Source of the DNA: an uncultured Thermoanaerobaculia bacterium
GTDB taxonomy: Bacteria; Acidobacteriota; Thermoanaerobaculia; Thermoanaerobaculales; Sulfomarinibacteraceae
NCBI GenBank assembly: GCA_964641415.1
Contig: CAZXMW010000001.1
Span: 66,545-130,544 of the forward strand
Direction of reading: 5' to 3'
DNA: 64,000 nt
Below, piece by piece: positions 1 through 64,000 of the stretch. A program made the position numbers and the translations under genes. The notes below the pieces were generated by a model. It was given only the letters and a program-made list of their open reading frames with translations. It made no database searches and was not told where the DNA came from. Every line of letters starts with the position of its first letter. Position 1 is the first letter of the stretch.

Positions 1-2
1 CC

Positions 3-341
3 GGAGAGATCGCCGGGTGCACGTGGACCTGCACCGCGGGCCCCGGCTCGAGCTGCGCCGCTGCCGGCACGGCGCCCCCGTTCGGCGAGGCCGTGGACCT
101 GGGCGCTCCCGGAGTCGCGTTCTTCGAGCTCGCCTGCGCCCTGGACCCCTCGGCCGCCGGCGGCTCGGCGACCGTGGCCGCCTCGGTGTCGGCACCCTCG
201 AGCTTCATCGACCCGGATCTCGACAACAACCAGGCGGTGGCGACGACCGAGATTCCGATTCCGGTGCTCCTGCAGCGTTTCACCGTCGAGTCACGGTCAC
301 CGTCCGGCGCCTGCCCTCACGATCGTGGCGGGGCGGAGTGA
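3..341 (+). CDS. 3' end of a surface protein with the same DUF11-like repeat unit as the giant adhesins (5' end outside window)
   Basis: Frame 3 is open from the window edge to TGA 339-341. The translation GCTWTCTAGPGSSCAAAGT...VDLGAPGVAFFELACALDP...DPDLDNNQAVATTE matches the 'TW(T/S)C..G..C...G...VDLAPG.S.TF...DP...DN.A' unit repeated in the downstream giant proteins. Confidence 0.55.
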   Translation, partial: GEIAGCTWTCTAGPGSSCAAAGTAPPFGEAVDLGAPGVAFFELACALDPSAAGGSATVAASVSAPSSFIDPDLDNNQAVATTEIPIPVLLQRFTVESRSPSGACPHDRGGAE

Positions 342-411
342 GTGAGGGCACGAGAGCACGAGAGCACGACGTGGTCGATGCGATCTTGAGGCACCTCGAT
401 CGCATTTTCTC

Positions 412-427
412 GTGTGACCTGTATCAC
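412..427 (+). promoter_or_regulatory. CRP/FNR-family-like palindrome TGTGACCTGTATCACC (TGTGA-N6-TCAC), 138 nt upstream of adhesin gene 1
   Basis: 9/10 match to the TGTGA-N6-TCACA half-sites. The same core GTGACCTGTATCAC recurs at 12944-12957, at the identical distance from the second adhesin start. It is followed 12 nt later by a conserved GTGGAACC box (439-446). Confidence 0.4.
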
Positions 428-549
428 CCGACCCCGGTCGTGGAACCGACGAACAGTATGCGTCTGGATTCGACCGTTCGTCACCCACAGCATCAGCGCT
501 TCCGGAGGCTTGGATCCGGCGCTGAAGCCATCGCGCCGGGAGGCCCGTC

Positions 550-3500
550 ATGTTCTCGAGCTTCAGCGTGTCGCCGAGCCGCACAACTGTGATCCGCACC
601 GGACTGGCAGCTTTGTCTCTTGCCCTGGCCTTGTCGGCGGCATCGCCCGTCGAGGCCCAGTGCACCGTCGACTTCACGTGGTCGCCCTCGGCCGTCTACC
701 AGGGCACCACGGTGAGCTTCAATGCGACCGGGGCGACCAGCGGCACCGCCTTCAACTTCAACGACGGCAACCTGCCGTCGGGGTGGGTGGTCGGCGGCGG
801 CTACACCGTCGGCGCCGAGACCTGTGCCACCTCATACATGAACTGGAACAGCACCAACTTCTACTGGGCCTCGACTGCGGGTTCGGGGACGCCATACATC
901 GAGACCAGCGGCGTCGACGTATCCGGAGGCGGATCGATCGATTTCATCATGGCCTACGCGATTCAGGGCGGCAGCTCGCCGTGCGAAGGGCCTGACGCGT
1001 CCGGCGAGGGCGTGTACCTGGAGTACTCGACCAACGGCGGCGCCTCATGGACGCAGATCAACTACTGGGACCCCAACGGCGGTAGCGTTGGAAGCAATCC
1101 CTTCGCCGGCACCTGGACGACCGTGGCCCAATCGATCCCGTCCGGCGCGCGGACCACCAACACCAAGTTCCGCTGGATCCAGAAGAACTCCTCGGGCTCG
1201 GCGTACGACAACTGGGGCATCGACGAGGTCGCAATCAGCGGCGTCAGCTCCACCGACTGGATCACCGGGTACTCGTGGACCTTCGGGGATGGCGGAACGT
1301 CGAGCGTTGAGGACCCGACGCACAGCTACTCCTCTCCCGGAGCCAAGTCGGTCAGCGCGACCGTGTCCACACACCTCGGCTGCACCTACACCCGTACCAA
1401 GTCACTCACCGTCACCAACCGCCTGCCCACCACCAACCCCGTCAGCTTCAACGGCAGCACCATCTCTTGGACCTACGCCGACGCCGACGGCAACGGTCAG
1501 GCCCAGTACGAGGTCGAGGTCTGGCAGGGCGGGACACGCGTGTGGGATCCTGCCGTCGGATCCGGGGGCGCATCGTCGTTGGCATACGGAGGCCCATCGT
1601 TGGCGCCGGCAACGACCTACACCGCACAGGTGCGGGCGTTTGACGGCTATAACTGGGGTGGCTGGTCGTCGGCGAGCTACACGACACCTGCCGAGCACAC
1701 CTTGAGCGTCTCGCGCGCGGGAACCGGATCCGGCACGGTAATCTCGAGCCCGGCCGGCATCGACTGCGGCAGCGACTGCTCCGAGAGCTACGTCCACGGA
1801 ACTCCGGTCAATCTCACCGCAACCCCTGCAGTCGGCTCTCTGTTCACCGGCTGGTCGGGCGGCGCTTGCAGCGGCACCGGCGTCTGTTCAATCACCCTCA
1901 ATGCAAACACCACCGTCACCGCCAACTTCGCGAGCCCGGTGGCCGACAGCTACAGCTTCGACGAGGACGTCTCGAAGACCATCGCCGCACCCGGCGTCCT
2001 GGGCAACGACGCTGCCACGGGGCTCACGGCCGCGCTCGACTCGGGGCCCTCGAACGAGGCGAGCTTCACCTTCAACGCGGACGGGTCGTTCACCTACCAG
2101 GCCGCGCCGAACTGGAACGGCGCCGACAGCTTCACCTACGCGCTGAGCAACGGCAGCAGCACCTCCAGCGCGGCCACGGTCACCCTCAACGTCGCTGCGG
2201 TCGACGACTCGCCGACGCTCACGGCGTCCGGCGCCGCGAACACCTTCGTCGAGGATCTGGCCGCCGTTTTCGCCGACGATTCGATCCTTCTCGAGGACAT
2301 CGACGGCCCGAACCTCGATGGGGCCAAGGTCTCCATCTCCGGCGGCTTCGTCGCCGGCGAGGACTGGCTCGACTACACCCCGACCTCCGGCATCTCCGGC
2401 AGCTACGACGGTGGAACGGGTGTGCTGAGCTTGTCAGGCTCCGGAACCGCAGCGGCCTACCAGGCGGCCTTCCGCGCCGTGACGTACCGCAACTCCAACA
2501 GCTCCCTGCCCGACGAAGGGGACCGCACCGTTACCTTCTCCATCGGCGAGAGCACGCTGTACTCCCCCGACACCGGGCACTACTACGAGTTCGTCACGTC
2601 CAGCGGCATTTCGTGGACGGACGCAAAGAACGCCGCCGAGGCCCGGAGCTACTATGGCCTCCAGGGCTACCTCGTCACTGCCACCTCGAGCGCCGAGAAC
2701 ACCTTCGTCGCCTCGAAGCTTCAGGGCCAGGGCTGGATCGGCGCCAGCGACGCGGGCTCCGAGAACGTCTGGATCTGGGCCACCGGTCCCGAGAACGGCA
2801 CCCAGTTCTGGCAGGGTCTCGCGGACGGCTATGTCGTCGGCGGCGAGTACAACAACTGGGCCTCGGGCGAGCCCAACAACGCCGGCGGCGAGGACTACGC
2901 CCACTACCTGACCAACGGTGAGTGGAACGACTACCCCGTCCAGCTGAGCGGAATCAGCGGTTACGTCGTCGAGTACGGCGGCATGCCGGGCGACCCGGCA
3001 GTCGTGTCTCTCACGGCCGACGTCACCGTTCACGTTCAGGAGGTCAACGATCCGCCCGTCGCCAACCCCGATTCAACGACGGTGATCGAGGACGGCTCGG
3101 TCACCATTCCCGTTCTCGGCAACGACACCGACATCGACGACGGCACCCCGACCATCATCGGGGTCACCCAGGGTTCCATCGGCGCCGTAGCCCACAACGG
3201 CAGCACCGTCACGTACACACCGAACGCCGACGCCAACGGACCCGATTCCTTCACCTACACGATCAGCGACGGACGCGGCGGCGCCGCGACCGGCGCCGTG
3301 ACCGTCACGGTAACCCCGGTGGCCGACATCTCCATCGGCGACGTCACACAGAACGAGGGCAGCGGCGGTGGAACCACCGCTTTCGTGTTCACGGTGAGCC
3401 TGGACGAGCCGGCGTCGACCACGGTGCAGATTCCTTGGTCCACGGCCGACGGGACCGCCCTGGCCGGCGAAGACTACACTGCCGCCTCGAACACCCTGAC

Positions 3501-6500
3501 CCTGACCGTCGGACAGTCCTCCGGGACCATCTCGATCGCGGTCGGCGCCGACGAGAAGCACGAGCTCGACGAGAGTTTCGTGGTCAACCTCGGGGCGCCG
3601 GTCAACGGTTCACTGGTCGATGGCCAGGGCGCGGCGACCGTGGCCAACGACGACCCTGAACCGACCCTCTCGGTAGATGATCCCGTTGTCGCTGAGGCCA
3701 CCGGTTCGGCAACGACCCTCGTGTTCACCGTCAGTCTGGATCGGCCCTCGTACCAAATCGTCACCGTCAGCGTCGCGACCTCGGATGGAGATGCCGAGGC
3801 CGGCGCGGACTACGTCGCGATCCCGCCGACAACGATCACGTTTGCGGCCACCGAGACCGTACAGACGGTGCCGGTGACCGTCATCGGCGACGACCTCGAC
3901 GAGCTTGACGAGACCCTCCAGCTCGACCTGAGCTCTCCGGTCAACGCGACCATCGCCGACTCGACCGGCGTCGGAACCATCACCGACGACGACGACACCC
4001 CGACCCTGGCGGTGGCGGACCTCACGGTGGACGAGAACGACGGCGGCGGCGCAGCTCTGGTGCAGGTCACCCTGACCGGCAAGAGCCAGCGCACCATCAC
4101 CGTGGATGCGGCCACCTCCGACGGCGACGCGGCGGCGGGCGCCGACTACACGGCGCAGACGACGACCTTCACGTGGCTCAGTGGCGAGACCGGCGCCCAG
4201 ACCCTGTCGGTCCCGATCACCGACGACGGCGAGGACGAGGCCGACGAGTCCTTCACCGTTTCGTTGTCCTCGGCCGAGGCCGCGACCATCGCGGACGCCG
4301 ATGCGGCCGTCACCATCCGCGACAACGACGCCGATGTCGGCATCAGCAAGACCGACGACTCCGATCTGGCGATCCCGGGCACCCCGCTGACCTACACCAT
4401 CGTGGTCAGCAACCCCGGCCACCACCAGGTCAACGGCGCGACTGTGGCCGACGTCCTGCCACCCGAGGTGCTCGGCGCCACCTGGACCTGCTCCGCCACC
4501 TCGGGCTCGGTCTGTGGTGCGGCGTCCGGGTCAGGCGACATCAACACCACGGTCGACATGGCCCCCGGCGGCTCGGCCACTTTCATCCTCGACGGCACCG
4601 TGTCCGAGACCGGCGAGGGCACGCTCGTGAACACCGCGACGGTGACGCTCGCCCCGGGCTTCCTCTCCGATCCGGACACGAGCGACAACACGGCGTCGGA
4701 CAGCTCGCTCATGGAGCGCCACGCCGACCTCGAGATCACCCTGGTCAACGACATGGACCCGATCGTGGTCGGGACCCCGGGCCGCTGGACGGCAACCCTG
4801 ACCAACCACGGGCCGTCCGACGCTCCGGGCGTCCTCGTCAGCTTCGACCTGCCCGCGGGCGCGGTCTGGGACGACGCCTCGCCGGGCGACTGCAGTCAAG
4901 CAGGCGAAACCGTGACCTGCACCGACGTCGCGTCCCTGGACATCGACGAGTCCGCCTCGTTCACTTTCTCTGCCCACCTCACCGAGCTCCCGGACGCCCC
5001 GAACCCGACGGAATTGACCGTCGGTGCGACGGTCGACTTCGACGACGGCCTCGGCGCGGTCGAGGAGAACCCCGCCAACTCCAGCGCCGTCGACTCAGTG
5101 GAAGTGGGTCCGATCGTGGTCAACACGACGGCGGACGACGACGACGGCCGCTGCACGGTGGGCCATTGCAGCCTGCGCGAGGCGATCTCCCTTGCGAACC
5201 TCAACCCTCCCACCGACGACATCCGCTTCGGCATCCCCGAACCCATGGCGACGCATGGGGTCTACCGGATCGGAGTCAACTCGATCGGCCTCGGCAAGCT
5301 ACCGGTGGTGACCGGCGAGACCCGGTTCAGCGGCGAGTCCCAGCCCGGCTTCGAGGGATCTTCGCTGATCGTGGTCGACGGCGCCGCCGCGCCCTTCGGC
5401 GCGACTGGTCTGAGCCTCACTGGAGGCGCCTCGGTGGTGTCCGCCCTGACGGTGGTGGGATTCACCGGCCATGGCGTGATGCTGTCGAACGCAGGCAACA
5501 ACGAAATCTCCGGATGCACGATCGGTGTCGAGGGCGCCGGTGAAACCGCCAACGGCAACCTCGGCAACGGCCTCTACATCCGGAACGTACCGGACACTCA
5601 CGTTCACGACAGCGTCATCGGCGCCAACGGCCGCAGCGGCATCGTCCTCGAAAGCTCGCGCACGACCGGCTCGTCGATCCATGACTGCTTCATCGGCGTC
5701 GGCATCGGCGGCACGACCGCTCTCGGCAATGGCGAGCACGGGATCTACGTTGTCGGCGCCAGCGACAACGATCTTGGTCCGAGCAACCTGATTGCCAACA
5801 ACAACGTCAACGGCATTTTGGTGTCGACCGGGTTGGGCAATCGGATCGAGGGCAACGAGATTCATGGGAACACGTTGTTGGGGATCGACCTAGCGAACGA
5901 CGGTGTGACGGCGAACGACCCGATGGACGGGGACGATGGCGCGAATCATCTGCAGAACTACCCGGTGCTGACGCGGGTGACTGAGGGGAGCGCGGCGACC
6001 GGGATCGTCGGGGATCTTGCGAGCGCGGCGTCGACGGAGTATGCGGTGGAGTTTTTCGCGAGCTCGGCGTGCGATCCGTCGGGTTACGGCGAGGCGGAGA
6101 CGGTGGTGTGGTCGACGACGGTGACGACCGACGCGGGCGGCGGGGTCCATTTCGAGCTGGCGGCGCCGGTGACGGTGACGGCCGGCTGGTACCTGACGGC
6201 GACGGCGACGGATCCGGACGGCAACACCTCTGAGCTGTCGGCGTGTCGCGAGGTCGAGGCGGCGCCTTCGGTATCGATCGGCGATGTGTCGGTCACGGAG
6301 TCGGACGGCGGCACGAGCGTGACGGCGGCGTTTGCGGTGAGCCTGTCGGCGCCGAGCGGTCTACCGGCCGAGGTGTCGTGGTCGACGGCGGACGGCAGTG
6401 CGGTTGCGGGTCTGGACTACCAGGCGGCTGCGGGCACGGTGGGCTTTGCGCCGGGGCAGACGTCGGCGGTGGTGGAGGTCACGGTGCTCGGCGACGATCT

Positions 6501-9500
6501 CGACGAGTTCGACGAGGTCTTCACGGTGGTTCTGGGCTCTGCGCTGGACTGCACGATCGCCGACGGTGTCGGCGAGGGAGTGATCGTCGACCAGGACGAG
6601 CCGCCGAGCTTTGCGATCGACGATCAGACCGTGGCCGAGGGTGCGGCCGGCACGAGTGTGGACGCGGTCTTCACGGTGACGCTGTCGGCGCCATCGGGCA
6701 AGCCGATCACGGTGGACTGGGCGACGGCGGACGGCACGGCGACGGCGGGCGCGGACTACCAGGCGGGCTCGGGCCAGCTGAGCTTCGCGCCGGGCGAGAT
6801 GACGAAGACCGTCGACGTCATGGTCACTGGTGACGACGTCGACGAGTTCGACGAGACCTTCACGGTGGAGCTGACGGGCGAGAGCAACGCGACGCCGGCC
6901 GATGCGTTGGGTCTGGGGACGATCACGGACGACGACGACGAGCCGTCAGTGTCGATCGGCGACCGGACGGTGACGGAAGGCGCGAGCGGGAGCACGGTGG
7001 ATGCGACGTTTACGGTGAGCCTGTCGGCGGTGTCCGGCAAGGCGATCACGGTGGACTGGGCGACGGCGGACGGCGCGGCGACGGCGCCGGCGGACTATGC
7101 TGCGGCGTCCGGTCAGCTGGACTTTGCGCCGGGCGAGACCGAGCACACGGTCGCGGTGACCGTGGCGGGCGACGACGAGGACGAGGGCGATCACGCGGCG
7201 AGCGTGGAGCTGTCGGGTCTGGTCAACGTCGGTGCCGGTGATCTGTCGGGCGATCTTTTGATCACGGACGACGACGCGGACGTCAACATCACGAAGACCG
7301 ACGGTGTGGCCGAGGCGACGCCGGGGACCGGCCACAGCTACACGGTGACGGTGGCGAATCCCGGCAACCATCAGGTCGACGATGCGGTCGTGACGGACAA
7401 CCTGCCGGCGGCCCTGACCGGGACGAGCTGGAGCTGTGTGGCCTCGGGCGGCGCGGCGTGCGACCAGGCCTCGGGGACCGGCAACCTGTCGACCACGGTC
7501 GATCTGGCGCCGGGCAGCTCGGTGACCTTCACCATCGACGGGACCATTGATCCGTCGGCGCGCGGCGCGCTTTCCAACACCGCGACGGTGGCGCTGGTGG
7601 CCGGGCTGCTGGAGGATCCGAATCTCGCGGACAACACGGCTACGGACAACACCAGCCTGGCGCCGGCCATCGATCTTTCGATCGTGAAGTCTGACGACGC
7701 GGACCCGGTGATTGCGGGGGCGGCGCTGGTCTACACCCTCGAGGTGGGCAATGCCGGTCCCTCCGACGCCACCGGCGTCGAGGTGACGGACACCCTGCCG
7801 GCGGGCGTGAGCTTTGTTTCAGCGTCGCCGGGATGTGTCGAGTCGGCCGGGGTGGTGGCGTGCGCGGTGGGCGATCTGGCGGCGACGGCTTCGACGAACA
7901 TGGTCGTAGCGGTCGATGTCGATCCCGAGACGCGCGGCACCATCAGCAACACAGCGGTCGTCTCGGGTGTCGAGACCGACAGCGATCCCGGAAACGATTC
8001 CGACTCCGAGGACACGGTGGTGGAGGCGTCGGCGGATCTCGATCTGGCCAAGGAGGCGCCGGTTTCGGTGAGCCGCGGCGACAGCTTCGATGTTTCGCTG
8101 ACTGTCACGAACCTCGGTCAGTCGGACGCCTTCGGCGTGGTAGTGGACGACCCGACGCCGCAGGGTTTGACTTTCGACGGTGCGACGGCGCCGTGCGATG
8201 GCGGCTTCCCGTGCGATCTGGGCGCCCTGGAAGCGGGCGCGAGCGCGGCGATCACCGTCAGTCTCACCATCCCGGTCGACTACGACGGGCCGGACCCGAT
8301 CACCAACACGGCTTCGGTGTCCGCGGAGACCCCGGACCCGGTATCGGGGAACAACCTGGCGGCGACCACGACGGCGGTCGACCGGACGCCGGAGGCCGAC
8401 CTGGTGGTGGCCAAGAGCGGGCCGCCGACGGTGGCGCCGGGATCTGCGATCACCTGGAGCGTGACGGTGACCAATGACGGTCCGGATCAGGCGAGTGATG
8501 CGGAGCTCGTCGACACGATTCCGGCCGGTCTGGTGTTTGCGTCGGCCTCGACCGGGTGCGGCGAGGCTGCCGGTGTCGTGACCTGTTTGCTGGGCGATCT
8601 GGCGGCTCATGAGAGCGCGACGGTGGCGATCACGGCGACGGTGCCGGTGGACTACGCGGGCTCTGATCCCATCGTCAACACCGCTACGGTCGGCTCGGCG
8701 GTGGCCGATCCGGATGACACGAACGACTCGGACAGTGCGTCCACGGCCCTGGGTGCGGACACGATGGATCTGTCGATCATCAAGACCGCCCCGGAGACCG
8801 CGGAGCTGAGCGATGTGATCACCTACACCCTGACCGTGACCAACCACGGGCCGGCGACGGCGGTGGGCGTCGTCGCGAGCGACGTGCTGCCGGCGGAGGT
8901 GGCGTTTGTCAGCGCTTCTGCGGGCTGTGCCGAGGGCGGTGGTCAGGTGGACTGCGACTTCGGCGATCTGGCGGCGGGCGCGAGCGCGTCGGCGACGATT
9001 GATGTCGAGGTGATCGCGGCGTCGGGTCTGATCGTCAACACGGCGACGGTGGCTGCGATCGGCCCGATCGACGCCGATGCTTCGAACAACGTCTCCTCAG
9101 CCTCGACGGCGGTCGGTGAGCTGCCGGCCGACGTGGCGGTGACCGTCGATCTGCCGGACGAGGCGGTGCCGGGGCGGGAGCTGCCGGCGACGGTGGTGGT
9201 GACCAACCACGGGCCGGCCGCGGCCTCCGGGGTGAGCCTGGACGTCCCGGCGCCTGCCGGGCTGGCCGAGCTTGGGGTGAGCGCCCCGTGCTCGTCCGGA
9301 TTCCCGTGCAGCCTCGGCGATCTCGCCGCCGGCTCGTCGCGGATCGTGACGGTCAGCTATGCGGTGTCGTCGGACTACGCGGGTCCGGACCCGATCGTGG
9401 TGAGCGCAACCGCGACCACGCTGACGACCGACGCCGATCCGGCGAACGACACCGGAACGGCAACGACGCCGGTGCTGCGGCTGGTCGATCTGGCCGTGGA

Positions 9501-12500
9501 TCTGGTGGACCTGCCGGATCCGGTGGTGGCGGGCAGCGGAGTTGGAAACCTCGGCTACACGCTGACTCTGGTCAACGCTGGTCCGACCGACGCGTCGAAC
9601 GCGACCGTCGATCTCGGCACGGTGCTGCCGGCCGGGGTGAGCGTGGTTTCGGTGACGCCGGTGAGCGGCAGCTGGGCTGGGTCGACCTGGACGGTGGCGT
9701 CGCTGCCGGCGGGGGGCTCTGAGAGCCTGATCATGCTGCTGACGGTGGACGCGACGGCGGCGCACGGGGCCATTATTTCGGCGACTGCGACCGTGACCGG
9801 CGCGGCTGAGGTCCTGATCAACTTCGGCGACGACACGGCGACCGAGATGACGACGGTCACGCGGGCGGTGGATCTCATCGTGGACGTGGCCGAGAGCGCG
9901 GACCCGGTGGTCGCGGGCTCGGGCGCCGGGAACGTCGTCCACACGGTGACCGTGACCAACGCCGGTCCGTCGATGGCGACGGGCGTGGTCCTCAGCGAGA
10001 TACTGACGCTGCCGGCGGGCGCGAGCCTGGACTCGGCGACGCCGAGTCAGGGCGGCTATGCGGTCCCGGCGTGGACGGTGGGCGAGCTGCCCGTGGGCGC
10101 GTCGGCGACGCTGACCATGGTGGTCACGGCCTCGGCCGACGCGGCCGACGGCTCGACGGTGGATTCCAGCGCGGCGGTCACGGCCGCCAACGAGGCACTG
10201 GTCAACACCGGCGACGACGCGGACTTTGAGAGCACGACCATCAACCGCGAGGTGGACCTGGCGGTGGCGGTGACGGAGAGCGTCGACCCGGTGGTCGCGG
10301 GCTCGGGCGCGGGCAACCTCACTCATGTCGTGACCGTCACCAATCACGGTCCGTCGTTTGCGACCTCGCTGGGGCTCGACGTCACGGCCGCTCTGCCTTC
10401 GGGGGTGATCCTCGACTCGGCGGTGGCGAGCCAGGGCGGTTTCGTGGCTCCGGCGTGGACGGTGGGCGAGCTGCCCGTGGGCGCGTCGGCGACCCTGACC
10501 CTGACCTTCAGCGTCGGGGAAGAGGCCGTGGACGGCGCCGAGATCACGACCGGCGCGGCGGTTTCCGGCGCGGCCGAGACCATCGTCAACCCGGGCGACG
10601 ACGCGGCTGTCGAGGCCACCACGGTGAGCCGTGAGCACGACGTCTCGGTGACCATCACCGAGTCGGTCGACCCGGTGGCGGCGGGTGCGCCGTCGCCGAG
10701 CCTGACCTACGTCGTGATCGCCCGCAACTTCGGTCCATCGGGCGTCTCCGGGCTCACTCTCGACGTCGCGACGACGCTGCCGGCGGGCGTGGTGATCGAG
10801 GACATCATTCCCTCGGCGGGGGTTTTCGCCGACCCGACGTGGACGGTGGGCGAGCTGGGCAACGGAGCGAGCGAGACGCTGACCATCCAGCTCGGGGTGT
10901 CGAGCGCGGCGGCGGACGGCTCGCAGATCAGCTGCGGGGCGGGCGTCACGGCGGCATCCGGCACGCTCCTCAACCCCGGGGACGACTCGGCGCTTGAGGT
11001 CACCACGGTGATCGCCGAGGCGGACCTCGAGCTGGCGGCGGCTCAGAGCGTCGACCCGGTCGTCGCGGGCTCGGGCGCCGGCAATCTGGTGCACACTGTG
11101 ACCGTCACCAACCATGGTCCGTCGGACGCCCTCGCGACCGCGGTCGACATCGCCGTCGTTCTGCCTGCGGGAGCGACCCTGGACAGCGTTGTGCCGAGTG
11201 CGGGCGGCTGGGCCGACCCGGTTTGGACGGTGGGCGACCTGGCGTCCGGGGCGTCGGCTTCGGTGGAGCTGGTGTACACCGTCGGTGCGTCGGCGGCGGC
11301 CGGCGGCGCGATCGAGCTGGCGGCGGCGGCGACGGCCTCGGTGTCGCTCGTCAACCCCACCAACGACGCAGTCGCGGTGTCGACCCTGGTCGACGCGCTG
11401 ACCGACCTCGAGCTCGACAAGTCCGACGGCGAGGACCCGCTCGTCAGCGGTCCCGACCTCGCCTACACCCTCGAGGTCCTCAACCACGGTCCCTCAGACT
11501 CCACCGGCGCAACGGTCGTCGACATGCTGCCCGCCGAGGCCTCCTTCGTGTCGGCCTCGCCGGGCTGCGTCCACGACTCGGGCACGGTGACCTGCGCGCT
11601 GAGCGGGGTCGCGGCCGGCGCCTCGGCCCTGCTCGTCATCGAGGTCACGGTCGACCCGACCGCGCCCTTCATCGACAACACCGCCTCCGTGGCCGCCGAC
11701 GAGCCGGACCCCGTCCCGGGCAACGACGCCGACACCGAACGGACGACCCTCGACGTGGTCCCGCCGCAAGTCGACCATCTCCTGTCCACAGCCTCCGACG
11801 ACGACGGCGTCCTCGACGAGTGCGACACCATCACCGGTGAAATCGTCACCCTCGGCGTCGTCTTCGACGAGATCATGCACGACCCGCCGGGCGACACCGA
11901 GCCCCTCGACGTCACCAGCCCCGACGCCTACCTCCTGGTCGGCGCCGGCCCCGACGCCGACATCGACACCGTCGACTGCTCCGGCGTCCTCGGCGACGAC
12001 ATCGCCGTCCCCGTCGATGCGGTCGGCTACTCGGCCGCCTCGAGCACCGCGACCCTGTCCTTCCCCTACCCCGTGACCCTCAGCCACGACCTGCACCGCT
12101 TCGTCCTGTGCGCGGACCGCCTCGCCGACCGCGCCGGCAACCTCCTCGACGGCGACGGCAACGGCTCTCCCGGCGACCACCACGTCACCACCTTCAGGGT
12201 CGACGCCCACAACCTCTTCGACAACGGGCACCTCGACTGCTCTCTCGACGCGTGGACCGCCGTCTCGACCTTGCCCGAGGAGATCGAGTACGACCCCGCC
12301 GACGTCGACGACTCCTCCCTCTCCGGCTCCGCCCACATCACCTACCTCGCACCTCAGCCCTACATCGGCGTCAGCCAGTGCAGGCCTCTCGACGGCGCCC
12401 ACGACCTCACCCTCGCCGCCGAGATCGCCCTCCATCCCACCAGCAACTACACCGCCACCATCCACCTCCAGTGCCTCTCCTTCGACACCACCGACTGCTC

Positions 12501-12768
12501 CGGCGCCCCCGTCGACGGCGACGCCGCTGAAATCCTCATCCCCAACCCCTCCGGCGCCTGGCTCCATGTCGAGGCCCCGCTCCTCTCCGCCGAGGCCACC
12601 GCCTCCATCGCCTGCGACGTCCTCATCGTCGACCCCGAAGGCGGCTTCAACGAGGCCTATCTCGACAACCTCCACCTCTTCGACCACGGACCTGCCCACC
12701 TCAACGCCATCTTCACCGACGGCTTCGAGTCAGGAACGACATCCGCATGGAGTTCCTCCACCCCCTGA
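550..12768 (+). CDS. Giant secreted multidomain adhesin-like protein (4072 aa)
   Basis: ATG 550 has GGGAGG at 538-543. Signal peptide is ...ALALSAASPVEAQ. Domains readable in the translation: PKD (WTFGDGGTS...HSY), InlB-B-repeat-like (GTGSGTVISSPAGIDCGSDC...FTGWSGGACSG), cadherin-like/VCBS (NDPPVANPD..), and a C-type lectin. There are also 6 Calx-beta units (..STADG.A.AG.DY..), a CSLREAI right-handed beta-helix, about 20 DUF11-like repeats (..TNHGPSDA..) and a CBM-like C-terminus ending DGFESGTTSAWS. Confidence 0.9.
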   Translation: MFSSFSVSPSRTTVIRTGLAALSLALALSAASPVEAQCTVDFTWSPSAVYQGTTVSFNATGATSGTAFNFNDGNLPSGWVVGGGYTVGAETCATSYMNWNSTNFYWASTAGSGTPYIETSGVDVSGGGSIDFIMAYAIQGGSSPCEGPDASGEGVYLEYSTNGGASWTQINYWDPNGGSVGSNPFAGTWTTVAQSIPSGARTTNTKFRWIQKNSSGSAYDNWGIDEVAISGVSSTDWITGYSWTFGDGGTSSVEDPTHSYSSPGAKSVSATVSTHLGCTYTRTKSLTVTNRLPTTNPVSFNGSTISWTYADADGNGQAQYEVEVWQGGTRVWDPAVGSGGASSLAYGGPSLAPATTYTAQVRAFDGYNWGGWSSASYTTPAEHTLSVSRAGTGSGTVISSPAGIDCGSDCSESYVHGTPVNLTATPAVGSLFTGWSGGACSGTGVCSITLNANTTVTANFASPVADSYSFDEDVSKTIAAPGVLGNDAATGLTAALDSGPSNEASFTFNADGSFTYQAAPNWNGADSFTYALSNGSSTSSAATVTLNVAAVDDSPTLTASGAANTFVEDLAAVFADDSILLEDIDGPNLDGAKVSISGGFVAGEDWLDYTPTSGISGSYDGGTGVLSLSGSGTAAAYQAAFRAVTYRNSNSSLPDEGDRTVTFSIGESTLYSPDTGHYYEFVTSSGISWTDAKNAAEARSYYGLQGYLVTATSSAENTFVASKLQGQGWIGASDAGSENVWIWATGPENGTQFWQGLADGYVVGGEYNNWASGEPNNAGGEDYAHYLTNGEWNDYPVQLSGISGYVVEYGGMPGDPAVVSLTADVTVHVQEVNDPPVANPDSTTVIEDGSVTIPVLGNDTDIDDGTPTIIGVTQGSIGAVAHNGSTVTYTPNADANGPDSFTYTISDGRGGAATGAVTVTVTPVADISIGDVTQNEGSGGGTTAFVFTVSLDEPASTTVQIPWSTADGTALAGEDYTAASNTLTLTVGQSSGTISIAVGADEKHELDESFVVNLGAPVNGSLVDGQGAATVANDDPEPTLSVDDPVVAEATGSATTLVFTVSLDRPSYQIVTVSVATSDGDAEAGADYVAIPPTTITFAATETVQTVPVTVIGDDLDELDETLQLDLSSPVNATIADSTGVGTITDDDDTPTLAVADLTVDENDGGGAALVQVTLTGKSQRTITVDAATSDGDAAAGADYTAQTTTFTWLSGETGAQTLSVPITDDGEDEADESFTVSLSSAEAATIADADAAVTIRDNDADVGISKTDDSDLAIPGTPLTYTIVVSNPGHHQVNGATVADVLPPEVLGATWTCSATSGSVCGAASGSGDINTTVDMAPGGSATFILDGTVSETGEGTLVNTATVTLAPGFLSDPDTSDNTASDSSLMERHADLEITLVNDMDPIVVGTPGRWTATLTNHGPSDAPGVLVSFDLPAGAVWDDASPGDCSQAGETVTCTDVASLDIDESASFTFSAHLTELPDAPNPTELTVGATVDFDDGLGAVEENPANSSAVDSVEVGPIVVNTTADDDDGRCTVGHCSLREAISLANLNPPTDDIRFGIPEPMATHGVYRIGVNSIGLGKLPVVTGETRFSGESQPGFEGSSLIVVDGAAAPFGATGLSLTGGASVVSALTVVGFTGHGVMLSNAGNNEISGCTIGVEGAGETANGNLGNGLYIRNVPDTHVHDSVIGANGRSGIVLESSRTTGSSIHDCFIGVGIGGTTALGNGEHGIYVVGASDNDLGPSNLIANNNVNGILVSTGLGNRIEGNEIHGNTLLGIDLANDGVTANDPMDGDDGANHLQNYPVLTRVTEGSAATGIVGDLASAASTEYAVEFFASSACDPSGYGEAETVVWSTTVTTDAGGGVHFELAAPVTVTAGWYLTATATDPDGNTSELSACREVEAAPSVSIGDVSVTESDGGTSVTAAFAVSLSAPSGLPAEVSWSTADGSAVAGLDYQAAAGTVGFAPGQTSAVVEVTVLGDDLDEFDEVFTVVLGSALDCTIADGVGEGVIVDQDEPPSFAIDDQTVAEGAAGTSVDAVFTVTLSAPSGKPITVDWATADGTATAGADYQAGSGQLSFAPGEMTKTVDVMVTGDDVDEFDETFTVELTGESNATPADALGLGTITDDDDEPSVSIGDRTVTEGASGSTVDATFTVSLSAVSGKAITVDWATADGAATAPADYAAASGQLDFAPGETEHTVAVTVAGDDEDEGDHAASVELSGLVNVGAGDLSGDLLITDDDADVNITKTDGVAEATPGTGHSYTVTVANPGNHQVDDAVVTDNLPAALTGTSWSCVASGGAACDQASGTGNLSTTVDLAPGSSVTFTIDGTIDPSARGALSNTATVALVAGLLEDPNLADNTATDNTSLAPAIDLSIVKSDDADPVIAGAALVYTLEVGNAGPSDATGVEVTDTLPAGVSFVSASPGCVESAGVVACAVGDLAATASTNMVVAVDVDPETRGTISNTAVVSGVETDSDPGNDSDSEDTVVEASADLDLAKEAPVSVSRGDSFDVSLTVTNLGQSDAFGVVVDDPTPQGLTFDGATAPCDGGFPCDLGALEAGASAAITVSLTIPVDYDGPDPITNTASVSAETPDPVSGNNLAATTTAVDRTPEADLVVAKSGPPTVAPGSAITWSVTVTNDGPDQASDAELVDTIPAGLVFASASTGCGEAAGVVTCLLGDLAAHESATVAITATVPVDYAGSDPIVNTATVGSAVADPDDTNDSDSASTALGADTMDLSIIKTAPETAELSDVITYTLTVTNHGPATAVGVVASDVLPAEVAFVSASAGCAEGGGQVDCDFGDLAAGASASATIDVEVIAASGLIVNTATVAAIGPIDADASNNVSSASTAVGELPADVAVTVDLPDEAVPGRELPATVVVTNHGPAAASGVSLDVPAPAGLAELGVSAPCSSGFPCSLGDLAAGSSRIVTVSYAVSSDYAGPDPIVVSATATTLTTDADPANDTGTATTPVLRLVDLAVDLVDLPDPVVAGSGVGNLGYTLTLVNAGPTDASNATVDLGTVLPAGVSVVSVTPVSGSWAGSTWTVASLPAGGSESLIMLLTVDATAAHGAIISATATVTGAAEVLINFGDDTATEMTTVTRAVDLIVDVAESADPVVAGSGAGNVVHTVTVTNAGPSMATGVVLSEILTLPAGASLDSATPSQGGYAVPAWTVGELPVGASATLTMVVTASADAADGSTVDSSAAVTAANEALVNTGDDADFESTTINREVDLAVAVTESVDPVVAGSGAGNLTHVVTVTNHGPSFATSLGLDVTAALPSGVILDSAVASQGGFVAPAWTVGELPVGASATLTLTFSVGEEAVDGAEITTGAAVSGAAETIVNPGDDAAVEATTVSREHDVSVTITESVDPVAAGAPSPSLTYVVIARNFGPSGVSGLTLDVATTLPAGVVIEDIIPSAGVFADPTWTVGELGNGASETLTIQLGVSSAAADGSQISCGAGVTAASGTLLNPGDDSALEVTTVIAEADLELAAAQSVDPVVAGSGAGNLVHTVTVTNHGPSDALATAVDIAVVLPAGATLDSVVPSAGGWADPVWTVGDLASGASASVELVYTVGASAAAGGAIELAAAATASVSLVNPTNDAVAVSTLVDALTDLELDKSDGEDPLVSGPDLAYTLEVLNHGPSDSTGATVVDMLPAEASFVSASPGCVHDSGTVTCALSGVAAGASALLVIEVTVDPTAPFIDNTASVAADEPDPVPGNDADTERTTLDVVPPQVDHLLSTASDDDGVLDECDTITGEIVTLGVVFDEIMHDPPGDTEPLDVTSPDAYLLVGAGPDADIDTVDCSGVLGDDIAVPVDAVGYSAASSTATLSFPYPVTLSHDLHRFVLCADRLADRAGNLLDGDGNGSPGDHHVTTFRVDAHNLFDNGHLDCSLDAWTAVSTLPEEIEYDPADVDDSSLSGSAHITYLAPQPYIGVSQCRPLDGAHDLTLAAEIALHPTSNYTATIHLQCLSFDTTDCSGAPVDGDAAEILIPNPSGAWLHVEAPLLSAEATASIACDVLIVDPEGGFNEAYLDNLHLFDHGPAHLNAIFTDGFESGTTSAWSSSTP
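2560..2982 (+). other. C-type lectin-like domain inside adhesin 1 with EPN and WND sugar/Ca2+ motifs
   Basis: The translation reads YSPDTGHYYEFVTSSGISWTDAKNAAE...GYLVTATSSAENTFV...WIGASD...NNWASGEPNNAGGEDYAHYL.NGEWNDYP. EPN is encoded at 2869-2877 and WND at 2923-2931, both in frame with ATG 550. Confidence 0.6.
9484..11400 (+). repeat. Five tandem coding repeats of about 128 aa (about 384 bp) of the DUF11-like unit (VDL.V.V.ES.DPVVAGSGAGN..HTVTVTN.GPS...WTVGELP.GAS.TL...)
   Basis: Read in the translation. Units 2 and 3 share identical DNA cores (cggcgtggacggtgggcgagctgcccgtgggcgcgtcggcgac at 10067 and 10451, offset 384). A twin array lies at 20263-22179. Confidence 0.7.
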
Positions 12769-12795
12769 CCCCTCGACCCTCCCAACCCTCCTCCC

Positions 12796-12829
12796 GCGCC
12801 CGGGGCAGCCCCCCGGGCGCCCCTTTTTC
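12796..12829 (+). terminator. Rho-independent terminator candidate after adhesin 1
   Basis: Perfect 10-bp GC stem GCGCCCGGGG (12796-12805) / CCCCGGGCGC (12811-12820) with a 5-nt loop, followed by CCCTTTTTCC. It lies 28 nt after the stop codon. Confidence 0.7.
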
Positions 12830-12942
12830 CTGACCCGGCCGGCAACAAAAAGCTCCCGGCTGTCAGGCCAACGCCGTCCACGAATGACGGCCGCGGAACG
12901 CGAGGCCTCGGTGACCGGTCCGAGCGGGAACGGAAAAATCCC

Positions 12943-12958
12943 GGTGACCTGTATCACA
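12943..12958 (+). promoter_or_regulatory. CRP/FNR-family-like palindrome GGTGACCTGTATCACA upstream of adhesin gene 2
   Basis: 9/10 match to TGTGA-N6-TCACA with the identical spacer CCTGTA. It lies 138 nt upstream of ATG 13081, the same distance as site 412-427 from ATG 550. A GTGGAACC box at 12970-12977 has the same spacing. Confidence 0.4.
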
Positions 12959-13080
12959 ACCGGACGTCTGTGGAACCAATGACCGGAATGGAAGCGCTCA
13001 AGCCTCAAGCCTCATTGGTCGGATCGACGACAACCGTGATCCTGCCCACCATCGGAACAGCTTTCCAGCGGAGGTCATCC

Positions 13081-16000
13081 ATGTTCGCCACCAGCTCTCG
13101 CCGGGTCGTCTCACTCGTAATGCTTCTCATCCTCACTCTCGCGATTCCGGGATGGGTCCTTGCCGAGCCCGAAGACGCCGCGGTCCTGGTTGAGACGCGG
13201 AAAGCGGGAGCTCGGATGCTCCTCGATCCCGACGACATCCTGGTTGCGATTCCCGAGGCAACGGCGATTGCCGAGCTCGGTCTCGCCCCCGGGGCGGCCG
13301 TGGAGCTTCCGGAAGGAAGCCCCTTCCGCGTCGACGGCAGTCTCCTCGTCGCTGCTCGCCAGCTCGTCTTTGATGCCTCCGGCGTCCACACCGTGACCAT
13401 CGTCAGCGCGGATGGAGATCGCGAGCAGGTCGAGATCATGCTGCCCCTCGTCGCCGGGCCCGAAACCAAGACCATGGTCGGAAACGAGGTCTTCCTCCAG
13501 GGCTCGTACGTCGAGGTCGGCATGGCGGAAGGCGGCTTCTTCGGAACCTCGGGCGCCGCTCCGACCGGCTTCCACGAAATCGGGCGCAGCACGCTCGGTT
13601 TCGTCGCCGACTACGGCCGCGACGGCTGGACCACCGGCAGCCCGGCGCAGACCGGCGACTACTTCCTGCCCGGCAGCCCCTTCGAGGGCTGGTCGGTGAA
13701 GTGGGACGAGGGCGGCACCGTCTACGGCAACTTCGGCGGCACCACTCAGAACTTCCCGATGCAGGCAGTCACCGAAACCAGCGCCGGTTCGACCCAGGCC
13801 GCGGCCTGGGTCGGCGAGCTCACGACCGGCTCCGGGAGTCTGCGGGCGCTTCAGAATGTTGCCTTCGAGTCCGATGACCTGTTCTTCGTCATGAGCGTGA
13901 CCCTCGAGAACATCGGCTCGACCACCCTGACCAACGTCCGCTACCTGCGCAGCGTCGACCCCGACCAGGAGGTCGACCTCGGAGGCGACTACTCGACCCT
14001 CAACTCGGTTCACTACCAGCCGGGCACCACCGGCAACCCGGACAAGGCCTTGGTCGTGGCCAACGGCCAGATCTGGGGGCTGACCCTGGGCCTCGGGACC
14101 TTCGACAGCCGGGCGGTTGTGACCACCGAAAGCCCCTGGCCGCAAGACCCCGACGCCGTCATCGGCTCGCCCGAGGCGCCCTCTCCGTCGAGCCCGACCA
14201 ACGCCGACGCCGCCATCGCACTGGCCTTCAGTCTGGGCGACCTCGCTCCCGGCCAGACGGTCTCCTTCAGCTACGCCTACATCCTCAACGCCGACGACCT
14301 GGACGTAGCTCTCGGCAACCTCGAGGCGGTGACGATCCTCCAGCCCGGCGGCACGATCTCGGGAACCAACGTCCCCTTCCACGCCACCACGAGCGACCCG
14401 GCCAACACAACCCAGGTCGAGTTCTTCATCAACGGCACCAGCATCGGGTTCGATACCACGCCGGACGCGGGCGGCGTCTTCGGCCTCACCTTCAACTCCA
14501 CCGACTACCCCAACGGCACCCTCTACAAGTTCCTCAAGGCCGAGGCGACCTTTGCCGACGGTTCCAAAGCCTCCAAGAGCGCCACCGTGACGATCGCCAA
14601 CGACGGCCCCCCCGTGGTCTTTGTGACTCCGATCTCGGGGGCCAGCGTCGACGGCGACGACCTCCCGGTCGAGGTGGAGGGGACCGACCCGCTCCATCTC
14701 CCCGCCAGCGTCAGTTTCTTCCGCGAGACCTCGGGGACCGGCTCGATCTTCCTCGGCGAGATCACGAGCGCGCCTTTCGCCACGACCTACGACACCTCGG
14801 ACCTGCCGACTGACGAGACCGTGGTTCTCAAGGCGATCGCCACCGACTCGGTGGGCAACGAGACCGTCATCTACACCTCGGTCACCACCGCGATCAACTA
14901 TCCGCCGACCGACATCACCCTGAGCCCGACCTCGGTGCCGGAGAACAGCCTCGGCGGAACCCTGGTCGGGACCCTTGACACCATCGACCCCAATACCTGG
15001 GACACCTTTACCTACGAGCTGCTCGATGATGCGGGCGGCCGTTTTCAGATCTCGGGCGGCCAGCTGCAGGTGGCGCCGGGCGCCGACCTCAACTACGAGG
15101 TCGCTTCGAGCCACTCCATCGAGGTCCGCAGCACCGACTCCGGCGGCCATCAGGTCGGCAGGGTCTTCACGATCACGGTCATCAACGTCGCCGAGCCGCT
15201 GATCTCGGTCGCGGACCTGACGGTCTCTGAGGGCGATGGGACGGCCGAGGTCGTCCTGACTCTCGCCGACCCGTCGGCAAGCCCGACCTCCGTCACCTGC
15301 GCGACCTCCGACGGGACCGCGGTGGCGGTCGAGGACTACACGGCGACCTCGGCGATCGTGACCTGGCCCGGCGGATCCGGTGGCGCCCAAGTGTGCTCCG
15401 TGCCGATCGTCGACGACGGCCGTTATGCGCCGTCCGAGAGCTTCAGCGTCACGCTTTCATCACCGGTCAACGGCGAGATCACCGACGGCTCGGCGGTGGT
15501 CACGATCACGGACGACGACGACCCGCCCACCATCGACGCCGACGCCGACCGAACGGTCGACGAGACCGACGGCTCGATCGAGCTCACCGTGACCATGACG
15601 AACCAGTGCGAGCAGACGGTGACGGTCGACGCCGCGACTGCCGACGGCTCCGCGTTGGCGGGGTCGGACTACACGTCGGTCAGCACAGTGCTGACCTGGT
15701 CCGCGGGCGAGGACGGCCCACGCACCGTGACGGTGACCATCACCGACGACGACATCGACGAGGACGACGAAGCCTTCAGTCTCGAGCTCGCCAACCCGGT
15801 CAACGCCGCCATCGGCGACGGCCAGACCGGTGTCACCATCACCGACGACGAGCTCGTGGTCAACACCACGTCGGACCACAACGACGGGGCCTGCACGGTC
15901 GCCGACTGCACGCTGCGCGAGGCGATTTTGGCCTCGAACGCGAGAGCTCAGGACGACACGATCCGGTTCGCCATTCCGGCCGGAATGGCGAGCGGAGGAA

Positions 16001-19000
16001 TCTACACGATCCGGGTCGGGGGTCCGAGCGGCTCGCTCGGGACGCTGCCGGTCATGACCGACCAGGTCGTCATCGACGGACCGAGTCAGCCGGGGTACGC
16101 GGGCGATCCGATCATCGAGCTCGACGGAACACTGGCCGGATTCGGGAGCAACGGGCTCACCGTCCTTGCCGGTTCGTCGGTTGTCGACTCCCTCGTCGTC
16201 AACCGTTTCGAGGGCCACGGAGTCTACCTCGCCGGCGCCGGCGGAGATCAGGTTCTCGGGTGTCGGATCGGCATCGACTCGGGGGGCCTCTCGCCGCTGT
16301 CGAACGGCGGCAACGGCATCTACATTCGCGATGTGCCGAACACGGTCATCGGCGGTGCGGCCGCGGGCCAGGGCAACCTGATCGGCGCCAACGGGCTCAG
16401 CGGCATCGCCGTCGAGTCGGCAGGCGCGGTTGACGGCACGATCGAGGGCAACGTCATCGGCGTCGGTAGCGACGGGGCCACCCGGCTCGGCAACGGTCGC
16501 CACGGTATTCACATCCTCGGCGCCTCGAACACGACGATTGGAGGAGCCGATGCCGGCGCGGGCAACACCATTGCCAACAACAACGTCAACGGCATTTTGG
16601 TGTCGACCGGGTTGGGCAATCGGATCGAGGGCAACGAGATTCATGGGAACACGTTGTTGGGGATCGACCTAGCGAACGACGGTGTGACGGCGAACGACCC
16701 GATGGACGGGGACGATGGCGCGAATCATCTGCAGAACTACCCGGTGCTGACGCGGGTGACTGAGGGGAGCGCGGCGACCGGGATCGTCGGGGATCTTGCG
16801 AGCGCGGCGTCGACGGAGTATGCGGTGGAGTTTTTCGCGAGCTCGGCGTGCGATCCGTCGGGTTACGGCGAGGCGGAGACGGTGGTGTGGTCGACGACGG
16901 TGACGACCGACGCGGGCGGCGGGGTCCATTTCGAGCTGGCGGCGCCGGTGACGGTGACGGCCGGCTGGTACCTGACGGCGACGGCGACGGATCCGGACGG
17001 CAACACCTCTGAGCTGTCGGCGTGTCGCGAGGTCGAGGCGGCGCCTTCGGTATCGATCGGCGATGTGTCGGTCACGGAGTCGGACGGCGGCACGAGCGTG
17101 ACGGCGGCGTTTGCGGTGAGCCTGTCGGCGCCGAGCGGTCTACCGGCCGAGGTGTCGTGGTCGACGGCGGACGGCAGTGCGGTTGCGGGTCTGGACTACC
17201 AGGCGGCTGCGGGCACGGTGGGCTTTGCGCCGGGGCAGACGTCGGCGGTGGTGGAGGTCACGGTGCTCGGCGACGATCTCGACGAGTTCGACGAGGTCTT
17301 CACGGTGGTTCTGGGCTCTGCGCTGGACTGCACGATCGCCGACGGTGTCGGCGAGGGAGTGATCGTCGACCAGGACGAGCCGCCGAGCTTTGCGATCGAC
17401 GATCAGACCGTGGCCGAGGGTGCGGCCGGCACGAGTGTGGACGCGGTCTTCACGGTGACGCTGTCGGCGCCATCGGGCAAGCCGATCACGGTGGACTGGG
17501 CGACGGCGGACGGCACGGCGACGGCGGGCGCGGACTACCAGGCGGGCTCGGGCCAGCTGAGCTTCGCGCCGGGCGAGATGACGAAGACCGTCGACGTCAT
17601 GGTCACTGGTGACGACGTCGACGAGTTCGACGAGACCTTCACGGTGGAGCTGACGGGCGAGAGCAACGCGACGCCGGCCGATGCGTTGGGTCTGGGGACG
17701 ATCACGGACGACGACGACGAGCCGTCAGTGTCGATCGGCGACCGGACGGTGACGGAAGGCGCGAGCGGGAGCACGGTGGATGCGACGTTTACGGTGAGCC
17801 TGTCGGCGGTGTCCGGCAAGGCGATCACGGTGGACTGGGCGACGGCGGACGGCGCGGCGACGGCGCCGGCGGACTATGCTGCGGCGTCCGGTCAGCTGGA
17901 CTTTGCGCCGGGCGAGACCGAGCACACGGTCGCGGTGACCGTGGCGGGCGACGACGAGGACGAGGGCGATCACGCGGCGAGCGTGGAGCTGTCGGGTCTG
18001 GTCAACGTCGGTGCCGGTGATCTGTCGGGCGATCTTTTGATCACGGACGACGACGCGGACGTCAACATCACGAAGACCGACGGTGTGGCCGAGGCGACGC
18101 CGGGGACCGGCCACAGCTACACGGTGACGGTGGCGAATCCCGGCAACCATCAGGTCGACGATGCGGTCGTGACGGACAACCTGCCGGCGGCCCTGACCGG
18201 GACGAGCTGGAGCTGTGTGGCCTCGGGCGGCGCGGCGTGCGACCAGGCCTCGGGGACCGGCAACCTGTCGACCACGGTCGATCTGGCGCCGGGCAGCTCG
18301 GTGACCTTCACCATCGACGGGACCATTGATCCGTCGGCGCGCGGCGCGCTTTCCAACACCGCGACGGTGGCGCTGGTGGCCGGGCTGCTGGAGGATCCGA
18401 ATCTCGCGGACAACACGGCTACGGACAACACCAGCCTGGCGCCGGCCATCGATCTTTCGATCGTGAAGTCTGACGACGCGGACCCGGTGATTGCGGGGGC
18501 GGCGCTGGTCTACACCCTCGAGGTGGGCAATGCCGGTCCCTCCGACGCCACCGGCGTCGAGGTGACGGACACCCTGCCGGCGGGCGTGAGCTTTGTTTCA
18601 GCGTCGCCGGGATGTGTCGAGTCGGCCGGGGTGGTGGCGTGCGCGGTGGGCGATCTGGCGGCGACGGCTTCGACGAACATGGTCGTAGCGGTCGATGTCG
18701 ATCCCGAGACGCGCGGCACCATCAGCAACACAGCGGTCGTCTCGGGTGTCGAGACCGACAGCGATCCCGGAAACGATTCCGACTCCGAGGACACGGTGGT
18801 GGAGGCGTCGGCGGATCTCGATCTGGCCAAGGAGGCGCCGGTTTCGGTGAGCCGCGGCGACAGCTTCGATGTTTCGCTGACTGTCACGAACCTCGGTCAG
18901 TCGGACGCCTTCGGCGTGGTAGTGGACGACCCGACGCCGCAGGGTTTGACTTTCGACGGTGCGACGGCGCCGTGCGATGGCGGCTTCCCGTGCGATCTGG

Positions 19001-22000
19001 GCGCCCTGGAAGCGGGCGCGAGCGCGGCGATCACCGTCAGTCTCACCATCCCGGTCGACTACGACGGGCCGGACCCGATCACCAACACGGCTTCGGTGTC
19101 CGCGGAGACCCCGGACCCGGTATCGGGGAACAACCTGGCGGCGACCACGACGGCGGTCGACCGGACGCCGGAGGCCGACCTGGTGGTGGCCAAGAGCGGG
19201 CCGCCGACGGTGGCGCCGGGATCTGCGATCACCTGGAGCGTGACGGTGACCAATGACGGTCCGGATCAGGCGAGTGATGCGGAGCTCGTCGACACGATTC
19301 CGGCCGGTCTGGTGTTTGCGTCGGCCTCGACCGGGTGCGGCGAGGCTGCCGGTGTCGTGACCTGTTTGCTGGGCGATCTGGCGGCTCATGAGAGCGCGAC
19401 GGTGGCGATCACGGCGACGGTGCCGGTGGACTACGCGGGCTCTGATCCCATCGTCAACACCGCTACGGTCGGCTCGGCGGTGGCCGATCCGGATGACACG
19501 AACGACTCGGACAGTGCGTCCACGGCCCTGGGTGCGGACACGATGGATCTGTCGATCATCAAGACCGCCCCGGAGACCGCGGAGCTGAGCGATGTGATCA
19601 CCTACACCCTGACCGTGACCAACCACGGGCCGGCGACGGCGGTGGGCGTCGTCGCGAGCGACGTGCTGCCGGCGGAGGTGGCGTTTGTCAGCGCTTCTGC
19701 GGGCTGTGCCGAGGGCGGTGGTCAGGTGGACTGCGACTTCGGCGATCTGGCGGCGGGCGCGAGCGCGTCGGCGACGATTGATGTCGAGGTGATCGCGGCG
19801 TCGGGTCTGATCGTCAACACGGCGACGGTGGCTGCGATCGGCCCGATCGACGCCGATGCTTCGAACAACGTCTCCTCAGCCTCGACGGCGGTCGGTGAGC
19901 TGCCGGCCGACGTGGCGGTGACCGTCGATCTGCCGGACGAGGCGGTGCCGGGGCGGGAGCTGCCGGCGACGGTGGTGGTGACCAACCACGGGCCGGCCGC
20001 GGCCTCCGGGGTGAGCCTGGACGTCCCGGCGCCTGCCGGGCTGGCCGAGCTTGGGGTGAGCGCCCCGTGCTCGTCCGGATTCCCGTGCAGCCTCGGCGAT
20101 CTCGCCGCCGGCTCGTCGCGGATCGTGACGGTCAGCTATGCGGTGTCGTCGGACTACGCGGGTCCGGACCCGATCGTGGTGAGCGCAACCGCGACCACGC
20201 TGACGACCGACGCCGATCCGGCGAACGACACCGGAACGGCAACGACGCCGGTGCTGCGGCTGGTCGATCTGGCCGTGGATCTGGTGGACCTGCCGGATCC
20301 GGTGGTGGCGGGCAGCGGAGTTGGAAACCTCGGCTACACGCTGACTCTGGTCAACGCTGGTCCGACCGACGCGTCGAACGCGACCGTCGATCTCGGCACG
20401 GTGCTGCCGGCCGGGGTGAGCGTGGTTTCGGTGACGCCGGTGAGCGGCAGCTGGGCTGGGTCGACCTGGACGGTGGCGTCGCTGCCGGCGGGGGGCTCTG
20501 AGAGCCTGATCATGCTGCTGACGGTGGACGCGACGGCGGCGCACGGGGCCATTATTTCGGCGACTGCGACCGTGACCGGCGCGGCTGAGGTCCTGATCAA
20601 CTTCGGCGACGACACGGCGACCGAGATGACGACGGTCACGCGGGCGGTGGATCTCATCGTGGACGTGGCCGAGAGCGCGGACCCGGTGGTCGCGGGCTCG
20701 GGCGCCGGGAACGTCGTCCACACGGTGACCGTGACCAACGCCGGTCCGTCGATGGCGACGGGCGTGGTCCTCAGCGAGATACTGACGCTGCCGGCGGGCG
20801 CGAGCCTGGACTCGGCGACGCCGAGTCAGGGCGGCTATGCGGTCCCGGCGTGGACGGTGGGCGAGCTGCCCGTGGGCGCGTCGGCGACGCTGACCATGGT
20901 GGTCACGGCCTCGGCCGACGCGGCCGACGGCTCGACGGTGGATTCCAGCGCGGCGGTCACGGCCGCCAACGAGGCACTGGTCAACACCGGCGACGACGCG
21001 GACTTTGAGAGCACGACCATCAACCGCGAGGTGGACCTGGCGGTGGCGGTGACGGAGAGCGTCGACCCGGTGGTCGCGGGCTCGGGCGCGGGCAACCTCA
21101 CTCATGTCGTGACCGTCACCAATCACGGTCCGTCGTTTGCGACCTCGCTGGGGCTCGACGTCACGGCCGCTCTGCCTTCGGGGGTGATCCTCGACTCGGC
21201 GGTGGCGAGCCAGGGCGGTTTCGTGGCTCCGGCGTGGACGGTGGGCGAGCTGCCCGTGGGCGCGTCGGCGACCCTGACCCTGACCTTCAGCGTCGGGGAA
21301 GAGGCCGTGGACGGCGCCGAGATCACGACCGGCGCGGCGGTTTCCGGCGCGGCCGAGACCATCGTCAACCCGGGCGACGACGCGGCTGTCGAGGCCACCA
21401 CGGTGAGCCGTGAGCACGACGTCTCGGTGACCATCACCGAGTCGGTCGACCCGGTGGCGGCGGGTGCGCCGTCGCCGAGCCTGACCTACGTCGTGATCGC
21501 CCGCAACTTCGGTCCATCGGGCGTCTCCGGGCTCACTCTCGACGTCGCGACGACGCTGCCGGCGGGCGTGGTGATCGAGGACATCATTCCCTCGGCGGGG
21601 GTTTTCGCCGACCCGACGTGGACGGTGGGCGAGCTGGGCAACGGAGCGAGCGAGACGCTGACCATCCAGCTCGGGGTGTCGAGCGCGGCGGCGGACGGCT
21701 CGCAGATCAGCTGCGGGGCGGGCGTCACGGCGGCATCCGGCACGCTCCTCAACCCCGGGGACGACTCGGCGCTTGAGGTCACCACGGTGATCGCCGAGGC
21801 GGACCTCGAGCTGGCGGCGGCTCAGAGCGTCGACCCGGTCGTCGCGGGCTCGGGCGCCGGCAATCTGGTGCACACTGTGACCGTCACCAACCATGGTCCG
21901 TCGGACGCCCTCGCGACCGCGGTCGACATCGCCGTCGTTCTGCCTGCGGGAGCGACCCTGGACAGCGTTGTGCCGAGTGCGGGCGGCTGGGCCGACCCGG

Positions 22001-23547
22001 TTTGGACGGTGGGCGACCTGGCGTCCGGGGCGTCGGCTTCGGTGGAGCTGGTGTACACCGTCGGTGCGTCGGCGGCGGCCGGCGGCGCGATCGAGCTGGC
22101 GGCGGCGGCGACGGCCTCGGTGTCGCTCGTCAACCCCACCAACGACGCAGTCGCGGTGTCGACCCTGGTCGACGCGCTGACCGACCTCGAGCTCGACAAG
22201 TCCGACGGCGAGGACCCGCTCGTCAGCGGTCCCGACCTCGCCTACACCCTCGAGGTCCTCAACCACGGTCCCTCAGACTCCACCGGCGCAACGGTCGTCG
22301 ACATGCTGCCCGCCGAGGCCTCCTTCGTGTCGGCCTCGCCGGGCTGCGTCCACGACTCGGGCACGGTGACCTGCGCGCTGAGCGGGGTCGCGGCCGGCGC
22401 CTCGGCCCTGCTCGTCATCGAGGTCACGGTCGACCCGACCGCGCCCTTCATCGACAACACCGCCTCCGTGGCCGCCGACGAGCCGGACCCCGTCCCGGGC
22501 AACGACGCCGACACCGAACGGACGACCCTCGACGTGGTCCCGCCGCAAGTCGACCATCTCCTGTCCACAGCCTCCGACGACGACGGCGTCCTCGACGAGT
22601 GCGACACCATCACCGGTGAAATCGTCACCCTCGGCGTCGTCTTCGACGAGATCATGCACGACCCGCCGGGCGACACCGAGCCCCTCGACGTCACCAGCCC
22701 CGACGCCTACCTCCTGGTCGGCGCCGGCCCCGACGCCGACATCGACACCGTCGACTGCTCCGGCGTCCTCGGCGACGACATCGCCGTCCCCGTCGATGCG
22801 GTCGGCTACTCGGCCGCCTCGAGCACCGCGACCCTGTCCTTCCCCTACCCCGTGACCCTCAGCCACGACCTGCACCGCTTCGTCCTGTGCGCGGACCGCC
22901 TCGCCGACCGCGCCGGCAACCTCCTCGACGGCGACGGCAACGGCTCTCCCGGCGACCACCACGTCACCACCTTCAGGGTCGACGCCCACAACCTCTTCGA
23001 CAACGGGCACCTCGACTGCTCTCTCGACGCGTGGACCGCCGTCTCGACCTTGCCCGAGGAGATCGAGTACGACCCCGCCGACGTCGACGACTCCTCCCTC
23101 TCCGGCTCCGCCCACATCACCTACCTCGCACCTCAGCCCTACATCGGCGTCAGCCAGTGCAGGCCTCTCGACGGCGCCCACGACCTCACCCTCGCCGCCG
23201 AGATCGCCCTCCATCCCACCAGCAACTACACCGCCACCATCCACCTCCAGTGCCTCTCCTTCGACACCACCGACTGCTCCGGCGCCCCCGTCGACGGCGA
23301 CGCCGCTGAAATCCTCATCCCCAACCCCTCCGGCGCCTGGCTCCATGTCGAGGCCCCGCTCCTCTCCGCCGAGGCCACCGCCTCCATCGCCTGCGACGTC
23401 CTCATCGTCGACCCCGAAGGCGGCTTCAACGAGGCCTATCTCGACAACCTCCACCTCTTCGACCACGGACCTGCCCACCTCAACGCCATCTTCACCGACG
23501 GCTTCGAGTCAGGAACGACATCCGCATGGAGTTCCTCCACCCCCTGA
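13081..23547 (+). CDS. Giant secreted multidomain adhesin-like protein 2 (about 3488 aa; ORF opens at GTG 12970)
   Basis: ATG 13081 has GGAGG at 13070-13074 and starts a signal peptide MFATSSRRVVSLVMLLILTLAIPGWVLAEP. The unique N-terminal third has an unassigned domain of about 430 aa, 2 Ig-like units, a cadherin domain (PENSLGGTLVGTLDTIDPN..), Calx-beta units and a CTLREAI beta-helix. From nt 16570 onward the translation is identical to adhesin 1. Confidence 0.9.
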   Translation: MFATSSRRVVSLVMLLILTLAIPGWVLAEPEDAAVLVETRKAGARMLLDPDDILVAIPEATAIAELGLAPGAAVELPEGSPFRVDGSLLVAARQLVFDASGVHTVTIVSADGDREQVEIMLPLVAGPETKTMVGNEVFLQGSYVEVGMAEGGFFGTSGAAPTGFHEIGRSTLGFVADYGRDGWTTGSPAQTGDYFLPGSPFEGWSVKWDEGGTVYGNFGGTTQNFPMQAVTETSAGSTQAAAWVGELTTGSGSLRALQNVAFESDDLFFVMSVTLENIGSTTLTNVRYLRSVDPDQEVDLGGDYSTLNSVHYQPGTTGNPDKALVVANGQIWGLTLGLGTFDSRAVVTTESPWPQDPDAVIGSPEAPSPSSPTNADAAIALAFSLGDLAPGQTVSFSYAYILNADDLDVALGNLEAVTILQPGGTISGTNVPFHATTSDPANTTQVEFFINGTSIGFDTTPDAGGVFGLTFNSTDYPNGTLYKFLKAEATFADGSKASKSATVTIANDGPPVVFVTPISGASVDGDDLPVEVEGTDPLHLPASVSFFRETSGTGSIFLGEITSAPFATTYDTSDLPTDETVVLKAIATDSVGNETVIYTSVTTAINYPPTDITLSPTSVPENSLGGTLVGTLDTIDPNTWDTFTYELLDDAGGRFQISGGQLQVAPGADLNYEVASSHSIEVRSTDSGGHQVGRVFTITVINVAEPLISVADLTVSEGDGTAEVVLTLADPSASPTSVTCATSDGTAVAVEDYTATSAIVTWPGGSGGAQVCSVPIVDDGRYAPSESFSVTLSSPVNGEITDGSAVVTITDDDDPPTIDADADRTVDETDGSIELTVTMTNQCEQTVTVDAATADGSALAGSDYTSVSTVLTWSAGEDGPRTVTVTITDDDIDEDDEAFSLELANPVNAAIGDGQTGVTITDDELVVNTTSDHNDGACTVADCTLREAILASNARAQDDTIRFAIPAGMASGGIYTIRVGGPSGSLGTLPVMTDQVVIDGPSQPGYAGDPIIELDGTLAGFGSNGLTVLAGSSVVDSLVVNRFEGHGVYLAGAGGDQVLGCRIGIDSGGLSPLSNGGNGIYIRDVPNTVIGGAAAGQGNLIGANGLSGIAVESAGAVDGTIEGNVIGVGSDGATRLGNGRHGIHILGASNTTIGGADAGAGNTIANNNVNGILVSTGLGNRIEGNEIHGNTLLGIDLANDGVTANDPMDGDDGANHLQNYPVLTRVTEGSAATGIVGDLASAASTEYAVEFFASSACDPSGYGEAETVVWSTTVTTDAGGGVHFELAAPVTVTAGWYLTATATDPDGNTSELSACREVEAAPSVSIGDVSVTESDGGTSVTAAFAVSLSAPSGLPAEVSWSTADGSAVAGLDYQAAAGTVGFAPGQTSAVVEVTVLGDDLDEFDEVFTVVLGSALDCTIADGVGEGVIVDQDEPPSFAIDDQTVAEGAAGTSVDAVFTVTLSAPSGKPITVDWATADGTATAGADYQAGSGQLSFAPGEMTKTVDVMVTGDDVDEFDETFTVELTGESNATPADALGLGTITDDDDEPSVSIGDRTVTEGASGSTVDATFTVSLSAVSGKAITVDWATADGAATAPADYAAASGQLDFAPGETEHTVAVTVAGDDEDEGDHAASVELSGLVNVGAGDLSGDLLITDDDADVNITKTDGVAEATPGTGHSYTVTVANPGNHQVDDAVVTDNLPAALTGTSWSCVASGGAACDQASGTGNLSTTVDLAPGSSVTFTIDGTIDPSARGALSNTATVALVAGLLEDPNLADNTATDNTSLAPAIDLSIVKSDDADPVIAGAALVYTLEVGNAGPSDATGVEVTDTLPAGVSFVSASPGCVESAGVVACAVGDLAATASTNMVVAVDVDPETRGTISNTAVVSGVETDSDPGNDSDSEDTVVEASADLDLAKEAPVSVSRGDSFDVSLTVTNLGQSDAFGVVVDDPTPQGLTFDGATAPCDGGFPCDLGALEAGASAAITVSLTIPVDYDGPDPITNTASVSAETPDPVSGNNLAATTTAVDRTPEADLVVAKSGPPTVAPGSAITWSVTVTNDGPDQASDAELVDTIPAGLVFASASTGCGEAAGVVTCLLGDLAAHESATVAITATVPVDYAGSDPIVNTATVGSAVADPDDTNDSDSASTALGADTMDLSIIKTAPETAELSDVITYTLTVTNHGPATAVGVVASDVLPAEVAFVSASAGCAEGGGQVDCDFGDLAAGASASATIDVEVIAASGLIVNTATVAAIGPIDADASNNVSSASTAVGELPADVAVTVDLPDEAVPGRELPATVVVTNHGPAAASGVSLDVPAPAGLAELGVSAPCSSGFPCSLGDLAAGSSRIVTVSYAVSSDYAGPDPIVVSATATTLTTDADPANDTGTATTPVLRLVDLAVDLVDLPDPVVAGSGVGNLGYTLTLVNAGPTDASNATVDLGTVLPAGVSVVSVTPVSGSWAGSTWTVASLPAGGSESLIMLLTVDATAAHGAIISATATVTGAAEVLINFGDDTATEMTTVTRAVDLIVDVAESADPVVAGSGAGNVVHTVTVTNAGPSMATGVVLSEILTLPAGASLDSATPSQGGYAVPAWTVGELPVGASATLTMVVTASADAADGSTVDSSAAVTAANEALVNTGDDADFESTTINREVDLAVAVTESVDPVVAGSGAGNLTHVVTVTNHGPSFATSLGLDVTAALPSGVILDSAVASQGGFVAPAWTVGELPVGASATLTLTFSVGEEAVDGAEITTGAAVSGAAETIVNPGDDAAVEATTVSREHDVSVTITESVDPVAAGAPSPSLTYVVIARNFGPSGVSGLTLDVATTLPAGVVIEDIIPSAGVFADPTWTVGELGNGASETLTIQLGVSSAAADGSQISCGAGVTAASGTLLNPGDDSALEVTTVIAEADLELAAAQSVDPVVAGSGAGNLVHTVTVTNHGPSDALATAVDIAVVLPAGATLDSVVPSAGGWADPVWTVGDLASGASASVELVYTVGASAAAGGAIELAAAATASVSLVNPTNDAVAVSTLVDALTDLELDKSDGEDPLVSGPDLAYTLEVLNHGPSDSTGATVVDMLPAEASFVSASPGCVHDSGTVTCALSGVAAGASALLVIEVTVDPTAPFIDNTASVAADEPDPVPGNDADTERTTLDVVPPQVDHLLSTASDDDGVLDECDTITGEIVTLGVVFDEIMHDPPGDTEPLDVTSPDAYLLVGAGPDADIDTVDCSGVLGDDIAVPVDAVGYSAASSTATLSFPYPVTLSHDLHRFVLCADRLADRAGNLLDGDGNGSPGDHHVTTFRVDAHNLFDNGHLDCSLDAWTAVSTLPEEIEYDPADVDDSSLSGSAHITYLAPQPYIGVSQCRPLDGAHDLTLAAEIALHPTSNYTATIHLQCLSFDTTDCSGAPVDGDAAEILIPNPSGAWLHVEAPLLSAEATASIACDVLIVDPEGGFNEAYLDNLHLFDHGPAHLNAIFTDGFESGTTSAWSSSTP

Positions 23548-23699
23548 CCCCTCGACCCTCCCAACCCTCCTCCCGCGCCCGGGGCAGCCCCCCGGGCGCC
23601 CCTTTTTCCTGACCCGGCCGGCAACAAAAAGCTCCCGGCTGTCAGGCCAACGCCGTCCACGAATGACGGCCGCGGAACGCGAGGCCTCGGTGACCGGTC
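16570..23699. repeat. Copy 2 of the 7,130-bp direct repeat
   Basis: See copy 1; offset is +10,779 bp and the spacer between copies is 3,649 bp. Confidence 0.9.
23575..23608 (+). terminator. Rho-independent terminator candidate after adhesin 2 (part of the repeat)
   Basis: Same GCGCCCGGGG-cagcc-CCCCGGGCGC hairpin plus T5 run as at 12796-12829. Confidence 0.7.
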
Positions 23700-23856
23700 A
23701 CCAAGGTCCTGCGGTCATCGGCCACGGCGGGCGGGTGTGCCGGAGGCTGACAGCTGACAGCCGACAGCCGACAGCTGAGGGCTTGAAACCTCAGACCGCC
23801 GGCTCGGCCACCAGCTTCGTAGGCGCCATCCCAGCGTCACCAGGGTCCGTCCGGAG

Positions 23857-24363
23857 TCACTGAACCCGTGGCCTGCGACCCTGCCAGAAAGCGATGGCGT
23901 CGGGGCTCCCGAGCTCGACACCCTTCAGCACCGCCACGGCGTCCGCGATCAGCTCTGCGGGATTTGCGCCAGCCGCCTCCTCTCCGGTGACGACCCGGAC
24001 GCCGACCCGAACGCTGCTTTGTCGACCGGCGACGGCGCGAACCCCGTCGATCATCGACCTGCCATCGGCTTCCGAGAGGTCCGACAAGACGATCGCCAAC
24101 CGGTGCGATCCGATCCTGGCGACCAGGTCTTCACGCCTCACGACCGAGCACACCGCGCCCGCGATCATGGTCGGATCCGAATCCTCTTCAGGCTCGATCA
24201 CGACGACGTGGAGCGTGCCTTCGGTTCTCTCGGCTCGTCCGAGTTCGCGGTCGAGCTCACGCAGGAGCAGGCGAAGGTTGGCGAGCCCAGTCATCTCGTC
24301 GATGGCCGTGCAGCTCGCCAAGCGCGATGCCAGACGGACGACGTCATCGCTTCGCGTCACCAT
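23857..24363 (-). CDS. Stand-alone degenerate GGDEF-fold protein (168 aa from ATG 24363; ORF opens at 24459)
   Basis: DEMTGLANLRLLLRELDRELGRAER resembles the D.LTGL.NRR start of GGDEF domains. The signature position reads RIGSHRLAIVL instead of R.GGDEF..L. Confidence 0.6.
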   Translation of the reverse strand: MVTRSDDVVRLASRLASCTAIDEMTGLANLRLLLRELDRELGRAERTEGTLHVVVIEPEEDSDPTMIAGAVCSVVRREDLVARIGSHRLAIVLSDLSEADGRSMIDGVRAVAGRQSSVRVGVRVVTGEEAAGANPAELIADAVAVLKGVELGSPDAIAFWQGRRPRVQ

Positions 24364-24786
24364 TCGGCCCCGACAGGAATTGCAGCGATTGCGACGAGAA
24401 GGAACGGCCGCGCCAAGAAATCTCGGGTGACCTGCGTCCTCGGCCACTCGCGTCGGCACGCATCCGGACGCCGGCAGCGCCCGCGTCTCGACGGCAGGAT
24501 GCAGCTCCGGATGCGCTTCAACAGATTACGACCGCTGCGGTTACCGCATGATCGAACATATTGGGGGCTTCTCAAGGTTCCTCTCCGTCATCGCCGTAGC
24601 GCCCGGCGTCGCCGCGCGCTGCTGCAAGACCTCGAAGAGAGGTACCGCGGCTCCCGGAATTTCGTACGCCCCAGTGAACCGGCGACGATGACCGCCATCC
24701 TCGAGCCAGCCGTCGGTGGACTGGCGCCGGTACCGGCGGGCGGCTGCGCTCTTCGCCTGCGAGGGGGCGGTCGGCTCTTCTGAAAG

Positions 24787-24803
24787 TGTCCGGATTCCGG
24801 TCA
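24787..24803 (+). promoter_or_regulatory. Putative enhancer (UAS) palindrome TGTCCGGATTCCGGTCA
   Basis: 16/17 identical to the site at 38206-38222. Its centre lies about 83 nt upstream of the predicted sigma-54 start site. Confidence 0.5.
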
Positions 24804-24851
24804 CCTGGGCACTCACGGCCCGTCATTCCATCCTCCTAATAACAAAGAACC

Positions 24852-24867
24852 TGGCACGTCTCTTGCC
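24852..24867 (+). promoter_or_regulatory. Sigma-54 (-24/-12) promoter TGGCACgtctcTTGCc
   Basis: Exact TGGCAC-N5-TTGC with GG at 24853-54 and GC at 24865-66 (canonical spacing). It lies 30 nt upstream of the ECF sigma ATG. Confidence 0.7.
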
Positions 24868-24896
24868 ATTGACCCGATGTGGAGAGGGAGGAAAGT

Positions 24897-25583
24897 ATGA
24901 TCGCCGATCCTGATGCGGCCTCCGTGAGTCACCGTTCGACGAACCCGACCTCGGCAACAGCCATGGGTGTCGAGGCTGACGACGATCAGCGCCGAGAGGC
25001 TGCCCTCACCGACGAGCAGGCACAGCGCCTTCTGTCGAGGTTCGCGACCGGAGACGAACGAGCGTTCGACCGTCTGGTTGCCGCCTTTTCGCCGCTCCTG
25101 TACAGCGTGTTCCTGCGCTCGTACCGTTTGTCGCTCGACGACGCCGACGACCTCTGCCAGGAGGTTCTTCTCCAGCTCACGATCAATGCCACCACGATCC
25201 GCAACGTCCGGCCGTGGCTTCTGGGGACAGCCATCAACCAGGCGCGGAAGCGAGTTCGGAAGCTCATCCGCGATCGAAGTTTGGCTACGATGTACAAGCA
25301 CGACTGTGAATCGACGGTTTCTCCCGATCTCGACGAAGAGCGAGACCTCGTCTGGCGCGCACTCGGTGGGCAGCGCCACGGCGACCGGCAGATCCTCACC
25401 ATGATCTACGTCGAGGAGCTCAGCTATCAGGAGACCGCGAATCGCCTGGGATGCCCCATCGGCTCGGTTGGACCCACTCGGTGCCGCGCCCTCGCGCGCC
25501 TGGAAAAATCCCTGTGCGAGCTCGACCCGTCGTTATCTTCCTCCGCCAGCCGGAACGTCGACAGCTCGTCCCGAGCGGCGTGA
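24897..25583 (+). CDS. ECF-type sigma-70 family RNA polymerase sigma factor (228 aa)
   Basis: ATG 24897 has GGGAGG at 24886-24891. Region 2 reads ERAFDRLVAAFSPLLYSVFLRSY.LSLDDADDLCQEVLLQL. Region 4 HTH reads ILTMIYVEELSYQETANRLGCPIGSVGPTRCRALARL. Confidence 0.85.
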   Translation: MIADPDAASVSHRSTNPTSATAMGVEADDDQRREAALTDEQAQRLLSRFATGDERAFDRLVAAFSPLLYSVFLRSYRLSLDDADDLCQEVLLQLTINATTIRNVRPWLLGTAINQARKRVRKLIRDRSLATMYKHDCESTVSPDLDEERDLVWRALGGQRHGDRQILTMIYVEELSYQETANRLGCPIGSVGPTRCRALARLEKSLCELDPSLSSSASRNVDSSSRAA

Positions 25584-25634
25584 CCATCCGGGTCCGCTGC
25601 AGTTCCCGGTTGCCTCTGACCCTGCGCGCTGACG

Positions 25635-25880
25635 TCAAGCCCCTGTTCCCCTCCAGAACGCGACGAGGTCGAGCTCGACCCTGTGGCCGGAAACCACGTC
25701 GTCGCCGTCGACGGCCGCGAGCTCCCGGGCTTCGACAACCCATGCCGTTTGCTGCAGCATCTCGGCTCGCCGTTCGCCCAGGCCGTCGCCGGCGCCGCGA
25801 GCTTTGAGGTCGCAGCAGTGGGAGTGGCAGTGACGCTGGCGCCACCCACGTGGCGGGCGTAGAATGAACAGCGTCATCAT
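25635..25880 (-). CDS. Hypothetical small Cys/His-rich protein (81 aa), weak call
   Basis: ATGATG start with GGAG 5 nt upstream, G/C-rich third codon positions, and no competing plus-strand gene. Contains RHCHSHCCD. No family recognised. Confidence 0.3.
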   Translation of the reverse strand: MMTLFILRPPRGWRQRHCHSHCCDLKARGAGDGLGERRAEMLQQTAWVVEARELAAVDGDDVVSGHRVELDLVAFWRGTGA

Positions 25881-25921
25881 CTGACTCCGGTCGCACCCGG
25901 AGCTGTCACGAGGAGGTCATC

Positions 25922-27061
25922 ATGCGAAGCACGAGAGCGATCGTCACCGTCGCGGTGCTCGGGATCCTGGTCCCGGCGCTTGCCCAGGGCGCCATCGTCC
26001 AGTACAACGACCGCGCCAGCTGGCTGGCCGCTATCGGCGGCGCCCCGGATGCCCAGGAGGACTTCCAGGGCTTCGCCGTCGACACCCCCTTCCGGGCTGC
26101 GGCGCTGGCCATGGGAATCGGCGCCATCGGCCAGGCCGGCCTCGACCAGGCGTTCCGCAACGAGGTCGACGCCCCGCCCCTCCAGTTCACCGACAACAAC
26201 GGAACTACCCATGCGTCGTGCTTCGTCAACTACCCGGACAGCGGCGCCGGGTCCGAGACCAACGTCGAGATCGTCTTCAGCCAGCCGGTCAGCGCCTGGG
26301 GCGGCGACTTCAACGGCGTGCTCGGCGGCGAGCTGCTGGCCATCGACGTCGACGGCCTCGATCGGGCCGTCATCGCCACCCTGCTGCCGGCGGCTGACAC
26401 CACGTTCCTCGGCTTCGTCGCCGACGCCGGCGAGCAGATCGACCTCGTCATCTTCCGCGCCCAGAACCAGAACCCGGGCGGCGGCGGCGAGGGCTTCGGC
26501 GCCGACAACCTCGCGGTGGTCTGGGCAACCGCCCCGGCCGGTGCAGCGGTATCCGGCGCCAAGACCGTCGACGGCAACTTCTGGCCCGGCGGCTCGATCA
26601 GCTACCAGGTCGTGCTGGCGAACGCCGGTCCCGGCGACCAGGGCGACAATCCCGGCGACGAGCTCGTTGACGCCCTGCCGCCCGAGATCGCCCTCACCGG
26701 CGCCAGCGCCTCGTCCGGTACCGCCGCCGCCGACCTCGGGACCAACACCGTGACCTGGAACGGGTCGATTCCCGCCGCCGGCTCGGTCACCGTCCAGATC
26801 ACCGCCGTGGTGGGTTCGCCGCCGGTCGGCACAGTGGTCTCCAACCAGGGCGCCATCAGCTTCGACGGCGACGGCAACGGCAGCAACGAGACCCAGGTCC
26901 CGACCGACGACCCAAGCCTGCCCGGCGCCGACGATCCGACCTCGTTCACGGTGGTGGAGCAGCAAGCGATCCCGACCCTGGGCACCCTCGGCCTGCTGAT
27001 GTTGGTGGGAGTTCTCGCCGGAACCGGGTTCGTGCTGCTGCGCTGGCGGCTGGCGGGCTGA
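25922..27061 (+). CDS. Secreted DUF11-like protein with IPTL-CTERM sorting signal (379 aa)
   Basis: AGGAGG lies upstream of ATG 25922. Signal peptide is ..VLGILVPALAQG. A DUF11-like unit is present (GSISYQVVLANAGPGDQGDNPGDELVDALPP...). The C-terminus AIPTLGTLGLLMLVGVLAGTGFVLLRWRLAG is IPTL, a hydrophobic helix and a basic tail. Confidence 0.85.
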   Translation: MRSTRAIVTVAVLGILVPALAQGAIVQYNDRASWLAAIGGAPDAQEDFQGFAVDTPFRAAALAMGIGAIGQAGLDQAFRNEVDAPPLQFTDNNGTTHASCFVNYPDSGAGSETNVEIVFSQPVSAWGGDFNGVLGGELLAIDVDGLDRAVIATLLPAADTTFLGFVADAGEQIDLVIFRAQNQNPGGGGEGFGADNLAVVWATAPAGAAVSGAKTVDGNFWPGGSISYQVVLANAGPGDQGDNPGDELVDALPPEIALTGASASSGTAAADLGTNTVTWNGSIPAAGSVTVQITAVVGSPPVGTVVSNQGAISFDGDGNGSNETQVPTDDPSLPGADDPTSFTVVEQQAIPTLGTLGLLMLVGVLAGTGFVLLRWRLAG

Positions 27062-27250
27062 ACGGGCCGAGCCGACCGATCGGTCCTGGTCTTCGTCTCC
27101 AACGCCGAGCACGGCCCGGCGGTCAACAACTCGGACGAGAGCTTCGAGGTTGCCCTCTAGTACTCGGGGGCGCCGTGCGTCGCCCGTGGCCACGCCGTCG
27201 ATCCCCAGGAAGCCACGATCGGTCTCCAGGACGCCATAGCGGCGCCTACC

Positions 27251-29557
27251 TCACGATCGTTGCGGGGCGGAGTGAGCGAGGGCCTTGCGGATGGCTGAGG
27301 CGAGGTCGGCGATGGAGTGGGGCTTGGGCAGGAAGAACGTGCCCGACGAGTGCTTCAGCTGGTCCAGGAAGCCGGGGCCGGCGTAGCCGGACGTGAACAC
27401 GAAACCCAGGTCCGGGCGCAGCTCACGGACCCGTTCGAAGAGCTCCCGCCCTCCGACCTCGGGCATGGTCACGTCGCTGAGCACGGCGTCGATCTCCAGG
27501 TCCGGGTCGCTCATCATGTCGATGGCGACGCGGCCGTTCTCGGCCTGGACCACGGTGTAGCCGAGCGCCTCGAGCATCCTGACCTGCGTCTCCCGAACCC
27601 GGGTCTCGTCCTCGACGACCAGGACGGACTCGCCGCCGCCGGCCGGCGACGGCGGCTGCGGCGGCTGCTCGGCCTCGGGCGCCACGTCGGCCAGCGGCAA
27701 GTAGAGGTCGAAGGTGGTGCCGGCGCCGGGGCTGCTGTCGATGTCGACGATCCCGGCGTGCTGGCGGACGATGCCGTAGACGCTCGCGAGGCTCAGCCCG
27801 AGGGACTCCCCACGGTTCTTGATGCTGAAGAACGGGTCGAAGATGCGCTCTCTGGTCTCGGCGTCCATGCCGACCCCGGTGTCCGCCACCCGGAGCCGCA
27901 CGTAGCGACCCTCCTTCGCCTCGGCGTGCGCGGCAAGGAGAAGGGCGTCGGCCGTCACGTCGGTGGCCGAGAGGGTGATCACGCCGCCGTCCGGCATCGC
28001 TTCCCGGGCGTTGACGACCAGGTTCAGAATCGCCTGCCCCAGCTGTCCGCGGTCGCCGCGGATGACCAGCGGGCGATCCGTCTTCACGAGCTCGATCCGG
28101 ATCGACTCCGGCACCATTCGCCGCATCCGCTCCGACTCCACCTGAAGGAAGCGCCCCGCGTCGAACGGCGCCATCTCCAGGGTCTGCTGCTGGGCGACGG
28201 CGAGCAGGCGCCGGCTCAGGTCGGCGCCCCGGGAGACCTCCTCGCGGAGGGTCACGAGCTCGGGTGCGGCGGCGAGAGAGTCCGGCAGCTGCAGCTCGAG
28301 GACGTCGACCGCTCCTGAAACCGTCATCAGGAGGTTGTTGAGGTCGTGGGCGATGCCGCCGGCAAGCCGGCTCAGGGCTTCGAGCTTGTGGCTCCGGTTG
28401 AGCTGCTCGGTGATCTCGCGCTCCGCGGTGACGTCGCGCTTGACGGCGACGTAGGCGGTGATGCTGCCGGCGTCGTCGAGCACGGGCGAGATGGTCGCCT
28501 CCTCCTGGAACAGGCTGCCGTCTCGCCGCAGGTTGACCAGGCAGCCGGACCACACCCTGCCGCTCGAGATCGTCTGCCAGAGGTGCTCGTAGAACGCATC
28601 GTCGTGGCGACCGCTCTTGAGGATTCGCGGGTTGGCGCCGACCGCCTCCTCCGCGGCGTAACCGGTGAGCCGCTCGAAGGCGGGGTTGACGTAACGGATC
28701 GTGCCGTCGGGGTCGGTGATGACCACCGACTCGGACGCCTGCTCGATGGCGGTCGCCAGGAGGGCCTGACTCTCCCTGAAGCGCTCGATCTCCGTGACGT
28801 CCGTCAGCACCGCGAAGGTGCCGGCGACGGCGCCGCCGGCGTCGGTCAGCCGCTGGGGCGAGACCAGCACCTCGACCCGGTCGCCGTCCGCGGCGACGCA
28901 GGTGAGGCGATACGGGTCGTTGTCGCCGCCGGCCCGACGCTGCGCGGACTGCTCGAGCAGCACGCCCCGGCTCTCGTCCGTGAGGTGGTCGGTGAGCGGC
29001 CGGCCCAGAAGCTCGTCGCTGGTCCGGCCGAGCATGCGGCAGAGAGCTTCGTTGACGAAGGTCAGGTTGCCGTCCGGATCGTCCGCCGCCAGCCCGTCGG
29101 TCATGGTCTCGACCAGGGCTCGGAACCTGGACTCGGTCTCCTCGAGAGACGTCCTGACCCCGGCGTCGTCGGTGATGTCGATGCCGGTCCCGACGATGAA
29201 CGCGACCCGGCCGTCGGGGCCGGCGACGGTGGTGTTGGACCACGACAGGAGGCGCTTCTCACCGTCCTTGCTCCGCCAGTGGTTTTCGTGGCGATCGGGA
29301 ACCCCGTGCTCCCGGAGTTCGTGGAACGCCGCCGCGAGGCGGTCGACCTCGTCCTCGGGGACCAGAAGCTCCCAGAAGACGCGATTCCGGACCTCGTCGG
29401 CCCGGTAGCCGCTTGTCCTCTCGCAGGCCCGGTTGAACACCACGATCCGTCCGTCGGGGTCGAGCACGACGATCAGGTTGTCGGCGACGTCGAGGATTGC
29501 CTGCAGGAGGTCGAGCTGCAGTGGGGCGTCTCCGGCGCGCAGGTCGTGTCCGGTCAC
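27251..29557 (-). CDS. Hybrid sensor histidine kinase: 3 PAS, HisKA, HATPase, receiver (768 aa)
   Basis: Three PAS-like blocks (..VVLDPDGRIVVFNRACERTSGY.., ..DPDGNLTFVNEALCRMLG.., ..ITDPDGTIRYVNPAFERLTGY..). H-box is LAGGIAHDLNNLL; ATP boxes are NLVVNAREAM, DTGVGM, GLGLS. Receiver reads VLVVEDE...DAVLSDVTMPE. Confidence 0.9.
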   Translation of the reverse strand: MTGHDLRAGDAPLQLDLLQAILDVADNLIVVLDPDGRIVVFNRACERTSGYRADEVRNRVFWELLVPEDEVDRLAAAFHELREHGVPDRHENHWRSKDGEKRLLSWSNTTVAGPDGRVAFIVGTGIDITDDAGVRTSLEETESRFRALVETMTDGLAADDPDGNLTFVNEALCRMLGRTSDELLGRPLTDHLTDESRGVLLEQSAQRRAGGDNDPYRLTCVAADGDRVEVLVSPQRLTDAGGAVAGTFAVLTDVTEIERFRESQALLATAIEQASESVVITDPDGTIRYVNPAFERLTGYAAEEAVGANPRILKSGRHDDAFYEHLWQTISSGRVWSGCLVNLRRDGSLFQEEATISPVLDDAGSITAYVAVKRDVTAEREITEQLNRSHKLEALSRLAGGIAHDLNNLLMTVSGAVDVLELQLPDSLAAAPELVTLREEVSRGADLSRRLLAVAQQQTLEMAPFDAGRFLQVESERMRRMVPESIRIELVKTDRPLVIRGDRGQLGQAILNLVVNAREAMPDGGVITLSATDVTADALLLAAHAEAKEGRYVRLRVADTGVGMDAETRERIFDPFFSIKNRGESLGLSLASVYGIVRQHAGIVDIDSSPGAGTTFDLYLPLADVAPEAEQPPQPPSPAGGGESVLVVEDETRVRETQVRMLEALGYTVVQAENGRVAIDMMSDPDLEIDAVLSDVTMPEVGGRELFERVRELRPDLGFVFTSGYAGPGFLDQLKHSSGTFFLPKPHSIADLASAIRKALAHSAPQRS

Positions 29558-29749
29558 GGCGACCTCTGACGCGACTGATGCCGTTCGCCGGCAACCAGCG
29601 GCACGATTGGTCTCATCACGTTGACCTGCCTGCCTACCGAATGGGTGGAATCTCCCGCCAGGGGCGGGGACGCCGGTGACCGATTGGGCGAGTCGGCGAC
29701 CGGTACGAGCCGGCGCTTCGTCCGGGGCCCCAGAACAGCGGTCATTCTA

Positions 29750-32710
29750 TCAGCAACCGTCACCATCGCTGCCGCGCAGTCGATCCAGGTAGAGACCGAG
29801 CCACCGCGACGCCGTCGCGTGCCCGGCCTGAAGAGCGTCGAAGAGGGCGCTGCACGCGGCGCCGTCGTGGTCCTCGGCAGCTCGCTGGAGGCGGCTGGCG
29901 AGGTCGGAGACGCGATCGGCGCCGATGTTCCCCGCGCTTCCCTTGACGGCATGGGCGTCGGATCGGACCGACTCCAGGTCCCGGTCGCCGAGAGCCCGAG
30001 CGATGCTCGCCATGCGCTTGTCGGCCTCCGACAGGTAGAGGGTCAGGATCCGCTCCTCGAAGCGCAGATCGCCCCGGGAGATGGCCTGCAGGCGCTCGAT
30101 CGCCACCGGGTCGGCGGGCTCGGGCGTCTCGGCGGCGGCGGTGGCGTCCGCTTTGGCGCCGCAGTTTTCGCCGCACGGAGGGTCGGCCAGCTGCTCGAGC
30201 GCCCGGGCGAGCTCCCCGCGGTCGATGGGCTTGGAGATGTAGCCGTCCATTCCCGCAGCCAGACACTGCTCCCGGTCTCCCTGGAGCGCTCCGGCGGTGG
30301 TGGCGATGATCGTCGTGTGGCGGTCCTCTCCCTCCAGCTCGCGGATCTTCCGGGTCGCCTCGAAACCGTCCATGATCGGCATCTGACAGTCCATGAGAAC
30401 CACGTCGTAGCGCGCCCCGCGTGCGAGGGCCTCGACCGCGGCGAGACCGTTGTCGGCGATGTCGCACCGGTATCCGAGGCTCTCGAGCATCCGGCTGGCG
30501 ACCTTCCGGTTGACGATGTTGTCCTCGACCACGAGAATCCGGACTCTGGCCCGTCGCGCCTCGTCGAGGGTGTGACGGGTCACCATGGCGGGCTCGACGT
30601 CGGTCGCGGCACTCGCGCCGGTCGAGGTCACCGTCAGGATCGCTTCATGGAGGTCCGCCCGCTTCACCGGCTTGGTCAGATACGCATTGAAGCCGTACTC
30701 CCTCATCCGCTCGCCGTCGCCGAAGGTCGGCATCGAGGTCAGCAGGATGAGCGGGAGCGTAGCGGTTTCCGGGGCTTCCCGGAGCGTCCTGGCGAGGGCG
30801 CCCCCGTCCATTCCAGGCATGCTGAAGTCGAGGATCGCGAGGTCGAAGCTCGGCCGCGGTTCGCTGTCGAAGACCAGATCGAGGGTTTCGGTGCCGCTCG
30901 CCACGGCGACCGTGGTGCATCCCCAAAGCCCGAGGAGCTCCTCCAGCAGGCGGCGATTGGTGCGGTTGTCGTCGACCACGAGAACGTGGAGGTCGTCGAT
31001 GCTGCCGAGGGTCCCGGCGGCGCCCTCGCCTGACCCCGGCGCAGAGCCCAGCATCACGTCGAAGCGGAAGACCGTGCCCTCGCCGACCCGGCTGTCGATG
31101 GTGATGCTCCCTCCCATCGCCTCGATCAGGCGCTTGGCGATGCTCAGGCCGAGGCCGGTGCCGCCGTACTGGCGAGTGGTCGACGTGTCGGCCTGAGTGA
31201 ACGGCTTGAAGACCTCGGTCAGCCGGTCATCGGGGATTCCCACCCCGGTATCCTCGACGCTGAAGTCGAGCCGAACCTTCTCGTTGTCTGAATCGCGGAG
31301 CTTGACCTGAAGGACGACCTCTCCCTGCTCGGTGAACTTGATGGCGTTGTTGAGCAGATTCGTGAACACCTGCCGTAGTCGACCCGGGTCGCCGGCGACC
31401 CGAGGCGGCACCCTGTGATCGACCAGGATCACGAGCTCGATGCCCTTCTCCGCAGCCCGCTGGGCGAGCATGTCGCCGATCTCCTCGACACAGGTGCGCA
31501 CCGAGAACGGGATTGCCTCCAGCTCGAGCGCCTCGGCGTCCATCTTGGAGAAGTCGAGAATGTCGTTGATCACCGCCAGCAGGGTCGAGCCGGAGACGTG
31601 GACGATCTTGACGAACTCCAGCTGGCGGCGGTCGAGCTCGGTTTCCAGGAGCAGGTCGGTCATTCCGATGATGGCGTTGAGCGGGGTCCGGATCTCGTGG
31701 CTGACGTTGGCGAGGAACAGCGACTTGGCCTCGGCCGCGGCCTCGGCGGCGATCTTGGCCTGCGTCAGCTCCTCGATCGCCTTCTCGCGCTCGGTGGTGT
31801 CGCGGACGATGCCGACGGCCCGCCAGCGGCCGCGCAACCGGAGTCGCGACAGCGACAGCTCGACCGGGAACTCGGCGCCGTCCTTGCGAACGGCGGTCAG
31901 CGAGGTCACAGCGCCGATGGCGCTGCCGCCGCCGGTGGCGAAGAAAGTCTCCAACCCTCGCCGGCTCGCCTCGCTGTACCGTTCGGGGGCGATGAGCTCA
32001 TGGAGGTCGGCGCCCAGAGCTTCGGCCGCGCTCCAGCCGAAGATCGACTCCGCCGCTCGGTTCCAGTAGCTGATTCTTGCGCCGTCGTCGATCAGAATGA
32101 TCGCGTCCTGGGCCGAGTCGGTGATCGAGCGGGTCATCTCGAGCTGCTCGCGCAGTGCCGCTTCGGTGGAGCTCTGGGAGGTCCGTGGAATCGTCGTGCT
32201 CGTCGCACTGCGGGCCCGCTGGGCCAGCGCCTCGATGGCGTAGGTGAGGTCCCGAGCGAGCTCGCGAAGCTCGGCAAGCTCGCCGGCGTCGAACCCCGGG
32301 GGCGCCGGCGCGTAGACGCTGACGAGGAGCTTGCGACCGCCGGCCGGTCGGATCAGGAAGCGGGCCGCAGCGGTCGCGGGCGGTTCGCCGGCGCCGGGAT
32401 CGACGGCCTCGTCGAGGACGGTGCATCCGGACGGGGCGCCATCCGGCTTCGCGTCCGGCGAGACGATGGTCCCCGCAACGCCGGCGCCGGCGCCGGCGAC
32501 GATCGAGAAGGCCTCGCTGCCGTGACCGGGCTCGTGGACGGCGGCGGCCGGGTACCCGCCGGCGACCAGTGCGCGGCAGACCTCGTTGAACAGGAAGCTC
32601 TCGGTGCTCGCCCGGATCCATGCTCTGCCGCAGGCTGCGCGCGCGGTGATCGCCCGCTGGAACCCCGTGGGCTCATTGGCGATTGCGCCCGGTTCCGGGT
32701 CCGGCGTCAT
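29750..32710 (-). CDS. Phosphorelay hybrid kinase: GAF-like, PAS, HisKA, HATPase, REC, REC, HPt (986 aa)
   Basis: H-box is SHEIRTPLNAIIGM; ATP boxes are NLLNNAIKFT, DTGVGI, GTGLGLSI. Two receivers (HVLVVDDN.., RILVVEDN..DVVLMDCQMP). The C-terminal HPt reads SDAHAVKGSAGNIGA. Its ATG overlaps the upstream stop (ATGA at 32707-32710). Confidence 0.9.
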   Translation of the reverse strand: MTPDPEPGAIANEPTGFQRAITARAACGRAWIRASTESFLFNEVCRALVAGGYPAAAVHEPGHGSEAFSIVAGAGAGVAGTIVSPDAKPDGAPSGCTVLDEAVDPGAGEPPATAAARFLIRPAGGRKLLVSVYAPAPPGFDAGELAELRELARDLTYAIEALAQRARSATSTTIPRTSQSSTEAALREQLEMTRSITDSAQDAIILIDDGARISYWNRAAESIFGWSAAEALGADLHELIAPERYSEASRRGLETFFATGGGSAIGAVTSLTAVRKDGAEFPVELSLSRLRLRGRWRAVGIVRDTTEREKAIEELTQAKIAAEAAAEAKSLFLANVSHEIRTPLNAIIGMTDLLLETELDRRQLEFVKIVHVSGSTLLAVINDILDFSKMDAEALELEAIPFSVRTCVEEIGDMLAQRAAEKGIELVILVDHRVPPRVAGDPGRLRQVFTNLLNNAIKFTEQGEVVLQVKLRDSDNEKVRLDFSVEDTGVGIPDDRLTEVFKPFTQADTSTTRQYGGTGLGLSIAKRLIEAMGGSITIDSRVGEGTVFRFDVMLGSAPGSGEGAAGTLGSIDDLHVLVVDDNRTNRRLLEELLGLWGCTTVAVASGTETLDLVFDSEPRPSFDLAILDFSMPGMDGGALARTLREAPETATLPLILLTSMPTFGDGERMREYGFNAYLTKPVKRADLHEAILTVTSTGASAATDVEPAMVTRHTLDEARRARVRILVVEDNIVNRKVASRMLESLGYRCDIADNGLAAVEALARGARYDVVLMDCQMPIMDGFEATRKIRELEGEDRHTTIIATTAGALQGDREQCLAAGMDGYISKPIDRGELARALEQLADPPCGENCGAKADATAAAETPEPADPVAIERLQAISRGDLRFEERILTLYLSEADKRMASIARALGDRDLESVRSDAHAVKGSAGNIGADRVSDLASRLQRAAEDHDGAACSALFDALQAGHATASRWLGLYLDRLRGSDGDGC

Positions 32711-33693
32711 GGTTGCCTCTCAGTCCACGGCACGACGACGACTCGGTTGCGCCCTGTCGCCTTGGCGCGATACAGCGCCCGGTCCGCCTCCTCGATGAGG
32801 GCGGCCGCCGCGACCGGCGCCGTCTGAGGGTACAGCACACCACCGAGGCTGATGCCGACTTCGATCGGCCCGGCGTCGGTCACGATCGGAGCCGACCGAA
32901 CGCCGATTCGGATGCGTTCCGCGACCTTTTGAAGCCCGCCGAGATCGCAGGCGGTGACGATGATGAGGAACTCCTCGCCGCCGATCCGCCCGACCTCGTC
33001 CTGGCAGCGTAAGAGCCCTCGAGTCCGCCGGACGCTCTCGACCAGGACCTCGTCGCCGACGGTGTGGCCGTGGGTATCGTTGACCATCTTGAAGTGGTCG
33101 AGGTCGGCCATCAGCACGCCGATTCCACGCCCGTCGCGATCACGGTCCCTGCGGGCGAGCTCCTTGTCGAGCAGCTCGAGGATGAAGCGGCGGTTCCAGA
33201 TTCCGGTCAGGGCGTCGGTGATCGCGAGCTCGCGAAGGGCCTCCCGCGCGCGGGTCAGCTCGTTCATGAGATCGATGACCCGACGGCCGGCTCGCAACCG
33301 GACCTCGAGCTCGTGGGGTTGGAACGGCTTACCGACGAAGTCGTCCGCGCCGGCCTCCATCGCCTCGACCAGCCGCTCGGACTCGGTCAGGGCGGTGAGC
33401 ACGATGACGTAGGTGTAGGGCGCGTCGACCCGGGAGCGCAGCCGGCGGCAGACGTCGACTCCGTGGACTCCGGGCATCATCCAATCCACGATCGCGAGCT
33501 GGGGGGCGTCGTCGCGCTCCAGGGCCTCGAGGGTCCGCGTACCGTCCTCGGCGATCACCGTTTCATAGCCCCACGACTCGACCAGCCTTCGGAGAATATC
33601 CCTCGAGACCACGTCGTCCTCCGCCACCAGAACCCGCACCTGTCGTGCCGGGCCCGGATCGGCCGGAACGAGGTCGGCGGCGTTCTGGATCAT
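32707..33693 (-). CDS. Response regulator-diguanylate cyclase, REC-GGDEF (328 aa from ATG 33693)
   Basis: Receiver reads VRVLVAEDDVV...LAIVDWMMPG. GGDEF domain has DALTGIWNRR, the active-site GGEEF, and an RxxD I-site (RCQD) five residues upstream. Confidence 0.9.
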   Translation of the reverse strand: MIQNAADLVPADPGPARQVRVLVAEDDVVSRDILRRLVESWGYETVIAEDGTRTLEALERDDAPQLAIVDWMMPGVHGVDVCRRLRSRVDAPYTYVIVLTALTESERLVEAMEAGADDFVGKPFQPHELEVRLRAGRRVIDLMNELTRAREALRELAITDALTGIWNRRFILELLDKELARRDRDRDGRGIGVLMADLDHFKMVNDTHGHTVGDEVLVESVRRTRGLLRCQDEVGRIGGEEFLIIVTACDLGGLQKVAERIRIGVRSAPIVTDAGPIEVGISLGGVLYPQTAPVAAAALIEEADRALYRAKATGRNRVVVVPWTERQP

Positions 33694-33712
33694 GATCGCA
33701 CCGGCCTGTGCC

Positions 33713-34480
33713 TCACGTTCTCGGGCCGGTGGCGGTCGCCGCCGGGAGCGACAGTCGCCAGCACGAGCCGAGGGCGCCGTCCGCGGCGAAGCGCAGGCCG
33801 CCCCCGAAGGCCGCGAATACGGCCGCAGCGACCCCGACAGGGTCATCGCCTCCCGGAGAGTGAGTCGTTGAGCTGTCGGCGGCCTCCTTCAGCCGCCTCC
33901 AGACATCGGTGTCAGCCCGGTCGGCCTTGACCCAGCCGACGCTGAGGACGACCCGGGTCGGCTCGGCGTCCGGCGTCGGCGACTCGCCGTCGAGAGTAAC
34001 CCGGAGATAACCTGGCGGAGTCGCCCGCTCACCGGCAGCGAGTTCGATCACGGTCTTCACGGCAGGAAAGAGGCGAACGGGGTCGACAGCGACGACCGGT
34101 CCCTCCGCGTCCACCGCCTGGCTGACCGGCAGCTCGCCCGCGCACGCCGACCGGACCAGCTTCAGAGCCTCCTTGACGATCGGATGAATCTGGATCAAAA
34201 CGACACCGTCCCCGCTCGGGTGGGCGCTCTCGAGGATCATCCGGTTCAAGAGCTCGCACCGGTCGGCGGCCTCCTGGATGCGGTCGAGCTTTGGCGATGC
34301 CGGGTGGCCGGCGCCGACCTCCATCTGCGCCAGCTCTGAGAAGCCGCGAATGACGAACAGCCAGTTGTTGACCTCGTGGGCGACCGCAGCTGCGATATGC
34401 CCGAGCACGGACAGACGCTCGCTGGAGTCGCCGACATCGTCGCCGGATGGACGCGACATCGTGTCGTTCGAGCTGCTCAT
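33713..34480 (-). CDS. Histidine-kinase-like protein with H-box but degenerate ATP-binding domain (255 aa from ATG 34480)
   Basis: GGAG lies upstream of ATG 34480. H-box is LGHIAAAVAHEVNNWL. I could not find N, G1 (DxGxG) or G2 (GxGLG) boxes in the C-terminal half. Confidence 0.65.
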   Translation of the reverse strand: MSSSNDTMSRPSGDDVGDSSERLSVLGHIAAAVAHEVNNWLFVIRGFSELAQMEVGAGHPASPKLDRIQEAADRCELLNRMILESAHPSGDGVVLIQIHPIVKEALKLVRSACAGELPVSQAVDAEGPVVAVDPVRLFPAVKTVIELAAGERATPPGYLRVTLDGESPTPDAEPTRVVLSVGWVKADRADTDVWRRLKEAADSSTTHSPGGDDPVGVAAAVFAAFGGGLRFAADGALGSCWRLSLPAATATGPRT

Positions 34481-34687
34481 GTCCAAAGCTCCATCCTTGC
34501 CCGGACCAGCCGGGCGCCGCTGACCGGTGTTGGTCCCTGACCGGCTCGCGCTGCCTGCGTCGGTTGACCTGCTCGCGCTCGGGACATCGGCACGCATGCC
34601 GGCGCCGGTCAGCGGCGCCCGGTGACGGACGCCTCGACGCTCAGGCGGTCGCTGTCGGCGGGGGCAGGGCCGCCACCTTCGCTTCTT

Positions 34688-34696
34688 TGATAAAAT
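34688..34696 (+). promoter_or_regulatory. Extended -10-like element TGaTAAAAT upstream of the HD-GYP gene
   Basis: An AT-rich island in GC-rich DNA, 74 nt upstream of ATG 34770. No convincing -35. Confidence 0.25.
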
Positions 34697-34769
34697 GATA
34701 CCACGCAGGAGGTTTTGCGCACGATCGAGCGGCATCTGATAGGCTTGATTGTCGAGGGGAGACCTCAAG

Positions 34770-35783
34770 ATGCTCGATCACAGGGGAAAGGTTCTCGCCA
34801 TAGACGACGACCCCAACGTTCTCGAGCTGATGGCTGCGGCGCTGGGTAAGGTGGGCTACGAGGTTTGGCAGAGTGTGGACGGAATGGCCGGGTATCTGCT
34901 CGCGATGGAGCATCGGCCGGACGTGATCCTCCTCGACCTCAAGATGCCGGGCGCCGACGGCATCGAGATCTGCCGCATGCTCAAGGGCAATGCCGAGACC
35001 AGCCTGATTCCCGTGATCTTCCTGACCGGCCACGGCTCGCGGCAATCCAGGATCGAGGCTCTCGACGCCGGCGCCAGCGACTTCCTGACCAAGCCCACCG
35101 ACCTCATGGAGCTCGAAGCCAGGGTCCGCAATCTGGTCGCCTTCCATCGCATGACCCTCGAGCTCGACTCGGCGGAGCAGGTCATCTTCACCTTCGCCAA
35201 GGCCCTTGAAGCTCGCGACCGCGAGACCGGCGATCACTGTGCGCGGCTCGCGCGCCTGTCGGTACGGCTCGGAGAGCGTCTCGGACTCGATGACGAGCAG
35301 CTGACGGCTCTCCGGCGCGGCGGCTACCTTCACGACGTCGGCAAGATCGGGATTCCCGACGCGGTCCTGCTCAAGCCCGGCCGGCTCGACCGCGACGAGT
35401 GGGAGATGATCAAGCGCCACTCGGAGCTCGGCTGGGAGATCTGCAGGCCGTTGCACAGCCTGGGACCGGTGCTGCCGCTCATTCGACATCACCACGAGCG
35501 CTACGACGGAACCGGCTATCCCGACGGCCTGTCCGGCGAGGAGATCCCCCTGCTGGCCCGGATCTTCCAGGTCGTCGATGTCTTCGACGCGTTGACCAAC
35601 GACCGCAGCTACCGGAAAGGCGAGCCGGTGGAGAGCGCGCTCGAGGTCATTCTCGAGGAGACTCGGCTCGGTTTCTGGGATCGGGAGATCGTCGGGGAGT
35701 TCGTCGACATGATTCGAACCGAGGGAGCTGGGGAGCCCCCGCAGGGCATGTCGACCGAGTCGCGTCATGCGGCTCTGAACTGA
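34770..35783 (+). CDS. Response regulator with HD-GYP phosphodiesterase domain (RpfG-like, 337 aa)
   Basis: Receiver reads KVLAIDDDPNV...VILLDLKMPG. HD-GYP motifs are HCARLA, GGYLHDVGKIGIPD and HHERYDGTGYPDGL. Confidence 0.9.
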   Translation: MLDHRGKVLAIDDDPNVLELMAAALGKVGYEVWQSVDGMAGYLLAMEHRPDVILLDLKMPGADGIEICRMLKGNAETSLIPVIFLTGHGSRQSRIEALDAGASDFLTKPTDLMELEARVRNLVAFHRMTLELDSAEQVIFTFAKALEARDRETGDHCARLARLSVRLGERLGLDDEQLTALRRGGYLHDVGKIGIPDAVLLKPGRLDRDEWEMIKRHSELGWEICRPLHSLGPVLPLIRHHHERYDGTGYPDGLSGEEIPLLARIFQVVDVFDALTNDRSYRKGEPVESALEVILEETRLGFWDREIVGEFVDMIRTEGAGEPPQGMSTESRHAALN

Positions 35784-35870
35784 ACAGAACTCAGCCAAGC
35801 CAAGCCAAGCTAAGATGAGTGATTCCAGCGGATGCAAGATGCCGAGACCACCGTTGATCTGATGTCGGAA

Positions 35871-36269
35871 TCAGGCGTCTGAGAGCAGGGCCGCAATCTC
35901 GGCGAGCAGGTCGTCGAGCTCGAACGGCTTGTAGATCACCCGGTCGGGCTTGGCGAAGTCCTGGAACAGCTGCTCGCGCTCGGGGTCGCTGCTCAGATCT
36001 CGGGCGGTGAGTAGGGCGATGCGGTTCGGCCTCTCGTAGACCCCCGCCGCCTCGTCCTCGCGAAGGATCCGGGCCACGCGATACCCGTTCTCCCTCGGCA
36101 TCATGACGTCGAGCAGGATGACGTCCGGTTTCGCGACCCGGGCCGCGCCGATGGCCTCGAAGCCGTTGGCGGCGGTGACCACCGAGTAGCCGGCGCGTTC
36201 CAGTGCGACGTGGGTGGTGTCGCGGATGTCCGGGTCGTCGTCGACCACGAGAATCGTCGCTTCGCTCAT
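35871..36269 (-). CDS. Single-domain CheY-like response regulator (132 aa)
   Basis: MSEATILVVDDDPDI...PDVILLDVMMP. Its ATG overlaps the upstream kinase stop (ATGA at 36266-36269). Confidence 0.9.
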   Translation of the reverse strand: MSEATILVVDDDPDIRDTTHVALERAGYSVVTAANGFEAIGAARVAKPDVILLDVMMPRENGYRVARILREDEAAGVYERPNRIALLTARDLSSDPEREQLFQDFAKPDRVIYKPFELDDLLAEIAALLSDA

Positions 36270-37951
36270 GCTTCCTCCTGGATTGTCTCGTCCCTCGTCA
36301 TGGCGCGGCTGATGAGTGCGCCGCCGTGGTCGCCATCCTCCGGGTAGCCCGCCGGCCCGAGGACCCGAGGCGGTGTCGCGCTCGAGCTTCTTGGGTCCTT
36401 GAAGCTACTGGCGATGGCCGCCGCGAGCTTGCGGCGGACCACCCACGCGCTCGCGAGGGGCGTGCTCAGGAGCACGGCGATCACCCGATCATGGGCAGGC
36501 TGCCGACAGACCACATCCAGGGATCGCGGCAACAGCCGGTCGACCATGTCGGCGACGGCGTCAAAACGCCCGCTGGTGCGAGCCGGCCGGGCGGCTTGCG
36601 CCGGATCGCCGCACTCGACGACGAGGATGGAAAAGTACGGGTGGGCCCGGAACGAGCTTCGGACTTGGTTTTCGAACGCGATCGTTTCGGTCGCCCGCTC
36701 CGACGGCCGGGGCAGGGCGAAGAAGAACCTGGAGCCCGCTCCGGGCTCGGACTCGACTTCGAGCTCGCTGCCGTGACCGCGGATCAGGTCGCGGCAGATA
36801 GTGAGACCGAGGCCGGTTCCCTTGGGTTTGTCGTCGGCCGTGCCGCCGGCCTGGTAGAAGGGCTCGAAGATCTTGACCTGGTCGGTGGTTTCGAGTCCGA
36901 CGCCGGTATCGCTGACCGCGACGGTGACCCCGTGATCACCCGCGGCCTCCGCGCTCACCGTCACGGCGCCGCCCTCGGGCGTCGCCTTGATGGCGTTGCT
37001 CACGAGGTTGACGACGACCTGCTCGATGCGGGCCGCATCCGCAAATGCCTCGAGCTCCCCGTCGACGCCGTCGACGCTCAGCTCGACGCCCGACGCCGCC
37101 GCCTGGGGACCGAACGGGTCGACGATCTCGGCCAGGAAGCTCTGAAGCCGGACCGGTCCTGGAGAGATGGTCAGTGAGCCCGACTCGGCCTTCGCCATGT
37201 CGAGGAGGTCGGAGACGATGAGCTGGAGACGGTCTGCGTTGCGCCGGATCATCTGCAGAAATCGCGCGTTGGCCTCGGGCTCGGCGACGGGGTCGATGAG
37301 CGAGGTCGCGTTCTTGATCGCCGTGAGCGGGCTCTTGAGCTCGTGGGACACGGTGGAGACGAACTTCGACTTGATGTCGCTCTGCCGCCGCAGCTCCTCG
37401 TTGGCCGCCGCGAGGGCGCGCCGGTTGCGCTCGAGGCTCTCGATGATCGCCTGCTCCTTGCTCACCCGGTGGCGCTCGCGACGCAGCCGGTCGACCAGGT
37501 AGCCGTAGAAGATCGCCACCGAGAACAGGAACGGCAGGCGGATCAGGGTCTGGGTCGTCACGACCTCGTCGACGCCGCCGGTGCGCGCCACGAGCACGAC
37601 GTAGGCGAAGCAGACCACGGCCACGCCGAGGGCGATGAGGCGGATGTTCTCGCCGACGCCGGCGAGAAAGAGCACGAAGAAGTAGAGATAGAAGAACTCC
37701 GAGGTGAAGCGGCCGGTCGCGAGCAGGGCGATGGTGATCCACGCCGTGTCGACGACGACGGTGACGGCAATGAGCCAGGGCGAGTGCAGCACCCGCACCG
37801 GCAGGCCGAGGGCGCAGACGTTCGACAGGATCACCACCACCAACAGAACCATCAGCGGCGCCGGCACCGACCGCGACCCGAACTCGGCGATGAGCAGGTA
37901 GCTGGTCGCGATGATGAGGGTGAAGCGCAGCAGGATGAACGAGCGGTCCAT
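36266..37951 (-). CDS. Membrane histidine kinase with C-terminal degenerate GGDEF-fold extension (561 aa from ATG 37951; ORF opens at 38050)
   Basis: About 6 hydrophobic helices. H-box is SHELKSPLTAI; ATP boxes are NLVSNAIKAT, DTGVGL, GTGLGLTI. A tail of about 170 aa follows the GGDEF topology (YFSILVVECGD...LDVVCRQPAHDRVIAVLLST...) with PAHDR in place of GGDEF. Confidence 0.85.
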   Translation of the reverse strand: MDRSFILLRFTLIIATSYLLIAEFGSRSVPAPLMVLLVVVILSNVCALGLPVRVLHSPWLIAVTVVVDTAWITIALLATGRFTSEFFYLYFFVLFLAGVGENIRLIALGVAVVCFAYVVLVARTGGVDEVVTTQTLIRLPFLFSVAIFYGYLVDRLRRERHRVSKEQAIIESLERNRRALAAANEELRRQSDIKSKFVSTVSHELKSPLTAIKNATSLIDPVAEPEANARFLQMIRRNADRLQLIVSDLLDMAKAESGSLTISPGPVRLQSFLAEIVDPFGPQAAASGVELSVDGVDGELEAFADAARIEQVVVNLVSNAIKATPEGGAVTVSAEAAGDHGVTVAVSDTGVGLETTDQVKIFEPFYQAGGTADDKPKGTGLGLTICRDLIRGHGSELEVESEPGAGSRFFFALPRPSERATETIAFENQVRSSFRAHPYFSILVVECGDPAQAARPARTSGRFDAVADMVDRLLPRSLDVVCRQPAHDRVIAVLLSTPLASAWVVRRKLAAAIASSFKDPRSSSATPPRVLGPAGYPEDGDHGGALISRAMTRDETIQEEA

Positions 37952-38128
37952 GATCGGCGAGCCCGAGCCCGCGACCTGGTCCGCGACGGGGCTGTCCGGT
38001 AATCTGCTCACGCGCGCTCCAAACCTGGAAGCTCGATCCGGCCACTGCACTTCATTCTACCCGAAGCTCCACCCGGAACGACGTTTCCGGCTCGGCGCCA
38101 GAGTCAGAGGGCCGCGTCGTCCGGGCGG

Positions 38129-38145
38129 CGTTCGGTTTCCGGACA
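38129..38145 (+). promoter_or_regulatory. Second, weaker UAS-like site CGTTCGGTTTCCGGACA
   Basis: 14/17 match to TGTCCGGATTCCGGACA; lies 77 bp upstream of the perfect site. Confidence 0.35.
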
Positions 38146-38205
38146 GGGCATCGGACGGGCGGTCACGCAACGGCGGCGGGGCGGATCGGGCGGTCGGGGA
38201 AGTAT

Positions 38206-38222
38206 TGTCCGGATTCCGGACA
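38206..38222 (+). promoter_or_regulatory. Perfect 8-1-8 palindrome TGTCCGGATTCCGGACA (putative enhancer for the sigma-54 activator)
   Basis: Perfect inverted repeat. Its centre lies about 173 nt upstream of the predicted sigma-54 start site. Close variants occur at 24787 and 44916. Confidence 0.55.
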
Positions 38223-38360
38223 GTGTGCCGGGCGCGGTCGAGAATGAAGCGATGGCGGGCCCTTCCATGCGATCGGCCGGCGCCTGTCCCATTTCGCGAC
38301 GGTTGTCCCGAAACGGGAAGGCGGCGACGGCAGCCGCCGGAGATCCGCAGGCCGAGAACC

Positions 38361-38376
38361 TGGCATGGACCTTGCT
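38361..38376 (+). promoter_or_regulatory. Sigma-54 (-24/-12) promoter TGGCATggaccTTGCT
   Basis: GG at 38362-63 and GC at 38374-75 with canonical spacing. It lies upstream of the fimbrial operon, giving a leader of about 150 nt. Confidence 0.7.
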
Positions 38377-38538
38377 GTCATGTTCGGGCATGAAGTGTGT
38401 CGGTTCCCTCCGCCGCGGGCACAACCCCCTCCGCCGAGCTCGACAGGGCGAGGTCGAGAGTGGCGTCGCAGCCCGTTCGTCAACCCAGAAAACCACGCCG
38501 GCAACCCCGGCAGGACCTTCGTTCAAGGGAGAAGAGAA

Positions 38539-39126
38539 ATGAAGAAGATCGTTGTTGCGTGTTTGCTCGTTGTGGGTGCGTTCCTGGTCGCGCCGGGCTC
38601 GGCCTCGGCCCAGGCGACCGGTGACGTGGACGTCTCGATCACCGTCAACGGGTTCGTGATCCTGTACTACTACGACACCGTGGCGATCACCATCCCCTCC
38701 AACGTGATGGCCCAGGCTCTCGCGGGCGCCGACGCCAACGGCGGCGTCGGGAGCCCTCTCGGGTCCATGGCCGCGACGTCGCTCGGCGCGGGCGTTCTGA
38801 CTGCGCCCAACGCGACCGCTCCCGGTGGCACCGCGCCCGGCAGCGACGCCACCCTGACCATTCAGAACGCGTGGTCGATCCGCGGCCTCACCGCCAACGG
38901 CGTCGATGTCGCCGTGCTCGACAACGGCAACGACCTGACCCACGCGAGCGCGGGCACGATCGAAGTCGACCAGGCTCGCTGCGCCGGTTCCTGCACCGAC
39001 CTCGACCCCACGCTCGGGTCGGTGCTGAGCGGCGGCGTCGAGCTCGACCTGGACTTCGCGGGCGTCACAGGCCCCGGGACCTTCTCGAGCGCGGCCACGT
39101 ACACCATCACGGCGACCGTGCTGTAG
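38539..39126 (+). CDS. Secreted fimbrial-subunit-like protein A (195 aa)
   Basis: AAGGGAGAAG RBS precedes ATG 38539. Signal peptide is MKKIVVACLLVVGAFLVAPGSASA. The protein is Gly/Ala/Thr-rich and beta-type, has one Cys pair (CAGSC), and is first gene of a chaperone-usher-like operon. Confidence 0.7.
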   Translation: MKKIVVACLLVVGAFLVAPGSASAQATGDVDVSITVNGFVILYYYDTVAITIPSNVMAQALAGADANGGVGSPLGSMAATSLGAGVLTAPNATAPGGTAPGSDATLTIQNAWSIRGLTANGVDVAVLDNGNDLTHASAGTIEVDQARCAGSCTDLDPTLGSVLSGGVELDLDFAGVTGPGTFSSAATYTITATVL

Positions 39127-39148
39127 AAGGTGTCTGCGAGGTCGAGCC

Positions 39149-39778
39149 ATGAAGCCGACCGGCTTTGATCGCGACCGGGACCGGGTGCTGCGCCCGGTCC
39201 CGGTGGTCGTGGTTGCCGCCGTCGCCACAGTCTTTTTCTTGGCGGCGGCGGCGCCGGCCGAGGCACAATCGCCGCGCGGCGCCGACCTCCGGGCCGGCTC
39301 GAGCGAGCTCTGGATCGAACGGCACGCCCGGCTCGAGCCCGTGACGTCGGTCGACTTCGGCGGCGGCGCCGGCGCCCGGCCCGAGCAAGCGCCGGAGTCT
39401 CTCGCCACCTCCCTCGGCGGCCGGGGCCGCCTGACGACCGGGTTCGCGGCGCCCCCGGTCGGACCCTCGACCTTTGTCGTCCGGCGCGAGGTCGACGGCC
39501 TCTGGCGGGTTCGCAGCCGTGGCCCGGGCGCGGCGGTCGCGACGCGGGTCGACTATGATTTCATCGGGGCCAACGGTGAGCCCGGCGTGCTGAGCCACGT
39601 CACCGACGACCGGTCGGTGATCCCGGTACGGGTCGTCGAGCTGCCGCAGCGGGTCAGGGAACGCCCGGGCGGCGGGGCCACCGTGGAAGGAGGGGTCATG
39701 CTGGAGATGGACTTGGCTCGGGCTCGGGAGGCGGGCGGCTACGGCGGGACCTTGCTGGTCACCGTCGTCCAGCTGTGA
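39149..39778 (+). CDS. Secreted fimbrial-subunit-like protein B (209 aa)
   Basis: Signal-anchor reads VVVVAAVATVFFLAAAAPAEAQ. The C-terminal strand GGYGGTLLVTVVQL resembles the terminal beta-strand of pilus subunits. It starts 22 nt after the previous gene. Confidence 0.6.
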   Translation: MKPTGFDRDRDRVLRPVPVVVVAAVATVFFLAAAAPAEAQSPRGADLRAGSSELWIERHARLEPVTSVDFGGGAGARPEQAPESLATSLGGRGRLTTGFAAPPVGPSTFVVRREVDGLWRVRSRGPGAAVATRVDYDFIGANGEPGVLSHVTDDRSVIPVRVVELPQRVRERPGGGATVEGGVMLEMDLARAREAGGYGGTLLVTVVQL

Positions 39779-39785
39779 GCCGGCC

Positions 39786-40766
39786 GTGATTCTGCTGACA
39801 CATCAGAGGTCTCCGGTGCACGCGGCGAGCCCTCCAACCTGCGCTCGCCGGGTTCTTCTGTCCGTGGTGTTGATGCTCGCTGCGGCGCCGGCTCTCGCCC
39901 AGATCGGCGTCAGCCCGCCGCGCACCGAGTTCAGTCTCGACGACGGTCGGGCGACCCACACCATCCGGGTCTTCAACGTCGGCGGCGAGACCGTCGAGGT
40001 CGCGGTGGAGATCAGCCACTGGGATCTGGACGAGGACAACCGGGTCCGGATCATCCCGCCCACGGAGCAGTCGCTCGACCAGTGGCTGGTCGTCAACCCG
40101 CTGCGCTTCACCCTGGCGCCGGGCGGCGCCCAGGCGGTTCGTCTCGCCGCCCGGCCCCGGGTCGAGCCTGAGCCGGGCGAGCACCGGGCGCTGCTGTACT
40201 TTCGGCAGATCCCCCCGACGCACGAGGATGGCTCGGTCGACGGCACCAAGGTCCTGTTTCGGCTCGGGACCTCGGTGATCGGCCTCGCGCAACCGGTCGT
40301 CCGGGAAGCGGTGGTTCATGAGATGACCGTCGAAGCATCGGGGATCCGGGTCGACATCGAGAGCCTCGGCAACACCCATGTGCGCCTCGCCGGTCAATGG
40401 GCGGTGTGGCCGGCCGAGGTCTACCCGGGGCGAGAGAAGACCGGGCCCATCGAGGGCCTGGAAACAGATGAAGAGGTTGCGCTGCCGGACGGCGTCGTCG
40501 CGGCCCGGATGCTGAGCTCGCTGCCGGTCCTTCCGGGAACGCGGCGGGTGATCCCGACCGGCTTCGGCCTGCCCCTGGAGCCCGGCGCCTACGTCGTCGA
40601 CGTGCACGGCGAGGTCGCCGGGGTCGACGTCGGCGGCGCGTTCGAGATGACCGTGGAGCCGCCGCCGGACGACGAGCCGATGTCGACTCCCGCGCCCGTC
40701 CCGACGCCGGCTCCGACGCTACCGCCGGCAGACGAGCCGGAGGCTGCGCCCACCGACGGCGGGTAG
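39786..40766 (+). CDS. PapD-like periplasmic pilus chaperone with Pro/Ala-rich tail (326 aa)
   Basis: A signal peptide is followed by IGVSPPRTEFSLDDGRATHTIRVFNVGGETVEVAVEISHW...LVVNPLRFTLAPGGAQAVRLAARP, the typical chaperone N-domain pattern. The tail reads PPPDDEPMSTPAPVPTPAPTLPPADEPEAAP. Confidence 0.7.
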   Translation: MILLTHQRSPVHAASPPTCARRVLLSVVLMLAAAPALAQIGVSPPRTEFSLDDGRATHTIRVFNVGGETVEVAVEISHWDLDEDNRVRIIPPTEQSLDQWLVVNPLRFTLAPGGAQAVRLAARPRVEPEPGEHRALLYFRQIPPTHEDGSVDGTKVLFRLGTSVIGLAQPVVREAVVHEMTVEASGIRVDIESLGNTHVRLAGQWAVWPAEVYPGREKTGPIEGLETDEEVALPDGVVAARMLSSLPVLPGTRRVIPTGFGLPLEPGAYVVDVHGEVAGVDVGGAFEMTVEPPPDDEPMSTPAPVPTPAPTLPPADEPEAAPTDGG

Positions 40767-40776
40767 GGCCCGGTTC

Positions 40777-43365
40777 ATGGGGGGCTCCGTGCGGGCGAGA
40801 ACGGCGCCGGTTGCCGCGCTGCTTGCGGTCACTGTGCTCGCAGCGCTCCCGGCGTCGGCGGCGTCCATCGCCGCGACTCTCCTCGCCGACATCGCGCCGG
40901 CCGAGACCGGCATCCTGGTCGGCGTGATCGTCAACGGCGTCGAGGTCGGCTCGGTCGAGGTCGTGCGACGGGACGGCGAGCTGCTGCTGCCGCTGGTCGA
41001 GGTCGTCGAGCTCATCGGCGCCGAGCTCGAGGAGGCCGACGGCGCCGTGGCCGTGTCGACGCCGATTGGGCGCGTGACGCTCGCGCTTGACGAGGTCGTC
41101 CGCGTCGACGGCGTGCTGATGGCGCCGTTCGAACTCTTCGAGGCGCGGCTCGCGACCGGTGTCGCCTTCGACCGCCAGGAGTTCGCCCTGCTCTTCGACG
41201 TGCCGTGGTCGCGGCCGGGCGAGGCGCCGGGAGCGGCGGCAGCCGCCGAGCTCGGCCCCGCTGATTTCACCCCGCCGGCAGCGACCCTGGCCACGCTGCA
41301 GGCCGACCTCCGGGCCGCCCGCGAGTCCGGGCGGGACGTCTACCAGACCTCGACGGTGGCCGAGGGCCGGCTCGCCTCGGGCTGGTGGCGGGTCCGTTAC
41401 GAAGACGACCTCGACACCTCTCATCGCTTCGAGGAGTACTCGTGGCTGCGGACCAGCGGCCGCCGCCAGCTCCTGCTCGGCCACCAACGGCTGCGGCTGC
41501 ACCCGATCTTCGACAGTCTCGAGCTCACCGGCGCCCAGCTCGCCTACACCAACGTCGACCTCGACTCCTTCAGCCGGTCGCGGGAGGCGCGCGAGTTGCT
41601 GTCGCGGCGCATGCAGTCGGTGACCACGGTGCGGGGCTTCGGGCCGCCGGGCGGGCTTGCCGAAATTCGAATCGACGGCGTCCCCCTCGACCGCCGGACC
41701 ATCGCGCTGAACGGCACCTACGAGTTCACCCAGGTACTGCTGCCGTCGCGCCAGGCGACCCGGATCGAGGTCTACGTCTACGACCGCTCGAACCTGCTCA
41801 TCCCGGTGGCGATCGTCGACGAGACCCGGCGCGCCTTCGACCTGCTGATGGAGGACGGCGCGGTCGTCCACCAGGGCGGGCTCGGCAGCCAGGGCAACCT
41901 GGCGGACGATCAGCGGGAGGTCGCCGGCGACGGCGAGCTCGCGGGCTTCTACCAGCTCCGCTACGGCGTCAGCGACCGGCTGACGGTGGAGGCCGCCGCC
42001 CAGCGGGTCGCCGGTCGTGACCAGCTCCAGGCCGGGGTCGTCGCCCGCCTCGGCGCGGGCTTGGTCGCCTCGCTCGGCGCCGTCGCCTCCGACGAGGCCC
42101 TCGGCTACGACCTCGAGCTCAGCGGCCAGTGGGACCGGTGGTGGCTGCAGGGGAGGTCCTACGAGACCGAGGAGGGCTTTCGGGTGGCGAGCCCCGACCG
42201 CGAGTTCGACCACTATCTCGAGCTCGGGCTCGACGCGGGCCGCCGCCTCGACCTGTCCCTGATCGCCCGCCGCCGGGACGGTCCGACCGGCGAGGCCGAC
42301 TACCTCCTGCCGGCGGTCAGCTGGCGGCCGGTCGATTCGATGTCGGTGCGGATCCGACCCGACCTCGACGGCCGCTACATGGGCAACCTGTGGTGGCGGA
42401 TCGACCGTCGAAGCCGGCTCGGCGTCGACGTCCTCGAGGACCTGTCGACCAGCGCCGAGCTGTCCCGCGACGTCGGCGCAAGGAGTACAGTTCGTCTCGG
42501 CGCCGACCTTCGCTCCGGTCTCCCCGACCGCTACTCGGCGACGTACGAGACCGACCTGGATCTCGCTGCCAGGACGACGCTTTCGGCCGGCGCCCTGGTC
42601 GCCGACGGCGAGCTCGGCTACGAGGCCCGGGCGACCATCGGCATCGATCCCGGTTTTCTGGTCAACGTCGAGATCCGCGACGACCCCTCGCTGCGCGGCT
42701 TCGGCGAGGACTCGGGCCGGCGCTACTTCGTCGGGATGTCCATCGACCTCGGCTTCGCCGGTGGGCGCATCATCCCGGCCCACCGCGGCGCGGTCCGCGA
42801 CGACCGGGGCGCCATCGCCGGGGTCGTCCGGGCGGCCGAGGACAGCGCCGGCAGGCGCCGCCTCGACAACGTGCTGGTGCTCGTCGACGGCGCCCGCGGC
42901 GGCCGCACCGACGCCAGCGGGACCTTCTTCGCCGGCCGCCTCGCCGCCGGCCTGCACGTGGTCGAGCTCGACAGCGAGAACCTGCCCATCGAGCTGGTGC
43001 CCGACCGCAGCCGGTGGCTCGTGGAGGTGGCGCCGGGCGCCGTGACCAGAGTCGACTTCACGGTCCATGCCGAGTACGGCATCGCCGGCCGGGTCACCGA
43101 TGCCGCGGGCCGGGCGCTGCCGGGGTGGACGGTGGCGGTGCTCGACTCAGCCGGCCGGGTGGTCGGCCGGGCCACGACCGACCGCTTCGGGCTGTACCGC
43201 GTCGACGGCATGCCGACCGGCGTCTACCAGGTCGGGGTGCTCGACGATCCCACGGCCGAGACGCCCGAGACCCTGGCGACCCGGGAGATCGAGATCGTCG
43301 ACGACTTCCTGTTCGGTCAGGACCTGATGCTGCCGTTCGAGGTTCCGGCGCCTCCTGAGAGCTGA
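40777..43365 (+). CDS. Outer-membrane usher-like protein with two C-terminal carboxypeptidase-regulatory-like beta-sandwich units (862 aa)
   Basis: Signal peptide present. The usher-like N-domain reads VGVIVNGVEVGSVEVVRRDGELLLPLVEVVELIG. A long Tyr/Arg/Asp-rich beta-barrel-like middle follows. C-terminal units read GAIAGVVRAAEDSAGRR..GTFFAGRLAAGLHVVEL and GIAGRVTDAAGRALPGWTVAVLDSAGRVVGRATTDRFGLYRVDGMPTGVYQV. Confidence 0.65.
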   Translation: MGGSVRARTAPVAALLAVTVLAALPASAASIAATLLADIAPAETGILVGVIVNGVEVGSVEVVRRDGELLLPLVEVVELIGAELEEADGAVAVSTPIGRVTLALDEVVRVDGVLMAPFELFEARLATGVAFDRQEFALLFDVPWSRPGEAPGAAAAAELGPADFTPPAATLATLQADLRAARESGRDVYQTSTVAEGRLASGWWRVRYEDDLDTSHRFEEYSWLRTSGRRQLLLGHQRLRLHPIFDSLELTGAQLAYTNVDLDSFSRSREARELLSRRMQSVTTVRGFGPPGGLAEIRIDGVPLDRRTIALNGTYEFTQVLLPSRQATRIEVYVYDRSNLLIPVAIVDETRRAFDLLMEDGAVVHQGGLGSQGNLADDQREVAGDGELAGFYQLRYGVSDRLTVEAAAQRVAGRDQLQAGVVARLGAGLVASLGAVASDEALGYDLELSGQWDRWWLQGRSYETEEGFRVASPDREFDHYLELGLDAGRRLDLSLIARRRDGPTGEADYLLPAVSWRPVDSMSVRIRPDLDGRYMGNLWWRIDRRSRLGVDVLEDLSTSAELSRDVGARSTVRLGADLRSGLPDRYSATYETDLDLAARTTLSAGALVADGELGYEARATIGIDPGFLVNVEIRDDPSLRGFGEDSGRRYFVGMSIDLGFAGGRIIPAHRGAVRDDRGAIAGVVRAAEDSAGRRRLDNVLVLVDGARGGRTDASGTFFAGRLAAGLHVVELDSENLPIELVPDRSRWLVEVAPGAVTRVDFTVHAEYGIAGRVTDAAGRALPGWTVAVLDSAGRVVGRATTDRFGLYRVDGMPTGVYQVGVLDDPTAETPETLATREIEIVDDFLFGQDLMLPFEVPAPPES

Positions 43366-43384
43366 CGGGGTCGGCGCCTCGGGC

Positions 43385-44752
43385 TCACCGGAGCCCGAGC
43401 TGGTCCAGCTTGGTGTACAGGGTCGACCGTGAAATTCCGAGGATCTTGGAAGTGCGCTGGATGTTGCTGCCGGTGGCCTCGAGGACCCGGCCGATGTGCT
43501 CCGCCTCGACCTCGGCCAGGGTCCGGTCGGTGGCCCAGTCCGAGGCTCGGCGCGGCCGCAGGGTGTCGGGCAGGTGGGCGGGGTTGAGGGTGGCGCCGTC
43601 GCCGGCCCGGATCAGGGCCGACTCGACCACGTTGCGCAGCTCGCGCGCGTTGCCGGGCCACGGGTACTTGAGCAGCAGCTCCTGGGCCCGCGCCGAGATT
43701 CGGGTGACCCGCCGCCGGACCACGGGATTGAGCTCGCCGATGAAGTGGTGGGCGAGCTCGAGAACGTCTTCGTCGCGATCCCGCAGCGGCGGGATGTCGA
43801 TCCGGAAGACGTTGAAGCGGTAGTACAGATCGGCTCGAAAACGCCCCGAAGCGACCTCCTCGCCGAGGTCGCTGTGGCTGGCGACGATGAGGCGGACGTC
43901 GGTGGAGATCTCCCGGACCCCGCCGACTCTCCGGAAGGTCTGGCTCTCCACCGCCTTGAGCAGCTTGCTCTGGGCCTGCAGGTTGAGCTCGGCGATCTCG
44001 TCGAGAAACACGGTCCCGCCGCGGGCGATCTCGAGCAGGCCGGGCTTGCGGTCGGTGGCGCTCGTGAACGCGCCCTTCTCGTGCCCGAACAGCTCCGACT
44101 CCACCAGCTGCTCGGGCAGGCTCGCGCAGTTGACCACCGTCAGCGGGCCCGTGGCCCGCCGCGAAAGCCGGTGAATGCCGCGGGCGACGATGTCCTTGCC
44201 GGTTCCGGTCTCGCCGTGGAGGACGACCGCCGAGTCGGTCTCGGCGACCGCCGCGACCAGCTCGCGCACCCCGGCGATGGCGTCGCTTCCGCCGACCAGC
44301 TCGGACAGCACGCCGTTGTGCGCGGCCCGCGACGTGTTCGCAGCCTGGTAGATCGAGACCCGGGACAGCGCCCGGTGGCGCTCGAGGGTCTGACCGACGG
44401 CGCTGAGCAGCACATCGAACGACACCGGTTTCGGCAGGAAGTTGTCGGCGCCGCGGAGCATCGCCTCGACCACGGTCCGGGTGTCGGTCTGCCCGGTGAG
44501 GATGATCACCGAGATCAGCTCGTCGCTGTCCTTGATCGTCGGCAGCACGTCGATGCCGTCCTGGTCGGGCAGGCCGAGGTCGAGCAGGACCAGCTCCGGA
44601 TCGTGGCGGGCGAGGTGGTCGAGAGCGGCCTGCGCCGCCCCCACGGTTGTCACCGAGTAGCCCTCGGCTGTCAGCCATTCGGACAGCATCTCGGCGGTGC
44701 GCGGGTCGTCCTCGACGACGAGGACGCGACCGGTGGCTGGTTGTGACGCCAT
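43385..44752 (-). CDS. NtrC-family sigma-54-dependent response regulator: REC, AAA+, Fis-HTH (455 aa from ATG 44752; ORF opens at 44875)
   Basis: Receiver reads RVLVVEDDPRTAEML...LVLLDLGLPDQDG. Walker A is GETGTGK. The sigma-54 contact loop reads GHEKGAFTSA, a GAFTGA variant. The C-terminal HTH reads NIQRTSKILGISRSTLYTKLDQLGL. Confidence 0.9.
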   Translation of the reverse strand: MASQPATGRVLVVEDDPRTAEMLSEWLTAEGYSVTTVGAAQAALDHLARHDPELVLLDLGLPDQDGIDVLPTIKDSDELISVIILTGQTDTRTVVEAMLRGADNFLPKPVSFDVLLSAVGQTLERHRALSRVSIYQAANTSRAAHNGVLSELVGGSDAIAGVRELVAAVAETDSAVVLHGETGTGKDIVARGIHRLSRRATGPLTVVNCASLPEQLVESELFGHEKGAFTSATDRKPGLLEIARGGTVFLDEIAELNLQAQSKLLKAVESQTFRRVGGVREISTDVRLIVASHSDLGEEVASGRFRADLYYRFNVFRIDIPPLRDRDEDVLELAHHFIGELNPVVRRRVTRISARAQELLLKYPWPGNARELRNVVESALIRAGDGATLNPAHLPDTLRPRRASDWATDRTLAEVEAEHIGRVLEATGSNIQRTSKILGISRSTLYTKLDQLGLR

Positions 44753-44812
44753 GTCGGTCTCAATTGTACCTGATGTCGCCGGGTTGTCACAGGCGTCCGA
44801 AGCCGGGACGCC

Positions 44813-44829
44813 TGGCCGGAATCCGGACA
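44813..44829 (+). promoter_or_regulatory. UAS-like site TGGCCGGAATCCGGACA, with an extra CCGGACA half-site at 44834-44840
   Basis: 15/17 match to TGTCCGGATTCCGGACA. It lies 61 nt upstream of the activator gene start, a position compatible with autoregulation. Confidence 0.4.
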
Positions 44830-44915
44830 GTCCCCGGACATCCGCCCCGACGCCGCCCAGGACGCCCGACAGCACGGGCGAGGGCCGACTCCGGCTCCTG
44901 CCGCGCCGGCGAGAG

Positions 44916-44932
44916 TGTCCGGATATTGGACA
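44916..44932 (+). promoter_or_regulatory. UAS palindrome TGTCCGGATATTGGACA
   Basis: TGTCC-N7-GGACA, 14/17 match to the 38206 site (GTGTCC...GGACAC if extended). Its centre lies about 113 nt upstream of the predicted start site of the 45011 sigma-54 promoter. Confidence 0.5.
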
Positions 44933-44983
44933 CTTTCTGAGTCGGTTCCGGAGTCGTCTGTGAGGTTTTAACTATTTGAGAAA

Positions 44984-44996
44984 CAATAACTTGATG
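44984..44996 (-). promoter_or_regulatory. IHF-like site CATCAAGTTATTG in an AT-rich island between UAS and sigma-54 promoter
   Basis: Matches WATCAA-N4-TTR except the first base. It sits inside a conspicuous AT-rich stretch (about 44961-45005) in otherwise GC-rich DNA. Confidence 0.3.
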
Positions 44997-45010
44997 ACTT
45001 CTTGACGGAG

Positions 45011-45026
45011 TGGCATCGGACTTGCT
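45011..45026 (+). promoter_or_regulatory. Sigma-54 (-24/-12) promoter TGGCATcggacTTGCT
   Basis: GG at 45012-13 and GC at 45024-25 with canonical spacing. GGAGG (45043-47) and ATG 45053 follow. Confidence 0.7.
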
Positions 45027-45052
45027 CAGGTTCGGGGTACACGGAGGCTACG

Positions 45053-45457
45053 ATGATCCGCCGACCTGCGACGTCCCAGACCGAGCCCGCCACCCGCGCG
45101 GCCCTCCTGGGCCTGTGCTCCCTCGCCCTCCCGATCGCCCTCCTGGTCAGCCCACCCCCCGTCGCAGGCGCGTCCGGATCGGTGTCCGTCACGATTCGTG
45201 TCGAGGTCGACCCGGTCGATCTCCACGGCGGTGGTCTCCTCGATGGCGCGCGCGCAGGCGCCGACGAGGTCGCCGCCCTGCTCGCCCCGGTCCTACGCCG
45301 ATCGTTGGCGGCGCGCTATGCGCCTTCCGAGATCGACCGGATCGTCGACTCCGTCGCCGACGACTGCGTCGTCGTGCGAGACGGCGAGGTCGTTGCGCGG
45401 ACATCGACCGATCCGGCGTCGCTGAGCCGCGACGGCGAGAGTGTGTTCATCCTCTGA
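45053..45457 (+). CDS. Small secreted protein of unknown function (134 aa)
   Basis: ATG 45053 follows GGAGG. Signal peptide is ...ALLGLCSLALPIALLVSPPPVAGASG. It is the first gene behind the sigma-54 promoter. No family recognised. Confidence 0.6.
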   Translation: MIRRPATSQTEPATRAALLGLCSLALPIALLVSPPPVAGASGSVSVTIRVEVDPVDLHGGGLLDGARAGADEVAALLAPVLRRSLAARYAPSEIDRIVDSVADDCVVVRDGEVVARTSTDPASLSRDGESVFIL

Positions 45458-45544
45458 ACACCGCAGGATCATGAAAGGGCAAGGAAGGGGCGAGAGCAGC
45501 CATGGCAGCCGGCTGGTTCGGGCGACGCAAGGTGGTACCCTGAA

Positions 45545-48055
45545 ATGAGCATGCCGGTTCGAAGCAACAAGCTCGCCATGCCGCCCGAGCAGGCGATGCG
45601 CGCGCTGCGGCGCGGCGAGTTCGAGTCCAGCGATGAGCGCGACTGGCTGCTCGACGTGGTCAGCCAGGCGCAGGTCTCCGAGCCGCGCGAGTTTCTCTGG
45701 ATGCTGTTCACGCCCGACCGTTCGCTGCGCGAAGCGGGCTCGGAGCTGGCCCGCGGTTGCCGCGACGTGACGCTGGTGGATCGCTTCGTCGAGCACTGCC
45801 GGCGCGCGCCGGACGCCGCGGTTCGTGCCGCCTGCGCGGGCCTGTTCGCGGCTGCTGTGCCGGGTACCGAGCAACGCCTGCTCGAGCTGGCGTCGTGCGA
45901 CGACCCGATTGTCGCCGGTCTGGTCAACCGCATCGCCGCAGAGGCGCCGCCGTCGAGGGCGCTCGAACCTCTGTACTGGCAGCTCGCACGCTCCGGCGCC
46001 ACCGCCGGCCAGCGCGTCGTCTTCATCGAGCGGCTCGCGGCCCTGGGCCTCGACCAGGGCGGCCTGGACCGGTGGCGGGAGCTCGCCGACGACGAGGAGA
46101 CGCCGGTGCGCGAGGCGGCGCTGAGCGTGCTCGCGGCGACGGCCGCAGAGAGCTGTGTGGAGCTCCTGATCGCGGCGTTGCCGGAGGTCGGATACGGGGT
46201 CCAGCAGCACCTCATCGCCGGTATCGCGAGCGTCGCCGTCGCCCGGGGTCCCGAGTTCGCCGACCGCGTCCTGCCCCTGATGGCATCCGGCGATCCCGGG
46301 ACCCGGACCGCCGTGCTCAAGATCCTGCTGCAGATGGGGGACCGGAGGGAGCTGGTCAAACGATATCTGAACTTCTCGCGCACGCTCGCGGGCTGGATCC
46401 GGGACCGCGCGCTCGAGTCGATGCGGGAGTTCGGCCCCGATCTCGCCGAGCCGACCATCGAGCTGCTCGGCGATCCCGACGAGTCGGTGCGGGGCGCGGC
46501 GGTCCTGGTTGCGAGCTCCTTCGAGGACCCGAGGGTCGTGCCGGCCACCCTGCCGTTGCTCGAGGACCCGGACTGGTGGGTGAGGATCACCGCCGCCGAA
46601 AGCCTGGGCCGGATCGGCGACCCCCGGGCGGTTGCCGCCCTGTGCGAGGTGCTCGACGAGCCCGAGACGCGGTGGGCGGCAGTGGAGGCCCTCGGGCGGA
46701 TCGGCGATGCCCGGGCGCTGCCGGCGCTCGGCAAGCTGCTCAAGGACCCCGCCGCCGAGGTCCGCATCGAGGTCCTGCTCGCGCTGCGCAACTTCCGGCA
46801 CCCGCGCATCCTCAAGGTGATCACCGGGGTCGCGGCCAACGATCCCGACCGAGTCGTGCGGGCGCGCGCCCTGGAGATTGCCGAGGAGCTCGCGACCCGC
46901 GACGAGACCGAGCTCGACGACCACAAGGCGCTGAAGGCCCGGGCGCACCGGCTCGGGGTGTCCGACGGCGAGCCGAGGCTCCACGGCCTGCTCGTGACGA
47001 CCCGGGAGCGGGAGGCATCGGACCTCCACCTGTCGGTCGGATGCGAGCCCACGATCAGGCTCGGCGCCGATCTCATCGGGCTCGGCGGGCCGCCCATGAC
47101 CGCCGCCGACACCGAGATCCTGGTTCGCGGCATCCTCACCGAGGACCAGCTGTCTCGATTGCGGCGGGACCGCCAGATCGACCTCTGCTACTACATCCCC
47201 CGGGCCGGCCGCTACCGGGCCAACGTCTTCGTGGACCACAAGGGGACCAATGCCGTCTTCCGGGTCATCGCCGAAAAGCCGCCGACGATCACCGACGTCG
47301 GCCTGCCCTCGCACGTCGCGGACATCGCATCCCACCACCAGGGGCTGGTGCTCGTGTGCGGTCCGGCAGGCAGCGGCAAGACCACCACCCTCGCCGCCCT
47401 GGTCAACCTGTTCAACGAGACCAGGCACCTGCACGTGATCACCCTCGAGGATCCGGTGGAGTTCGTGCATCCGTTCAAGAACTGTCTCGTCAACCAGCGC
47501 GAGGTCGGCAGCCACACGCGGTCCTTCGCCCGGGCGCTGCGGGCGGCCCTGCGCGAGGATCCCGACCTGATCATGATCGGCGACCTGCGCGACACCGAGG
47601 CGATGGCTCTCGCCCTGACCGCGGCCGAGACCGGCCACATCGTCTTCGGCACCCTCAACTCGGTGGACGCGGTCAAGGCGGTGGGCCGCGTCATCTCGTC
47701 GTTTCCGGCCAGCCGGCAGGCGCAGATCCGCGCCGCCCTCGCCGACTCGCTGCGGCTCGTGATCGCGCAGCGGCTGCTGCCAGGGACCGAACCCGGGGCG
47801 CGGGTCGCCTGCTTCGAGATCCTCAAGGGCACGCTGTCGGTGAGCCACCTGATTCGCGAGGACAAGCTCGTCCAGCTGACCTCGGCGATGCAGGTGGGAC
47901 GGAGCAAGGGCATGCAGCTGTTCGACGACGCCCTCAAAGACCTGGTCCGCCGTGAGCGGATCGCGCCCGAGACCGCCTACCTCGCCGCCAACGACAAGGA
48001 CGCCTTCGAGCCGCTGGTGTCGGAGGAGTTCCTCGCGAGCCGGACCTTCCTGTGA
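45545..48055 (+). CDS. HEAT-repeat domain fused to a PilT-family hexameric ATPase (836 aa)
   Basis: The N-terminal 470 aa or so carry PBS-lyase/HEAT-like repeats (DPDWWVRITAAESLGRIGDPRAVAALCEVLDEP..WAAVEALGRIGDARALPALGKLLKDPAAEVR). The C-terminal PilT core reads EASDLHLSVGCEPTIRL, Walker A GPAGSGKTT, HVITLEDPVEFVH, REVGSHT.SFARALRAALREDPDLIMIGDLRD, GHIVFGTLNS. Confidence 0.85.
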   Translation: MSMPVRSNKLAMPPEQAMRALRRGEFESSDERDWLLDVVSQAQVSEPREFLWMLFTPDRSLREAGSELARGCRDVTLVDRFVEHCRRAPDAAVRAACAGLFAAAVPGTEQRLLELASCDDPIVAGLVNRIAAEAPPSRALEPLYWQLARSGATAGQRVVFIERLAALGLDQGGLDRWRELADDEETPVREAALSVLAATAAESCVELLIAALPEVGYGVQQHLIAGIASVAVARGPEFADRVLPLMASGDPGTRTAVLKILLQMGDRRELVKRYLNFSRTLAGWIRDRALESMREFGPDLAEPTIELLGDPDESVRGAAVLVASSFEDPRVVPATLPLLEDPDWWVRITAAESLGRIGDPRAVAALCEVLDEPETRWAAVEALGRIGDARALPALGKLLKDPAAEVRIEVLLALRNFRHPRILKVITGVAANDPDRVVRARALEIAEELATRDETELDDHKALKARAHRLGVSDGEPRLHGLLVTTREREASDLHLSVGCEPTIRLGADLIGLGGPPMTAADTEILVRGILTEDQLSRLRRDRQIDLCYYIPRAGRYRANVFVDHKGTNAVFRVIAEKPPTITDVGLPSHVADIASHHQGLVLVCGPAGSGKTTTLAALVNLFNETRHLHVITLEDPVEFVHPFKNCLVNQREVGSHTRSFARALRAALREDPDLIMIGDLRDTEAMALALTAAETGHIVFGTLNSVDAVKAVGRVISSFPASRQAQIRAALADSLRLVIAQRLLPGTEPGARVACFEILKGTLSVSHLIREDKLVQLTSAMQVGRSKGMQLFDDALKDLVRRERIAPETAYLAANDKDAFEPLVSEEFLASRTFL

Positions 48056-48068
48056 GGGTGGTGGCGAC

Positions 48069-49130
48069 GTGACCGAGAAACGCCGGATCGACCGTTTTCT
48101 GAAGCTGATGAACGACCGGGGTGCGTCCGACTTCCACCTCACGGTCGGCCGGCCGCCCATGCTCCGGGTCTCCGGGGCGATTCAGCAGGTCCGCTACCGG
48201 ACCATCCGGGAGGTCGACTTCACCGAGCTCCTGGAGCCCGTCACGCCGGCCGAGGCGTGGGCCGAGTTCCAGGACACCGGCGACGCCGACTTCGCGTACG
48301 AGCTGCCGGACGTCGCTCGCTTCAGGGTCAACCTGTTCCGCCAGCAGCGCGGCTCGGGAGCGGTGCTCAGGGTCGTGCCGTCGAGGATCATGAATCTGGA
48401 GCAGCTCGGCCTGCCCCGGCAGATCCGCCGCGTGGTCGACATCCGCAGTGGGCTCGTGCTGGTCACCGGGCCCACCGGTTCCGGCAAGTCGACCACGCTG
48501 GCCGCGATCATCGACCTCATCAACGAGACTCGCAGCTTCCACATCATCACCATCGAGGAGCCGATCGAGTTCGTCCACCACAACAAGCGCAGCATCATTC
48601 ACCAGCGCGAGGTCGGTCGCCACGCGGCGAGCTTCACCGATGCGCTCCGGGTCGCCGGCCGACAGGATCCCGACATGATCCTGGTCGGCGAGATGCGCGA
48701 CTCGGAGACGATCTCGATGGCCCTCCAGGCGGCGGAGAAGGGGACCATCGTCTTCGGCACCCTGCACACGAACTCGGCGGTCCGGACGGTAGATCGGATC
48801 GTCAACTCGTTCCCCGCCGACGAGCAGGCTGGGATTCGCGGCGTTCTCGGCGACAGCCTGCGGGCGGTCATCGCCCAGCAGCTCCTGCCGCGGGTCAACG
48901 GCGGGCGGGTCGCGGCGATCGAGTTCTTCCTCGGCTCGCCGGCATCGGCGAACATCATCCGCGAGGGCCGCAGCTCGCAGCTGACCTCGCTCATCCAGAC
49001 CGGCGTCAGGGACGGCATGATCGAGATGGACCAGTCGATCCGCGCTCTCTACGAAGCGGGCGTCGTCAGCGGCCGCGCCGCCTACGACAAAGCCATCGAC
49101 AAGGAGCAGTTCAAGGACCTGCCGAGATGA
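48069..49130 (+). CDS. pilT: PilT-type twitching-motility/retraction ATPase (353 aa from GTG 48069; ORF opens at 47952)
   Basis: GASDFHLTVGRPPMLRVSGAIQQV, Walker A GPTGSGKSTT, HIITIEEPIEFVH, REVGRHAASFTDALRVAGRQDPDMILVGEMRD, GTIVFGTLHTNSA, NIIREGR. GTG 48069 lies 14 nt after the upstream stop. Confidence 0.9.
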   Translation: MTEKRRIDRFLKLMNDRGASDFHLTVGRPPMLRVSGAIQQVRYRTIREVDFTELLEPVTPAEAWAEFQDTGDADFAYELPDVARFRVNLFRQQRGSGAVLRVVPSRIMNLEQLGLPRQIRRVVDIRSGLVLVTGPTGSGKSTTLAAIIDLINETRSFHIITIEEPIEFVHHNKRSIIHQREVGRHAASFTDALRVAGRQDPDMILVGEMRDSETISMALQAAEKGTIVFGTLHTNSAVRTVDRIVNSFPADEQAGIRGVLGDSLRAVIAQQLLPRVNGGRVAAIEFFLGSPASANIIREGRSSQLTSLIQTGVRDGMIEMDQSIRALYEAGVVSGRAAYDKAIDKEQFKDLPR

Positions 49131-49270
49131 GCGCCTGAGCGGTCGCGGGTCCGGCCCGGGCGCGGTCGGATGGGCGTGGCGACCCCCCCCCTGCTGCGAC
49201 CCGCCCGGGACGCGGGAGCGGGCCGTGCGCCCGCAGCGCTTTCCTGCCGGAGTCGGCAGCGCCGGGAGCG

Positions 49271-50347
49271 TCAGGTCTCGGGCGCTGCCGCGGCCGAGCG
49301 ACCGCCGCCGAGCAGGCGCCGTGCCGCCTCGATGTCCGGCGCGAAGACGTCGGCGCCGAGCTCCCGCCAGAGCTCGGGCGCGACCCGAAACGCGGCGCCG
49401 CCGAGGACGATTTGCAGCTCGCCGTCGAAGCGGGCGCGCGCTGCCTCGACCAGCCTTCGAACGGACGGGATGTTGAAGAGCATCGTCGTCGAGATCCCGA
49501 GAGTGTCGGCGCGGTGGCCCGCGACCGCGTCGAGCACGCCTTCCAGCGGCAGGTTCGAGCCCAGAAAACGGACCGACCAGCCGTCGCTCTCGAGCACGTC
49601 GGCCACCATCTGGGCGCCGACCTGGTGCAGCTCGCCCTCGACGCCGGTGACCACCATCCGGCCCGTTTCGGCGCCCGTTGCCGGCGCCCGGCCGGAGTCG
49701 ACACGGGCCATGACGTACTGGGTGATGGCGGTCGCCATGTGCTCGTCGGCGACCGTGATCCGGTTGGTCTCCCACCGGCGTCCGACCTCGACCAGCGCCG
49801 GCTGCAGCACCTCGAGGTAGAGCCCGGCCAGGTCGTGGCCGCGGCGGAGGAACTCGTCGGCGACGGTCGACGCGGCCCTGCGGTCGCCGAGCAGGATCGC
49901 CTCGACGAAGACCGCGGCGTCCTCGCCGTAAGCAGGGTCGCGGGCGCCGGGCGCGTCCTCCCCGCAGGTCGCGACGCCGGCTGCAAGCATGGCCCTGACC
50001 GCGCGGCCGGCCTCCGGGTCGAGGCGGTGGTCGAGCAGCCCTGCAATCAGCTCGAGGGACTCGACGAGCGCCGACCGCGGCACCTGCCGCGACTCGAGGA
50101 CCACGGCCGTCCAGCGCACGAAGTCCGTGAAACCGCGCTCGGCGCCGGTCTCGACGGCAGCCGCGAGGAAGCTCATGATGAACGCTGCGTCGTCGCGGGT
50201 GTGACGACGCCCGCGCTCGCCGAACCGCTCGGCGAAGTCCGGATGGCGGTCGAAGTAGATGCGGGTCAGGTCGTCGGCGACGGGATCGCTGAGCTGGCGC
50301 AGCGCCGCGCCCCAGCGCCGGCGGGTCGAGCCATCGACGTGGTTCAT
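49271..50347 (-). CDS. Stand-alone cobalamin (B12)-binding protein with CarH-type photoreceptor motifs (358 aa from ATG 50347)
   Basis: The Wx9EH motif (RWETNRITVADEH) and lower-ligand motif ExHxxG (GELHQVG) are followed by a Rossmann-like B12-binding fold (..GWSVRFLGSNLP...ADTLGISTTM..). No MerR or other HTH domain. ATG lies 2 nt after the upstream stop. Confidence 0.85.
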   Translation of the reverse strand: MNHVDGSTRRRWGAALRQLSDPVADDLTRIYFDRHPDFAERFGERGRRHTRDDAAFIMSFLAAAVETGAERGFTDFVRWTAVVLESRQVPRSALVESLELIAGLLDHRLDPEAGRAVRAMLAAGVATCGEDAPGARDPAYGEDAAVFVEAILLGDRRAASTVADEFLRRGHDLAGLYLEVLQPALVEVGRRWETNRITVADEHMATAITQYVMARVDSGRAPATGAETGRMVVTGVEGELHQVGAQMVADVLESDGWSVRFLGSNLPLEGVLDAVAGHRADTLGISTTMLFNIPSVRRLVEAARARFDGELQIVLGGAAFRVAPELWRELGADVFAPDIEAARRLLGGGRSAAAAPET

Positions 50348-50349
50348 TC

Positions 50350-51279
50350 TCACACCTCGCTCTTTTCCGGTGCGTCGTGGTCGGAGATGCCGAGCTCCCG
50401 GGCACAGTCGGGACAGTAGCCGTGACTGAGGAACAGCGAGTGCGCCTTGAGATAGTCGACCACGGTCTCCCAGCGTAGCTCGCCGGTCTTGACCCGTCCG
50501 CACTCCATACAGATCGGCAGCACCTCCTGAATCTTCTTCAGGTGCCAGTAGGATGTGTTGAGCTCGTTGACGGTCCGCTCGAGCTCGGCGCGCGCCGCCT
50601 CGAGGTCGCGGGCCTTGCGGGCGTCGTCCCGGGTCAGCACGATGAGCTCGGCGTTGAGCTCGAGGAGCTGGCGCCGGAGCTTCGCCTCGCGGCCCCGGGG
50701 CGGCGCCCCGAGAATCAGCGCCCCTCCCGGAACCCGCTGGATGCGGCAGGTGAGAGTTTCAGGCAGGCTCGTCGGGCCGGCGAGGTTGAGCAGGAGCTCG
50801 ACCGGCTCGCCGGCCTCGTCGGCGATCGCGGCGGCGACGGTTCGCGCGTCCGGCTCGGTCAGGAGCTCGGCGACGGGCCGGCCCGCGAGGGCCTGAGGCG
50901 CGGCGCCGAGCAGGTCGGCAATGGCGCCGCTCGCCTCGATCACGGCGCCCTGCCGGTCGACGGCGAGCCAGTGGGCATCCTCGGGATCCGCCAGCAGGCG
51001 CTGCAGCAGCTCCATGGCGCCGGCGGCGAGCCACCCCGAGTCAGGTCTGAGTTCGGCCCCTGAGGTGTCGAAGCGCGCCACGACCTCGACCTTCTCGGGC
51101 TCGGCGTCGAGGAACCGGCCGAGGGCCTCGTCGTCGCTCCACCGCGCCAGGAACTGTCCCCTGGTTTCGCCTGCGCCGATCTCGACGGCCAGGCAGCCGG
51201 GCGTTGCCAGGGCCCGCCCGGCGACCCCGCCGGCATCGCCGGCATCTCGGGCGACAGCGAGGATCGCTGCGACCGTCAT
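50350..51279 (-). CDS. Sensor-like protein: N-terminal alpha/beta domain, PAS-like, coiled coil, C-terminal Cys4/His zinc-ribbon (309 aa from ATG 51279)
   Basis: AAGGTG RBS. The PAS-like block reads WLAVDRQGAVIEASGAIADLLG..LAGRPVAELL. The coiled coil reads AKLRRQLLELNAEL...ELERTVNELN. The C-terminus reads LPICMECGRVKTGELRWETVVDYLKAHSLFLSHGYCPDC. Confidence 0.75.
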   Translation of the reverse strand: MTVAAILAVARDAGDAGGVAGRALATPGCLAVEIGAGETRGQFLARWSDDEALGRFLDAEPEKVEVVARFDTSGAELRPDSGWLAAGAMELLQRLLADPEDAHWLAVDRQGAVIEASGAIADLLGAAPQALAGRPVAELLTEPDARTVAAAIADEAGEPVELLLNLAGPTSLPETLTCRIQRVPGGALILGAPPRGREAKLRRQLLELNAELIVLTRDDARKARDLEAARAELERTVNELNTSYWHLKKIQEVLPICMECGRVKTGELRWETVVDYLKAHSLFLSHGYCPDCARELGISDHDAPEKSEV

Positions 51280-51688
51280 CTCACACCTTTGTCGGGGCTG
51301 AAGACTCTGCCGATCATCTGCCTGTCCATGCCGTGCCTCGCGTCCCATGCAGAGGTCATCATATACCCCACCATCGCGTAGGCCCACGGGGAGGCGTCGC
51401 CGCGCTCGACGTCGACGGCTTCGAAGCTCAGCCCGCCGCTCCGGGGCCGCCGGTTCCGGCTCGTCGTGCATAAAATCGTCATCTTCCTCGCGTCCGGGTG
51501 TGCGTCGTCGTACACTGAGAGCAGGGTGAGGGTCGGTCGACATTGAACGCGTCGAGCCCGGAGCGCGCGACCGGCTTGACAACCCGGTGTCGAACGCAAG
51601 CTCGGCGGGCCCGGAAAGAGGCCGGTCGAGGACGGGAGGCCGGCGACGAGCGGGACCCGGCCCCGAACCAGCCGGATTGGGAGGGTTC

Positions 51689-52450
51689 ATGACCGACCGC
51701 GACGACAGGGCGCGACCGTCACGCCTGGGATCGGTTCCGCGCCAATCCGAAGATCTCGTCGCCCCGAGCGCTGCCGGTCGGCGCGCCGACGACAGCCGGA
51801 CGATCATCGCTGCCCTGCCGACGGAGATTCGCGACAACCTCGAGCGCTCGATCCTCGGGCGCGACGACCTTCACGTCCGCTTCGTCGCCGAGCTCGAGGT
51901 CGCGCTCCAGCTCGTCTACCGCCGGGCGCCTGCTCTGCTGCTCGTCTACGACGCCGGCGCCGGCGAGGTCCCGCGGCTGCTCGCCGGCCTCGAGCGCGCC
52001 GTGAAATCGAACACCTTCCCGGTCATCGTGCTTGCCGAGTTCCCTGACGAGAGCTACCCGCGGATCGTCACTCGGGCCCTGCCGGTGGACATGGACGCCG
52101 GTGAGCTGAGCGTCGTCATCGCCCAGGCGGTCCAGCTGCCCACGCGTGCCCGCCGGCGGCATCTCATTCGGGTCGGTGTCCGCCTCGACGATCCCATCAG
52201 CCTCGCGGCCACGGGCAACACCGTCGACGTCAGCGCTTCCGGCATGCTCATCGAGTGCACCAAGCGGCTTCGGGTCGGCGACCTCTACCAGGTGTCGATC
52301 CTCGGCGTCGGCGACGTGCCGATGCTCAGCCTGCGCCTGGTTCGCGAAGCCGACGCGTCCCACCCCAACCTCCATCGCTACGGCGGCGCCTTCGAGGGCG
52401 TCGAGCCCGACGTGGTCGAAGAGCTGATCCGCCGCCTCGCCGACGCGTGA
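51689..52450 (+). CDS. PilZ-domain c-di-GMP receptor with degenerate receiver-like N-domain (253 aa)
   Basis: GGGAGGG lies upstream of ATG 51689. PilZ motifs are RARRRHLIR (RxxxR) and DVSASGMLIE (D.S..G). The N-domain resembles a receiver (ALLLVYDAG...PVIVLAEF) but lacks the acidic pocket. Confidence 0.8.
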   Translation: MTDRDDRARPSRLGSVPRQSEDLVAPSAAGRRADDSRTIIAALPTEIRDNLERSILGRDDLHVRFVAELEVALQLVYRRAPALLLVYDAGAGEVPRLLAGLERAVKSNTFPVIVLAEFPDESYPRIVTRALPVDMDAGELSVVIAQAVQLPTRARRRHLIRVGVRLDDPISLAATGNTVDVSASGMLIECTKRLRVGDLYQVSILGVGDVPMLSLRLVREADASHPNLHRYGGAFEGVEPDVVEELIRRLADA

Positions 52451-52505
52451 CGGCGTCGCCGCCCGAGCGAGCACCGCTTTTCATTACCGCGGAAGGACTG
52501 CCGGG

Positions 52506-55500
52506 TCAGGACGCGCCGGATGCGTCGAGCATCTGCCTGACCTTGGCTGCCAGGTCCGAATGGGAGAACGGCTTCTGGATGAAGTGGACGCCCTCGTCCA
52601 GGATGCCGCGATGGGCGATCACGTTCGCCGTGTAGCCGGACATGAAGAGCGCCTCCAACCCAGGGTGCAGGGCCAGCAGACGGCCGGCCAGCTCCCGCCC
52701 GGTCATCTCGGGCATGACGACGTCGGTGATCAGGAGATGGATCATCTCCGCGTTGCTCTCGGCCAGGGCGATCGCCTCTGACGGCGAGGCGGCCGGCAGC
52801 ACGGCGTAGCCCAGCCGCTCGAGCATGGTCGCGACCAGCTTGAGCACCAACGGCTCGTCCTCGACGACCAGAACCGTCTCGCCGCCGCTGGCCGGCGCCG
52901 GCGCCGGCTGGCGGCGGTCGACGGCAGCGCCGTGATCACCGACGTGGCGGGGCAGGTAGACCTTCATCGACGTCCCGTGCCCGAGCTCGCTGTAGACGTT
53001 GACGAAGCCGTCGTTCTGCTTGACGATGCCGAACACGGTCGACAGCCCGAGCCCGGTGCCGCGCCCGACGCCCTTGGTTGTGAAGAAGGGCTCGAAGGCG
53101 TTGGCGACGGTCTCCTCGTCCATGCCGTGCCCGTCGTCGCTCACGGCAAGCAGGACGTACGCGCCCGCCCGGAAGCCGGCATGGTCGCGGCAGTACTCCT
53201 CGTCGATGTCGACGTTGGCGGTCTCGATGGTGATCTTGCCGACGCCGTCGATGGCGTCCCGCGCGTTGACGCACAGGTTGGCGAGAATCTGGTCGAGCTG
53301 AGACGGGTCGAGCTTGACCGGCCAGAGTTCGAACCCGGGTTGCCAGACCAGGTCAATATCCTCGCCGATCAGGCGACGGAGCATCCTGAGCATGCCCTCC
53401 ACCGTCGCGTTGAGGTCGAGCACCTCGGGCCTGATGGTCTGCTTCCGGGCGAAGGCCAGCAGCTGTCGGGTGATGTCGGCGGAGCGCCGGGCCGCCTCGA
53501 CGATCTGTCTGAGGTCCTCGCGCAGGGGATCGTCGGCGCCGGTCCTCGACAGGGCGAGCTCCGCGTACCCGCTGATCACGCTCAGCATGTTGTTGTAGTC
53601 GTGGGCGACGCCGCCCGCCAGACGGCCGACGGCCTCGATCTTCTGGGCGTGGTTGAGCTGGGACTCCAGGTTGCGCCGCTCGGCCTCGGTCCGGATGCCG
53701 GCCAGCGCGTAGGCGAAGTCGCCGTTCATCTCCTCAAACAGGCTCAGCTCCTCGTCGTCGACGTCGAGCCGGCCCTCGACGGCCGCCGCCAGGTAGCCGT
53801 ACGTGCGGCCGTCGTGGGTGATGGGGGCGCACAGGGATTGCCCGTCCTCGCAGGCGCCGGCGATCGGGCAGCCGCCGCAGATCTCGGCGCGGTCCTCGAC
53901 GATGATGACATCGTTGACGCTTTTCGCACGCTCGCAGCACGGCGGCAGCTCGCCCTGCTCGAGCATGCCGGCGAGCGGGCGCGAGGCCGCGGCCAGGCCC
54001 TCCATGGCCCACGACACCGGCCGGTCGTCGTCGTCGGTCAGCACGATCAGGGCCGACAGGTAGCCGCGGCTTGCCACCAGCAGCCGGCATCCGGCGGCGA
54101 TGAGACGCTCCGGGTCCCGCTCTCGGACGATGAGCTGGTTGACGTCGCGGATCCCCCGCAGCACCCGGTTGAGGTGCTCGGTCCTGCGCCGTGTGGCGAC
54201 GTGATCGGTGACGTCGACGACGGTGGTCAGGAAGTGCAGCGGCTTTCCGGCAGCGTCCCGCCGGATGGATGCGCTGACGTCGGCCCAGACCTCCGATCCG
54301 TCCTTTGTGAGGTAGCGCTTCTCGAACCTGGCCGCGTCGGTCTCGCCGGAGAGCAGCGGCGCGATCGCTCGTTCGCTCGCCTCGATGTCCTCGGCCGGGG
54401 TGAGGTCGCGCCAGGTCTTGCCTTCGAGCTCGTCGAGGGTGTAGCCCAGGAAGTCCGCGTAGGCCTGGTTGGCGTCGATCTCGCCGGTCGGCAGGGTGAT
54501 CGACTTGCCGACGTTCGCGGCCTCGAACACGTGCTGGAAGCGGTCGAGGCTGTCCTCGAGCTCGCAGGTCCGCTGCGCGACCTGCCGCCGCAACGTCCAG
54601 GACCACGCGAACGCAGCCCCCAGAACCAGCAGCAACGGCACGATCACGACTGCCGAGGCGCGCAGCGCCCTGATCAGCGTCGAGCCGGGCTCCGGGTAGA
54701 CGCCGAGCCACTTACCGTAGATCCGCCGGTAGTCGCCGCTGTGCTCGACGGCCTTGAGCCCCTCGCCGAGCTCGGCCAGCAGCGCCCTCTGTCCCGCAGC
54801 GACCGCGTAGCAGTACTCCGAGCTGAGCAGCGGCGTCTCGTCCGGCACGAGGTCGGTCCAGCCGTTCCTCTCGATCAGGTACAGCGCGGTGATGCGCGAG
54901 ACCAGGGCGCAGTCGTGGCGGCCGCCGGCCAGCTGCCGCAGGGCCTGCTCCTGGTCGTCGACCGCGGTCGCGCGCTGCTCGAGACCGTTGGCCACGACGA
55001 AGTCGTGCAGAATTTCGCCCCGCTCGACGACGATGTCCAGCTGACCGAGCTCCTCGACCGATCGCGGCGCCGGCCGCTCGCCGCGCCGGACGACCGCGAC
55101 GTGGTGGCTCACCGTGTGCGGCTGGGTGAAGTCGAAGGCCAGGTCTCGGTCGGGCGAGTAGAACATCCCCTGCAGGGCGTCGACCCGCCCGTCGTGCAGG
55201 GCGTCGAGCCGCTCGCTCCACAGGCCGAGCCTGATCTCGACGTTGAGCCCGAGCTCGCGGGCGATGGCGCGGGTCAGGTCGACGTTGAAGCCGGCCGGCC
55301 GGCCGTGCTCGTCGAGGAACTCGAAGGGCGGGAAGTTGCGGTCGCCGCCGATCACGATCGGCCGGTCCGGCGGCAGCTGCATGGCGGCGAACCACTCGGC
55401 GTGGAGGCGCCTGAAGGCGCCGTCCGCCATCACGATCGCGAGCCCCTCGTTGAGCAGGGCCAGGGTGTCGCGATCGCCCTCGTGGACGGCGAAGCAGAAG

Positions 55501-56255
55501 TCCTGGACGAAGCCCGCCACCGGCTGCTCGACGACCCGGAGATCGGTCAGGCCGGTCTCTTGAATGAGGCGCAGGGCGACCAGCCGCTGGACGATCACGG
55601 CGTCGTGCAGCCCGTCGGCGAGCTCCCGGAAGGCGACCTCGAAGGTCGGCGTGGTCCGGATGTCGATCTCGAGCGCCTGGCGGCGCAGGAACTCCTCGGC
55701 GTTGTCGCCCGCCATCACCGCCACCCGGCGGCCTTTCAAATCGTTCAGATCGCGGATTGCCAGCTCGTCCTGCCGGACCACGATCGCGCCGTGGAGGGTC
55801 ATGTACGGCACCGTGAAGTCGAACAGGCCTTCGCGCTCCGGAGTCCGGCCGACCAGGGGCAGGGCGTCGACCTCGCCCCGCTCGAGCCAGCCGCGGACCT
55901 CATTCCACGGCCCGGTACGGAAGCTGACGTCGCGCCCCATCGCCGCCAGCGCCGCCCGCATGAGCTCCACCGAGAAGCCCCCGGCGGCGCCGGCGTCGTC
56001 GACCAGGCTGAACGGCGGGTAGTCGAGCTCCGCCGCGGAGCGCAGTGCTTGTCCGCCTCCGTCCGGCTCGCCGGCGGCGGCCGCCGACACGGCAAGCGCC
56101 GTCAGACAGGCCAGGGCGGCCGCGACCCGGCGGCTTGCGGACCTCCGCCGGCCGCGGTCTGCCGCGGCCTTCCGGGTCGATCGGGGCTCTGGTCGTCGGT
56201 CGATCATTTCGTCCGTGGCGATTCTACCTTCGACCCGACCGCTCCGCGTGGACAC
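52506..56255 (-). CDS. Hybrid sensor kinase: 2 periplasmic solute-binding modules, TM, PAS, GAF, HisKA, HATPase, REC (1249 aa; alternative ATG 56207)
   Basis: Two SBP-type-3-like modules ([13 protein letters not shown]..., [16 protein letters not shown]...) and a TM helix [19 protein letters not shown]-box is [14 protein letters not shown] boxes are [23 protein letters not shown]. Receiver reads VLVVEDE...[10 protein letters not shown]. Confidence 0.9.
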
Positions 56256-56306
56256 GATCTCAGCTTCGCCCGAAGCACCTTTCGGGGTCGGGATGGCGGT
56301 TTGCGC

Positions 56307-58679
56307 TCAGTCATCGGGGTCCAGGACCTCTCTCACCTTCGCGGCGAGCTCAGCCATCGAGAACGGCTTCTGGATGAAGTGCGCGCCTTCGTCCAGGACG
56401 CCGTTGCGGGCGATGATGTCGGCGGTGTAGCCGGACATGAAGAGCACCGCGATGCCCGGTCGGAGCTCCGCGACCCGGTCGGCGAGCTCGCGGCCGCTGA
56501 TCTGCGGCATGACGACGTCGGTGAGAAGGAGGTGAATCGGGATCGCGTCGTCGCCGGCGACGGCAAGGGCCTCGTCGGCGGTGCTCGCGGTCAGCACCGT
56601 GAAGCCGAGCCGCTCGAGCAGCTTCCGGCCGACCGCTAGGATCGCCGGGTTGTCCTCGGCCAGCAGCACCGTCTCGCCCGCGGTGGCGCGGGGCGGCTGT
56701 CGGGCCGGCGCCGGGCCGCCGTCGACCGTGCCCTCCCGGCAGGGCAGGAGAATGGTGAAGGTGCTGCCCCGCGCGACCTCGCTGTCGACCCGAACCAGGC
56801 CACCGCTCTGGCGGACGATGCCGAACACGGTGGCGAGGCCGAGACCGGTGCCGACGCCGGTCCCCTTGGTGGTGAAGAAGGGCTCGAAGAGGTGCGACTG
56901 GACCTCCTCGGTCATGCCGCAGCCGTCGTCGGCGACCGACAGGGCCGCGTAGCGCCCGGGCGAGGCCTCCGGGATCGACGCGCAGTCGGCCTCGTCGAGC
57001 TCCTCCGCCCCGGTGGCGATGGTGATGGTTCCGGCGCCCGAGATGGCGTCGCGGGCGTTGACGCACAGATTGGTCACCGCGTGGTCGAGCTGGGCCGGGT
57101 CGACCTCGACCGGGTCGAGGCCGGCGCCCGGCCGCCAGACCAGCTCGACGTCCTCGCCGATGAGCCGGCGCAGCATGGTCAGCAGCCCTTCGACGGCGTC
57201 GTTGAGGTCGAGCAGCTGCGGCGAGATGGTCTGCTTGCGGGCGAAGGCGAGCAGCTGTCGGGTCAGCTCCGCGGACCTGGATGCGGCGGCGTGGATCTCC
57301 ACGAGGTCCTCGGTCCGGGGGTCGTCCGGCGCCGACTCCATGAGGGCAAGCTCGCTGCGGGCCAGGATCACCCCGAGCATGTTGTTGAAGTCGTGGGCGA
57401 CGCCGCCCGCCAGCCGACCCACCGACTCCATCTTCTGGGCCTGGAGCAGCTGCGCCTGCAGCCGCTCGCGCTCGTCCTCCGCGCGCTTGCGATCGGTCAC
57501 GTCGAGGAGGAAGTTGAGGGTCGCCGGCCGGCCCTGCCACTCGACCACGACCGCGCCGATCTCCACCCACCGCACCTCGCCGCTGCGGTGGAGGATCCGG
57601 AACGAGTAGACCTCCGGCAGCTGCTCGCCGGCGAGCCGCTTTAGGTGGTTGTCGACCACCCGGGCGCGGTCTTCGGGGTGGATGTGGTCGGCGAAGGGCG
57701 TGCCCTCGAGCTCCTCGGGCGTGTAGCCGAGCAGGCCAATCGCCTTGCGGTTGACGAAGGCGAAGCGCCCGTCCTGGGCGATGAGTACCAGCTCGTTGGC
57801 GTTCTCGACCAACAGACGGTAGCGCTCCTCGCTCTCCCTCAGCTTGTCGATCGCGCGACGGTGCTCGGTCAGGTCGACGCCGAGACAGGTGACGTCGACG
57901 AAGGCGCCGCGGGCGTCCCGGGTGACGACGTTGGACCAGGCGACGTTGCGGAGCTCGCCCGACCGGGTCACGATCTCGTTCTCGTACGACGTGATGGCGA
58001 CCGAAGGGTCGCTTGCCACCACCGACAGGAAGAACTCGAAGACCTGGGCGCGGATCGCCTTCGGGACGAAGAGCTCGAACCAGTTGCCGCCGAGGACCTC
58101 GTCCTCGCTCCAGCCGGTGAGCTCGAGCAGGTGGGCGTTGGCGAAGACGATCCGGCCCTCGGAGTCGAGCGAGACCCCGATCTGCGGCGTCTCGACCAGG
58201 ATGTTCCGCCACTTGCGCTCGGACTCGACCAAGGCAGCCTCGGCTCGGCTCGCCCGGATCATCGCCGTGCACGCCCTCGGCAAAGGCTGGATCGACGTCA
58301 CGACGTCCTCGGCATAGTCGTCGCTGCGGTTCGCCACGCCGACCACGCCGATCACCTCGTCGCCGGCCAGCAACGGGATCCCCAAGAAGCGCGTGATCGG
58401 CGGGTCGTTTTCGGCGCACCCTCGAAACCGCGGGTCGTGCAGGACGTCGTTGGCGATCACGAGGCGGCGCTCGACGACCGGGGCGCCGGCCAGGGCATCG
58501 AGCTCTTGAAGCTCGGCCCGCTCGGTCTCCAGGTCGTCGAGGAGATCGCCACCCGGAGCTTCCGAAGCGATGTCCAGCAACGCCAGGCGGCGCTTGACCC
58601 ATCGTCCGTCGGGGCCGAGCAGAACCTCGTCGAGGAAGCCGTAGGCGCTGCCGGTCGAGCGGACGAGGATCTCGAGCAT
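56307..58679 (-). CDS. Hybrid sensor kinase: GAF, 2 PAS, HisKA, HATPase, REC (790 aa; possible N-terminal extension, see findings)
   Basis: GAF block reads GFLDEV...GIPLLAGDEVIGVVGVANR. PAS blocks are present. H-box is GGVAHDFNNML; ATP boxes are [23 protein letters not shown]. Receiver reads VLLAEDN...LLLTDVVMPQ. Confidence 0.9.
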   Translation of the reverse strand: MLEILVRSTGSAYGFLDEVLLGPDGRWVKRRLALLDIASEAPGGDLLDDLETERAELQELDALAGAPVVERRLVIANDVLHDPRFRGCAENDPPITRFLGIPLLAGDEVIGVVGVANRSDDYAEDVVTSIQPLPRACTAMIRASRAEAALVESERKWRNILVETPQIGVSLDSEGRIVFANAHLLELTGWSEDEVLGGNWFELFVPKAIRAQVFEFFLSVVASDPSVAITSYENEIVTRSGELRNVAWSNVVTRDARGAFVDVTCLGVDLTEHRRAIDKLRESEERYRLLVENANELVLIAQDGRFAFVNRKAIGLLGYTPEELEGTPFADHIHPEDRARVVDNHLKRLAGEQLPEVYSFRILHRSGEVRWVEIGAVVVEWQGRPATLNFLLDVTDRKRAEDERERLQAQLLQAQKMESVGRLAGGVAHDFNNMLGVILARSELALMESAPDDPRTEDLVEIHAAASRSAELTRQLLAFARKQTISPQLLDLNDAVEGLLTMLRRLIGEDVELVWRPGAGLDPVEVDPAQLDHAVTNLCVNARDAISGAGTITIATGAEELDEADCASIPEASPGRYAALSVADDGCGMTEEVQSHLFEPFFTTKGTGVGTGLGLATVFGIVRQSGGLVRVDSEVARGSTFTILLPCREGTVDGGPAPARQPPRATAGETVLLAEDNPAILAVGRKLLERLGFTVLTASTADEALAVAGDDAIPIHLLLTDVVMPQISGRELADRVAELRPGIAVLFMSGYTADIIARNGVLDEGAHFIQKPFSMAELAAKVREVLDPDD

Positions 58680-58845
58680 CTGGCGGTAGGCGAGTCGGGG
58701 GTTGACCCCTGCGAGAACGAGCTCGTGCGCCCGGTTGACGGCGGCAAGGAGCTCGTTCTGTCTCGCGATCTCGGCGACGCCGGCGTCCGCGTCGACGTTC
58801 GGGCGACCAGTCCGGTCGTTGTCGGCGTTGATGGCTGCCCTCCTC

Positions 58846-61800
58846 TCAGTCTTTCCGCTCCAGCGCCTCGCTGACCTTGATCGCGAGCTCGGCCATGGAG
58901 AACGGCTTCTGGATGAAGTGAACGCCGTCGTCGAGCACGCCCTGGTGGGCGATGACGTCGGCGGTGTAGCCCGACATGAACAGGCGCTTGATCTTCGGGC
59001 ACAGGGACAGCAGGCGGCGCGCCAGGTCGCGGCCGTTCATCTCGGGCATGACGACGTCGGTGATGAGCAGGTCGATGTCGCCGGCGTGCTCCTCGGCGAT
59101 TCGGATCGCCTCGCCCGGCGTCGCCGCGGTGAGCGGCCGATAGCCGAGGCGCTCGAGCATCCGCGCGCCGAGGGCGAGGATCGCGGGCTCGTCCTCGACC
59201 AGCAGAATCGTCTCGTTGCCCGCGGGCGCCGGAAGCGCGGCGTCATCGACCTTCACGGCTCCCGACCCGGCGTGCGCCGGTAGGTAGATCCGGAAGGTGC
59301 TGCCGTGGCCCGGCTCGCTGTAGACGTTGACCGCGCCCCGGTTCTGCCGGACGATGCCGTGCACGGTGGCGAGGCCCAAGCCGGTGCCCTCGCCGACGGC
59401 CTTGGTGGTGAAGAAGGGCTCGAAGATCTTGGCCATGGTGTCGGTGTCCATGCCGGGCCCGTCGTCGCTGACGATGAGCGTGACGTAGTCGCCCGGCGAC
59501 AGCTCGAGGCGACCGGCGTAGGCCTCGTCGTCGATGTACGTCCGACCGGTCTCGATGGTGATGGCGCCGCCGTGGTGGCCGATGGCGTCCCGGGAGTTGA
59601 CCACGAGGTTGGTCAGGAGCTGGTCGAGCTGGGCCGGGTCCAAACGTACCGGAGCGAGCCCGCTTCCCGGCTTCCAGACCAGCTGGATGCTCTCGGTGAC
59701 CAGCCGTCGCAGCATCTTGAGCGCCGTCTCGACGGTCCGGTTGAGGTCGAGCACCCGAAGCGCGATGGTCTGCTTGCGGGCGAAGGCGAGCAGCTGGCCG
59801 GTGAGGTCGGCCGAGCGGCGGGCGGCGGCCGCGATCTCCTCGAGGTCGGAGCGGATCTCGGCGTCGGCGGGCAGCTCGCCGAGGGCGAGCTCGGCGTGGC
59901 CGAGGATGACGTTGAGCTGGTTGTTGAAGTCGTGGGCGACGCCGCCGGCGAGACGGCCGATGGACTCCATCTTGTGGGCCTGAAGAAGCTGGGCCTCGAG
60001 CCGCTTGCGCTCGCTGACGTCGCGCAGGCTGCCGATGATCCGCTCCGGCCGGCCGTCGGCGCCGGGCTGGATCCGGGCCGAGATCGAGCACTCGACCGCA
60101 CCGCCGTCGGGTGTTTTGAGCGCGATCTCGTAGTCCGACACCGCGCCCCGCCGCTCGAGCTCGGTGAGCAGGCGCGCCCGGGCCTCGGGCTCGGCGTAGA
60201 GGTCGAACAGGGACCGTCCGATGAGCTCGTCGCGCCGGTACCCTCCGGACAGCCGCTCGACCGACGGGCTGACGTCGACGATCGTGCCGTCCATGGTGAC
60301 CTCGTAGAATGCGTCCTGGGCGTTCTCGAACAGACCCCGGTAGCGCTGCTCGCTGTCGGCGAGGGCGCTCTCGGTTCGCTTGCGCTCGACGATCTCGCCG
60401 ATCAAGCGGGCGGCGGCGCCGAGCCGCTTCTTGGCGAGCTCGACGATGAACGGCGGCCGGGACTCGTATGCCTCCGCCTGCCGCCGCAGCTCGTCCTCGT
60501 CGACCCGGTAGCGCTCGGCGAGCTCGCGCAGCCGGGCCGGGTCCTGGGGCGGGTCGCCGTAGCCGAAGTTGACCGCGCCGACGACGTCGTCGCCGGCGAC
60601 GACCGGGACGGCGTGGATCCGAAGGCCGCCGTGGCACTCGACGTCGGCGGGCGCGCCGGTCCGGATGCTCTCAAGCGAGGCGTCGCTCCAGCACGACTCG
60701 TGGCACAGCCAGCGGCCGCACGCCAGCGCCTCGCGGTCGTCGTCGGTGTCGCACAGCCGGCGCGACGCCGCGTCGAGGAAGCGGCACCATCCCGACGAGA
60801 AGATGCCGAGGGCGTAGTCGCCGCCGCGCTCGTAGACCGCGGCGGAGGTTCCCAGAAGGTCCAGGTAGTCGGAGACGATGTCGGTCAGCAGCTCGGGGCC
60901 GACCGAGCTGCGGATGAGGCCGTCGGCGTTGAGCCCGGTGAGGTCGCCGTACGGGGGCTCGTAGGACGCCGGGGCCGGCGCCGGCCGGCTGCTCAACAGC
61001 CACTCGATCCGGTGCAGCGCCCGCTCGCCCTCGGCGGTCTCGACCGATTTCCAGACCGCGTCCATGAGCAGGGTCAGCTCGAGGGCGTCGGTGTCGTCGT
61101 AGTCGCCGTCCTTGTTGGCGACGCCGACCACGGCGACGATCCGGTCGCGGTCAAAGACCGGCACCGTGAGAAAGCTCCTCAGGTGGACATGGCCCTCGGG
61201 GACCCCCCTCTTGAGCGGGTGCTCGGCCTGGAAGTCGTTGATGACGATCGGACGGCGCTGGCGCACCGCCTCGCCCCAGATCCCGGTCCGGTCGAGCTCG
61301 TAGCAGGTCTGCGGGTCGGCGACGGAGCACTCTGCCATGACCTCCTTGGACCAGATGTTGAGGACGAGCTCGCGGCGGTCCTCGTCGTAGAAGTAGATGG
61401 AGCCGATCGAGCTTCCGGTCAGCGCGATCGCCCGGTCGAGGGCGTGGTCGAGGAACGCCTGCGTGTCGCCGGCGTCGTGCTGGAGGATCTCGACGATCGC
61501 CTCGAGTCGCTGGTGGTGACGCGCGGCTCGTTGCTCTGCCCGGACGCGTTCGGTGATGTCCCGGAGGGTCCCGATGACGAGCTTGTGTTCGGGGTCGAAT
61601 CGGGCGACCGAGTGGATGTGGCGGACGGCGCCGTCCGACGGGCGCTCGATCTCGAAGACGACGTCGTAGGGTTTCCCGTCGCTGATGAGGCCGTCGAGCG
61701 CGGCGTCGAGCATCTCGCGGTAGCGGGGCAGCGGGATCGCCTGCACGGCCTCGATCGTCCATCGGGCATCGCCGAGCCCGTAGATCCTGTGCGCCTCGGG

Positions 61801-62805
61801 CGACGCGATGACGTCGCCGGTGTCGAGGTCGAAGCGCCACGAGCCGACCTTCGCGATGGCCTGGGCGCGCTCGAGCTCGTCCCGGCTGTCGCGGAGCATC
61901 GCCTCGGCCCGCCTGCGCTCGGTGATGTCGCGAACCGACGCCCACAGGTACTCGAGCTCGCCGGCGTCGTCGCGGACCGCGTAGGCGTGGAGCTCGACCG
62001 GAAAGACCGTGCCGTCCTTGCGGATGTACTCCTTCTCGTAGGCGCCCGACGCGCCGCCGGTCGGGAGGCGCTTGTGCCAGATCTCGGTCGCCTCCCACTC
62101 CCGCCAGCGCTCCGGGGTGATCTGGTAGAAGTCGGCCAGTCCCCGCAGCTCGTCGAGGGAGTAGCCGAGCATGTCGCAGTAGGCCCGGTTGGCGTCGAGG
62201 ATCCGGCCGTCGCCGTCGACCATGACAAAGCCGTCCCGCGAGCCTTCGAAGATCTCCCGGTAGCGCCGGCGGGCGTCCTCGAGGCGCTCGGCCGTGTCGA
62301 TCCTGTGCAGTGCGAAGCCGAGGTCGCCGGCGAGCTCGGCGAACAGGCTCTGCTCCTCGTCGTCGTCGGCGAAGGCGTGGGCAACCGACACCGTGAGCAC
62401 GCCGAAGGTCCGGTTGCCGAACTCGAGACGTCGGCTCAGCACGCTGCGTCCGGCATCAGCTTCTTCCGGCAGAGGACAGTCCTCGCACTCGGCGGCCGGG
62501 TCGGTGAGCGTGACCACGGAGGCGCCCTCGAGGGCGCGTCGCATGCAGGTCGGCCACTTTCCCTCGTCAAGCCGTGCGCGCAGCGCCGCCAGGCCGTCGC
62601 CGAGCCCCGATCCGGTCAGCGCCGCCACCCGGGCGCCGGTCTCGTCGAGCAGCGCGATCCAGGCGTTGTAGTAGCTCAGCCCCTCGGTCAGGACGTCGCA
62701 GGCGCCCTCGATCAGCCGTTGGCGGTCGTTCTCCTTGGTGATCAGCTGGTTGACGTTGCGGATCGCCCGCAGCACCGCGTTGAGCCGCTCGACGTGCTCA
62801 AGCAT
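58846..62805 (-). CDS. Hybrid sensor kinase: GAF, PAS, PAS, GAF, unassigned Cys-rich region, PAS, HisKA, HATPase, REC (1319 aa)
   Basis: H-box is GGVAHDFNNQL; ATP boxes are NLVVNSRDAI, DDGPGM, GTGLGLA. Receiver reads ILLVEDE...[10 protein letters not shown]. Multiple PAS (..DGDGRILDANRAYCDMLGY..) and GAF (..VPVFDRDRIVAVVGVANK..) blocks. Confidence 0.9.
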   Translation of the reverse strand: MLEHVERLNAVLRAIRNVNQLITKENDRQRLIEGACDVLTEGLSYYNAWIALLDETGARVAALTGSGLGDGLAALRARLDEGKWPTCMRRALEGASVVTLTDPAAECEDCPLPEEADAGRSVLSRRLEFGNRTFGVLTVSVAHAFADDDEEQSLFAELAGDLGFALHRIDTAERLEDARRRYREIFEGSRDGFVMVDGDGRILDANRAYCDMLGYSLDELRGLADFYQITPERWREWEATEIWHKRLPTGGASGAYEKEYIRKDGTVFPVELHAYAVRDDAGELEYLWASVRDITERRRAEAMLRDSRDELERAQAIAKVGSWRFDLDTGDVIASPEAHRIYGLGDARWTIEAVQAIPLPRYREMLDAALDGLISDGKPYDVVFEIERPSDGAVRHIHSVARFDPEHKLVIGTLRDITERVRAEQRAARHHQRLEAIVEILQHDAGDTQAFLDHALDRAIALTGSSIGSIYFYDEDRRELVLNIWSKEVMAECSVADPQTCYELDRTGIWGEAVRQRRPIVINDFQAEHPLKRGVPEGHVHLRSFLTVPVFDRDRIVAVVGVANKDGDYDDTDALELTLLMDAVWKSVETAEGERALHRIEWLLSSRPAPAPASYEPPYGDLTGLNADGLIRSSVGPELLTDIVSDYLDLLGTSAAVYERGGDYALGIFSSGWCRFLDAASRRLCDTDDDREALACGRWLCHESCWSDASLESIRTGAPADVECHGGLRIHAVPVVAGDDVVGAVNFGYGDPPQDPARLRELAERYRVDEDELRRQAEAYESRPPFIVELAKKRLGAAARLIGEIVERKRTESALADSEQRYRGLFENAQDAFYEVTMDGTIVDVSPSVERLSGGYRRDELIGRSLFDLYAEPEARARLLTELERRGAVSDYEIALKTPDGGAVECSISARIQPGADGRPERIIGSLRDVSERKRLEAQLLQAHKMESIGRLAGGVAHDFNNQLNVILGHAELALGELPADAEIRSDLEEIAAAARRSADLTGQLLAFARKQTIALRVLDLNRTVETALKMLRRLVTESIQLVWKPGSGLAPVRLDPAQLDQLLTNLVVNSRDAIGHHGGAITIETGRTYIDDEAYAGRLELSPGDYVTLIVSDDGPGMDTDTMAKIFEPFFTTKAVGEGTGLGLATVHGIVRQNRGAVNVYSEPGHGSTFRIYLPAHAGSGAVKVDDAALPAPAGNETILLVEDEPAILALGARMLERLGYRPLTAATPGEAIRIAEEHAGDIDLLITDVVMPEMNGRDLARRLLSLCPKIKRLFMSGYTADVIAHQGVLDDGVHFIQKPFSMAELAIKVSEALERKD

Positions 62806-63133
62806 CGGCGTTCACGGTTTCGCGGAGCTTGGCGGCGAGGTCGGCGAGGAAGAGCGGTTTTTGGATGACGTGCACGCCGTCCTCCAGAATGCCCTTGCGG
62901 GCGATGACGTCGGCAGTGTAGCCGGACATGAAGAGGATCGCGATGCCCGGGCGCAGCGCCGCGACCCGGTCGGCGAGCTCGCGGCCGCCGAGCCCGGGCA
63001 TCACGACGTCGGTGAGGAGCAGGTCGACGGCGGTCGCGAGCTCGGCTGCGGCGCGGACGCGCTCGGAGATATCGGCAGCGCTGCCGTTCCTGGCGTGATG
63101 GCGCGTGTCGCCGGTCGGTCTGTCCGCTGTCAT
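62798..63133 (-). CDS. Receiver-domain fragment lacking the N-terminal acidic pocket (111 aa); truncated paralogue or pseudo-receiver
   Basis: GAGGA lies 6 nt upstream of ATG 63133. It aligns only from beta3 onward (AVDLLLTDVVMPGLGGRELA...[28 protein letters not shown]). An in-frame stop lies 27 nt upstream. It overlaps the next gene start by 8 nt. Confidence 0.55.
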   Translation of the reverse strand: MTADRPTGDTRHHARNGSAADISERVRAAAELATAVDLLLTDVVMPGLGGRELADRVAALRPGIAILFMSGYTADVIARKGILEDGVHVIQKPLFLADLAAKLRETVNADA

Positions 63134-63215
63134 GTCGTGTCCTCGCAGGCGCCTGCCTCATCCAGTGTAGACCACAGACTCCTCTGTCGGCTCCAGAGCC
63201 GGGCCGCGGCGTGCG

Positions 63216-64000
63216 TCACGTGCTCGGCGATTGTCCGTGCTCGAACGTTTCCCGGACCGCTTCCGCAAGAGTCTTGAGGTCGAAGGGCTTCTGCAGGAAC
63301 ACCGTGTTCGCTCCGGCGAGATTCGCGGGCAGGGCGTCGGGCGGCGCGTATCCCGACATGAGGATCGCCCGCAGGCCGGGAATCCTCCTCACGAGCGTGG
63401 CGGCGAGATCGGCGCCCGAGCCGTCGGGCAGGCCGAGGTCGGCCAGGAGCAGGTCCGGGGGCGCCGCCTCGGCCGCCGCCTCCGCTTCGGCCACGTTCGC
63501 CGCTGCCGACACCTCGAGACCGAGCCGGGCGAGGAACCGCTCGAAGACCGCTCGTGCCTGCTCCTGGTCCTCCACCAGCAGCACTCTCAGACCGCGGGCT
63601 GCATCCGGCAACGAACGCCCCCGGGGCGCGTCCTCGTCGCGGTGGCCGGCACTGTCCGGCGACGCCGGGAGCACCACTCGGACCAGGGCCCCCCCGGCCG
63701 CTCCGTCGCGGATCTCCACCCGGCCCTGCAGGCCGGTCGCGATGCCGTGCACGACCGCCAGCCCGAGCCCGGTTCCCTCGCCCGCCTTCTTGGTCGTGAA
63801 AAAGGGCTCGAACACCGCCTCGCGCAGCTCCGGCGGGATCCCGGGGCCGTCGTCCTCGACCTCGATGGCGACGGTTCGGTCGGGGGCGTGCCGCGTCCTG
63901 AGCACGACCTCGCCGCCGTCGGAAACGGCGTCGGCGGCGTTGACCGCCAGGTTGAGAACCACCTGCTCGAGCTGGCCGCGGTCCCCCCGCACGACCACCG
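63216..64000 (-). CDS. Hybrid histidine kinase, C-terminal part only (HATPase and REC); 5' end beyond window
   Basis: LNLAVNAADAV, DDGPGI, GTGLGLAV, then receiver VLLVEDQ...LLLADLGLPDGSG...ILMSGY. The frame is open to the window edge. Confidence 0.85.
   Translation of the reverse strand, partial: VVVRGDRGQLEQVVLNLAVNAADAVSDGGEVVLRTRHAPDRTVAIEVEDDGPGIPPELREAVFEPFFTTKKAGEGTGLGLAVVHGIATGLQGRVEIRDGAAGGALVRVVLPASPDSAGHRDEDAPRGRSLPDAARGLRVLLVEDQEQARAVFERFLARLGLEVSAAANVAEAEAAAEAAPPDLLLADLGLPDGSGADLAATLVRRIPGLRAILMSGYAPPDALPANLAGANTVFLQKPFDLKTLAEAVRETFEHGQSPST

Follow-up and report, generated by a model that had tools for sequence, protein, structure and literature searches.

[quoted passage not shown] The Bartonella henselae badA island, which comprises badA, a badA pseudogene and a badA-like domain region, contains tandem giant adhesin genes whose C-terminal (anchor) segments are identical; through recombination, one gene's N-terminal part becomes fused to its neighbor's C-terminal part, and resolving the locus takes long reads (PMC8859334). 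Fibrillar adhesins built on DUF11, a stalk domain now renamed CLIPPER, combine a signal peptide, a long stalk in which CLIPPER and other Ig-like domains follow one another in tandem, and putative adhesive domains at one end, as in B9T28_05395 of Acinetobacter silvestris (PMC12617251). The yeast FLO adhesin paralogues, which are duplicates of cell-surface genes, swap segments by ectopic recombination (PMC3512402), and certain prokaryotic paralogues are subject to long-lasting concerted evolution, such that paralogues within a genome are closer than orthologues between genomes (PMC6053082).

Here we describe a pair of genes, A and B, that resembles each of these systems in part. The pair lies in a 64,000-nt stretch of DNA from an uncultured Thermoanaerobaculia bacterium; this whole stretch is referred to as the window. 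The bab genes are ~2.2 kb long, dispersed and encode beta-barrel outer-membrane proteins (PMC5483490), whereas A and B are in tandem, measure 10.5-12.2 kb, encode fibrillar repeat proteins and share, on the 3' side only, a 7.1-kb tract that includes the terminator. BadA, a trimeric autotransporter, has neck/stalk repeats; its partners are pseudogenes or fragments forming a 'toolbox', and large rearrangements set the strains apart (PMC8859334). Unlike these, A and B are both intact, have their own putative promoters and keep a constant arrangement in the three fully read loci of a related organism (L008, L009 and L010). B9T28_05395 has an OmpA-like anchor, whereas A and B end in a CBM-like module that belongs to an uncharacterised family and has a DGFESGxxSAW tail; PMC12617251 contains no description of two genes on one stalk sequence. 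Finally, the FLO system is eukaryotic, subtelomeric and driven by internal repeats (PMC3512402), and the cases in PMC6053082 are mostly short housekeeping genes, as opposed to a 7-kb part of a giant adhesin-like pair.

An exact repeat joining two giant genes

The features of the locus are as follows.

414..461, + strand: upstream motif of A, GTGACCTGTATCAC, ~9 nt, GTGGAACC...ATG, ~135 nt 5' of the start codon
550..12768, + strand: gene A, giant repeat protein, putatively secreted, 4072 aa, fibrillar-adhesin-like; GC3 of the ORF 0.89
550..5790, + strand: unique head of A, 1747 aa, 80% identical to the head of its orthologue P0341
5791..12920, + strand: repeat copy 1, 7,130 bp; last 2325 codons of A, stop, terminator, 152-bp 3' flank
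6220..7260, + strand: three shared Calx-beta domains (3 stretches, E 2.8e-49; 339-nt period, copies 62-70% identical)
7261..11940, + strand: twelve DUF11/CLIPPER (CnaA-like Ig) stalk domains in 6+5+1 stretches
11941..12765, + strand: C-terminal module, 275 aa; small domain, CBM-like jelly-roll beta-sandwich, disordered tail DGFESGTTSAWSSSTP
12796..12820, + strand: intrinsic-terminator-like hairpin of copy 1, 10 G-C pairs, then CCCTTTTT
12944..12991, + strand: upstream motif of B, 24 nt past the right edge of copy 1
13078..23547, + strand: gene B, giant repeat protein, putatively secreted, 3489 aa from the ATG at 13078
13078..16569, + strand: unique head of B, 1164 aa; ~440 aa without Pfam match, then Big_7, cadherin, two Calx-beta domains, CTLREA motif, beta-helix
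16570..23699, + strand: repeat copy 2, 7,130 bp; last 2325 codons of B, stop, terminator, 152-bp 3' flank
23575..23599, + strand: terminator-like hairpin of copy 2, identical to 12796-12820 (offset 10,779)

Not one mismatch separates positions 5791-12920 from positions 16570-23699, which match exactly along all 7,130 bp at an offset of 10,779; the match is maximal and its edges are sharp. A sequence-only reading of the window had proposed this direct repeat and had held that scattered mismatches would weaken an interpretation as gene conversion; there are none. At the same offset the flanks show 25-44% identity in windows of 100 nt, as expected at random in DNA of 69.5% G+C, and chance is therefore not the cause of the match. 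The domain repeats within the stalk are only 60-77% identical to one another at the DNA level, which means that complete identity is specific to the pair of gene copies.

In each of two long plus-strand ORFs the repeat opens with a complete codon (phase 0), and it runs through the last 2325 codons of both genes, the stop codon and the terminator to 152 bp past the stop. The shared codons with the stop make up 57% of A and 67% of B, in line with the common 3' part and ~2,300-aa stalk read earlier. At the left junction the first identical codon is the ATT of IANNNVNGILV. In the 262 codons that could be aligned 5' of this point A and B agree at 47% of amino acids, 59% of nucleotides and 52% of third positions; there is no gradient towards the junction, where nucleotide identity steps from 59% to 100%. 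The half-matching residues and the jump within this motif, first judged by eye, were thus borne out, as was the position of the right junction, 152 bp 3' of the stop, downstream of a 10-bp G+C hairpin with its adjoining T-run (12796-12820). Beyond the right junction the two flanks have no similarity; the edge is abrupt and abuts unrelated DNA. The longest word common to the 800-nt left flanks is 14 nt, and neither these nor the right flanks compared contain a long identical stretch that could anchor homologous recombination, so that the outer edges must go back to rarer events, homeologous or illegitimate.

Simple tandem segmental duplication of the whole unit, head to tail, was considered and rejected: identity covers no more than 7,130 bp of the 10,779-bp period, and the other 3,649 bp (12921-16569 against 2142-5790) are unrelated or at most similar in patches of 66-82%. 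The repeat can reasonably be expected to form a hotspot for deletion of the 10.8-kb unit, as the sequence-only reading had it.

Identical stalks might be maintained by purifying selection alone, with no exchange of DNA. The stalk encodes conserved domain types, a fact that is not specific to this explanation. Against it, third-position identity is 52% before the junction and 100% after it, a change for which selection at the level of the protein offers no explanation, and the identical tract takes in the stop, the terminator and, as non-coding DNA, 152 bp of 3' flank. In addition, the stalk is only 69% (protein) and 75% (DNA) identical to its orthologue in a related organism, and the internal domain repeats are but 60-77% alike. 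Identity at synonymous and non-coding sites refutes purifying selection as sole cause, and we give it next to no credence.

Two heads, one stalk

The ORF of gene B is open from a GTG at 12970 (3525 aa). We prefer the ATG at 13078 because it has the ATGTTC start and GGAGG spacing seen in A, because its distance from the upstream motif equals that in A, and because it opens the signal-peptide-like MFATSSRRVVSLVMLLILTLAIPGWVLA. The N-termini of both proteins look like Sec signal peptides (basic n-region, hydrophobic core, AxA-like site). The exact 14-mer of the upstream motif occurs only at the gene A site and at 12944 (0.18 matches expected at up to 2 mismatches), local alignment of the A and B motifs gave a significance of 1/500 shuffles, and variants are present 5' of both orthologous genes in a contig of the related organism (L007).

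Domains were assigned with Pfam and NCBIfam profiles. The head of A contains Reelin_subrepeat-B, PKD, fn3/Ig, Flg_new_2, C-type lectin, two Big_9/Cadherin_5 domains, Calx-beta, DUF11, a CSLREA motif and most of a right-handed beta-helix. The CSLREA motif (TIGR04214) scores 40.6 bits at residues 1522-1550 of A and 32.4 bits at residues 963-990 of B, against a cut-off of 25, and is followed in both proteins by the Beta_helix/NosD matches. The earlier description of the heads as lectin/PKD (A) versus cadherin/Ig (B) was roughly right, A having Reelin-B, PKD, fn3, C-type lectin and Big_9/cadherin-like domains and B Big_7, cadherin and Calx-beta. The first ~440 aa of B have no match in Pfam, and their predicted fold is a beta-supersandwich (model pLDDT 74); Foldseek matched this model to the N-domains of GH94, GH116 and mutarotase at E ~1e-7 but with a TM of ~0.36.

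The shared part consists of the end of the beta-helix, three Calx-beta domains, twelve DUF11/CLIPPER stalk domains and the 275-aa CBM-like C-terminal module. PF01345 (DUF11/CLIPPER) scored 689 bits over 14 stretches in A, above its curated cut-off, and TIGR01451 scored 257 bits. The isopeptide bond of this family involves a Lys-Asn pair and a catalytic Asp; some DUF11 domains are known to be without it (PMC12617251). The tandem Ig-like repeat stalk by which fibrillar adhesins are recognised is thus present in the shared part, as 12 DUF11/CLIPPER and 3 Calx-beta domains. The C-terminal module matched no Pfam family; its AlphaFold model (pLDDT 83) has Foldseek matches to CBM16, CBM61 and CBM22 at E ~1e-7. 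The module, whose family is uncharacterised, is found in 675 cluster representatives, nearly always at the extreme C-terminus, and its tail motif is invariant among 17 homologues. A search of A and B with Pfam and NCBIfam for OmpA-like, LPXTG, PEP-CTERM, GlyGly-CTERM, T9SS and autotransporter anchors found none. Candidate binding modules, judged from profiles and models, are the C-type lectin and Reelin-B domains of A, the predicted beta-supersandwich of B and the CBM-like C-terminus of both.

The orthologous pair and the source of the identity

Comparison with the orthologous locus, which the sequence-only reading had named as a check, was made with one related species, in which the metagenome contigs L007-L010 are among those that carry the locus. 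P0341 is orthologous to A and collinear with it over its full length, with 74% identity across 4040 aa, and on L007-L010 a tandem gene, B' (3172 aa), lies downstream of A'. The 24 of 24 contigs of the relative that were read group as one place with mostly the same neighbor genes, and this suggests that all 24 keep both genes, which tempers the idea of a deletion hotspot. Sequence at these loci stops 212 nt short of the B' stop codon, and the right edge of the repeat is beyond its reach.

The relative bears on the possibility that the repeat is an assembly artefact, with one stalk copy, or two clearly diverged ones, turned into an identical pair by duplication or collapse of a graph edge. The source does resemble a metagenome-assembled contig, the final 2,457 bp of the repeat are represented in the short-read graph by one edge only, and a loop traversal would yield copies that are identical by construction. 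However, two independent Logan short-read contigs of the window's organism (SRR7048221) match it exactly, one at 10464-12920 (L006) and one at 23670-36125 (L001), the latter starting exactly 30 nt (k-1) inside the right end of copy 2. These ends are what a k=31 graph holding a two-copy repeat predicts; the break at the right edge, which a real branch requires, makes a gross artefact unlikely. Moreover, the unique head of B joins the repeat in frame at both ends, and the relative has the same tandem order on contigs of 1-6.35 Mb, with the two stalk copies assembled separately (L008, 6.35 Mb; L009, 1.02 Mb). A 20-kb contig of the relative also runs from the A' stalk through the intergenic region and the B' head back into the stalk. 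An artefact, raised as an alternative in the sequence-only reading, is accordingly very improbable.

As a separate matter, traversal of the loop (R-Bu-R) from short reads would in itself force the copies to be identical, and a few genuine differences might have been lost; the figure of exactly zero mismatches in the window's organism may in part reflect contig assembly.

The two parts of the genes have different histories. In the beta-helix before the junction, amino acid identity is 76% for A-A' and 70% for B-B', as against 48% for both A-B and A'-B'; this orthologous pairing indicates that the A-B duplication is older than the species split. The stalks, in contrast, group by genome: between organisms they are 75% (DNA) and 69% (protein) identical, whereas the two copies within the relative's genomes differ at 2 of 6,654 sites in L008 and 9 of 6,654 in L009 (99.86-99.97% identity). 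Grouping by orthologue upstream and by genome in the stalk is evidence of concerted evolution through repeated conversion, as opposed to one recent duplication.

Polymorphism in the relative points the same way. The L008 and L009 strains differ at 58-59 sites per stalk copy (0.9%), and the ~58 strain-specific sites are present in both copies within a strain, so that homogenisation must be faster than strain divergence. The haplotype A-C-C (L008 coordinates 18655/18664/18679) is carried by copy 2 in L009 but by copy 1 in L007, L008 having C-T-G in both copies; its presence in different copies of different strains shows exchange between the copies. The switch point is at aa 1748 in the window's organism and at aa 1778 in the relative, and across these 30 codons the window's shared sequence is nearer to B' (67-70% of amino acids) than to A' (57%), which means that conversion from B into A shifted the edge in the window's lineage.

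These data also bear on the alternative that the identity goes back to one very recent event, whether segmental duplication of 7.1 kb or an isolated conversion, with no continuing homogenisation. Such an event would account for zero mismatches and sharp edges. The right edge lies in unrelated DNA and the left edge in sequence more diverged than ordinary RecA recombination would tolerate, a combination that points to an illegitimate founding event. Yet a species whose stalk DNA is 25% diverged has the same arrangement with copies 99.9% alike, and strain-specific alleles are carried by both copies, which would require independent recent events in each lineage and strain. We regard a single recent event as improbable; the founding event may well have been of the single or illegitimate kind, but old.

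Taken together, identity is greater within genomes (100% and 99.86-99.97%) than between them (75% of DNA), duplication preceded divergence (orthologous pairing of flanks, tandem order kept), an abrupt boundary lies inside homologous sequence at the left edge, with the relative's step 30 codons downstream, and, in the relative only, polymorphisms are shared by or moved between copies. It is thus highly probable that A and B are old tandem paralogues of which one chassis is kept (near-)identical by recurrent homologous gene conversion. Of the two origins first proposed, recent gene conversion or segmental duplication, conversion stands, as a continuing and concerted process, and recent duplication does not, because the pair predates the species split.

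A shared chassis and its possible meaning

Recurrent conversion could operate as follows. A and B would encode giant, Sec-exported, fibrillar-adhesin-like surface proteins, each gene having a promoter region of its own, in which the conserved upstream motif recurs, and a separate, presumably distal head. Exchange by conversion of the two 7.1-kb tracts, probably of the RecA type, would homogenise the DNA of the chassis, including stop, terminator and 152-bp flank, while heads outside the tract would be free to diverge or even to be replaced; the presumably distal head of B has been replaced between the two species. Both genes are probably expressed and co-regulated, their products are probably adhesins, and sharing a chassis presumably brings a functional benefit. 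Gene conversion that renews identity is a known process, here on an unusually large scale.

The CBM-like C-terminal module is the fastest-evolving part of the protein, with 37-42% amino acid identity between species compared to 70-80% for the remainder, yet it is identical between the two genes of one genome. This raises the idea, which we offer tentatively and consider rather unlikely, that the shared segment is a selected 'common chassis', more than a by-product of recombination. If so, conversion would let two adhesins with interchangeable heads jointly track one rapidly co-evolving partner. Candidates for this partner are a cell-surface glycan peculiar to the species, an anchor and an export factor; the CBM-like module and the DGFESGxxSAW tail would be the parts that recognise it. 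A modular head-on-chassis arrangement would then be a principle on which the giant surface proteins of a widespread, uncharacterised family are built.

Two genes with one 3' end

The tandem genes A and B encode giant surface proteins in which different heads (the unique N-terminal parts) precede the same stalk of Calx-beta and DUF11 domains and the same C-terminal module.

Genes A and B and the tract that they share (window positions)
550-12768, + strand: gene A, 4072 aa
13078-23547, + strand: gene B, 3489 aa from the ATG at 13078 (the ORF is open from a GTG at 12970)
5791-12920: copy 1 of the repeat
16570-23699: copy 2 of the repeat
12796-12820: terminator-like hairpin within the repeat, 10 G-C pairs and a T-run
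11941-12765: C-terminal module, 275 aa; identical copy at 22720-23544

The sequence-only reading had taken copies 1 and 2 to be identical, and a full comparison bears this out: at an offset of 10,779 all 7,130 of 7,130 positions match, with 0 mismatches, and the repeat is the maximal exact match. Flanking sequence at the same offset shows 25-44% identity, the random level for DNA of 69.5% G+C. The repeat begins in phase 0 within two long + strand ORFs of strong GC3 bias and comprises the last 2325 codons of both genes, the stop codon, the terminator-like hairpin and 152 bp of 3' flank; this 7.1-kb tract makes up 57-67% of the two giant genes.

Upstream of the left junction (the start of identity) A and B share 47% of amino acids, 59% of nucleotides and 52% of third positions (262 aligned codons). 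Identity shows no gradient towards the junction and steps to 100% at the ATT of the motif IANNNVNGILV. The longest exact word common to the left flanks (800 nt each) is 14 nt, and the right flanks, compared beyond the repeat edge, show no relationship. A short tandem repeat, GCTGACA (4.7 copies, 23746-23778), lies 47 nt past copy 2; two others occur at 344-369 (GAGAGCAC, 3.2 copies, directly after the stop of the gene upstream of A) and at 12992-13014 (AAGCCTC, 3.1 copies, in the leader of B).

One rival is that purifying selection alone kept the copies alike. Identity extends to synonymous sites and to non-coding DNA, which protein-level selection cannot explain, and this rival is contradicted. 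Domain repeats within the stalk are only 60-77% identical at the DNA level, so the perfect identity is specific to the two gene copies. The exact repeats between neighboring Calx-beta or DUF11 units measure 32 nt (6704-6735 and 7043-7074) and 44 nt (10066-10109 and 10450-10493).

A second rival is that the repeat is an artefact of assembly. The source contig appears to be metagenome-assembled, from an uncultured bacterium possibly related to Acidobacteriota: a PilT protein encoded in the window has 100% matches from NCBI and from Logan, and its nearest named relatives, in Thermoanaerobaculia (Acidobacteriota), stand at 70-73%. If the contig was built by loop traversal, then the two copies match by construction, which may have erased a few real differences. 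Logan contigs assembled from the short reads of run SRR7048221, which no paper in the searched literature mentions, agree with the window at 100%: L001 covers 23670-36125 and L005 covers 46186-52592. The first base of L001 lies within copy 2, exactly 30 nt (k-1, with k=31) from its right end. Graph logic predicted a unitig running from just past the internal 44-nt repeat (10066/10450) to the last base of the repeat; the predicted product (10465-12768) was found, and its contig, L006 (2,457 bp), spans 10464-12920 exactly. The ends of L001 and L006 therefore indicate a short-read graph in which the repeat forms one edge and truly branches on the right, which supports the existence of two distinct right flanks in the reads and contradicts the artefact. 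The internal 32-nt and 44-nt repeats are long enough to split k=31 unitigs, which explains the fragmentation of the short-read contigs. Short-read assemblies break or collapse at such repeats, and giant adhesin pairs like this one can therefore be expected to be under-reported in metagenome-assembled genomes; "identical" copies in assemblies need long-read confirmation.

The pair in a related organism

A protein of a related organism (hereafter the relative), P0341, was recovered only by an exhaustive HMMER profile search; scans with the last 400 aa, run against GTDB genomes and JGI metagenome contigs, gave only partial matches (44-47%). P0341 (4065 aa) is a collinear orthologue of A, with 74% identity over 4040 aa and 4 gaps. 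Identity is 80% in the head, 69% in the shared part and only 37-42% in the C-terminal CBM-like module, the fastest-diverging part between the two species. The gene for P0341, A', is followed by a tandem counterpart of B, B', on a 20-kb contig (L007) whose end cuts B'. Full-length copies of the 90% cluster of P0341 lie on Mb-scale JGI contigs (71 contigs, one of 6.35 Mb). On two of these, L008 (6.35 Mb) and L009 (1.02 Mb), A' (4065 aa) precedes B' (3172 aa) and the stalk copies were assembled separately. The 24 contigs of the relative that were read group as one place with mostly the same neighboring genes, which suggests that both genes are retained. In one strain of the relative (L010, JGI 3300056928), whose locus otherwise equals that of L009, an extra C in a C-run at position 17928 divides A' into two ORFs (2840 and 1232 aa); the extra base is a sequencing error or else a genuine frameshift, which might be phase-variable. 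P0103, a distant stalk homologue (41%), was considered as a second case and rejected, its locus having no comparable tandem pair.

Comparison by segment separates the history of the heads from that of the tract. Before the junction A and A' are 76% identical and B and B' 70%, while A and B, like A' and B', are 48% identical. The pairing is orthologous, so the duplication is older than the species split, and a single recent duplication is contradicted. Past the window's junction the picture changes. Over the first 30 codons the sequence shared by A and B matches B' at 67-70% and A' at only 57%, with A' and B' themselves still distinct (50%). From residue 1778 of A' onwards A' and B' are nearly identical, and the same piece is 68-69% identical in nucleotides between the species; for stalk DNA as a whole the figure is 75%. 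The left edge of the tract is thus offset by 30 codons between the two organisms. These 30 codons are the only part of the tract that can be assigned by origin, and they are B-type; at least one conversion in the window's lineage therefore ran from B to A. That the stalk is native to A, as the collinearity of A' and A might imply, was dropped: B' also has A's stalk, and the direction of transfer therefore cannot be read from the A'-A comparison.

Strains of the relative carry the argument further. The sequence-only reading had proposed a comparison with orthologous loci, and the A'-B' pair provides it: over the 6,654 nt between the switch point and the end of the retrieved locus, 2 mismatches separate copy 1 from copy 2 in L008 and 9 do so in L009, with none of these sites in common. 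Between L008 and L009 58-59 sites differ per stalk copy, and the heads differ at 61 of 5,332 sites (A') and 24 of 2,653 (B'). Copies are alike within a strain and strains differ; a stalk allele specific to one strain is therefore, in nearly every case, shared by its two copies. A three-SNP haplotype is carried by copy 2 in L009 but by copy 1 in L007, and L008 has the alternative haplotype in both copies. Homogenisation in the relative, as measured, is faster than strain divergence. The segment and strain comparisons together support and extend the earlier suggestion of gene conversion.

Heads, C-terminal module and surroundings

The start of B is most likely the ATG at 13078, because it shares with the start of A its ATGTTC codons, the spacing to GGAGG and the distance to a common upstream motif, and because a signal-peptide-like sequence opens there.

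Domain order in the proteins
Head of A: Reelin_subrepeat-B, PKD, fn3/Ig, Flg_new_2, C-type lectin, two Big_9/Cadherin_5, Calx-beta, DUF11, CSLREA motif, right-handed beta-helix
Head of B: about 440 aa, then Big_7, cadherin, two Calx-beta, CTLREA motif, beta-helix
Shared part: last beta-helix coils, 3 Calx-beta, 12 DUF11 (renamed CLIPPER, which PMC12617251 places in fibrillar-adhesin stalks), 275-aa C-terminal module

The first ~440 aa of B (13078-14400) match no family in Pfam. Many large proteins begin with a homologue of this segment (45-55% identity), among them HYR-domain proteins of Geobacter, Electrothrix and Nitrospinae MAGs. Structure prediction (pLDDT 74) gives the segment a beta-supersandwich similar to the N-domains of GH94/GH116 enzymes and mutarotases, a likeness at the level of fold only (E ~1e-7, with a low TM-score of ~0.36). 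PKD/K319L-like domains make up the distal head of B' (L007 17704-18780; L008 22892-23970), which has none of the beta-supersandwich, Big_7 and cadherin modules of B, while the Calx-beta, CTLREA and beta-helix part of B' does have its orthologue in B; the head has thus been exchanged and the body conserved.

Pfam has no family for the C-terminal module. Its model (pLDDT 83) comprises a small domain and a jelly-roll beta-sandwich like CBM16/CBM61/CBM22, then a disordered tail; the tail motif, DGFESGxxSAW, does not vary among 17 homologues. Some 675 cluster representatives, proteins of 290 to >6000 aa, carry the module, nearly always at the extreme C-terminus. Among the Pfam/NCBIfam domains of A and B there is no recognised anchor or sorting domain, and the module may be an uncharacterised anchoring or export signal.

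Upstream element and neighboring genes
414-461 and 12944-12991 (window), 4712-4760 and 17444-17495 (L007): conserved upstream element
24879-25583: ECF sigma gene, downstream of gene B
25922-27061: DUF11 protein, 379 aa, in the downstream region
39786-40766: PapD-like chaperone, adjoining the gene for an 862-aa protein

The upstream element, a candidate shared promoter or operator, precedes the coding sequences of A, B and A' by ~90-135 nt and takes the form of a T-rich run, GnGACnnGTATCAC, ~14 nt, GGAACC, ~12 nt and ATG. The B' copy lies 247 nt before the called start, and the true start of B' is probably further upstream. An exact 14-mer of the element occurs in only two places in the window, upstream of A and of B. 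Extended homology between the sequence upstream of A and the A-B intergenic region was rejected: only the ~48-nt motif is significant, and for the preceding sequence 971 of 1000 shuffles scored as high or higher. Sigma-54 and ECF-type readings were also set aside, spacing being inconsistent across the four copies, and Rfam gave no family match in either 5' leader or in window 1-27000.

A third surface-protein gene, whose product ends in a DUF11-like domain (CTWTC...DPDLDNNQA), is truncated where the window begins; its 3' end occupies positions 1-341 (+ strand, frame 3). The relative has a small TPR gene and dnaE at this position, so the upstream neighbor is not conserved. The region 23857-64000 is rich in signalling genes: the ECF sigma factor, at least seven PAS/GAF histidine or hybrid kinases, a GGDEF response regulator, a sigma-54 activator, PilT and a HEAT-repeat protein with a T2SSE-type ATPase domain.

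Probable concerted evolution of the stalk

The data fit concerted evolution, in which the stalk and C-terminal module, terminator included, are continually homogenised by gene conversion within an old tandem pair. Heads outside the tract would diverge or be replaced while the tract stays homogenised. Flanks this diverged cannot anchor ordinary homologous recombination, so rare events, homeologous or illegitimate, probably set the outer edges; routine conversion, which we infer to be of RecA type, would then take place within the identical tract. Expression and co-regulation of A and B, and their role as adhesins, are likewise presumptive. The repeat may fairly be regarded as a possible deletion hotspot, as had been proposed, because 7-kb direct repeats are recombination substrates; the grouping of the relative's 24 contigs, however, suggests that both genes are kept there.

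The pair is a further case of a known phenomenon, and the mechanism is not new. Among its closest parallels is babA/babB/babC of H. pylori, where homologous 5' and 3' ends surround a divergent binding region and conversion is RecA-dependent (PMC5483490). The others are the badA island of Bartonella henselae, where tandem adhesin genes and pseudogenes with identical anchor segments recombine (PMC8859334), the ectopic recombination of yeast FLO adhesin genes (PMC3512402) and the long-lasting concerted evolution of prokaryotic paralogues (PMC6053082). The present pair differs from these four in its 7.1-kb tract (2325 codons, terminator included), in the confinement of sharing to the 3' side, and in that both partners are intact, each with its own candidate promoter motif. 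It differs also in encoding a CLIPPER-stalk fibrillar protein with an uncharacterised C-terminal module, in an uncultured bacterial host.

As an instance of natural bacterial concerted evolution the pair is unusually clean and large, with step-like edges and an arrangement conserved across two species: a textbook-quality example of moderate interest, which points to an uncharacterised family of C-terminal modules. One cell could show different binding heads on an identical stalk and C-terminal module, and that module would probably set the surface attachment or export of many giant proteins.

Follow-up and report, generated by a model that had tools for sequence, protein, structure and literature searches.

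A palindrome shared by three sigma-54 promoters suggests an NtrC-type regulon of pilus, PilT-type ATPase and ECF sigma factor genes in a Thermoanaerobaculia bacterium

Are three separate transcription units under the control of one sigma-54 activator in the 64,000 nucleotides of Thermoanaerobaculia DNA analyzed here (hereafter the window)? The first-pass annotation had proposed that an ECF sigma factor gene, a fimbrial operon and a PilT-ATPase operon share a palindrome upstream of their sigma-54 promoters (P1, P2, and P3, respectively). We find that the three promoters do share one palindrome, that its position is kept in related species, and that a regulon is well supported by these sequence comparisons. 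The 17-bp dyad TGTCCGGAWWYCGGACA is probably the upstream activating sequence (UAS) of the NtrC-family regulator encoded at 43385-44752, which would switch the P1, P2, and P3 units together. Every computational test that we ran (geometry in eight lineages, weight matrix, metagenome enrichment) agrees with the shared-palindrome model.

Promoters and palindromes in the window

The consensus TGGCAYNNNNNTTGC (TGGCAY-N5-TTGC) has three matches in the 64-kb window (24852, 38361, and 45011), all on the plus strand, against 0.15 expected, and none of 100 shuffles gave three. These are the promoters listed in the first-pass annotation, whose sequences were all located where it had placed them. Each has GG-N10-GC within TGGCAC-N5-TTGC, at 31, 164, and 28 nt 5′ of the start codons for P1, P2, and P3, respectively. 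At P1, a ribosome-binding site (GGAGAGGGAGGAAAG) is followed by an ATG at 24897, ~20 nt past the predicted transcription start. The first gene of P2 encodes a protein with a signal peptide (MKKIVV...) and starts at 38539, giving a leader of ~150 nt; an ORF starting at 38365 was considered for this place and rejected. The activator gene has a sigma-70-like promoter (GTGACA-16-TACAAT) by consensus match, the sole match of this type within 37900-49400. The rpoN gene is absent from the 64-kb window.

The palindrome TGTCC-N7-GGACA occurs exactly twice in the window (0.15 expected). A search of both strands with three or fewer mismatches to TGTCCGGATTCCGGACA returned nine matches against 0.33 expected, with six distinct sites, five of which fall in the three promoter regions (24787, 38129, 38206, 44813, and 44916). 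The sixth, at 53688, lies within a coding region and is probably a chance match. For the promoter consensus, the palindrome, and the dyad with three or fewer mismatches, the observed counts exceeded those of every shuffle. All five sites had been reported before, with the correct coordinates and, for 38129 and 44813, the correct scores of 14/17 and 15/17. With +1 set 12 nt past the GC of the -12 element, the site centers are at -83 (P1), -173 and -250 (P2), and -113 and -216 (P3), in agreement with the range of 83 to 250 nt given earlier; P1 has a single site at short distance. Two weak, conserved elements at P2 (38285 and 38304, with centers at ~-94 and ~-75) add to the earlier account of that promoter. 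Their block is in register in the window and in lineages L081 and L087, and shifted in L088; it resembles the sites beside the second activator paralog in L216.

Table 1 Features of the candidate regulon (bit scores from the other-species matrix)
Feature	Coordinates	Strand	Sequence or basis
Predicted UAS of P1	24787..24803		TGTCCGGATTCCGGTCA; center ~-83; 20.5 bits
Sigma-54 promoter P1	24852..24866	+	TGGCACgtctcTTGC; exact consensus match
ECF-type sigma factor, 228 aa	24897..25583	+	Pfam Sigma70_r2, r4, r4_2
Single-domain response regulator	35871-36269	-	Pfam Response_reg
Histidine kinase, 594 aa	36266-38050	-	Pfam HisKA, HATPase_c
Predicted distal UAS of P2	38129..38145		CGTTCGGTTTCCGGACA; center ~-250; 19.9 bits
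Predicted UAS of P2, perfect palindrome	38206..38222		TGTCCGGATTCCGGACA; center ~-173; 26.1 bits
Two weak proximal palindrome-like elements of P2	38285..38320		TGTCCCATTTCGCGACG (38285), TGTCCCGAAACGGGAAG (38304)
Sigma-54 promoter P2	38361..38375	+	TGGCATggaccTTGC; exact consensus match
Secreted protein, 195 aa, candidate pilus subunit 1	38539..39126	+	Signal peptide MKKIVVACLLVVGAFLVAPGSASA
Secreted protein, 209 aa, candidate pilus subunit 2	39149..39778	+	Conserved C-terminal motif AG.Y.GT..VTV
PapD-like periplasmic chaperone, 326 aa	39786..40766	+	Pfam PapD_N
Usher-like outer-membrane protein, 862 aa	40777..43365	+	Predicted fold
NtrC-family response regulator/sigma-54 activator, 455 aa	43385..44752	-	Pfam domains
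Sigma-70-like promoter of activator gene	44763..44790	-	Consensus match only, 10/12
Predicted distal UAS of P3	44813..44829		TGGCCGGAATCCGGACA; center ~-216; 19.3 bits
Predicted proximal UAS of P3	44916..44932		TGTCCGGATATTGGACA; center ~-113; 22.3 bits
AT-rich IHF-like element	44984..44996		CAATAACTTGATG; 12/13 to YAANNNNTTGATW; predicted
Sigma-54 promoter P3	45011..45025	+	TGGCATcggacTTGC; exact consensus match
Small secreted protein, 134 aa	45053..45457	+	Signal peptide; first gene after P3
HEAT-repeat protein fused to PilT-type ATPase, 836 aa	45545..48055	+	TIGR01420, 385.2 vs cut-off 319.1
PilT/PilU-family ATPase, 392 aa as listed	47952..49130	+	TIGR01420, 424.9 vs cut-off 319.1

Sites in other lineages and in metagenomes

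A weight-matrix scan had been proposed as a check. We built the matrix from 12 sites of six other species only, drawn solely from the intergenic regions between the activator gene and the small secreted-protein gene, with the window sites excluded. It recovers exactly the five sites, ranking them first to fifth (19.3-26.1 bits), with the next site at 11.9 bits. The perfect palindrome at 38206 is the highest-scoring match in the window, and the P1 site reaches 25.7 bits when a mixed matrix is used. In 1.29 Mb of unrelated activator loci, the other-species matrix found no site of at least 18 bits, and none of its 21 matches of at least 12 bits has a nearby sigma-54 promoter.

In metagenomes, the exact dyad was present at 120 loci; 14 of these carry an exact, correctly oriented sigma-54 promoter 30-400 bp downstream, vs. 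~0.4 expected (~30-fold enrichment). Allowing one mismatch raises the loci with a downstream promoter to 32. Orientation is strongly biased, with 33 promoters downstream of the dyad and 2 upstream. Unrelated lineages without an orthologous activator use the same dyad as well, so its specificity is not unique to the window activator.

In eight lineages (G+C 61-70%, activators 53-78% identical), the genes for the activator and the small secreted protein are divergently oriented. The sigma-54 promoter of the small gene has sites 84-87 and 185-193 bp upstream of its -24 element in all eight, at fixed positions (~-112 and ~-216); the promoter is exact in seven of them and carries one mismatch in L216 (CGGCAC-N5-TTGC). 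By calculation from the coordinates, the distal site lies anywhere between 37 and 96 bp from the start codon of the activator gene; the constraint therefore acts on the sigma-54 promoter. A geometry of 86 and 186-190 bp recurs at a lipoprotein gene (L082 and L084) and at the HEAT-PilT gene of L081, which has its own sigma-54 promoter with a palindrome at 190 bp. Between the proximal site and the -24 element, an AT-rich block with YAANNNNTTRA is aligned in seven lineages; the IHF consensus used for comparison is from PMC3045617.

An exact sigma-54 promoter precedes the pilus operon in seven lineages (the window, L081, L082, L084, L087, L088, and L216), and the pilus operon of L217 has none. The P2 sites of L081 are at 146 and 222 bp, vs. 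147 and 224 bp in the window; in L082, L084, L087, and L088, the promoter is kept and a strong dyad directly upstream is absent. For P1, the site and promoter are identical in a second assembly (L090). The ECF homologs of L092 and L094 have near-consensus -24/-12 elements with upstream sites of moderate score (13.7-16.6 bits), and ECF promoters in other genomes are one base off consensus (TGGCGC, or a -12 of CTGC). The case for the ECF sigma gene as a putative member of the regulon is the weaker one, with one strong site in the window and weaker conservation elsewhere.

The activator and the products of the three units

The activator matches Response_reg (1.5e-25), Sigma54_activat (5.5e-62), AAA_lid_14 (3.6e-22), and HTH_8 (5.5e-12) in Pfam, and its order of receiver, AAA+ sigma-54 interaction domain and C-terminal Fis-type HTH places it in the enhancer-binding class. 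A candidate phosphoacceptor, Asp58, was read by eye in LLDLGLPD. The loop is GAFTSA, with the canonical GAFTGA in most close orthologs and GAFTDA in many relatives, the Phe-Thr core being kept. The HTH helix is GISRSTLYTKL, and the recognition helix GISRSTLY is conserved in orthologs. Its best NCBIfam match is the PEP-CTERM response regulator PrsR (TIGR02915), but this identity was rejected (351.5 vs. a cut-off of 502.6), as was that of an NtrC equivalog (344.6 vs. 558.6). Orthology to GlrR/QseF was ruled out (NF011695, 282.8 bits vs. 763), and no PilR model is among the best 25 of the 125 NCBIfam matches.

The histidine kinase at 36266-38050 is a candidate cognate sensor of the activator, and the same pair of kinase and single-domain regulator adjoins the module in L081, L087, and L088/L089. 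The neighborhood is also rich in c-di-GMP and two-component genes.

The fimbrial label of the P2 operon is borne out by a PapD_N chaperone and an usher fold. The chaperone is just above the family threshold (24.4 bits vs. a cut-off of 23), and its best PDB sequence matches, although weak (E 0.05-0.2), are all PapD. For the 862-aa protein, an AlphaFold model of moderate confidence (mean pLDDT 66) was searched against the PDB with Foldseek: the top 13 hits are all FimD/PapC ushers (E 1.8e-21 to 2.8e-11, probability 1.0), with alignments of ~730-935 columns and TM-scores of 0.45-0.50 to pore-domain structures. By sequence, it has no Pfam Usher match at E ≤ 0.01, only a C-terminal CarboxypepD_reg, and no NCBIfam match; its family is very narrow (10 clusters, of which only two have an organism name, both Thermoanaerobaculales). 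The 195-aa and 209-aa secreted proteins, each aligned with its orthologs, are paralogous (hhalign 92%, E 6e-7); in both, hydrophobic residues alternate at the mature N-terminus, and the C-terminus carries a G.Y.GT..VT motif. Neither has a Pfam or PDB sequence match or belongs to a recognized subunit family; one ortholog of the 209-aa protein has a weak match to DUF4402. Although highly divergent, the P2 operon is a real chaperone-usher system, its usher being assigned by predicted fold only.

The P3 unit had been described as a PilT-ATPase operon. The PilT labels hold, both ATPases exceeding the cut-off of the PilT/PilU family TIGR01420, but the first gene encodes the 134-aa secreted protein, and the PilT genes are presumably co-transcribed with it. 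This small protein is the invariant core target of the proposed regulon. It has no Pfam or NCBIfam match, and its single-sequence AlphaFold model is unreliable (pLDDT 59.7). Its motif GSVS.(S/T)IR(L/V)E is found in the closer orthologs and has diverged in L088 and L216 (GTMSLSINL and GTTSLTINV). The 836-aa protein matches HEAT_2 and T2SSE in Pfam. The true start of the 392-aa ATPase is probably later than listed, given the overlap of this ORF with the preceding gene; its TIGR01420 match begins at residue 46. At P1, the ECF label is confirmed by TIGR02937 (59.1 bits vs. a cut-off of 42.9) and by the presence of sigma-70 regions 2 and 4 only, and no adjacent anti-sigma gene was recognized.

The candidate binder, rival readings and known systems

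What the palindrome does, and which protein reads it, can be explained in other ways. A shared motif produced by chance, or by a repetitive or mobile palindromic element without a regulatory role, is one reading; in its favor are the G+C content of the genome (69.5%), a motif that is itself G+C-rich, and the extra three-mismatch match in the coding region at 53688. However, no shuffle reached the observed counts, the independent matrix sets the five sites >7 bits above the rest, the position is kept between genera despite divergent flanks, and there is no conserved flanking repeat structure; the matrix, the cross-genus positional alignment and the fixed geometry together effectively refute this explanation, to which we give almost no weight. 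It is also very unlikely that the palindrome is the operator of a regulator independent of sigma-54 (e.g., a repressor or a c-di-GMP-responsive factor) that merely co-occurs with these promoters. The abundance of c-di-GMP and two-component genes nearby would suit such a regulator, but the sites are located 84-224 bp 5′ of the -24 element, keep a fixed spacing and are strongly biased in orientation, which is the geometry of enhancers and not of promoter-overlapping operators; among DNA-binding genes, that of the activator alone remains linked to the sites in all eight lineages.

The dyads could, finally, be real sigma-54 enhancers that serve, in part or entirely, a paralogous activator whose gene lies beyond the window, with the neighboring activator limited to P3; we regard this as unlikely. 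In the distant genome L216, the locus has two activator paralogs, each sharing 53-54% identity with the window protein and each beside its own set of sites; one gene is oriented divergently to the small gene, the other to the pilus operon, so a paralog elsewhere in the source genome could bind some sites as well or instead. The recognition helices of the L216 pair are slightly different (GISRSTLY vs. GISRSALY), the P2 elements at 38285 and 38304 are closer to the pilus-side sites of L216 than to the main consensus, and the same dyad accompanies sigma-54 promoters in lineages without an ortholog. However, the strong P1 and P2 sites (20.5-26.1 bits) fit the activator/small-gene matrix as well as the P3 sites do, the distal P2 sites of the window and L081 fit the main consensus, and six of the seven other lineages (all but L216) have a single activator gene in the sequenced neighborhood. 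We infer that the window activator is the likely binder at all three units and that P1-P3 depend on sigma-54.

With the window activator as binder, a histidine kinase, probably the conserved neighbor at 36266-38050, would phosphorylate the receiver, probably at Asp58, and activator dimers on the dyads would assemble into an active AAA+ ring. DNA bending, at P3 probably through the AT-rich IHF-like element with IHF as its presumed ligand, would carry the ring to the promoter, where it would contact the sigma-54 holoenzyme in the closed complex at each of the three -24/-12 promoters and open it with ATP. A single phosphorylation input, as proposed in the first-pass annotation, could then switch on the small secreted protein and, with it, two PilT-type ATPases (P3), the divergent chaperone-usher pilus operon (P2), and the ECF sigma factor (P1), through which the response would reach additional genes.

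This design is classic NtrC-type, in textbook style. NtrC at glnAp2 is a two-component sigma-54 activator with dyad enhancer sites, and the window system has the same order of receiver, AAA+ and Fis-type HTH, a 17-bp dyad, multiple sites at a distance of 80-250 bp on the upstream side of a GG-N10-GC promoter, and an AT-rich IHF-like element in the intervening DNA. It differs in site sequence, in phylum (Acidobacteriota), in an activator below the NtrC equivalog cut-off, and in its targets, which are surface structures and not nitrogen metabolism; the two P3 sites are ~103 bp apart, whereas the NtrC pair is ~30 bp apart. PilR/PilS is likewise a two-component sigma-54 system, controlling type IV pilin genes through PilR sites built on TGTC repeats. 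It shares with the window a two-component activator over pilus-related genes, but the window targets include no type IV class pilin gene and are instead a chaperone-usher operon and PilT-type retraction ATPases.

The P2 genes follow the order of FimC/FimD and PapD/PapC systems (two paralogous secreted candidate subunits, chaperone, usher), with the same PapD_N match in the chaperone, and the predicted fold of the 862-aa protein matches FimD and PapC over their full length. They differ in lacking a Pfam Usher match and a recognized subunit family. Direct sigma-54 control of a chaperone-usher operon was not found in the literature searched.

GlrR binds three TGTC-N10-GACA motifs, which lie >100 bp from the sigma-54 glmY promoter on its upstream side and have IHF sites close by (PMC3045617). 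According to PMC6075780, QseF activates rpoE, an ECF sigma factor gene, from a sigma-54 promoter in E. coli, so that control of an ECF sigma factor by such an activator has a precedent. With GlrR/QseF (with QseE and QseG, in Enterobacteriaceae), the window system shares the TGTC/GACA half-sites, a putative activator-to-ECF cascade and a cell-envelope theme. It differs in spacing (TGTC-N9-GACA, 17 bp vs. 18 bp), in a protein that is not a GlrR ortholog, and in targets that are pilus and PilT genes, where that of GlrR is an sRNA.

A bolder proposal, which we consider quite improbable, is that the activator, the small secreted protein and the chaperone-usher system unrecognizable by sequence define a new class of surface fiber in Thermoanaerobaculia. 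If so, its regular co-regulation with the HEAT-fused PilT-type ATPases would reflect a functional link between a chaperone-usher fiber and type IV pilus-like motors, and the invariant 134-aa protein would be a new subunit or a QseG-like periplasmic partner of the sensor kinase.

Sigma-54 promoters and a shared palindrome

The strict sigma-54 consensus TGGCAY-N5-TTGC has three matches in the 64-kb window (69.5% G+C), all on the plus strand (P1, P2, and P3; coordinates in the table), where 0.15 were expected from shuffles and no shuffle reached three. The 17-bp palindrome TGTCC-N7-GGACA has two exact matches (0.15 expected in the window), and six distinct sites lie within three mismatches of TGTCCGGATTCCGGACA. 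Five of these six are the sites named in the first-pass annotation, which had proposed that three sigma-54 promoters share one palindrome and whose quoted sequences were all found where it had placed them. Each of the five lies in intergenic DNA upstream of one of the three promoters, and the sixth (53688) lies within a coding region. With +1 set at 12 nt past the GC of the -12 element, starts are predicted near 24878 (P1), 38387 (P2), and 45037 (P3), and the site centers fall at -83 for P1, -173 and -250 for P2, and -113 and -216 for P3. An Rfam scan of the whole window, including the 150-nt P2 leader, found no RNA families. At 24318 on the minus strand, a -24/-12-like string comes near the consensus but has no GC in its -12 element; the short ORF that contains it has a partial, weak GGDEF match and may be a degraded diguanylate cyclase gene.

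To this we added a weight matrix built from twelve activator/small-gene intergenic sites, all from six other lineages and none from the window. Its top five matches in the window are the same five sites (26.1, 22.3, 20.5, 19.9, and 19.3 bits), the next scoring 11.9 bits, and the sharing of one palindrome by the three promoters is borne out by this ranking. The control DNA was 1.29 Mb (loci L001-L080) around unrelated activators, 35-42% identical to the window activator; these loci held only generic activators because the search probes were conserved AAA+ peptides. The matrix found no control match of at least 18 bits and only four of at least 14 bits, and no sigma-54 promoter was found near any of the 21 control matches of at least 12 bits. 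A Thermoanaerobaculia genome carries a 17.1-bit palindrome, TGTATGATTTCTGGACA (L012:9961-9977), ahead of an activator gene with 41% identity. Measured from the point where the tblastn match begins (query residue 9), the palindrome ends 24 bp upstream and is centered 32 bp upstream. A sigma-54 promoter was not found in its vicinity, and a paralogous member of the family may use it for autoregulation.

Features of the window, with predicted promoters given by position
Feature	Coordinates	Strand	Remarks
Giant ORF	526-12768		~4,080 aa
Giant ORF, the one scanned	12970-23547		~3,525 aa
Short ORF	23857-24459	-	divergent from P1
P1	24852	+	before ECF sigma gene
ECF sigma factor	24897-25583	+	TIGR02937 above cut-off; ribosome-binding site and ATG ~20 nt past predicted start
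Smaller DUF11 protein	25922-27061		after ECF gene
Signaling cluster	27251-38050		between P1 and P2
P2	38361	+	before putative pilus operon
Putative pilus operon	first start codon 38539	+	four genes: secreted 195 aa, secreted 209 aa, 326 aa, 862 aa
Activator	43385-44752	-	receiver, sigma-54 interaction, lid, and Fis-type HTH domains all present
P3	45011	+	before small secreted-protein gene
Small secreted protein	45053-45457	+	134 aa, without recognized family; first gene after P3
HEAT-PilT-type ATPase	45545-48055		HEAT-repeat N-terminal extension of ~470 aa
PilZ-domain protein	51530-52450

The activator and the conserved geometry of its predicted sites

Genes were picked by third-position G+C and annotated with Pfam and NCBIfam. 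Close homologs carry the label Thermoanaerobaculales, which makes this acidobacterial order the probable origin of the window. An exact look-up of the activator gave no match, and the only records recovered were Logan contigs that carry the ECF gene. The activator, an NtrC-family response regulator, has Asp58 as candidate acceptor aspartate (picked by eye) and falls below every NCBIfam equivalog cut-off among the matches listed. Its sigma-54 contact loop reads GAFTSA (EKGAFTSA), whereas the canonical form is GAFTGA. Most close orthologs carry GAFTGA, and among the 120 homologs listed about 67 have GAFTDA, 36 GAFTGA, and only three GAFTSA. An identification as PilR was rejected: no model among the best 25 of 125 NCBIfam matches supports it, and the predicted targets include no type IV pilin. 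A 594-aa histidine kinase at 36266-38050 and a 132-aa single-domain response regulator are conserved neighbors of the activator module. By consensus match, a sigma-70-like promoter of the activator gene adjoins the distal P3 site, so autoregulation is possible.

We fetched the surroundings of activator orthologs 60-75% identical to the window protein (L081-L089); a further locus, L216, was reached via a distant usher homolog, and its activators are 53-54% identical. G+C content is 61-70% at the compared loci, whose intergenic sequences show little similarity. In every lineage compared (alignment A1), the activator gene is divergent from an ortholog of the small secreted-protein gene, whose sigma-54 promoter is exact in seven lineages and reads CGGCAC-N5-TTGC in L216. 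Measured upstream from the -24 element of this gene, two palindrome centers lie at 84-87 and 185-193 bp (87 and 190 bp in the window). By arithmetic on the coordinates, anything from 37 to 96 bp separates the distal site from the start codon of the activator gene, so the spacing of the sites is fixed relative to the sigma-54 promoter. When these regions are aligned, the stretch from the proximal site to the -24 element contains an AT-rich block, YAANNNNTTRA; the IHF-like block in the window, CAATAACTTGATG, matches the IHF consensus quoted in PMC3045617 at 12 of 13 positions.

Other targets show the same geometry: a lipoprotein gene (86 and 186 bp; L082 and L084) and, with a palindrome at 190 bp, the L081 HEAT-PilT gene, which has a promoter of its own there. 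The lipoprotein (144 aa; L082:3139-3573 and L084:3177-3611) is unrelated to the small secreted protein, and its gene has an exact sigma-54 promoter of its own; on sequence grounds, we predict this gene, absent from the window, to be a further regulon member.

Genes behind the three promoters

The P2 genes probably encode a very divergent pilus system. The first protein starts MKKIVV... and has a signal peptide; the leader is ~150 nt. The 326-aa protein has a PapD_N match barely over the Pfam threshold, and the sole Pfam match of the 862-aa protein is a C-terminal CarboxypepD_reg domain. We predicted the structure of the latter from a ten-homolog alignment (mean pLDDT 66), and in a Foldseek search against the PDB the top 13 matches were all FimD/PapC ushers (E from 1.8e-21 to 2.8e-11, probability 1.0), aligned over near full length, with TM-scores that are low for the whole multi-domain chain (~0.3) and 0.45-0.50 against pore-domain structures. 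The 195- and 209-aa proteins are paralogous (hhalign 92%, E 6e-7) and share a C-terminal G.Y.GT..VT-type motif. Neither has a Pfam family or a PDB sequence match, Pfam scans of the subunit families gave one weak DUF4402 match only, and comparison of usher, chaperone, and both subunit families with PDB sequences gave nothing significant. The structural model and gene order indicate a chaperone-usher architecture with an usher fold, very divergent in sequence, and candidate subunits. The fimbrial operon of the first-pass annotation thereby stands as to architecture and usher fold; its subunits are without a Pfam or PDB sequence match.

An exact sigma-54 promoter is kept before the pilus operon in L081, L082, L084, L087, L088, and L216; none was found at a more distant pilus operon (L217). 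Strong consensus dyads occur upstream of the pilus operon only in the window (147 and 224 bp) and in L081 (146 and 222 bp). A weaker palindrome-like pair immediately upstream of P2 (38285 and 38304) keeps its register in L081 and L087 and is displaced in L088. In L216, a 6.35-Mb contig, two activators (L216:6098-7522 and L216:13271-14632) flank the pilus operon, which is divergent from the second, paralogous activator and has sites of the weaker type; the other activator is divergent from the small gene, and the site types differ. The recognition helices read GISRSALY in one and GISRSTLY in the other. This arrangement suggests an activator duplication with targets split between the copies.

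Behind P3, the small secreted-protein gene is followed by two ATPases of PilT type, the first of them fused to a HEAT-repeat protein; both exceed the NCBIfam cut-off of the PilT/PilU family. The PilT-ATPase operon that had been proposed here is upheld as to both ATPases and amended as to its first gene. A single-sequence model of the secreted protein (pLDDT 59.7) was too poor for structure search. L081 has the HEAT-PilT fusion as well, with a PilB/MshE-like ATPase and a STAS/SpoIIE partner-switching set beside it.

No anti-sigma factor was recognizable after the ECF gene behind P1 on either strand. In L092, a 60% identical ECF homolog has TGGCGC-N5-TTGC 30 nt before its ATG and sites of 16.5 and 13.7 bits ~200 bp upstream; L094, which shares its genome with L088, encodes a receiver-ECF fusion (52% identical) that is preceded by TGGCAC-N5-CTGC and, 102 bp upstream, by a site of 16.6 bits. 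These promoter-like elements and sites support the proposed regulon link to the ECF sigma gene, although less strongly than the links to the other two promoters. The closest relatives of this sigma factor in other genomes (P0124-P0136) are mostly receiver-ECF fusions (~295-342 aa); instead of a receiver, the window protein has at its N-terminus an extension of ~55 aa that looks unstructured.

Two giant ORFs lie just upstream of P1. The one scanned contains 12 DUF11 (CLIPPER) repeats, five Calx-beta domains, and one cadherin domain, and it therefore looks like an adhesin. DUF11/CLIPPER genes adjoin the activator module in L081 and L088 too. The signaling cluster encodes two hybrid histidine kinases with PAS domains, receiver-GGDEF and receiver-HD-GYP proteins, a HisKA-only protein, a single-domain receiver, and a kinase; together with the PilZ-domain protein, it suggests that c-di-GMP feeds into the same surface program.

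The dyad at large and the predicted regulon

A scan of metagenome contigs for TGTCCGGAWWYCGGACA returned at least 120 loci. In 14 of the 120 listed, an exact and correctly oriented sigma-54 consensus lies 30-400 bp downstream, against an expectation of ~0.4 calculated from the background density of these loci; the number rises to 32 when one mismatch is allowed. At this tolerance, promoters around the listed dyads lie downstream in 33 cases and upstream in two, and the dyad-promoter distance peaks at 57-64 bp (57 bp at P1). We conclude from this enrichment that the dyad is very probably a genuine sigma-54 enhancer element used beyond this clade. No ortholog of the window activator was found in the 120 listed loci (best 48% identical). 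The wider use of the dyad beside sigma-54 promoters therefore supports its function in the window and indicates that its specificity is not unique to one protein.

An extended palindrome, GTGTCCGGAWWYCGGACAC, lies 61-64 bp upstream of a sigma-54 promoter in metagenome contigs of other lineages (L141, L143, L165, L166, L189 with two copies, L204, and L210). Palindrome and promoter are separated by a conserved block, (C)CGGAAACAAAGCACC, in some five of these eight copies, namely L143, L165, both in L189, and L204. The genes downstream encode small coiled-coil proteins (MEKQHFEILLEEMK...) or, in L127, L143, and L188, 67-aa proteins with variable spacing (62-117 bp). The GTGTCCGGAWWYCGGACAC loci look like a separate, uncharacterized regulon with the same enhancer sequence.

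We consider it likely that the dyad is the upstream activating sequence of the activator in a classical sigma-54 regulon over P1, P2, and P3, as first proposed; every computational test that we ran (conservation, matrix cross-validation, and metagenome enrichment) supports this interpretation. A kinase, probably the neighboring 594-aa histidine kinase, would phosphorylate the activator receiver, and activator dimers on the dyads would assemble into an active AAA+ ring. DNA bending, in which IHF may take part, would carry the ring to the sigma-54 holoenzyme at the three promoters, ATP hydrolysis would open them, and the ECF sigma factor would relay the signal to further genes.

NtrC-family activators have this design, and among described systems E. 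coli GlrR/QseF is the closest parallel. At the sigma-54 glmY promoter it binds TGTC-N10-GACA motifs that lie >100 bp upstream, and IHF sites are close by (PMC3045617); it also activates rpoE, an ECF sigma factor gene, from a sigma-54 promoter (PMC6075780). The half-sites are the same, but the window spacing is one base shorter (N9 vs. N10), and the window activator is not an ortholog (282.8 bits vs. a cut-off of 763). In the literature searched, coverage of which was incomplete, we found no prior description of a sigma-54 regulon in Thermoanaerobaculia or of the motif string, and none in which sigma-54 controls a chaperone-usher operon directly. A role for sigma-54 in controlling the cell exterior is well established (PMC3162934); the regulon would extend rather than change known biology, because it fits this view and repeats the design in which an activator controls an ECF sigma factor. 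Less ordinary are the divergence of the pilus, its predicted sigma-54 control, the fixed geometry of two sites ~103 bp apart, and the invariant small secreted protein. A chaperone-usher pilus system missed by sequence models is placed under predicted sigma-54 control, and the little-studied Thermoanaerobaculales (Acidobacteriota) gain a testable regulon with a DNA motif, three promoters, and a two-site geometry (about -112 and -216) kept across genera.

Follow-up and report, generated by a model that had tools for sequence, protein, structure and literature searches.

A probable chaperone-usher-type assembly system of highly diverged sequence, with a predicted sigma-54 promoter, in an uncultured Thermoanaerobaculia bacterium

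Chaperone-usher machines build surface fibres in Gram-negative bacteria. In the archaic sigma class, which includes Csu of Acinetobacter baumannii and CupE of Pseudomonas aeruginosa, the genes are ordered subunit(s), chaperone, usher. The CupE1 subunit has a 13-residue donor strand plus a GAG linker (PMC10104325). Chaperone-usher-type systems are also found outside Proteobacteria, as in Synechocystis PCC 6803, where CccS, CccP and Slr0019 have the canonical Pfam SCPU, PapD_N and Usher domains (review PMC4390875; bioRxiv 10.1101/130278).

A locus with the sigma-class gene order lies in the 64,000-nt stretch of DNA analysed here (the window), from an uncultured Thermoanaerobaculia bacterium. It comprises g1 (38539-39126, 195 aa), g2 (39149-39778, 209 aa), g3 (39786-40766, 326 aa) and g4 (40777-43365, 862 aa), all on the + strand and separated by gaps of only 22, 7 and 10 nt. 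The products of g1 and g2 have signal peptides, in agreement with the initial annotation, which described four tightly spaced genes with two secreted products. Homologues of all four genes occur in the same order in five groups at phylum level (Acidobacteriota, Ca. Vecturithrix, Cyanobacteria, Nitrospinota and Gammaproteobacteria); thus, g1-g4 is not a chance pattern of open reading frames. The locus is a real, so far undescribed version of a known type of machine, whose pore (g4) and subunits (g1 and g2) are overlooked by standard annotation. With its regulation as proposed below, it is probably a highly diverged chaperone-usher-type assembly system.

The product of g4 is an outer-membrane usher homologue. 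Its AF2 model (pLDDT 84.6, pTM 0.68) predicts, from coding positions on the + strand, an N-terminal domain (40903-41199), barrel strands 1-6 (41293-41550), a plug-like insert that forms a six-strand sandwich (41629-41826), the remaining barrel of about 18 to 20 strands (41863-42759) and two C-terminal sandwich domains (42805-43071 and 43075-43296). A plug inserted after strand 6 and two C-terminal domains are the topology of an usher, so the model is compatible with the beta-barrel usher that had been anticipated. When the model was compared with PDB by Foldseek, the best 18 matches were all FimD or PapC (E 6e-26 to 1e-12, up to 900 aligned columns). They were followed by domains of Gram-positive surface proteins (E 7e-10 and weaker, TM about 0.12), and the next barrel proteins were TonB-dependent transporters (from E 6e-6, about 1e-5, with TM about 0.2).

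The only Pfam match of g4 is CarboxypepD_reg (residues 769-821), which falls in the second C-terminal domain and agrees with the carboxypeptidase-regulatory fold originally read there. Since SusC/TonB-type receptors often carry a CarboxypepD_reg domain and TonB-dependent transporters are among the weaker structural matches, g4 could be a transport barrel (TonB-dependent-receptor-like or another CarboxypepD_reg porin) with a function unrelated to g1-g3. This explanation is disfavoured and very improbable, since ushers are 20 orders of magnitude ahead of TonB-dependent transporters and their alignments cover the full length, the CarboxypepD_reg domain sits at the C-terminus, where hhalign aligns it with the C-terminal domains of ushers, and in other phyla g4 is always preceded by g1-g3. 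As an usher homologue, g4 escapes the existing models: PF00577, PapC_N and PapC_C were matched at E ≤ 1 by none of 38 g4 family members, and PF00577 had no match genome-wide.

The gene g3 encodes a periplasmic PapD-like chaperone of two domains, which includes IGVSPPRTEF...THTIRVFNVGGETVEVAVEISHW. It matches PapD_N with 24.4 bits (cutoff 23), as do 32 of 37 g3 family members (best E 1.8e-8). Together with the structural matches of g4, this upholds the chaperone-usher likeness proposed in the initial annotation. In the g3 family, the positions that may correspond to the basic pair R8 and K112 in the cleft of PapD are conserved only in part: R46 (R in 22/37, K in 2/37) and R159 (R or K in 31/37); in the PapD alignment R46 lies opposite R6, not R8. 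Translation may start at GTG 39816, which is preceded by an AGAGG Shine-Dalgarno-like sequence, instead of at 39786. The Pro/Ala-rich tail noted earlier is present and about 40 aa long (residues about 283-326). It is not conserved even among close relatives and is therefore probably a lineage-specific disordered tail.

Comparison of profiles by hhalign, with one target sequence each and as profile matches rather than phylogeny, places the usher and the chaperone nearer to sigma-class than to classical components. Thus, g4 scored 96.5% (E 9e-10) against a canonical PF00577 usher from an SCPU operon and 0.7% against FimD, while g3 scored 93.7%, across both domains, against the chaperone of a canonical SCPU operon and 1.4% against FimC. 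The likeness to classical FimC/FimD and PapD/PapC of E. coli lies in the usher fold and domain order seen by Foldseek and in the PapD_N chaperone. In contrast to classical pili, the locus has no Fimbrial-family subunits and is under predicted sigma-54 control.

Judged by these profiles, the nearest relatives of the locus are uncharacterized DUF4402-type chaperone-usher-like loci (for example, loci L034 and L062 of genome G080). The chaperone of such a locus is the best match found for g3 (97.6%, E 3e-12, 33% identity). Its outer-membrane partner is equal in size to g4 (868 aa), ends in CarboxypepD_reg, has no Usher match and scored 95.7% against g4, covering both C-terminal domains. The subunits of these loci have the same C-terminal hairpin motif as the g2 family, although g1 and g2 are not themselves DUF4402 proteins. 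A literature search found no paper mentioning DUF4402.

The secreted products of g1 and g2 are in the position of pilins, upstream of the chaperone gene, and each is about 170 aa when mature. The g1 protein is acidic and rich in Thr, Gly and Ala, and is the candidate major fibre subunit; its gene has a strong ribosome-binding site and its signal peptide ends ASA/QA, as read from the sequence. The g2 protein is basic, ends in ...GGYGGTLLVTVVQL and is the candidate second (minor or tip) subunit. The two are distant paralogues (hhalign 70%, E 4e-5). Neither matched anything in Pfam, NCBIfam or PDB, in keeping with the earlier remark that they do not resemble Fim/Pap pilins. SCPU (PF05229) was found at E ≤ 1 in 0/14 homologues of g1 and 0/40 of g2, and hhalign against an SCPU profile of 10 sequences gave 0.2% and 4%. 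Homologues of g1 had no match to DUF4402 (PF14352), for which hhalign with g1 gave a non-significant 2%, and only 3/40 homologues of g2 matched it, all weakly (E ≥ 0.06). Of the profiles suggested for this locus in the initial annotation, PapD_N was matched by the locus itself, and Usher, SCPU and DUF4402 were not.

The alignments of 54 homologues (14 of g1 and 40 of g2) show no variation in the column of the C-terminus, which in g1 comes after ...YTITA. The g2 family (157 representatives at 50% identity) has the conserved C-terminal motif EGGV.L.LDL...AG.Y.GTL.VTV. The hhalign match between g2 and DUF4402 (50%) is limited to the last 25 columns, which form the final hairpin. This AG.Y.GT..VTV hairpin is common to DUF4402 and the g2 family, and the same hairpin is the sole part common to DUF4402 and SCPU. 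At the other end of g1, hydrophobic residues alternate in the segment ATGDVDVSITV-NG, a pattern kept across the 14 homologues. The short alternating strand, with a Gly/Pro turn after it, is reminiscent of CupE1. These patterns suggest an incomplete Ig-like fold in g1 and g2 that would be completed by a donated N-terminal strand. Because the subunit fold could not be modelled, donor-strand assembly is put forward here from sequence patterns: the AF2 model of g1 (pLDDT 44.8) is too poor for use and the fold search with it has no meaning.

Several of these features might indicate that g1-g4 belongs to the archaic sigma class (Csu, CupE, spore coat protein U) as a highly diverged member and deserves no separate status. 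The usher and chaperone profiles point to that class and not to the classical one, g1 begins with a TG.V.V-type segment, and its C-terminus has a G.Y..T..T motif like that of SCPU proteins and a G.Y..T.T.T strand like that of the sigma class. Such membership is unlikely, since no subunit homologue matches PF05229, the SCPU-profile scores are negligible, no g4 family member matches PF00577 and g3 is closer to the DUF4402-locus chaperone than to the sigma-class one. Furthermore, in locus L025 a canonical SCPU-PapD-Usher operon directly adjoins a copy of the g1-g4 cluster, and from these side-by-side operons the two are distinct paralogous systems. The closeness to the archaic Csu/SCPU-like class that was proposed initially, with family membership unconfirmed, stands for the assembly machinery relative to the classical class; the locus is not itself a Csu/SCPU member, and the closest chaperone is elsewhere. 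The locus also differs from the archaic class in that the last domain of g4 scores as CarboxypepD_reg and in having two single-domain subunits without a two-domain tip adhesin. By published domain description, the Synechocystis system differs in a similar way from the g1-g4 copy of the cyanobacterium Microcoleus (L009), which has no SCPU or Usher match.

The lack of a tip adhesin gene at the locus also bears on what is assembled. The protein U spore coat of Myxococcus and the capsule-like antigens are chaperone-usher polymers that are not pili. More generally, chaperone-usher systems may form non-fimbrial structures (review PMC4390875). The g3/g4 pair might, then, export g1 and g2 as non-fibrous coat or surface material, whether a layer resembling a capsule or sheet or surface proteins that stay monomeric. 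A coat in place of a pilus is improbable overall; the fixed C-terminus and N-terminal alternating strand fit polymerization as a fibre or an amorphous polymer alike. In the preferred reading, that of a fibre, g1 and g2 would be exported by Sec and then captured and folded in the periplasm by g3, presumably via donor-strand complementation. The chaperone-subunit complexes would dock on g4, which, with its N-terminal domain, plugged barrel and two C-terminal sandwich domains, would direct subunit polymerization by donor-strand exchange and extrude a thin surface fibre, with g1 as its likely major subunit and g2 as a minor or tip subunit.

Transcription of the operon would start from a predicted sigma-54 promoter. 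The -24/-12 element TGGCATGGACCTTGCT (38361-38376, + strand) is 163 nt upstream of g1, and the + strand ahead of g1 showed no sigma-70-like promoter. An exact TGGCAY-N5-TTGC is also present upstream of the g1 homologue in seven relatives (L003, L005, L008, L013, L014, L018 and L027), which span three phylum-level groups. A reading of the sequence gives a 5' leader of about 150 nt (38377-38538, + strand) from the predicted transcription start to the ATG of g1, and no Rfam family was found in it at threshold.

Two candidate activator-binding sites are upstream of the promoter. The proximal one is a perfect palindrome, TGTCCGGATTCCGGACA (38206-38222), 155 bp from the -24 element. The distal one, CGTTCGGTTTCCGGACA (38129-38145), is 232 bp from it and has two mismatches to the palindrome. 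Both lie at a distance expected of upstream activator sites, about 80-250 bp from the promoter. In the relative L027 the 155-bp spacing of the proximal palindrome is unchanged and a match to the distal site precedes the sigma-54 element by 233 bp. Sites with at most one mismatch number three in the window (0.05 expected) and five in the 4.39-Mb genome as a whole, and each of the three in the window has a sigma-54 element downstream. Two palindromes, at 44813 and 44916, flank the activator gene's own upstream region.

The gene for this activator (43385-44875, - strand) is convergent with g4 and encodes an NtrC-type regulator with REC, AAA+ and HTH_8 domains (Pfam Sigma54_activat, E 7e-62; Response_reg; HTH_8). 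Its true start is probably the ATG at 44752. The sequence GAFTSA replaces GAFTGA in its loop. An orthologue with 71% identity has the same convergent position in L027, and rpoN is present in the genome (442 bits, contig C4). A sigma-54 activator probably turns the operon on, and the conserved promoter element and upstream palindromes agree with the sigma-54 control proposed in the initial annotation. The adjacent NtrC-type response regulator would act from the palindromes 155 and 232 bp upstream, which are its putative binding sites. Its signal would probably come from the neighbouring membrane histidine kinase (36266-38050, - strand; HisKA, HATPase_c), which is divergent from g1, as is a single-domain receiver (35871-36269, - strand; Response_reg). 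This kinase-receiver pair, which two close relatives (L003 and L027) likewise have upstream of g1, is the candidate sensor for the activator.

A search of 11 genomes from the same genus found the locus in none of them. The cyanobacterial members of the family include, besides the Microcoleus copy, Nostoc-type chaperones. Quite possibly, if tentatively, the g1-g4 cluster and the DUF4402-type loci together represent an unrecognized chaperone-usher class that spans phyla (Acidobacteriota, Cyanobacteria, Ca. Vecturithrix, Nitrospinota, Campylobacterota and Proteobacteria). The ushers of such a class would have a transthyretin-like CarboxypepD_reg domain at the end and escape current usher models, its subunits would be a new pilin superfamily in which the last beta-hairpin is all that is retained from archaic pilins, and its ancestral control may have been by a sigma-54 promoter.

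The putative fibre operon comprises four co-directional, tightly spaced genes on the plus strand: g1 (38539-39126, 195 amino acids) and g2 (39149-39778, 209 amino acids), which encode candidate secreted subunits, g3 (39786-40766, 326 amino acids), which encodes a chaperone, and g4 (40777-43365, 862 amino acids), which encodes an usher homologue. The intergenic gaps are 22, 7 and 10 nt, respectively. A strong ribosome-binding site (AAGGGAGAAGAGAA-ATG) precedes g1, whose product begins with a classical signal peptide; signal-peptide-like N-terminal segments are also present on g2 and g4. Translation of g3 may begin at the GTG at 39816 instead of at 39786. The layout and the sequence strings quoted in the initial annotation were all found in the window; its observation was confirmed, and its reading of the operon as chaperone-usher-like is supported.

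The sole domain-library match of g4 is CarboxypepD_reg (residues 769-821), and its 47 cluster-level relatives are named merely 'carboxypeptidase regulatory-like domain protein' or 'hypothetical'. An AlphaFold2 model built on an alignment of 38 of these relatives was confident (mean pLDDT 84.6, pTM 0.68). From the N-terminus onwards it predicts a signal peptide, a mixed domain (residues 43-141), a run of six long β-strands (173-258), a six-strand sandwich insert (285-350), some 18 to 20 more long strands (363-661) and two β-sandwich domains (677-765 and 767-840). In PapC/FimD ushers a 24-strand barrel, interrupted by a plug inserted after strand 6 and before strand 7, is flanked by one N-terminal and two C-terminal domains; the modelled order of g4 matches this layout. 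When the model was compared with the PDB by Foldseek, the best 18 matches were all FimD or PapC (E 6e-26 to 1e-12, up to about 900 aligned columns), followed by domains of Gram-positive surface proteins (E 7e-10 and weaker, TM about 0.12). Among barrel proteins, TonB-dependent transporters came next, from E 6e-6 (TM about 0.2); on this ranking and the domain order, the reading of g4 as a TonB-dependent receptor was rejected. Profile-sequence alignment (hhalign) of the g4 family with the PF00577 usher of L025, a locus from an uncultured gammaproteobacterium, gave a probability of 96.5% (E 9e-10); the 363 aligned columns take in the distal barrel and the two C-terminal domains. With Escherichia coli FimD the probability was 0.7%. 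The 862-amino-acid protein is an usher homologue and, as the initial annotation proposed, has a C-terminus of carboxypeptidase-regulatory type.

Family profiles recognized the chaperone and missed the usher. None of 38 g4 family members matched Usher, PapC_N or PapC_C (HMMER, E ≤ 1), and PF00577 has no match across the whole genome of the window organism. The g3 protein scores 24.4 bits on PapD_N (cutoff 23), and 32 of 37 family members scanned also match this model, which bears out its description as a PapD-like chaperone. The g3 family holds more than 143 clusters, several of which, from Nostoc, Scytonema, Tolypothrix and Ca. Vecturithrix, are annotated 'fimbrial biogenesis chaperone'. By hhalign the family aligns over both domains with the canonical sigma-class chaperone of L025 (93.7%, E 2e-7, 227 columns) and with the chaperone encoded beside a DUF4402 gene in a genome of the same class (97.6%, E 3e-12, 33% identity, 101 columns of the N-terminal domain); the value for E. 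coli FimC was 1.4%. The g3 profile had no match among PDB sequences, and the residues that may correspond to PapD R8 and K112 show only partial conservation in the family. The Pro/Ala-rich tail that had been singled out as unusual is present in g3 and is missing or short in the relatives read; we take it for a disordered extension peculiar to this lineage and not for a functional novelty.

Neither g1 nor g2 matches any Pfam or NCBIfam model, in keeping with their description as non-classical subunits. A word-seeded search found only seven close relatives of g1; positional homologues from distant loci can be aligned with it. These share a signal peptide, an N-terminal alternating-hydrophobic segment (ATGDVDVSITV) that leads through an NG, PS or SG turn into another hydrophobic strand, and a C-terminus at one fixed column after ...G.Y....Y.ITA. 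The g2 family (157 representatives at 50% identity) has a conserved C-terminal half closing with EGGV.L.LDL...AG.Y.GTL.VTV, and its C-terminus is also fixed. The two proteins are distantly related paralogues, aligning in their C-terminal halves (hhalign 70%, E 4e-5).

These proteins belong to neither SCPU nor DUF4402: SCPU matched none of 54 g1 and g2 homologues, and neither protein showed domain-level similarity to a single SCPU protein or to the SCPU (0.2% and 4% by hhalign) and DUF4402 profiles. With DUF4402, g1 gave no match and g2 aligned over its last 25 columns only (50%). In a control, DUF4402 and SCPU themselves aligned at 24%, confined to the same terminal hairpin. Subunit families of such systems can thus be expected to share little beyond this hairpin, so the poor likeness of g1 and g2 to either is no argument against a pilin role. 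The g1 profile matched no PDB sequence and that of g2 found only a chance match (E 1.1). Since the AlphaFold model of g1 with 14 homologues failed (pLDDT 44.8) and its Foldseek search returned only noise, we infer an incomplete Ig-like fold and donor-strand exchange from the size of the proteins and the position of their genes, together with the export signals, the strand patterns and the fixed C-terminus.

Taken as a predicted system, g1-g4 is supported as working like a chaperone-usher pathway. As had been suggested, it resembles the archaic class more closely than the classical one (hhalign 96.5 versus 0.7% for the usher and 93.7 versus 1.4% for the chaperone), but it lacks the SCPU and Pfam-usher matches that define the archaic class. 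It groups with uncharacterized DUF4402-type loci, which have the same kind of chaperone and usher but different subunits. The locus of this type in the same-class genome G080 encodes, in order, a DUF4402 subunit, a PapD_N chaperone (24.1 bits) and an 868-amino-acid protein ending in CarboxypepD_reg; the last has no Usher match, and the g4 profile aligns with both of its C-terminal domains at 95.7%. The cyanobacterial CccS/CccP/Slr0019 system is described as having the canonical domains (PMC4390875), whereas the Microcoleus copy of g1-g4 (L009) has no SCPU or Usher match. In the literature searched, nothing described the g1-g4 family, DUF4402 was not mentioned, and neither sigma-54 nor Acidobacteria was linked to a chaperone-usher-type system.

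Related neighbourhoods, read one locus at a time, show the order g1-g2-g3-g4 with similar protein sizes in other Thermoanaerobaculia/Thermoanaerobaculales assemblies (L001, L003, L026 and L027). The same order occurs in another Acidobacteriota MAG (L010), Ca. Vecturithrix (L008), the cyanobacterium Microcoleus, Dokdonella (L013), a Nitrospinota MAG (L016) and the uncultured gammaproteobacterium (L025); in Sulfurovum and Desulfobacterales assemblies the usher homologue alone was found. In L025 (183-13373) a canonical archaic operon (SCPU, PapD_N, Usher plus PapC_C, SCPU) lies immediately upstream of the new four-gene cluster. As the two adjoin, they are distinct paralogous systems and not one family seen through noise. 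Downstream of the new cluster in L025 are genes for a 645-amino-acid vWA-TerF-like protein and a 277-amino-acid protein. In L001 (10580-14232) and L026 (10625-14277) the cluster follows sucCD and has no exact sigma-54 element; the usher gene is overlapped by 4 nt by a gene for an 807-amino-acid PD40/Tricorn_N-like protein, followed by one for a 410-amino-acid DUF11-like protein, neither of which is present in the window. The usher homologue of L010 (6893-10540) is 1215 amino acids long and is greatly extended at its C-terminus, where a sequence occurs in three near-identical repeats (…RLYEYVTVIEWVEG.PPRVRDQITVVASFPPAPELAETAPAAITPAPPVRP…).

Full-length g4 homologues were found in 7 of 41 related genomes and in none of the 11 from the same genus (G001-G011), so the locus is accessory and patchy. 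A full-length usher homologue does occur in three further genera of the family and, within a second family of that order, in one genus. Absence in the genus and presence in other genera suggest gain by transfer or repeated loss.

Dependence of the operon on sigma-54, claimed from the outset, is well supported at the level of sequence. A near-consensus -24/-12 element (TGGCATGGACCTTGCT, 38361-38376) lies 163 nt 5' of the g1 ATG, no sigma-70-like promoter was found upstream of g1 on the plus strand, and rpoN is encoded in the genome. A riboswitch in the 150-nt g1 leader was rejected, as Rfam gave no match near any threshold. Exact TGGCAY-N5-TTGC occurs on the coding strand just 5' of the g1 homologue in L003, L005, L008, L013, L014/L025, L018 and L027, which span Acidobacteriota, Ca. 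Vecturithrix and Gammaproteobacteria; by our rough estimate about one such match would be expected by chance over all loci together.

Upstream of the window element, a perfect palindrome (TGTCCGGATTCCGGACA) lies at a distance of 155 bp (38206), and a degenerate copy of it at 232 bp (38129). Copies with at most one mismatch number three in the window (0.05 expected) and only five in the whole 4.39-Mb assembly. The close relative L027 has GTCCG...CGGAC-type sites at 5441 and 5363, 155 and 233 bp upstream of its sigma-54 element at 5596, reproducing the window spacing. In L003, a Thermoanaerobaculales MAG and the closest named relative, an N run (about 4390-4500) masks part of the kinase-g1 intergenic region, so that upstream palindromes are unreadable there; the sigma-54 element at 4634 is visible.

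The NtrC-type activator gene (43385-44875, minus strand) is convergent with g4, as is its L027 orthologue (71% identity), and encodes REC-AAA+-HTH_8 domains. The activator is likely to control the operon through the palindromes, which are candidate sites. Its sigma-54-contacting loop reads GAFTSA in place of GAFTGA. The listed GTG start (44875) is probably too far upstream and the true start the ATG at 44752, which follows a sigma-70-like promoter (GTGACA-16-TACAAT, 44790-44763). Genes for a membrane histidine kinase and a single receiver domain are divergent from and upstream of g1 in the window, L003 and L027; that this kinase is the sensor for the activator is a guess.

The remaining palindrome copies in the window also precede sigma-54-like elements. 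The copy at 24787 (TGTCCGGATTCCGGTCA) is 65 bp upstream of an element at 24852 (TGGCACGTCTCTTGCC), which is followed by genes for an ECF-type sigma factor (24879-25583) and a secreted DUF11 protein (25922-27061) whose C-terminus (IPTLGTLGLLMLVGVLAGTGFVLLRWRLAG) resembles an IPTL/PEP-CTERM-type sorting tail. BLASTP found no similarity between this protein and the DUF11-like protein encoded after g4 in L001. The activator encoded at 43385-44875 may thus govern a small surface regulon. Copies at 44813 and 44916, with an element at 45011, precede genes for a small secreted protein (about 45053-45457) and an unusual 836-amino-acid fusion of HEAT repeats with a PilT/T2SSE-type ATPase (45545-48055), the latter possibly co-regulated with the fibre operon. 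Identical sigma-54-pattern matches 10,779 bp apart (12226/23005 and 12442/23221) were rejected as promoters, being copies inside a large direct repeat of two giant adhesin genes.

The known chaperone-usher mechanism is left unchanged by this finding. Surveys of chaperone-usher pili depend on Pfam usher, PapD and pilin models, two of which the g1-g4 family evades, so that whole phyla seem to be without such fibres. Recognizing the family would suggest what three or more unannotated protein families probably do (g1, g2 and the usher type of g4) and would widen chaperone-usher classification past the archaic class. Fibre assembly and surface attachment of environmental bacteria could also be studied in it, as it is a simple system of two subunits and has a defined sigma-54 switch.
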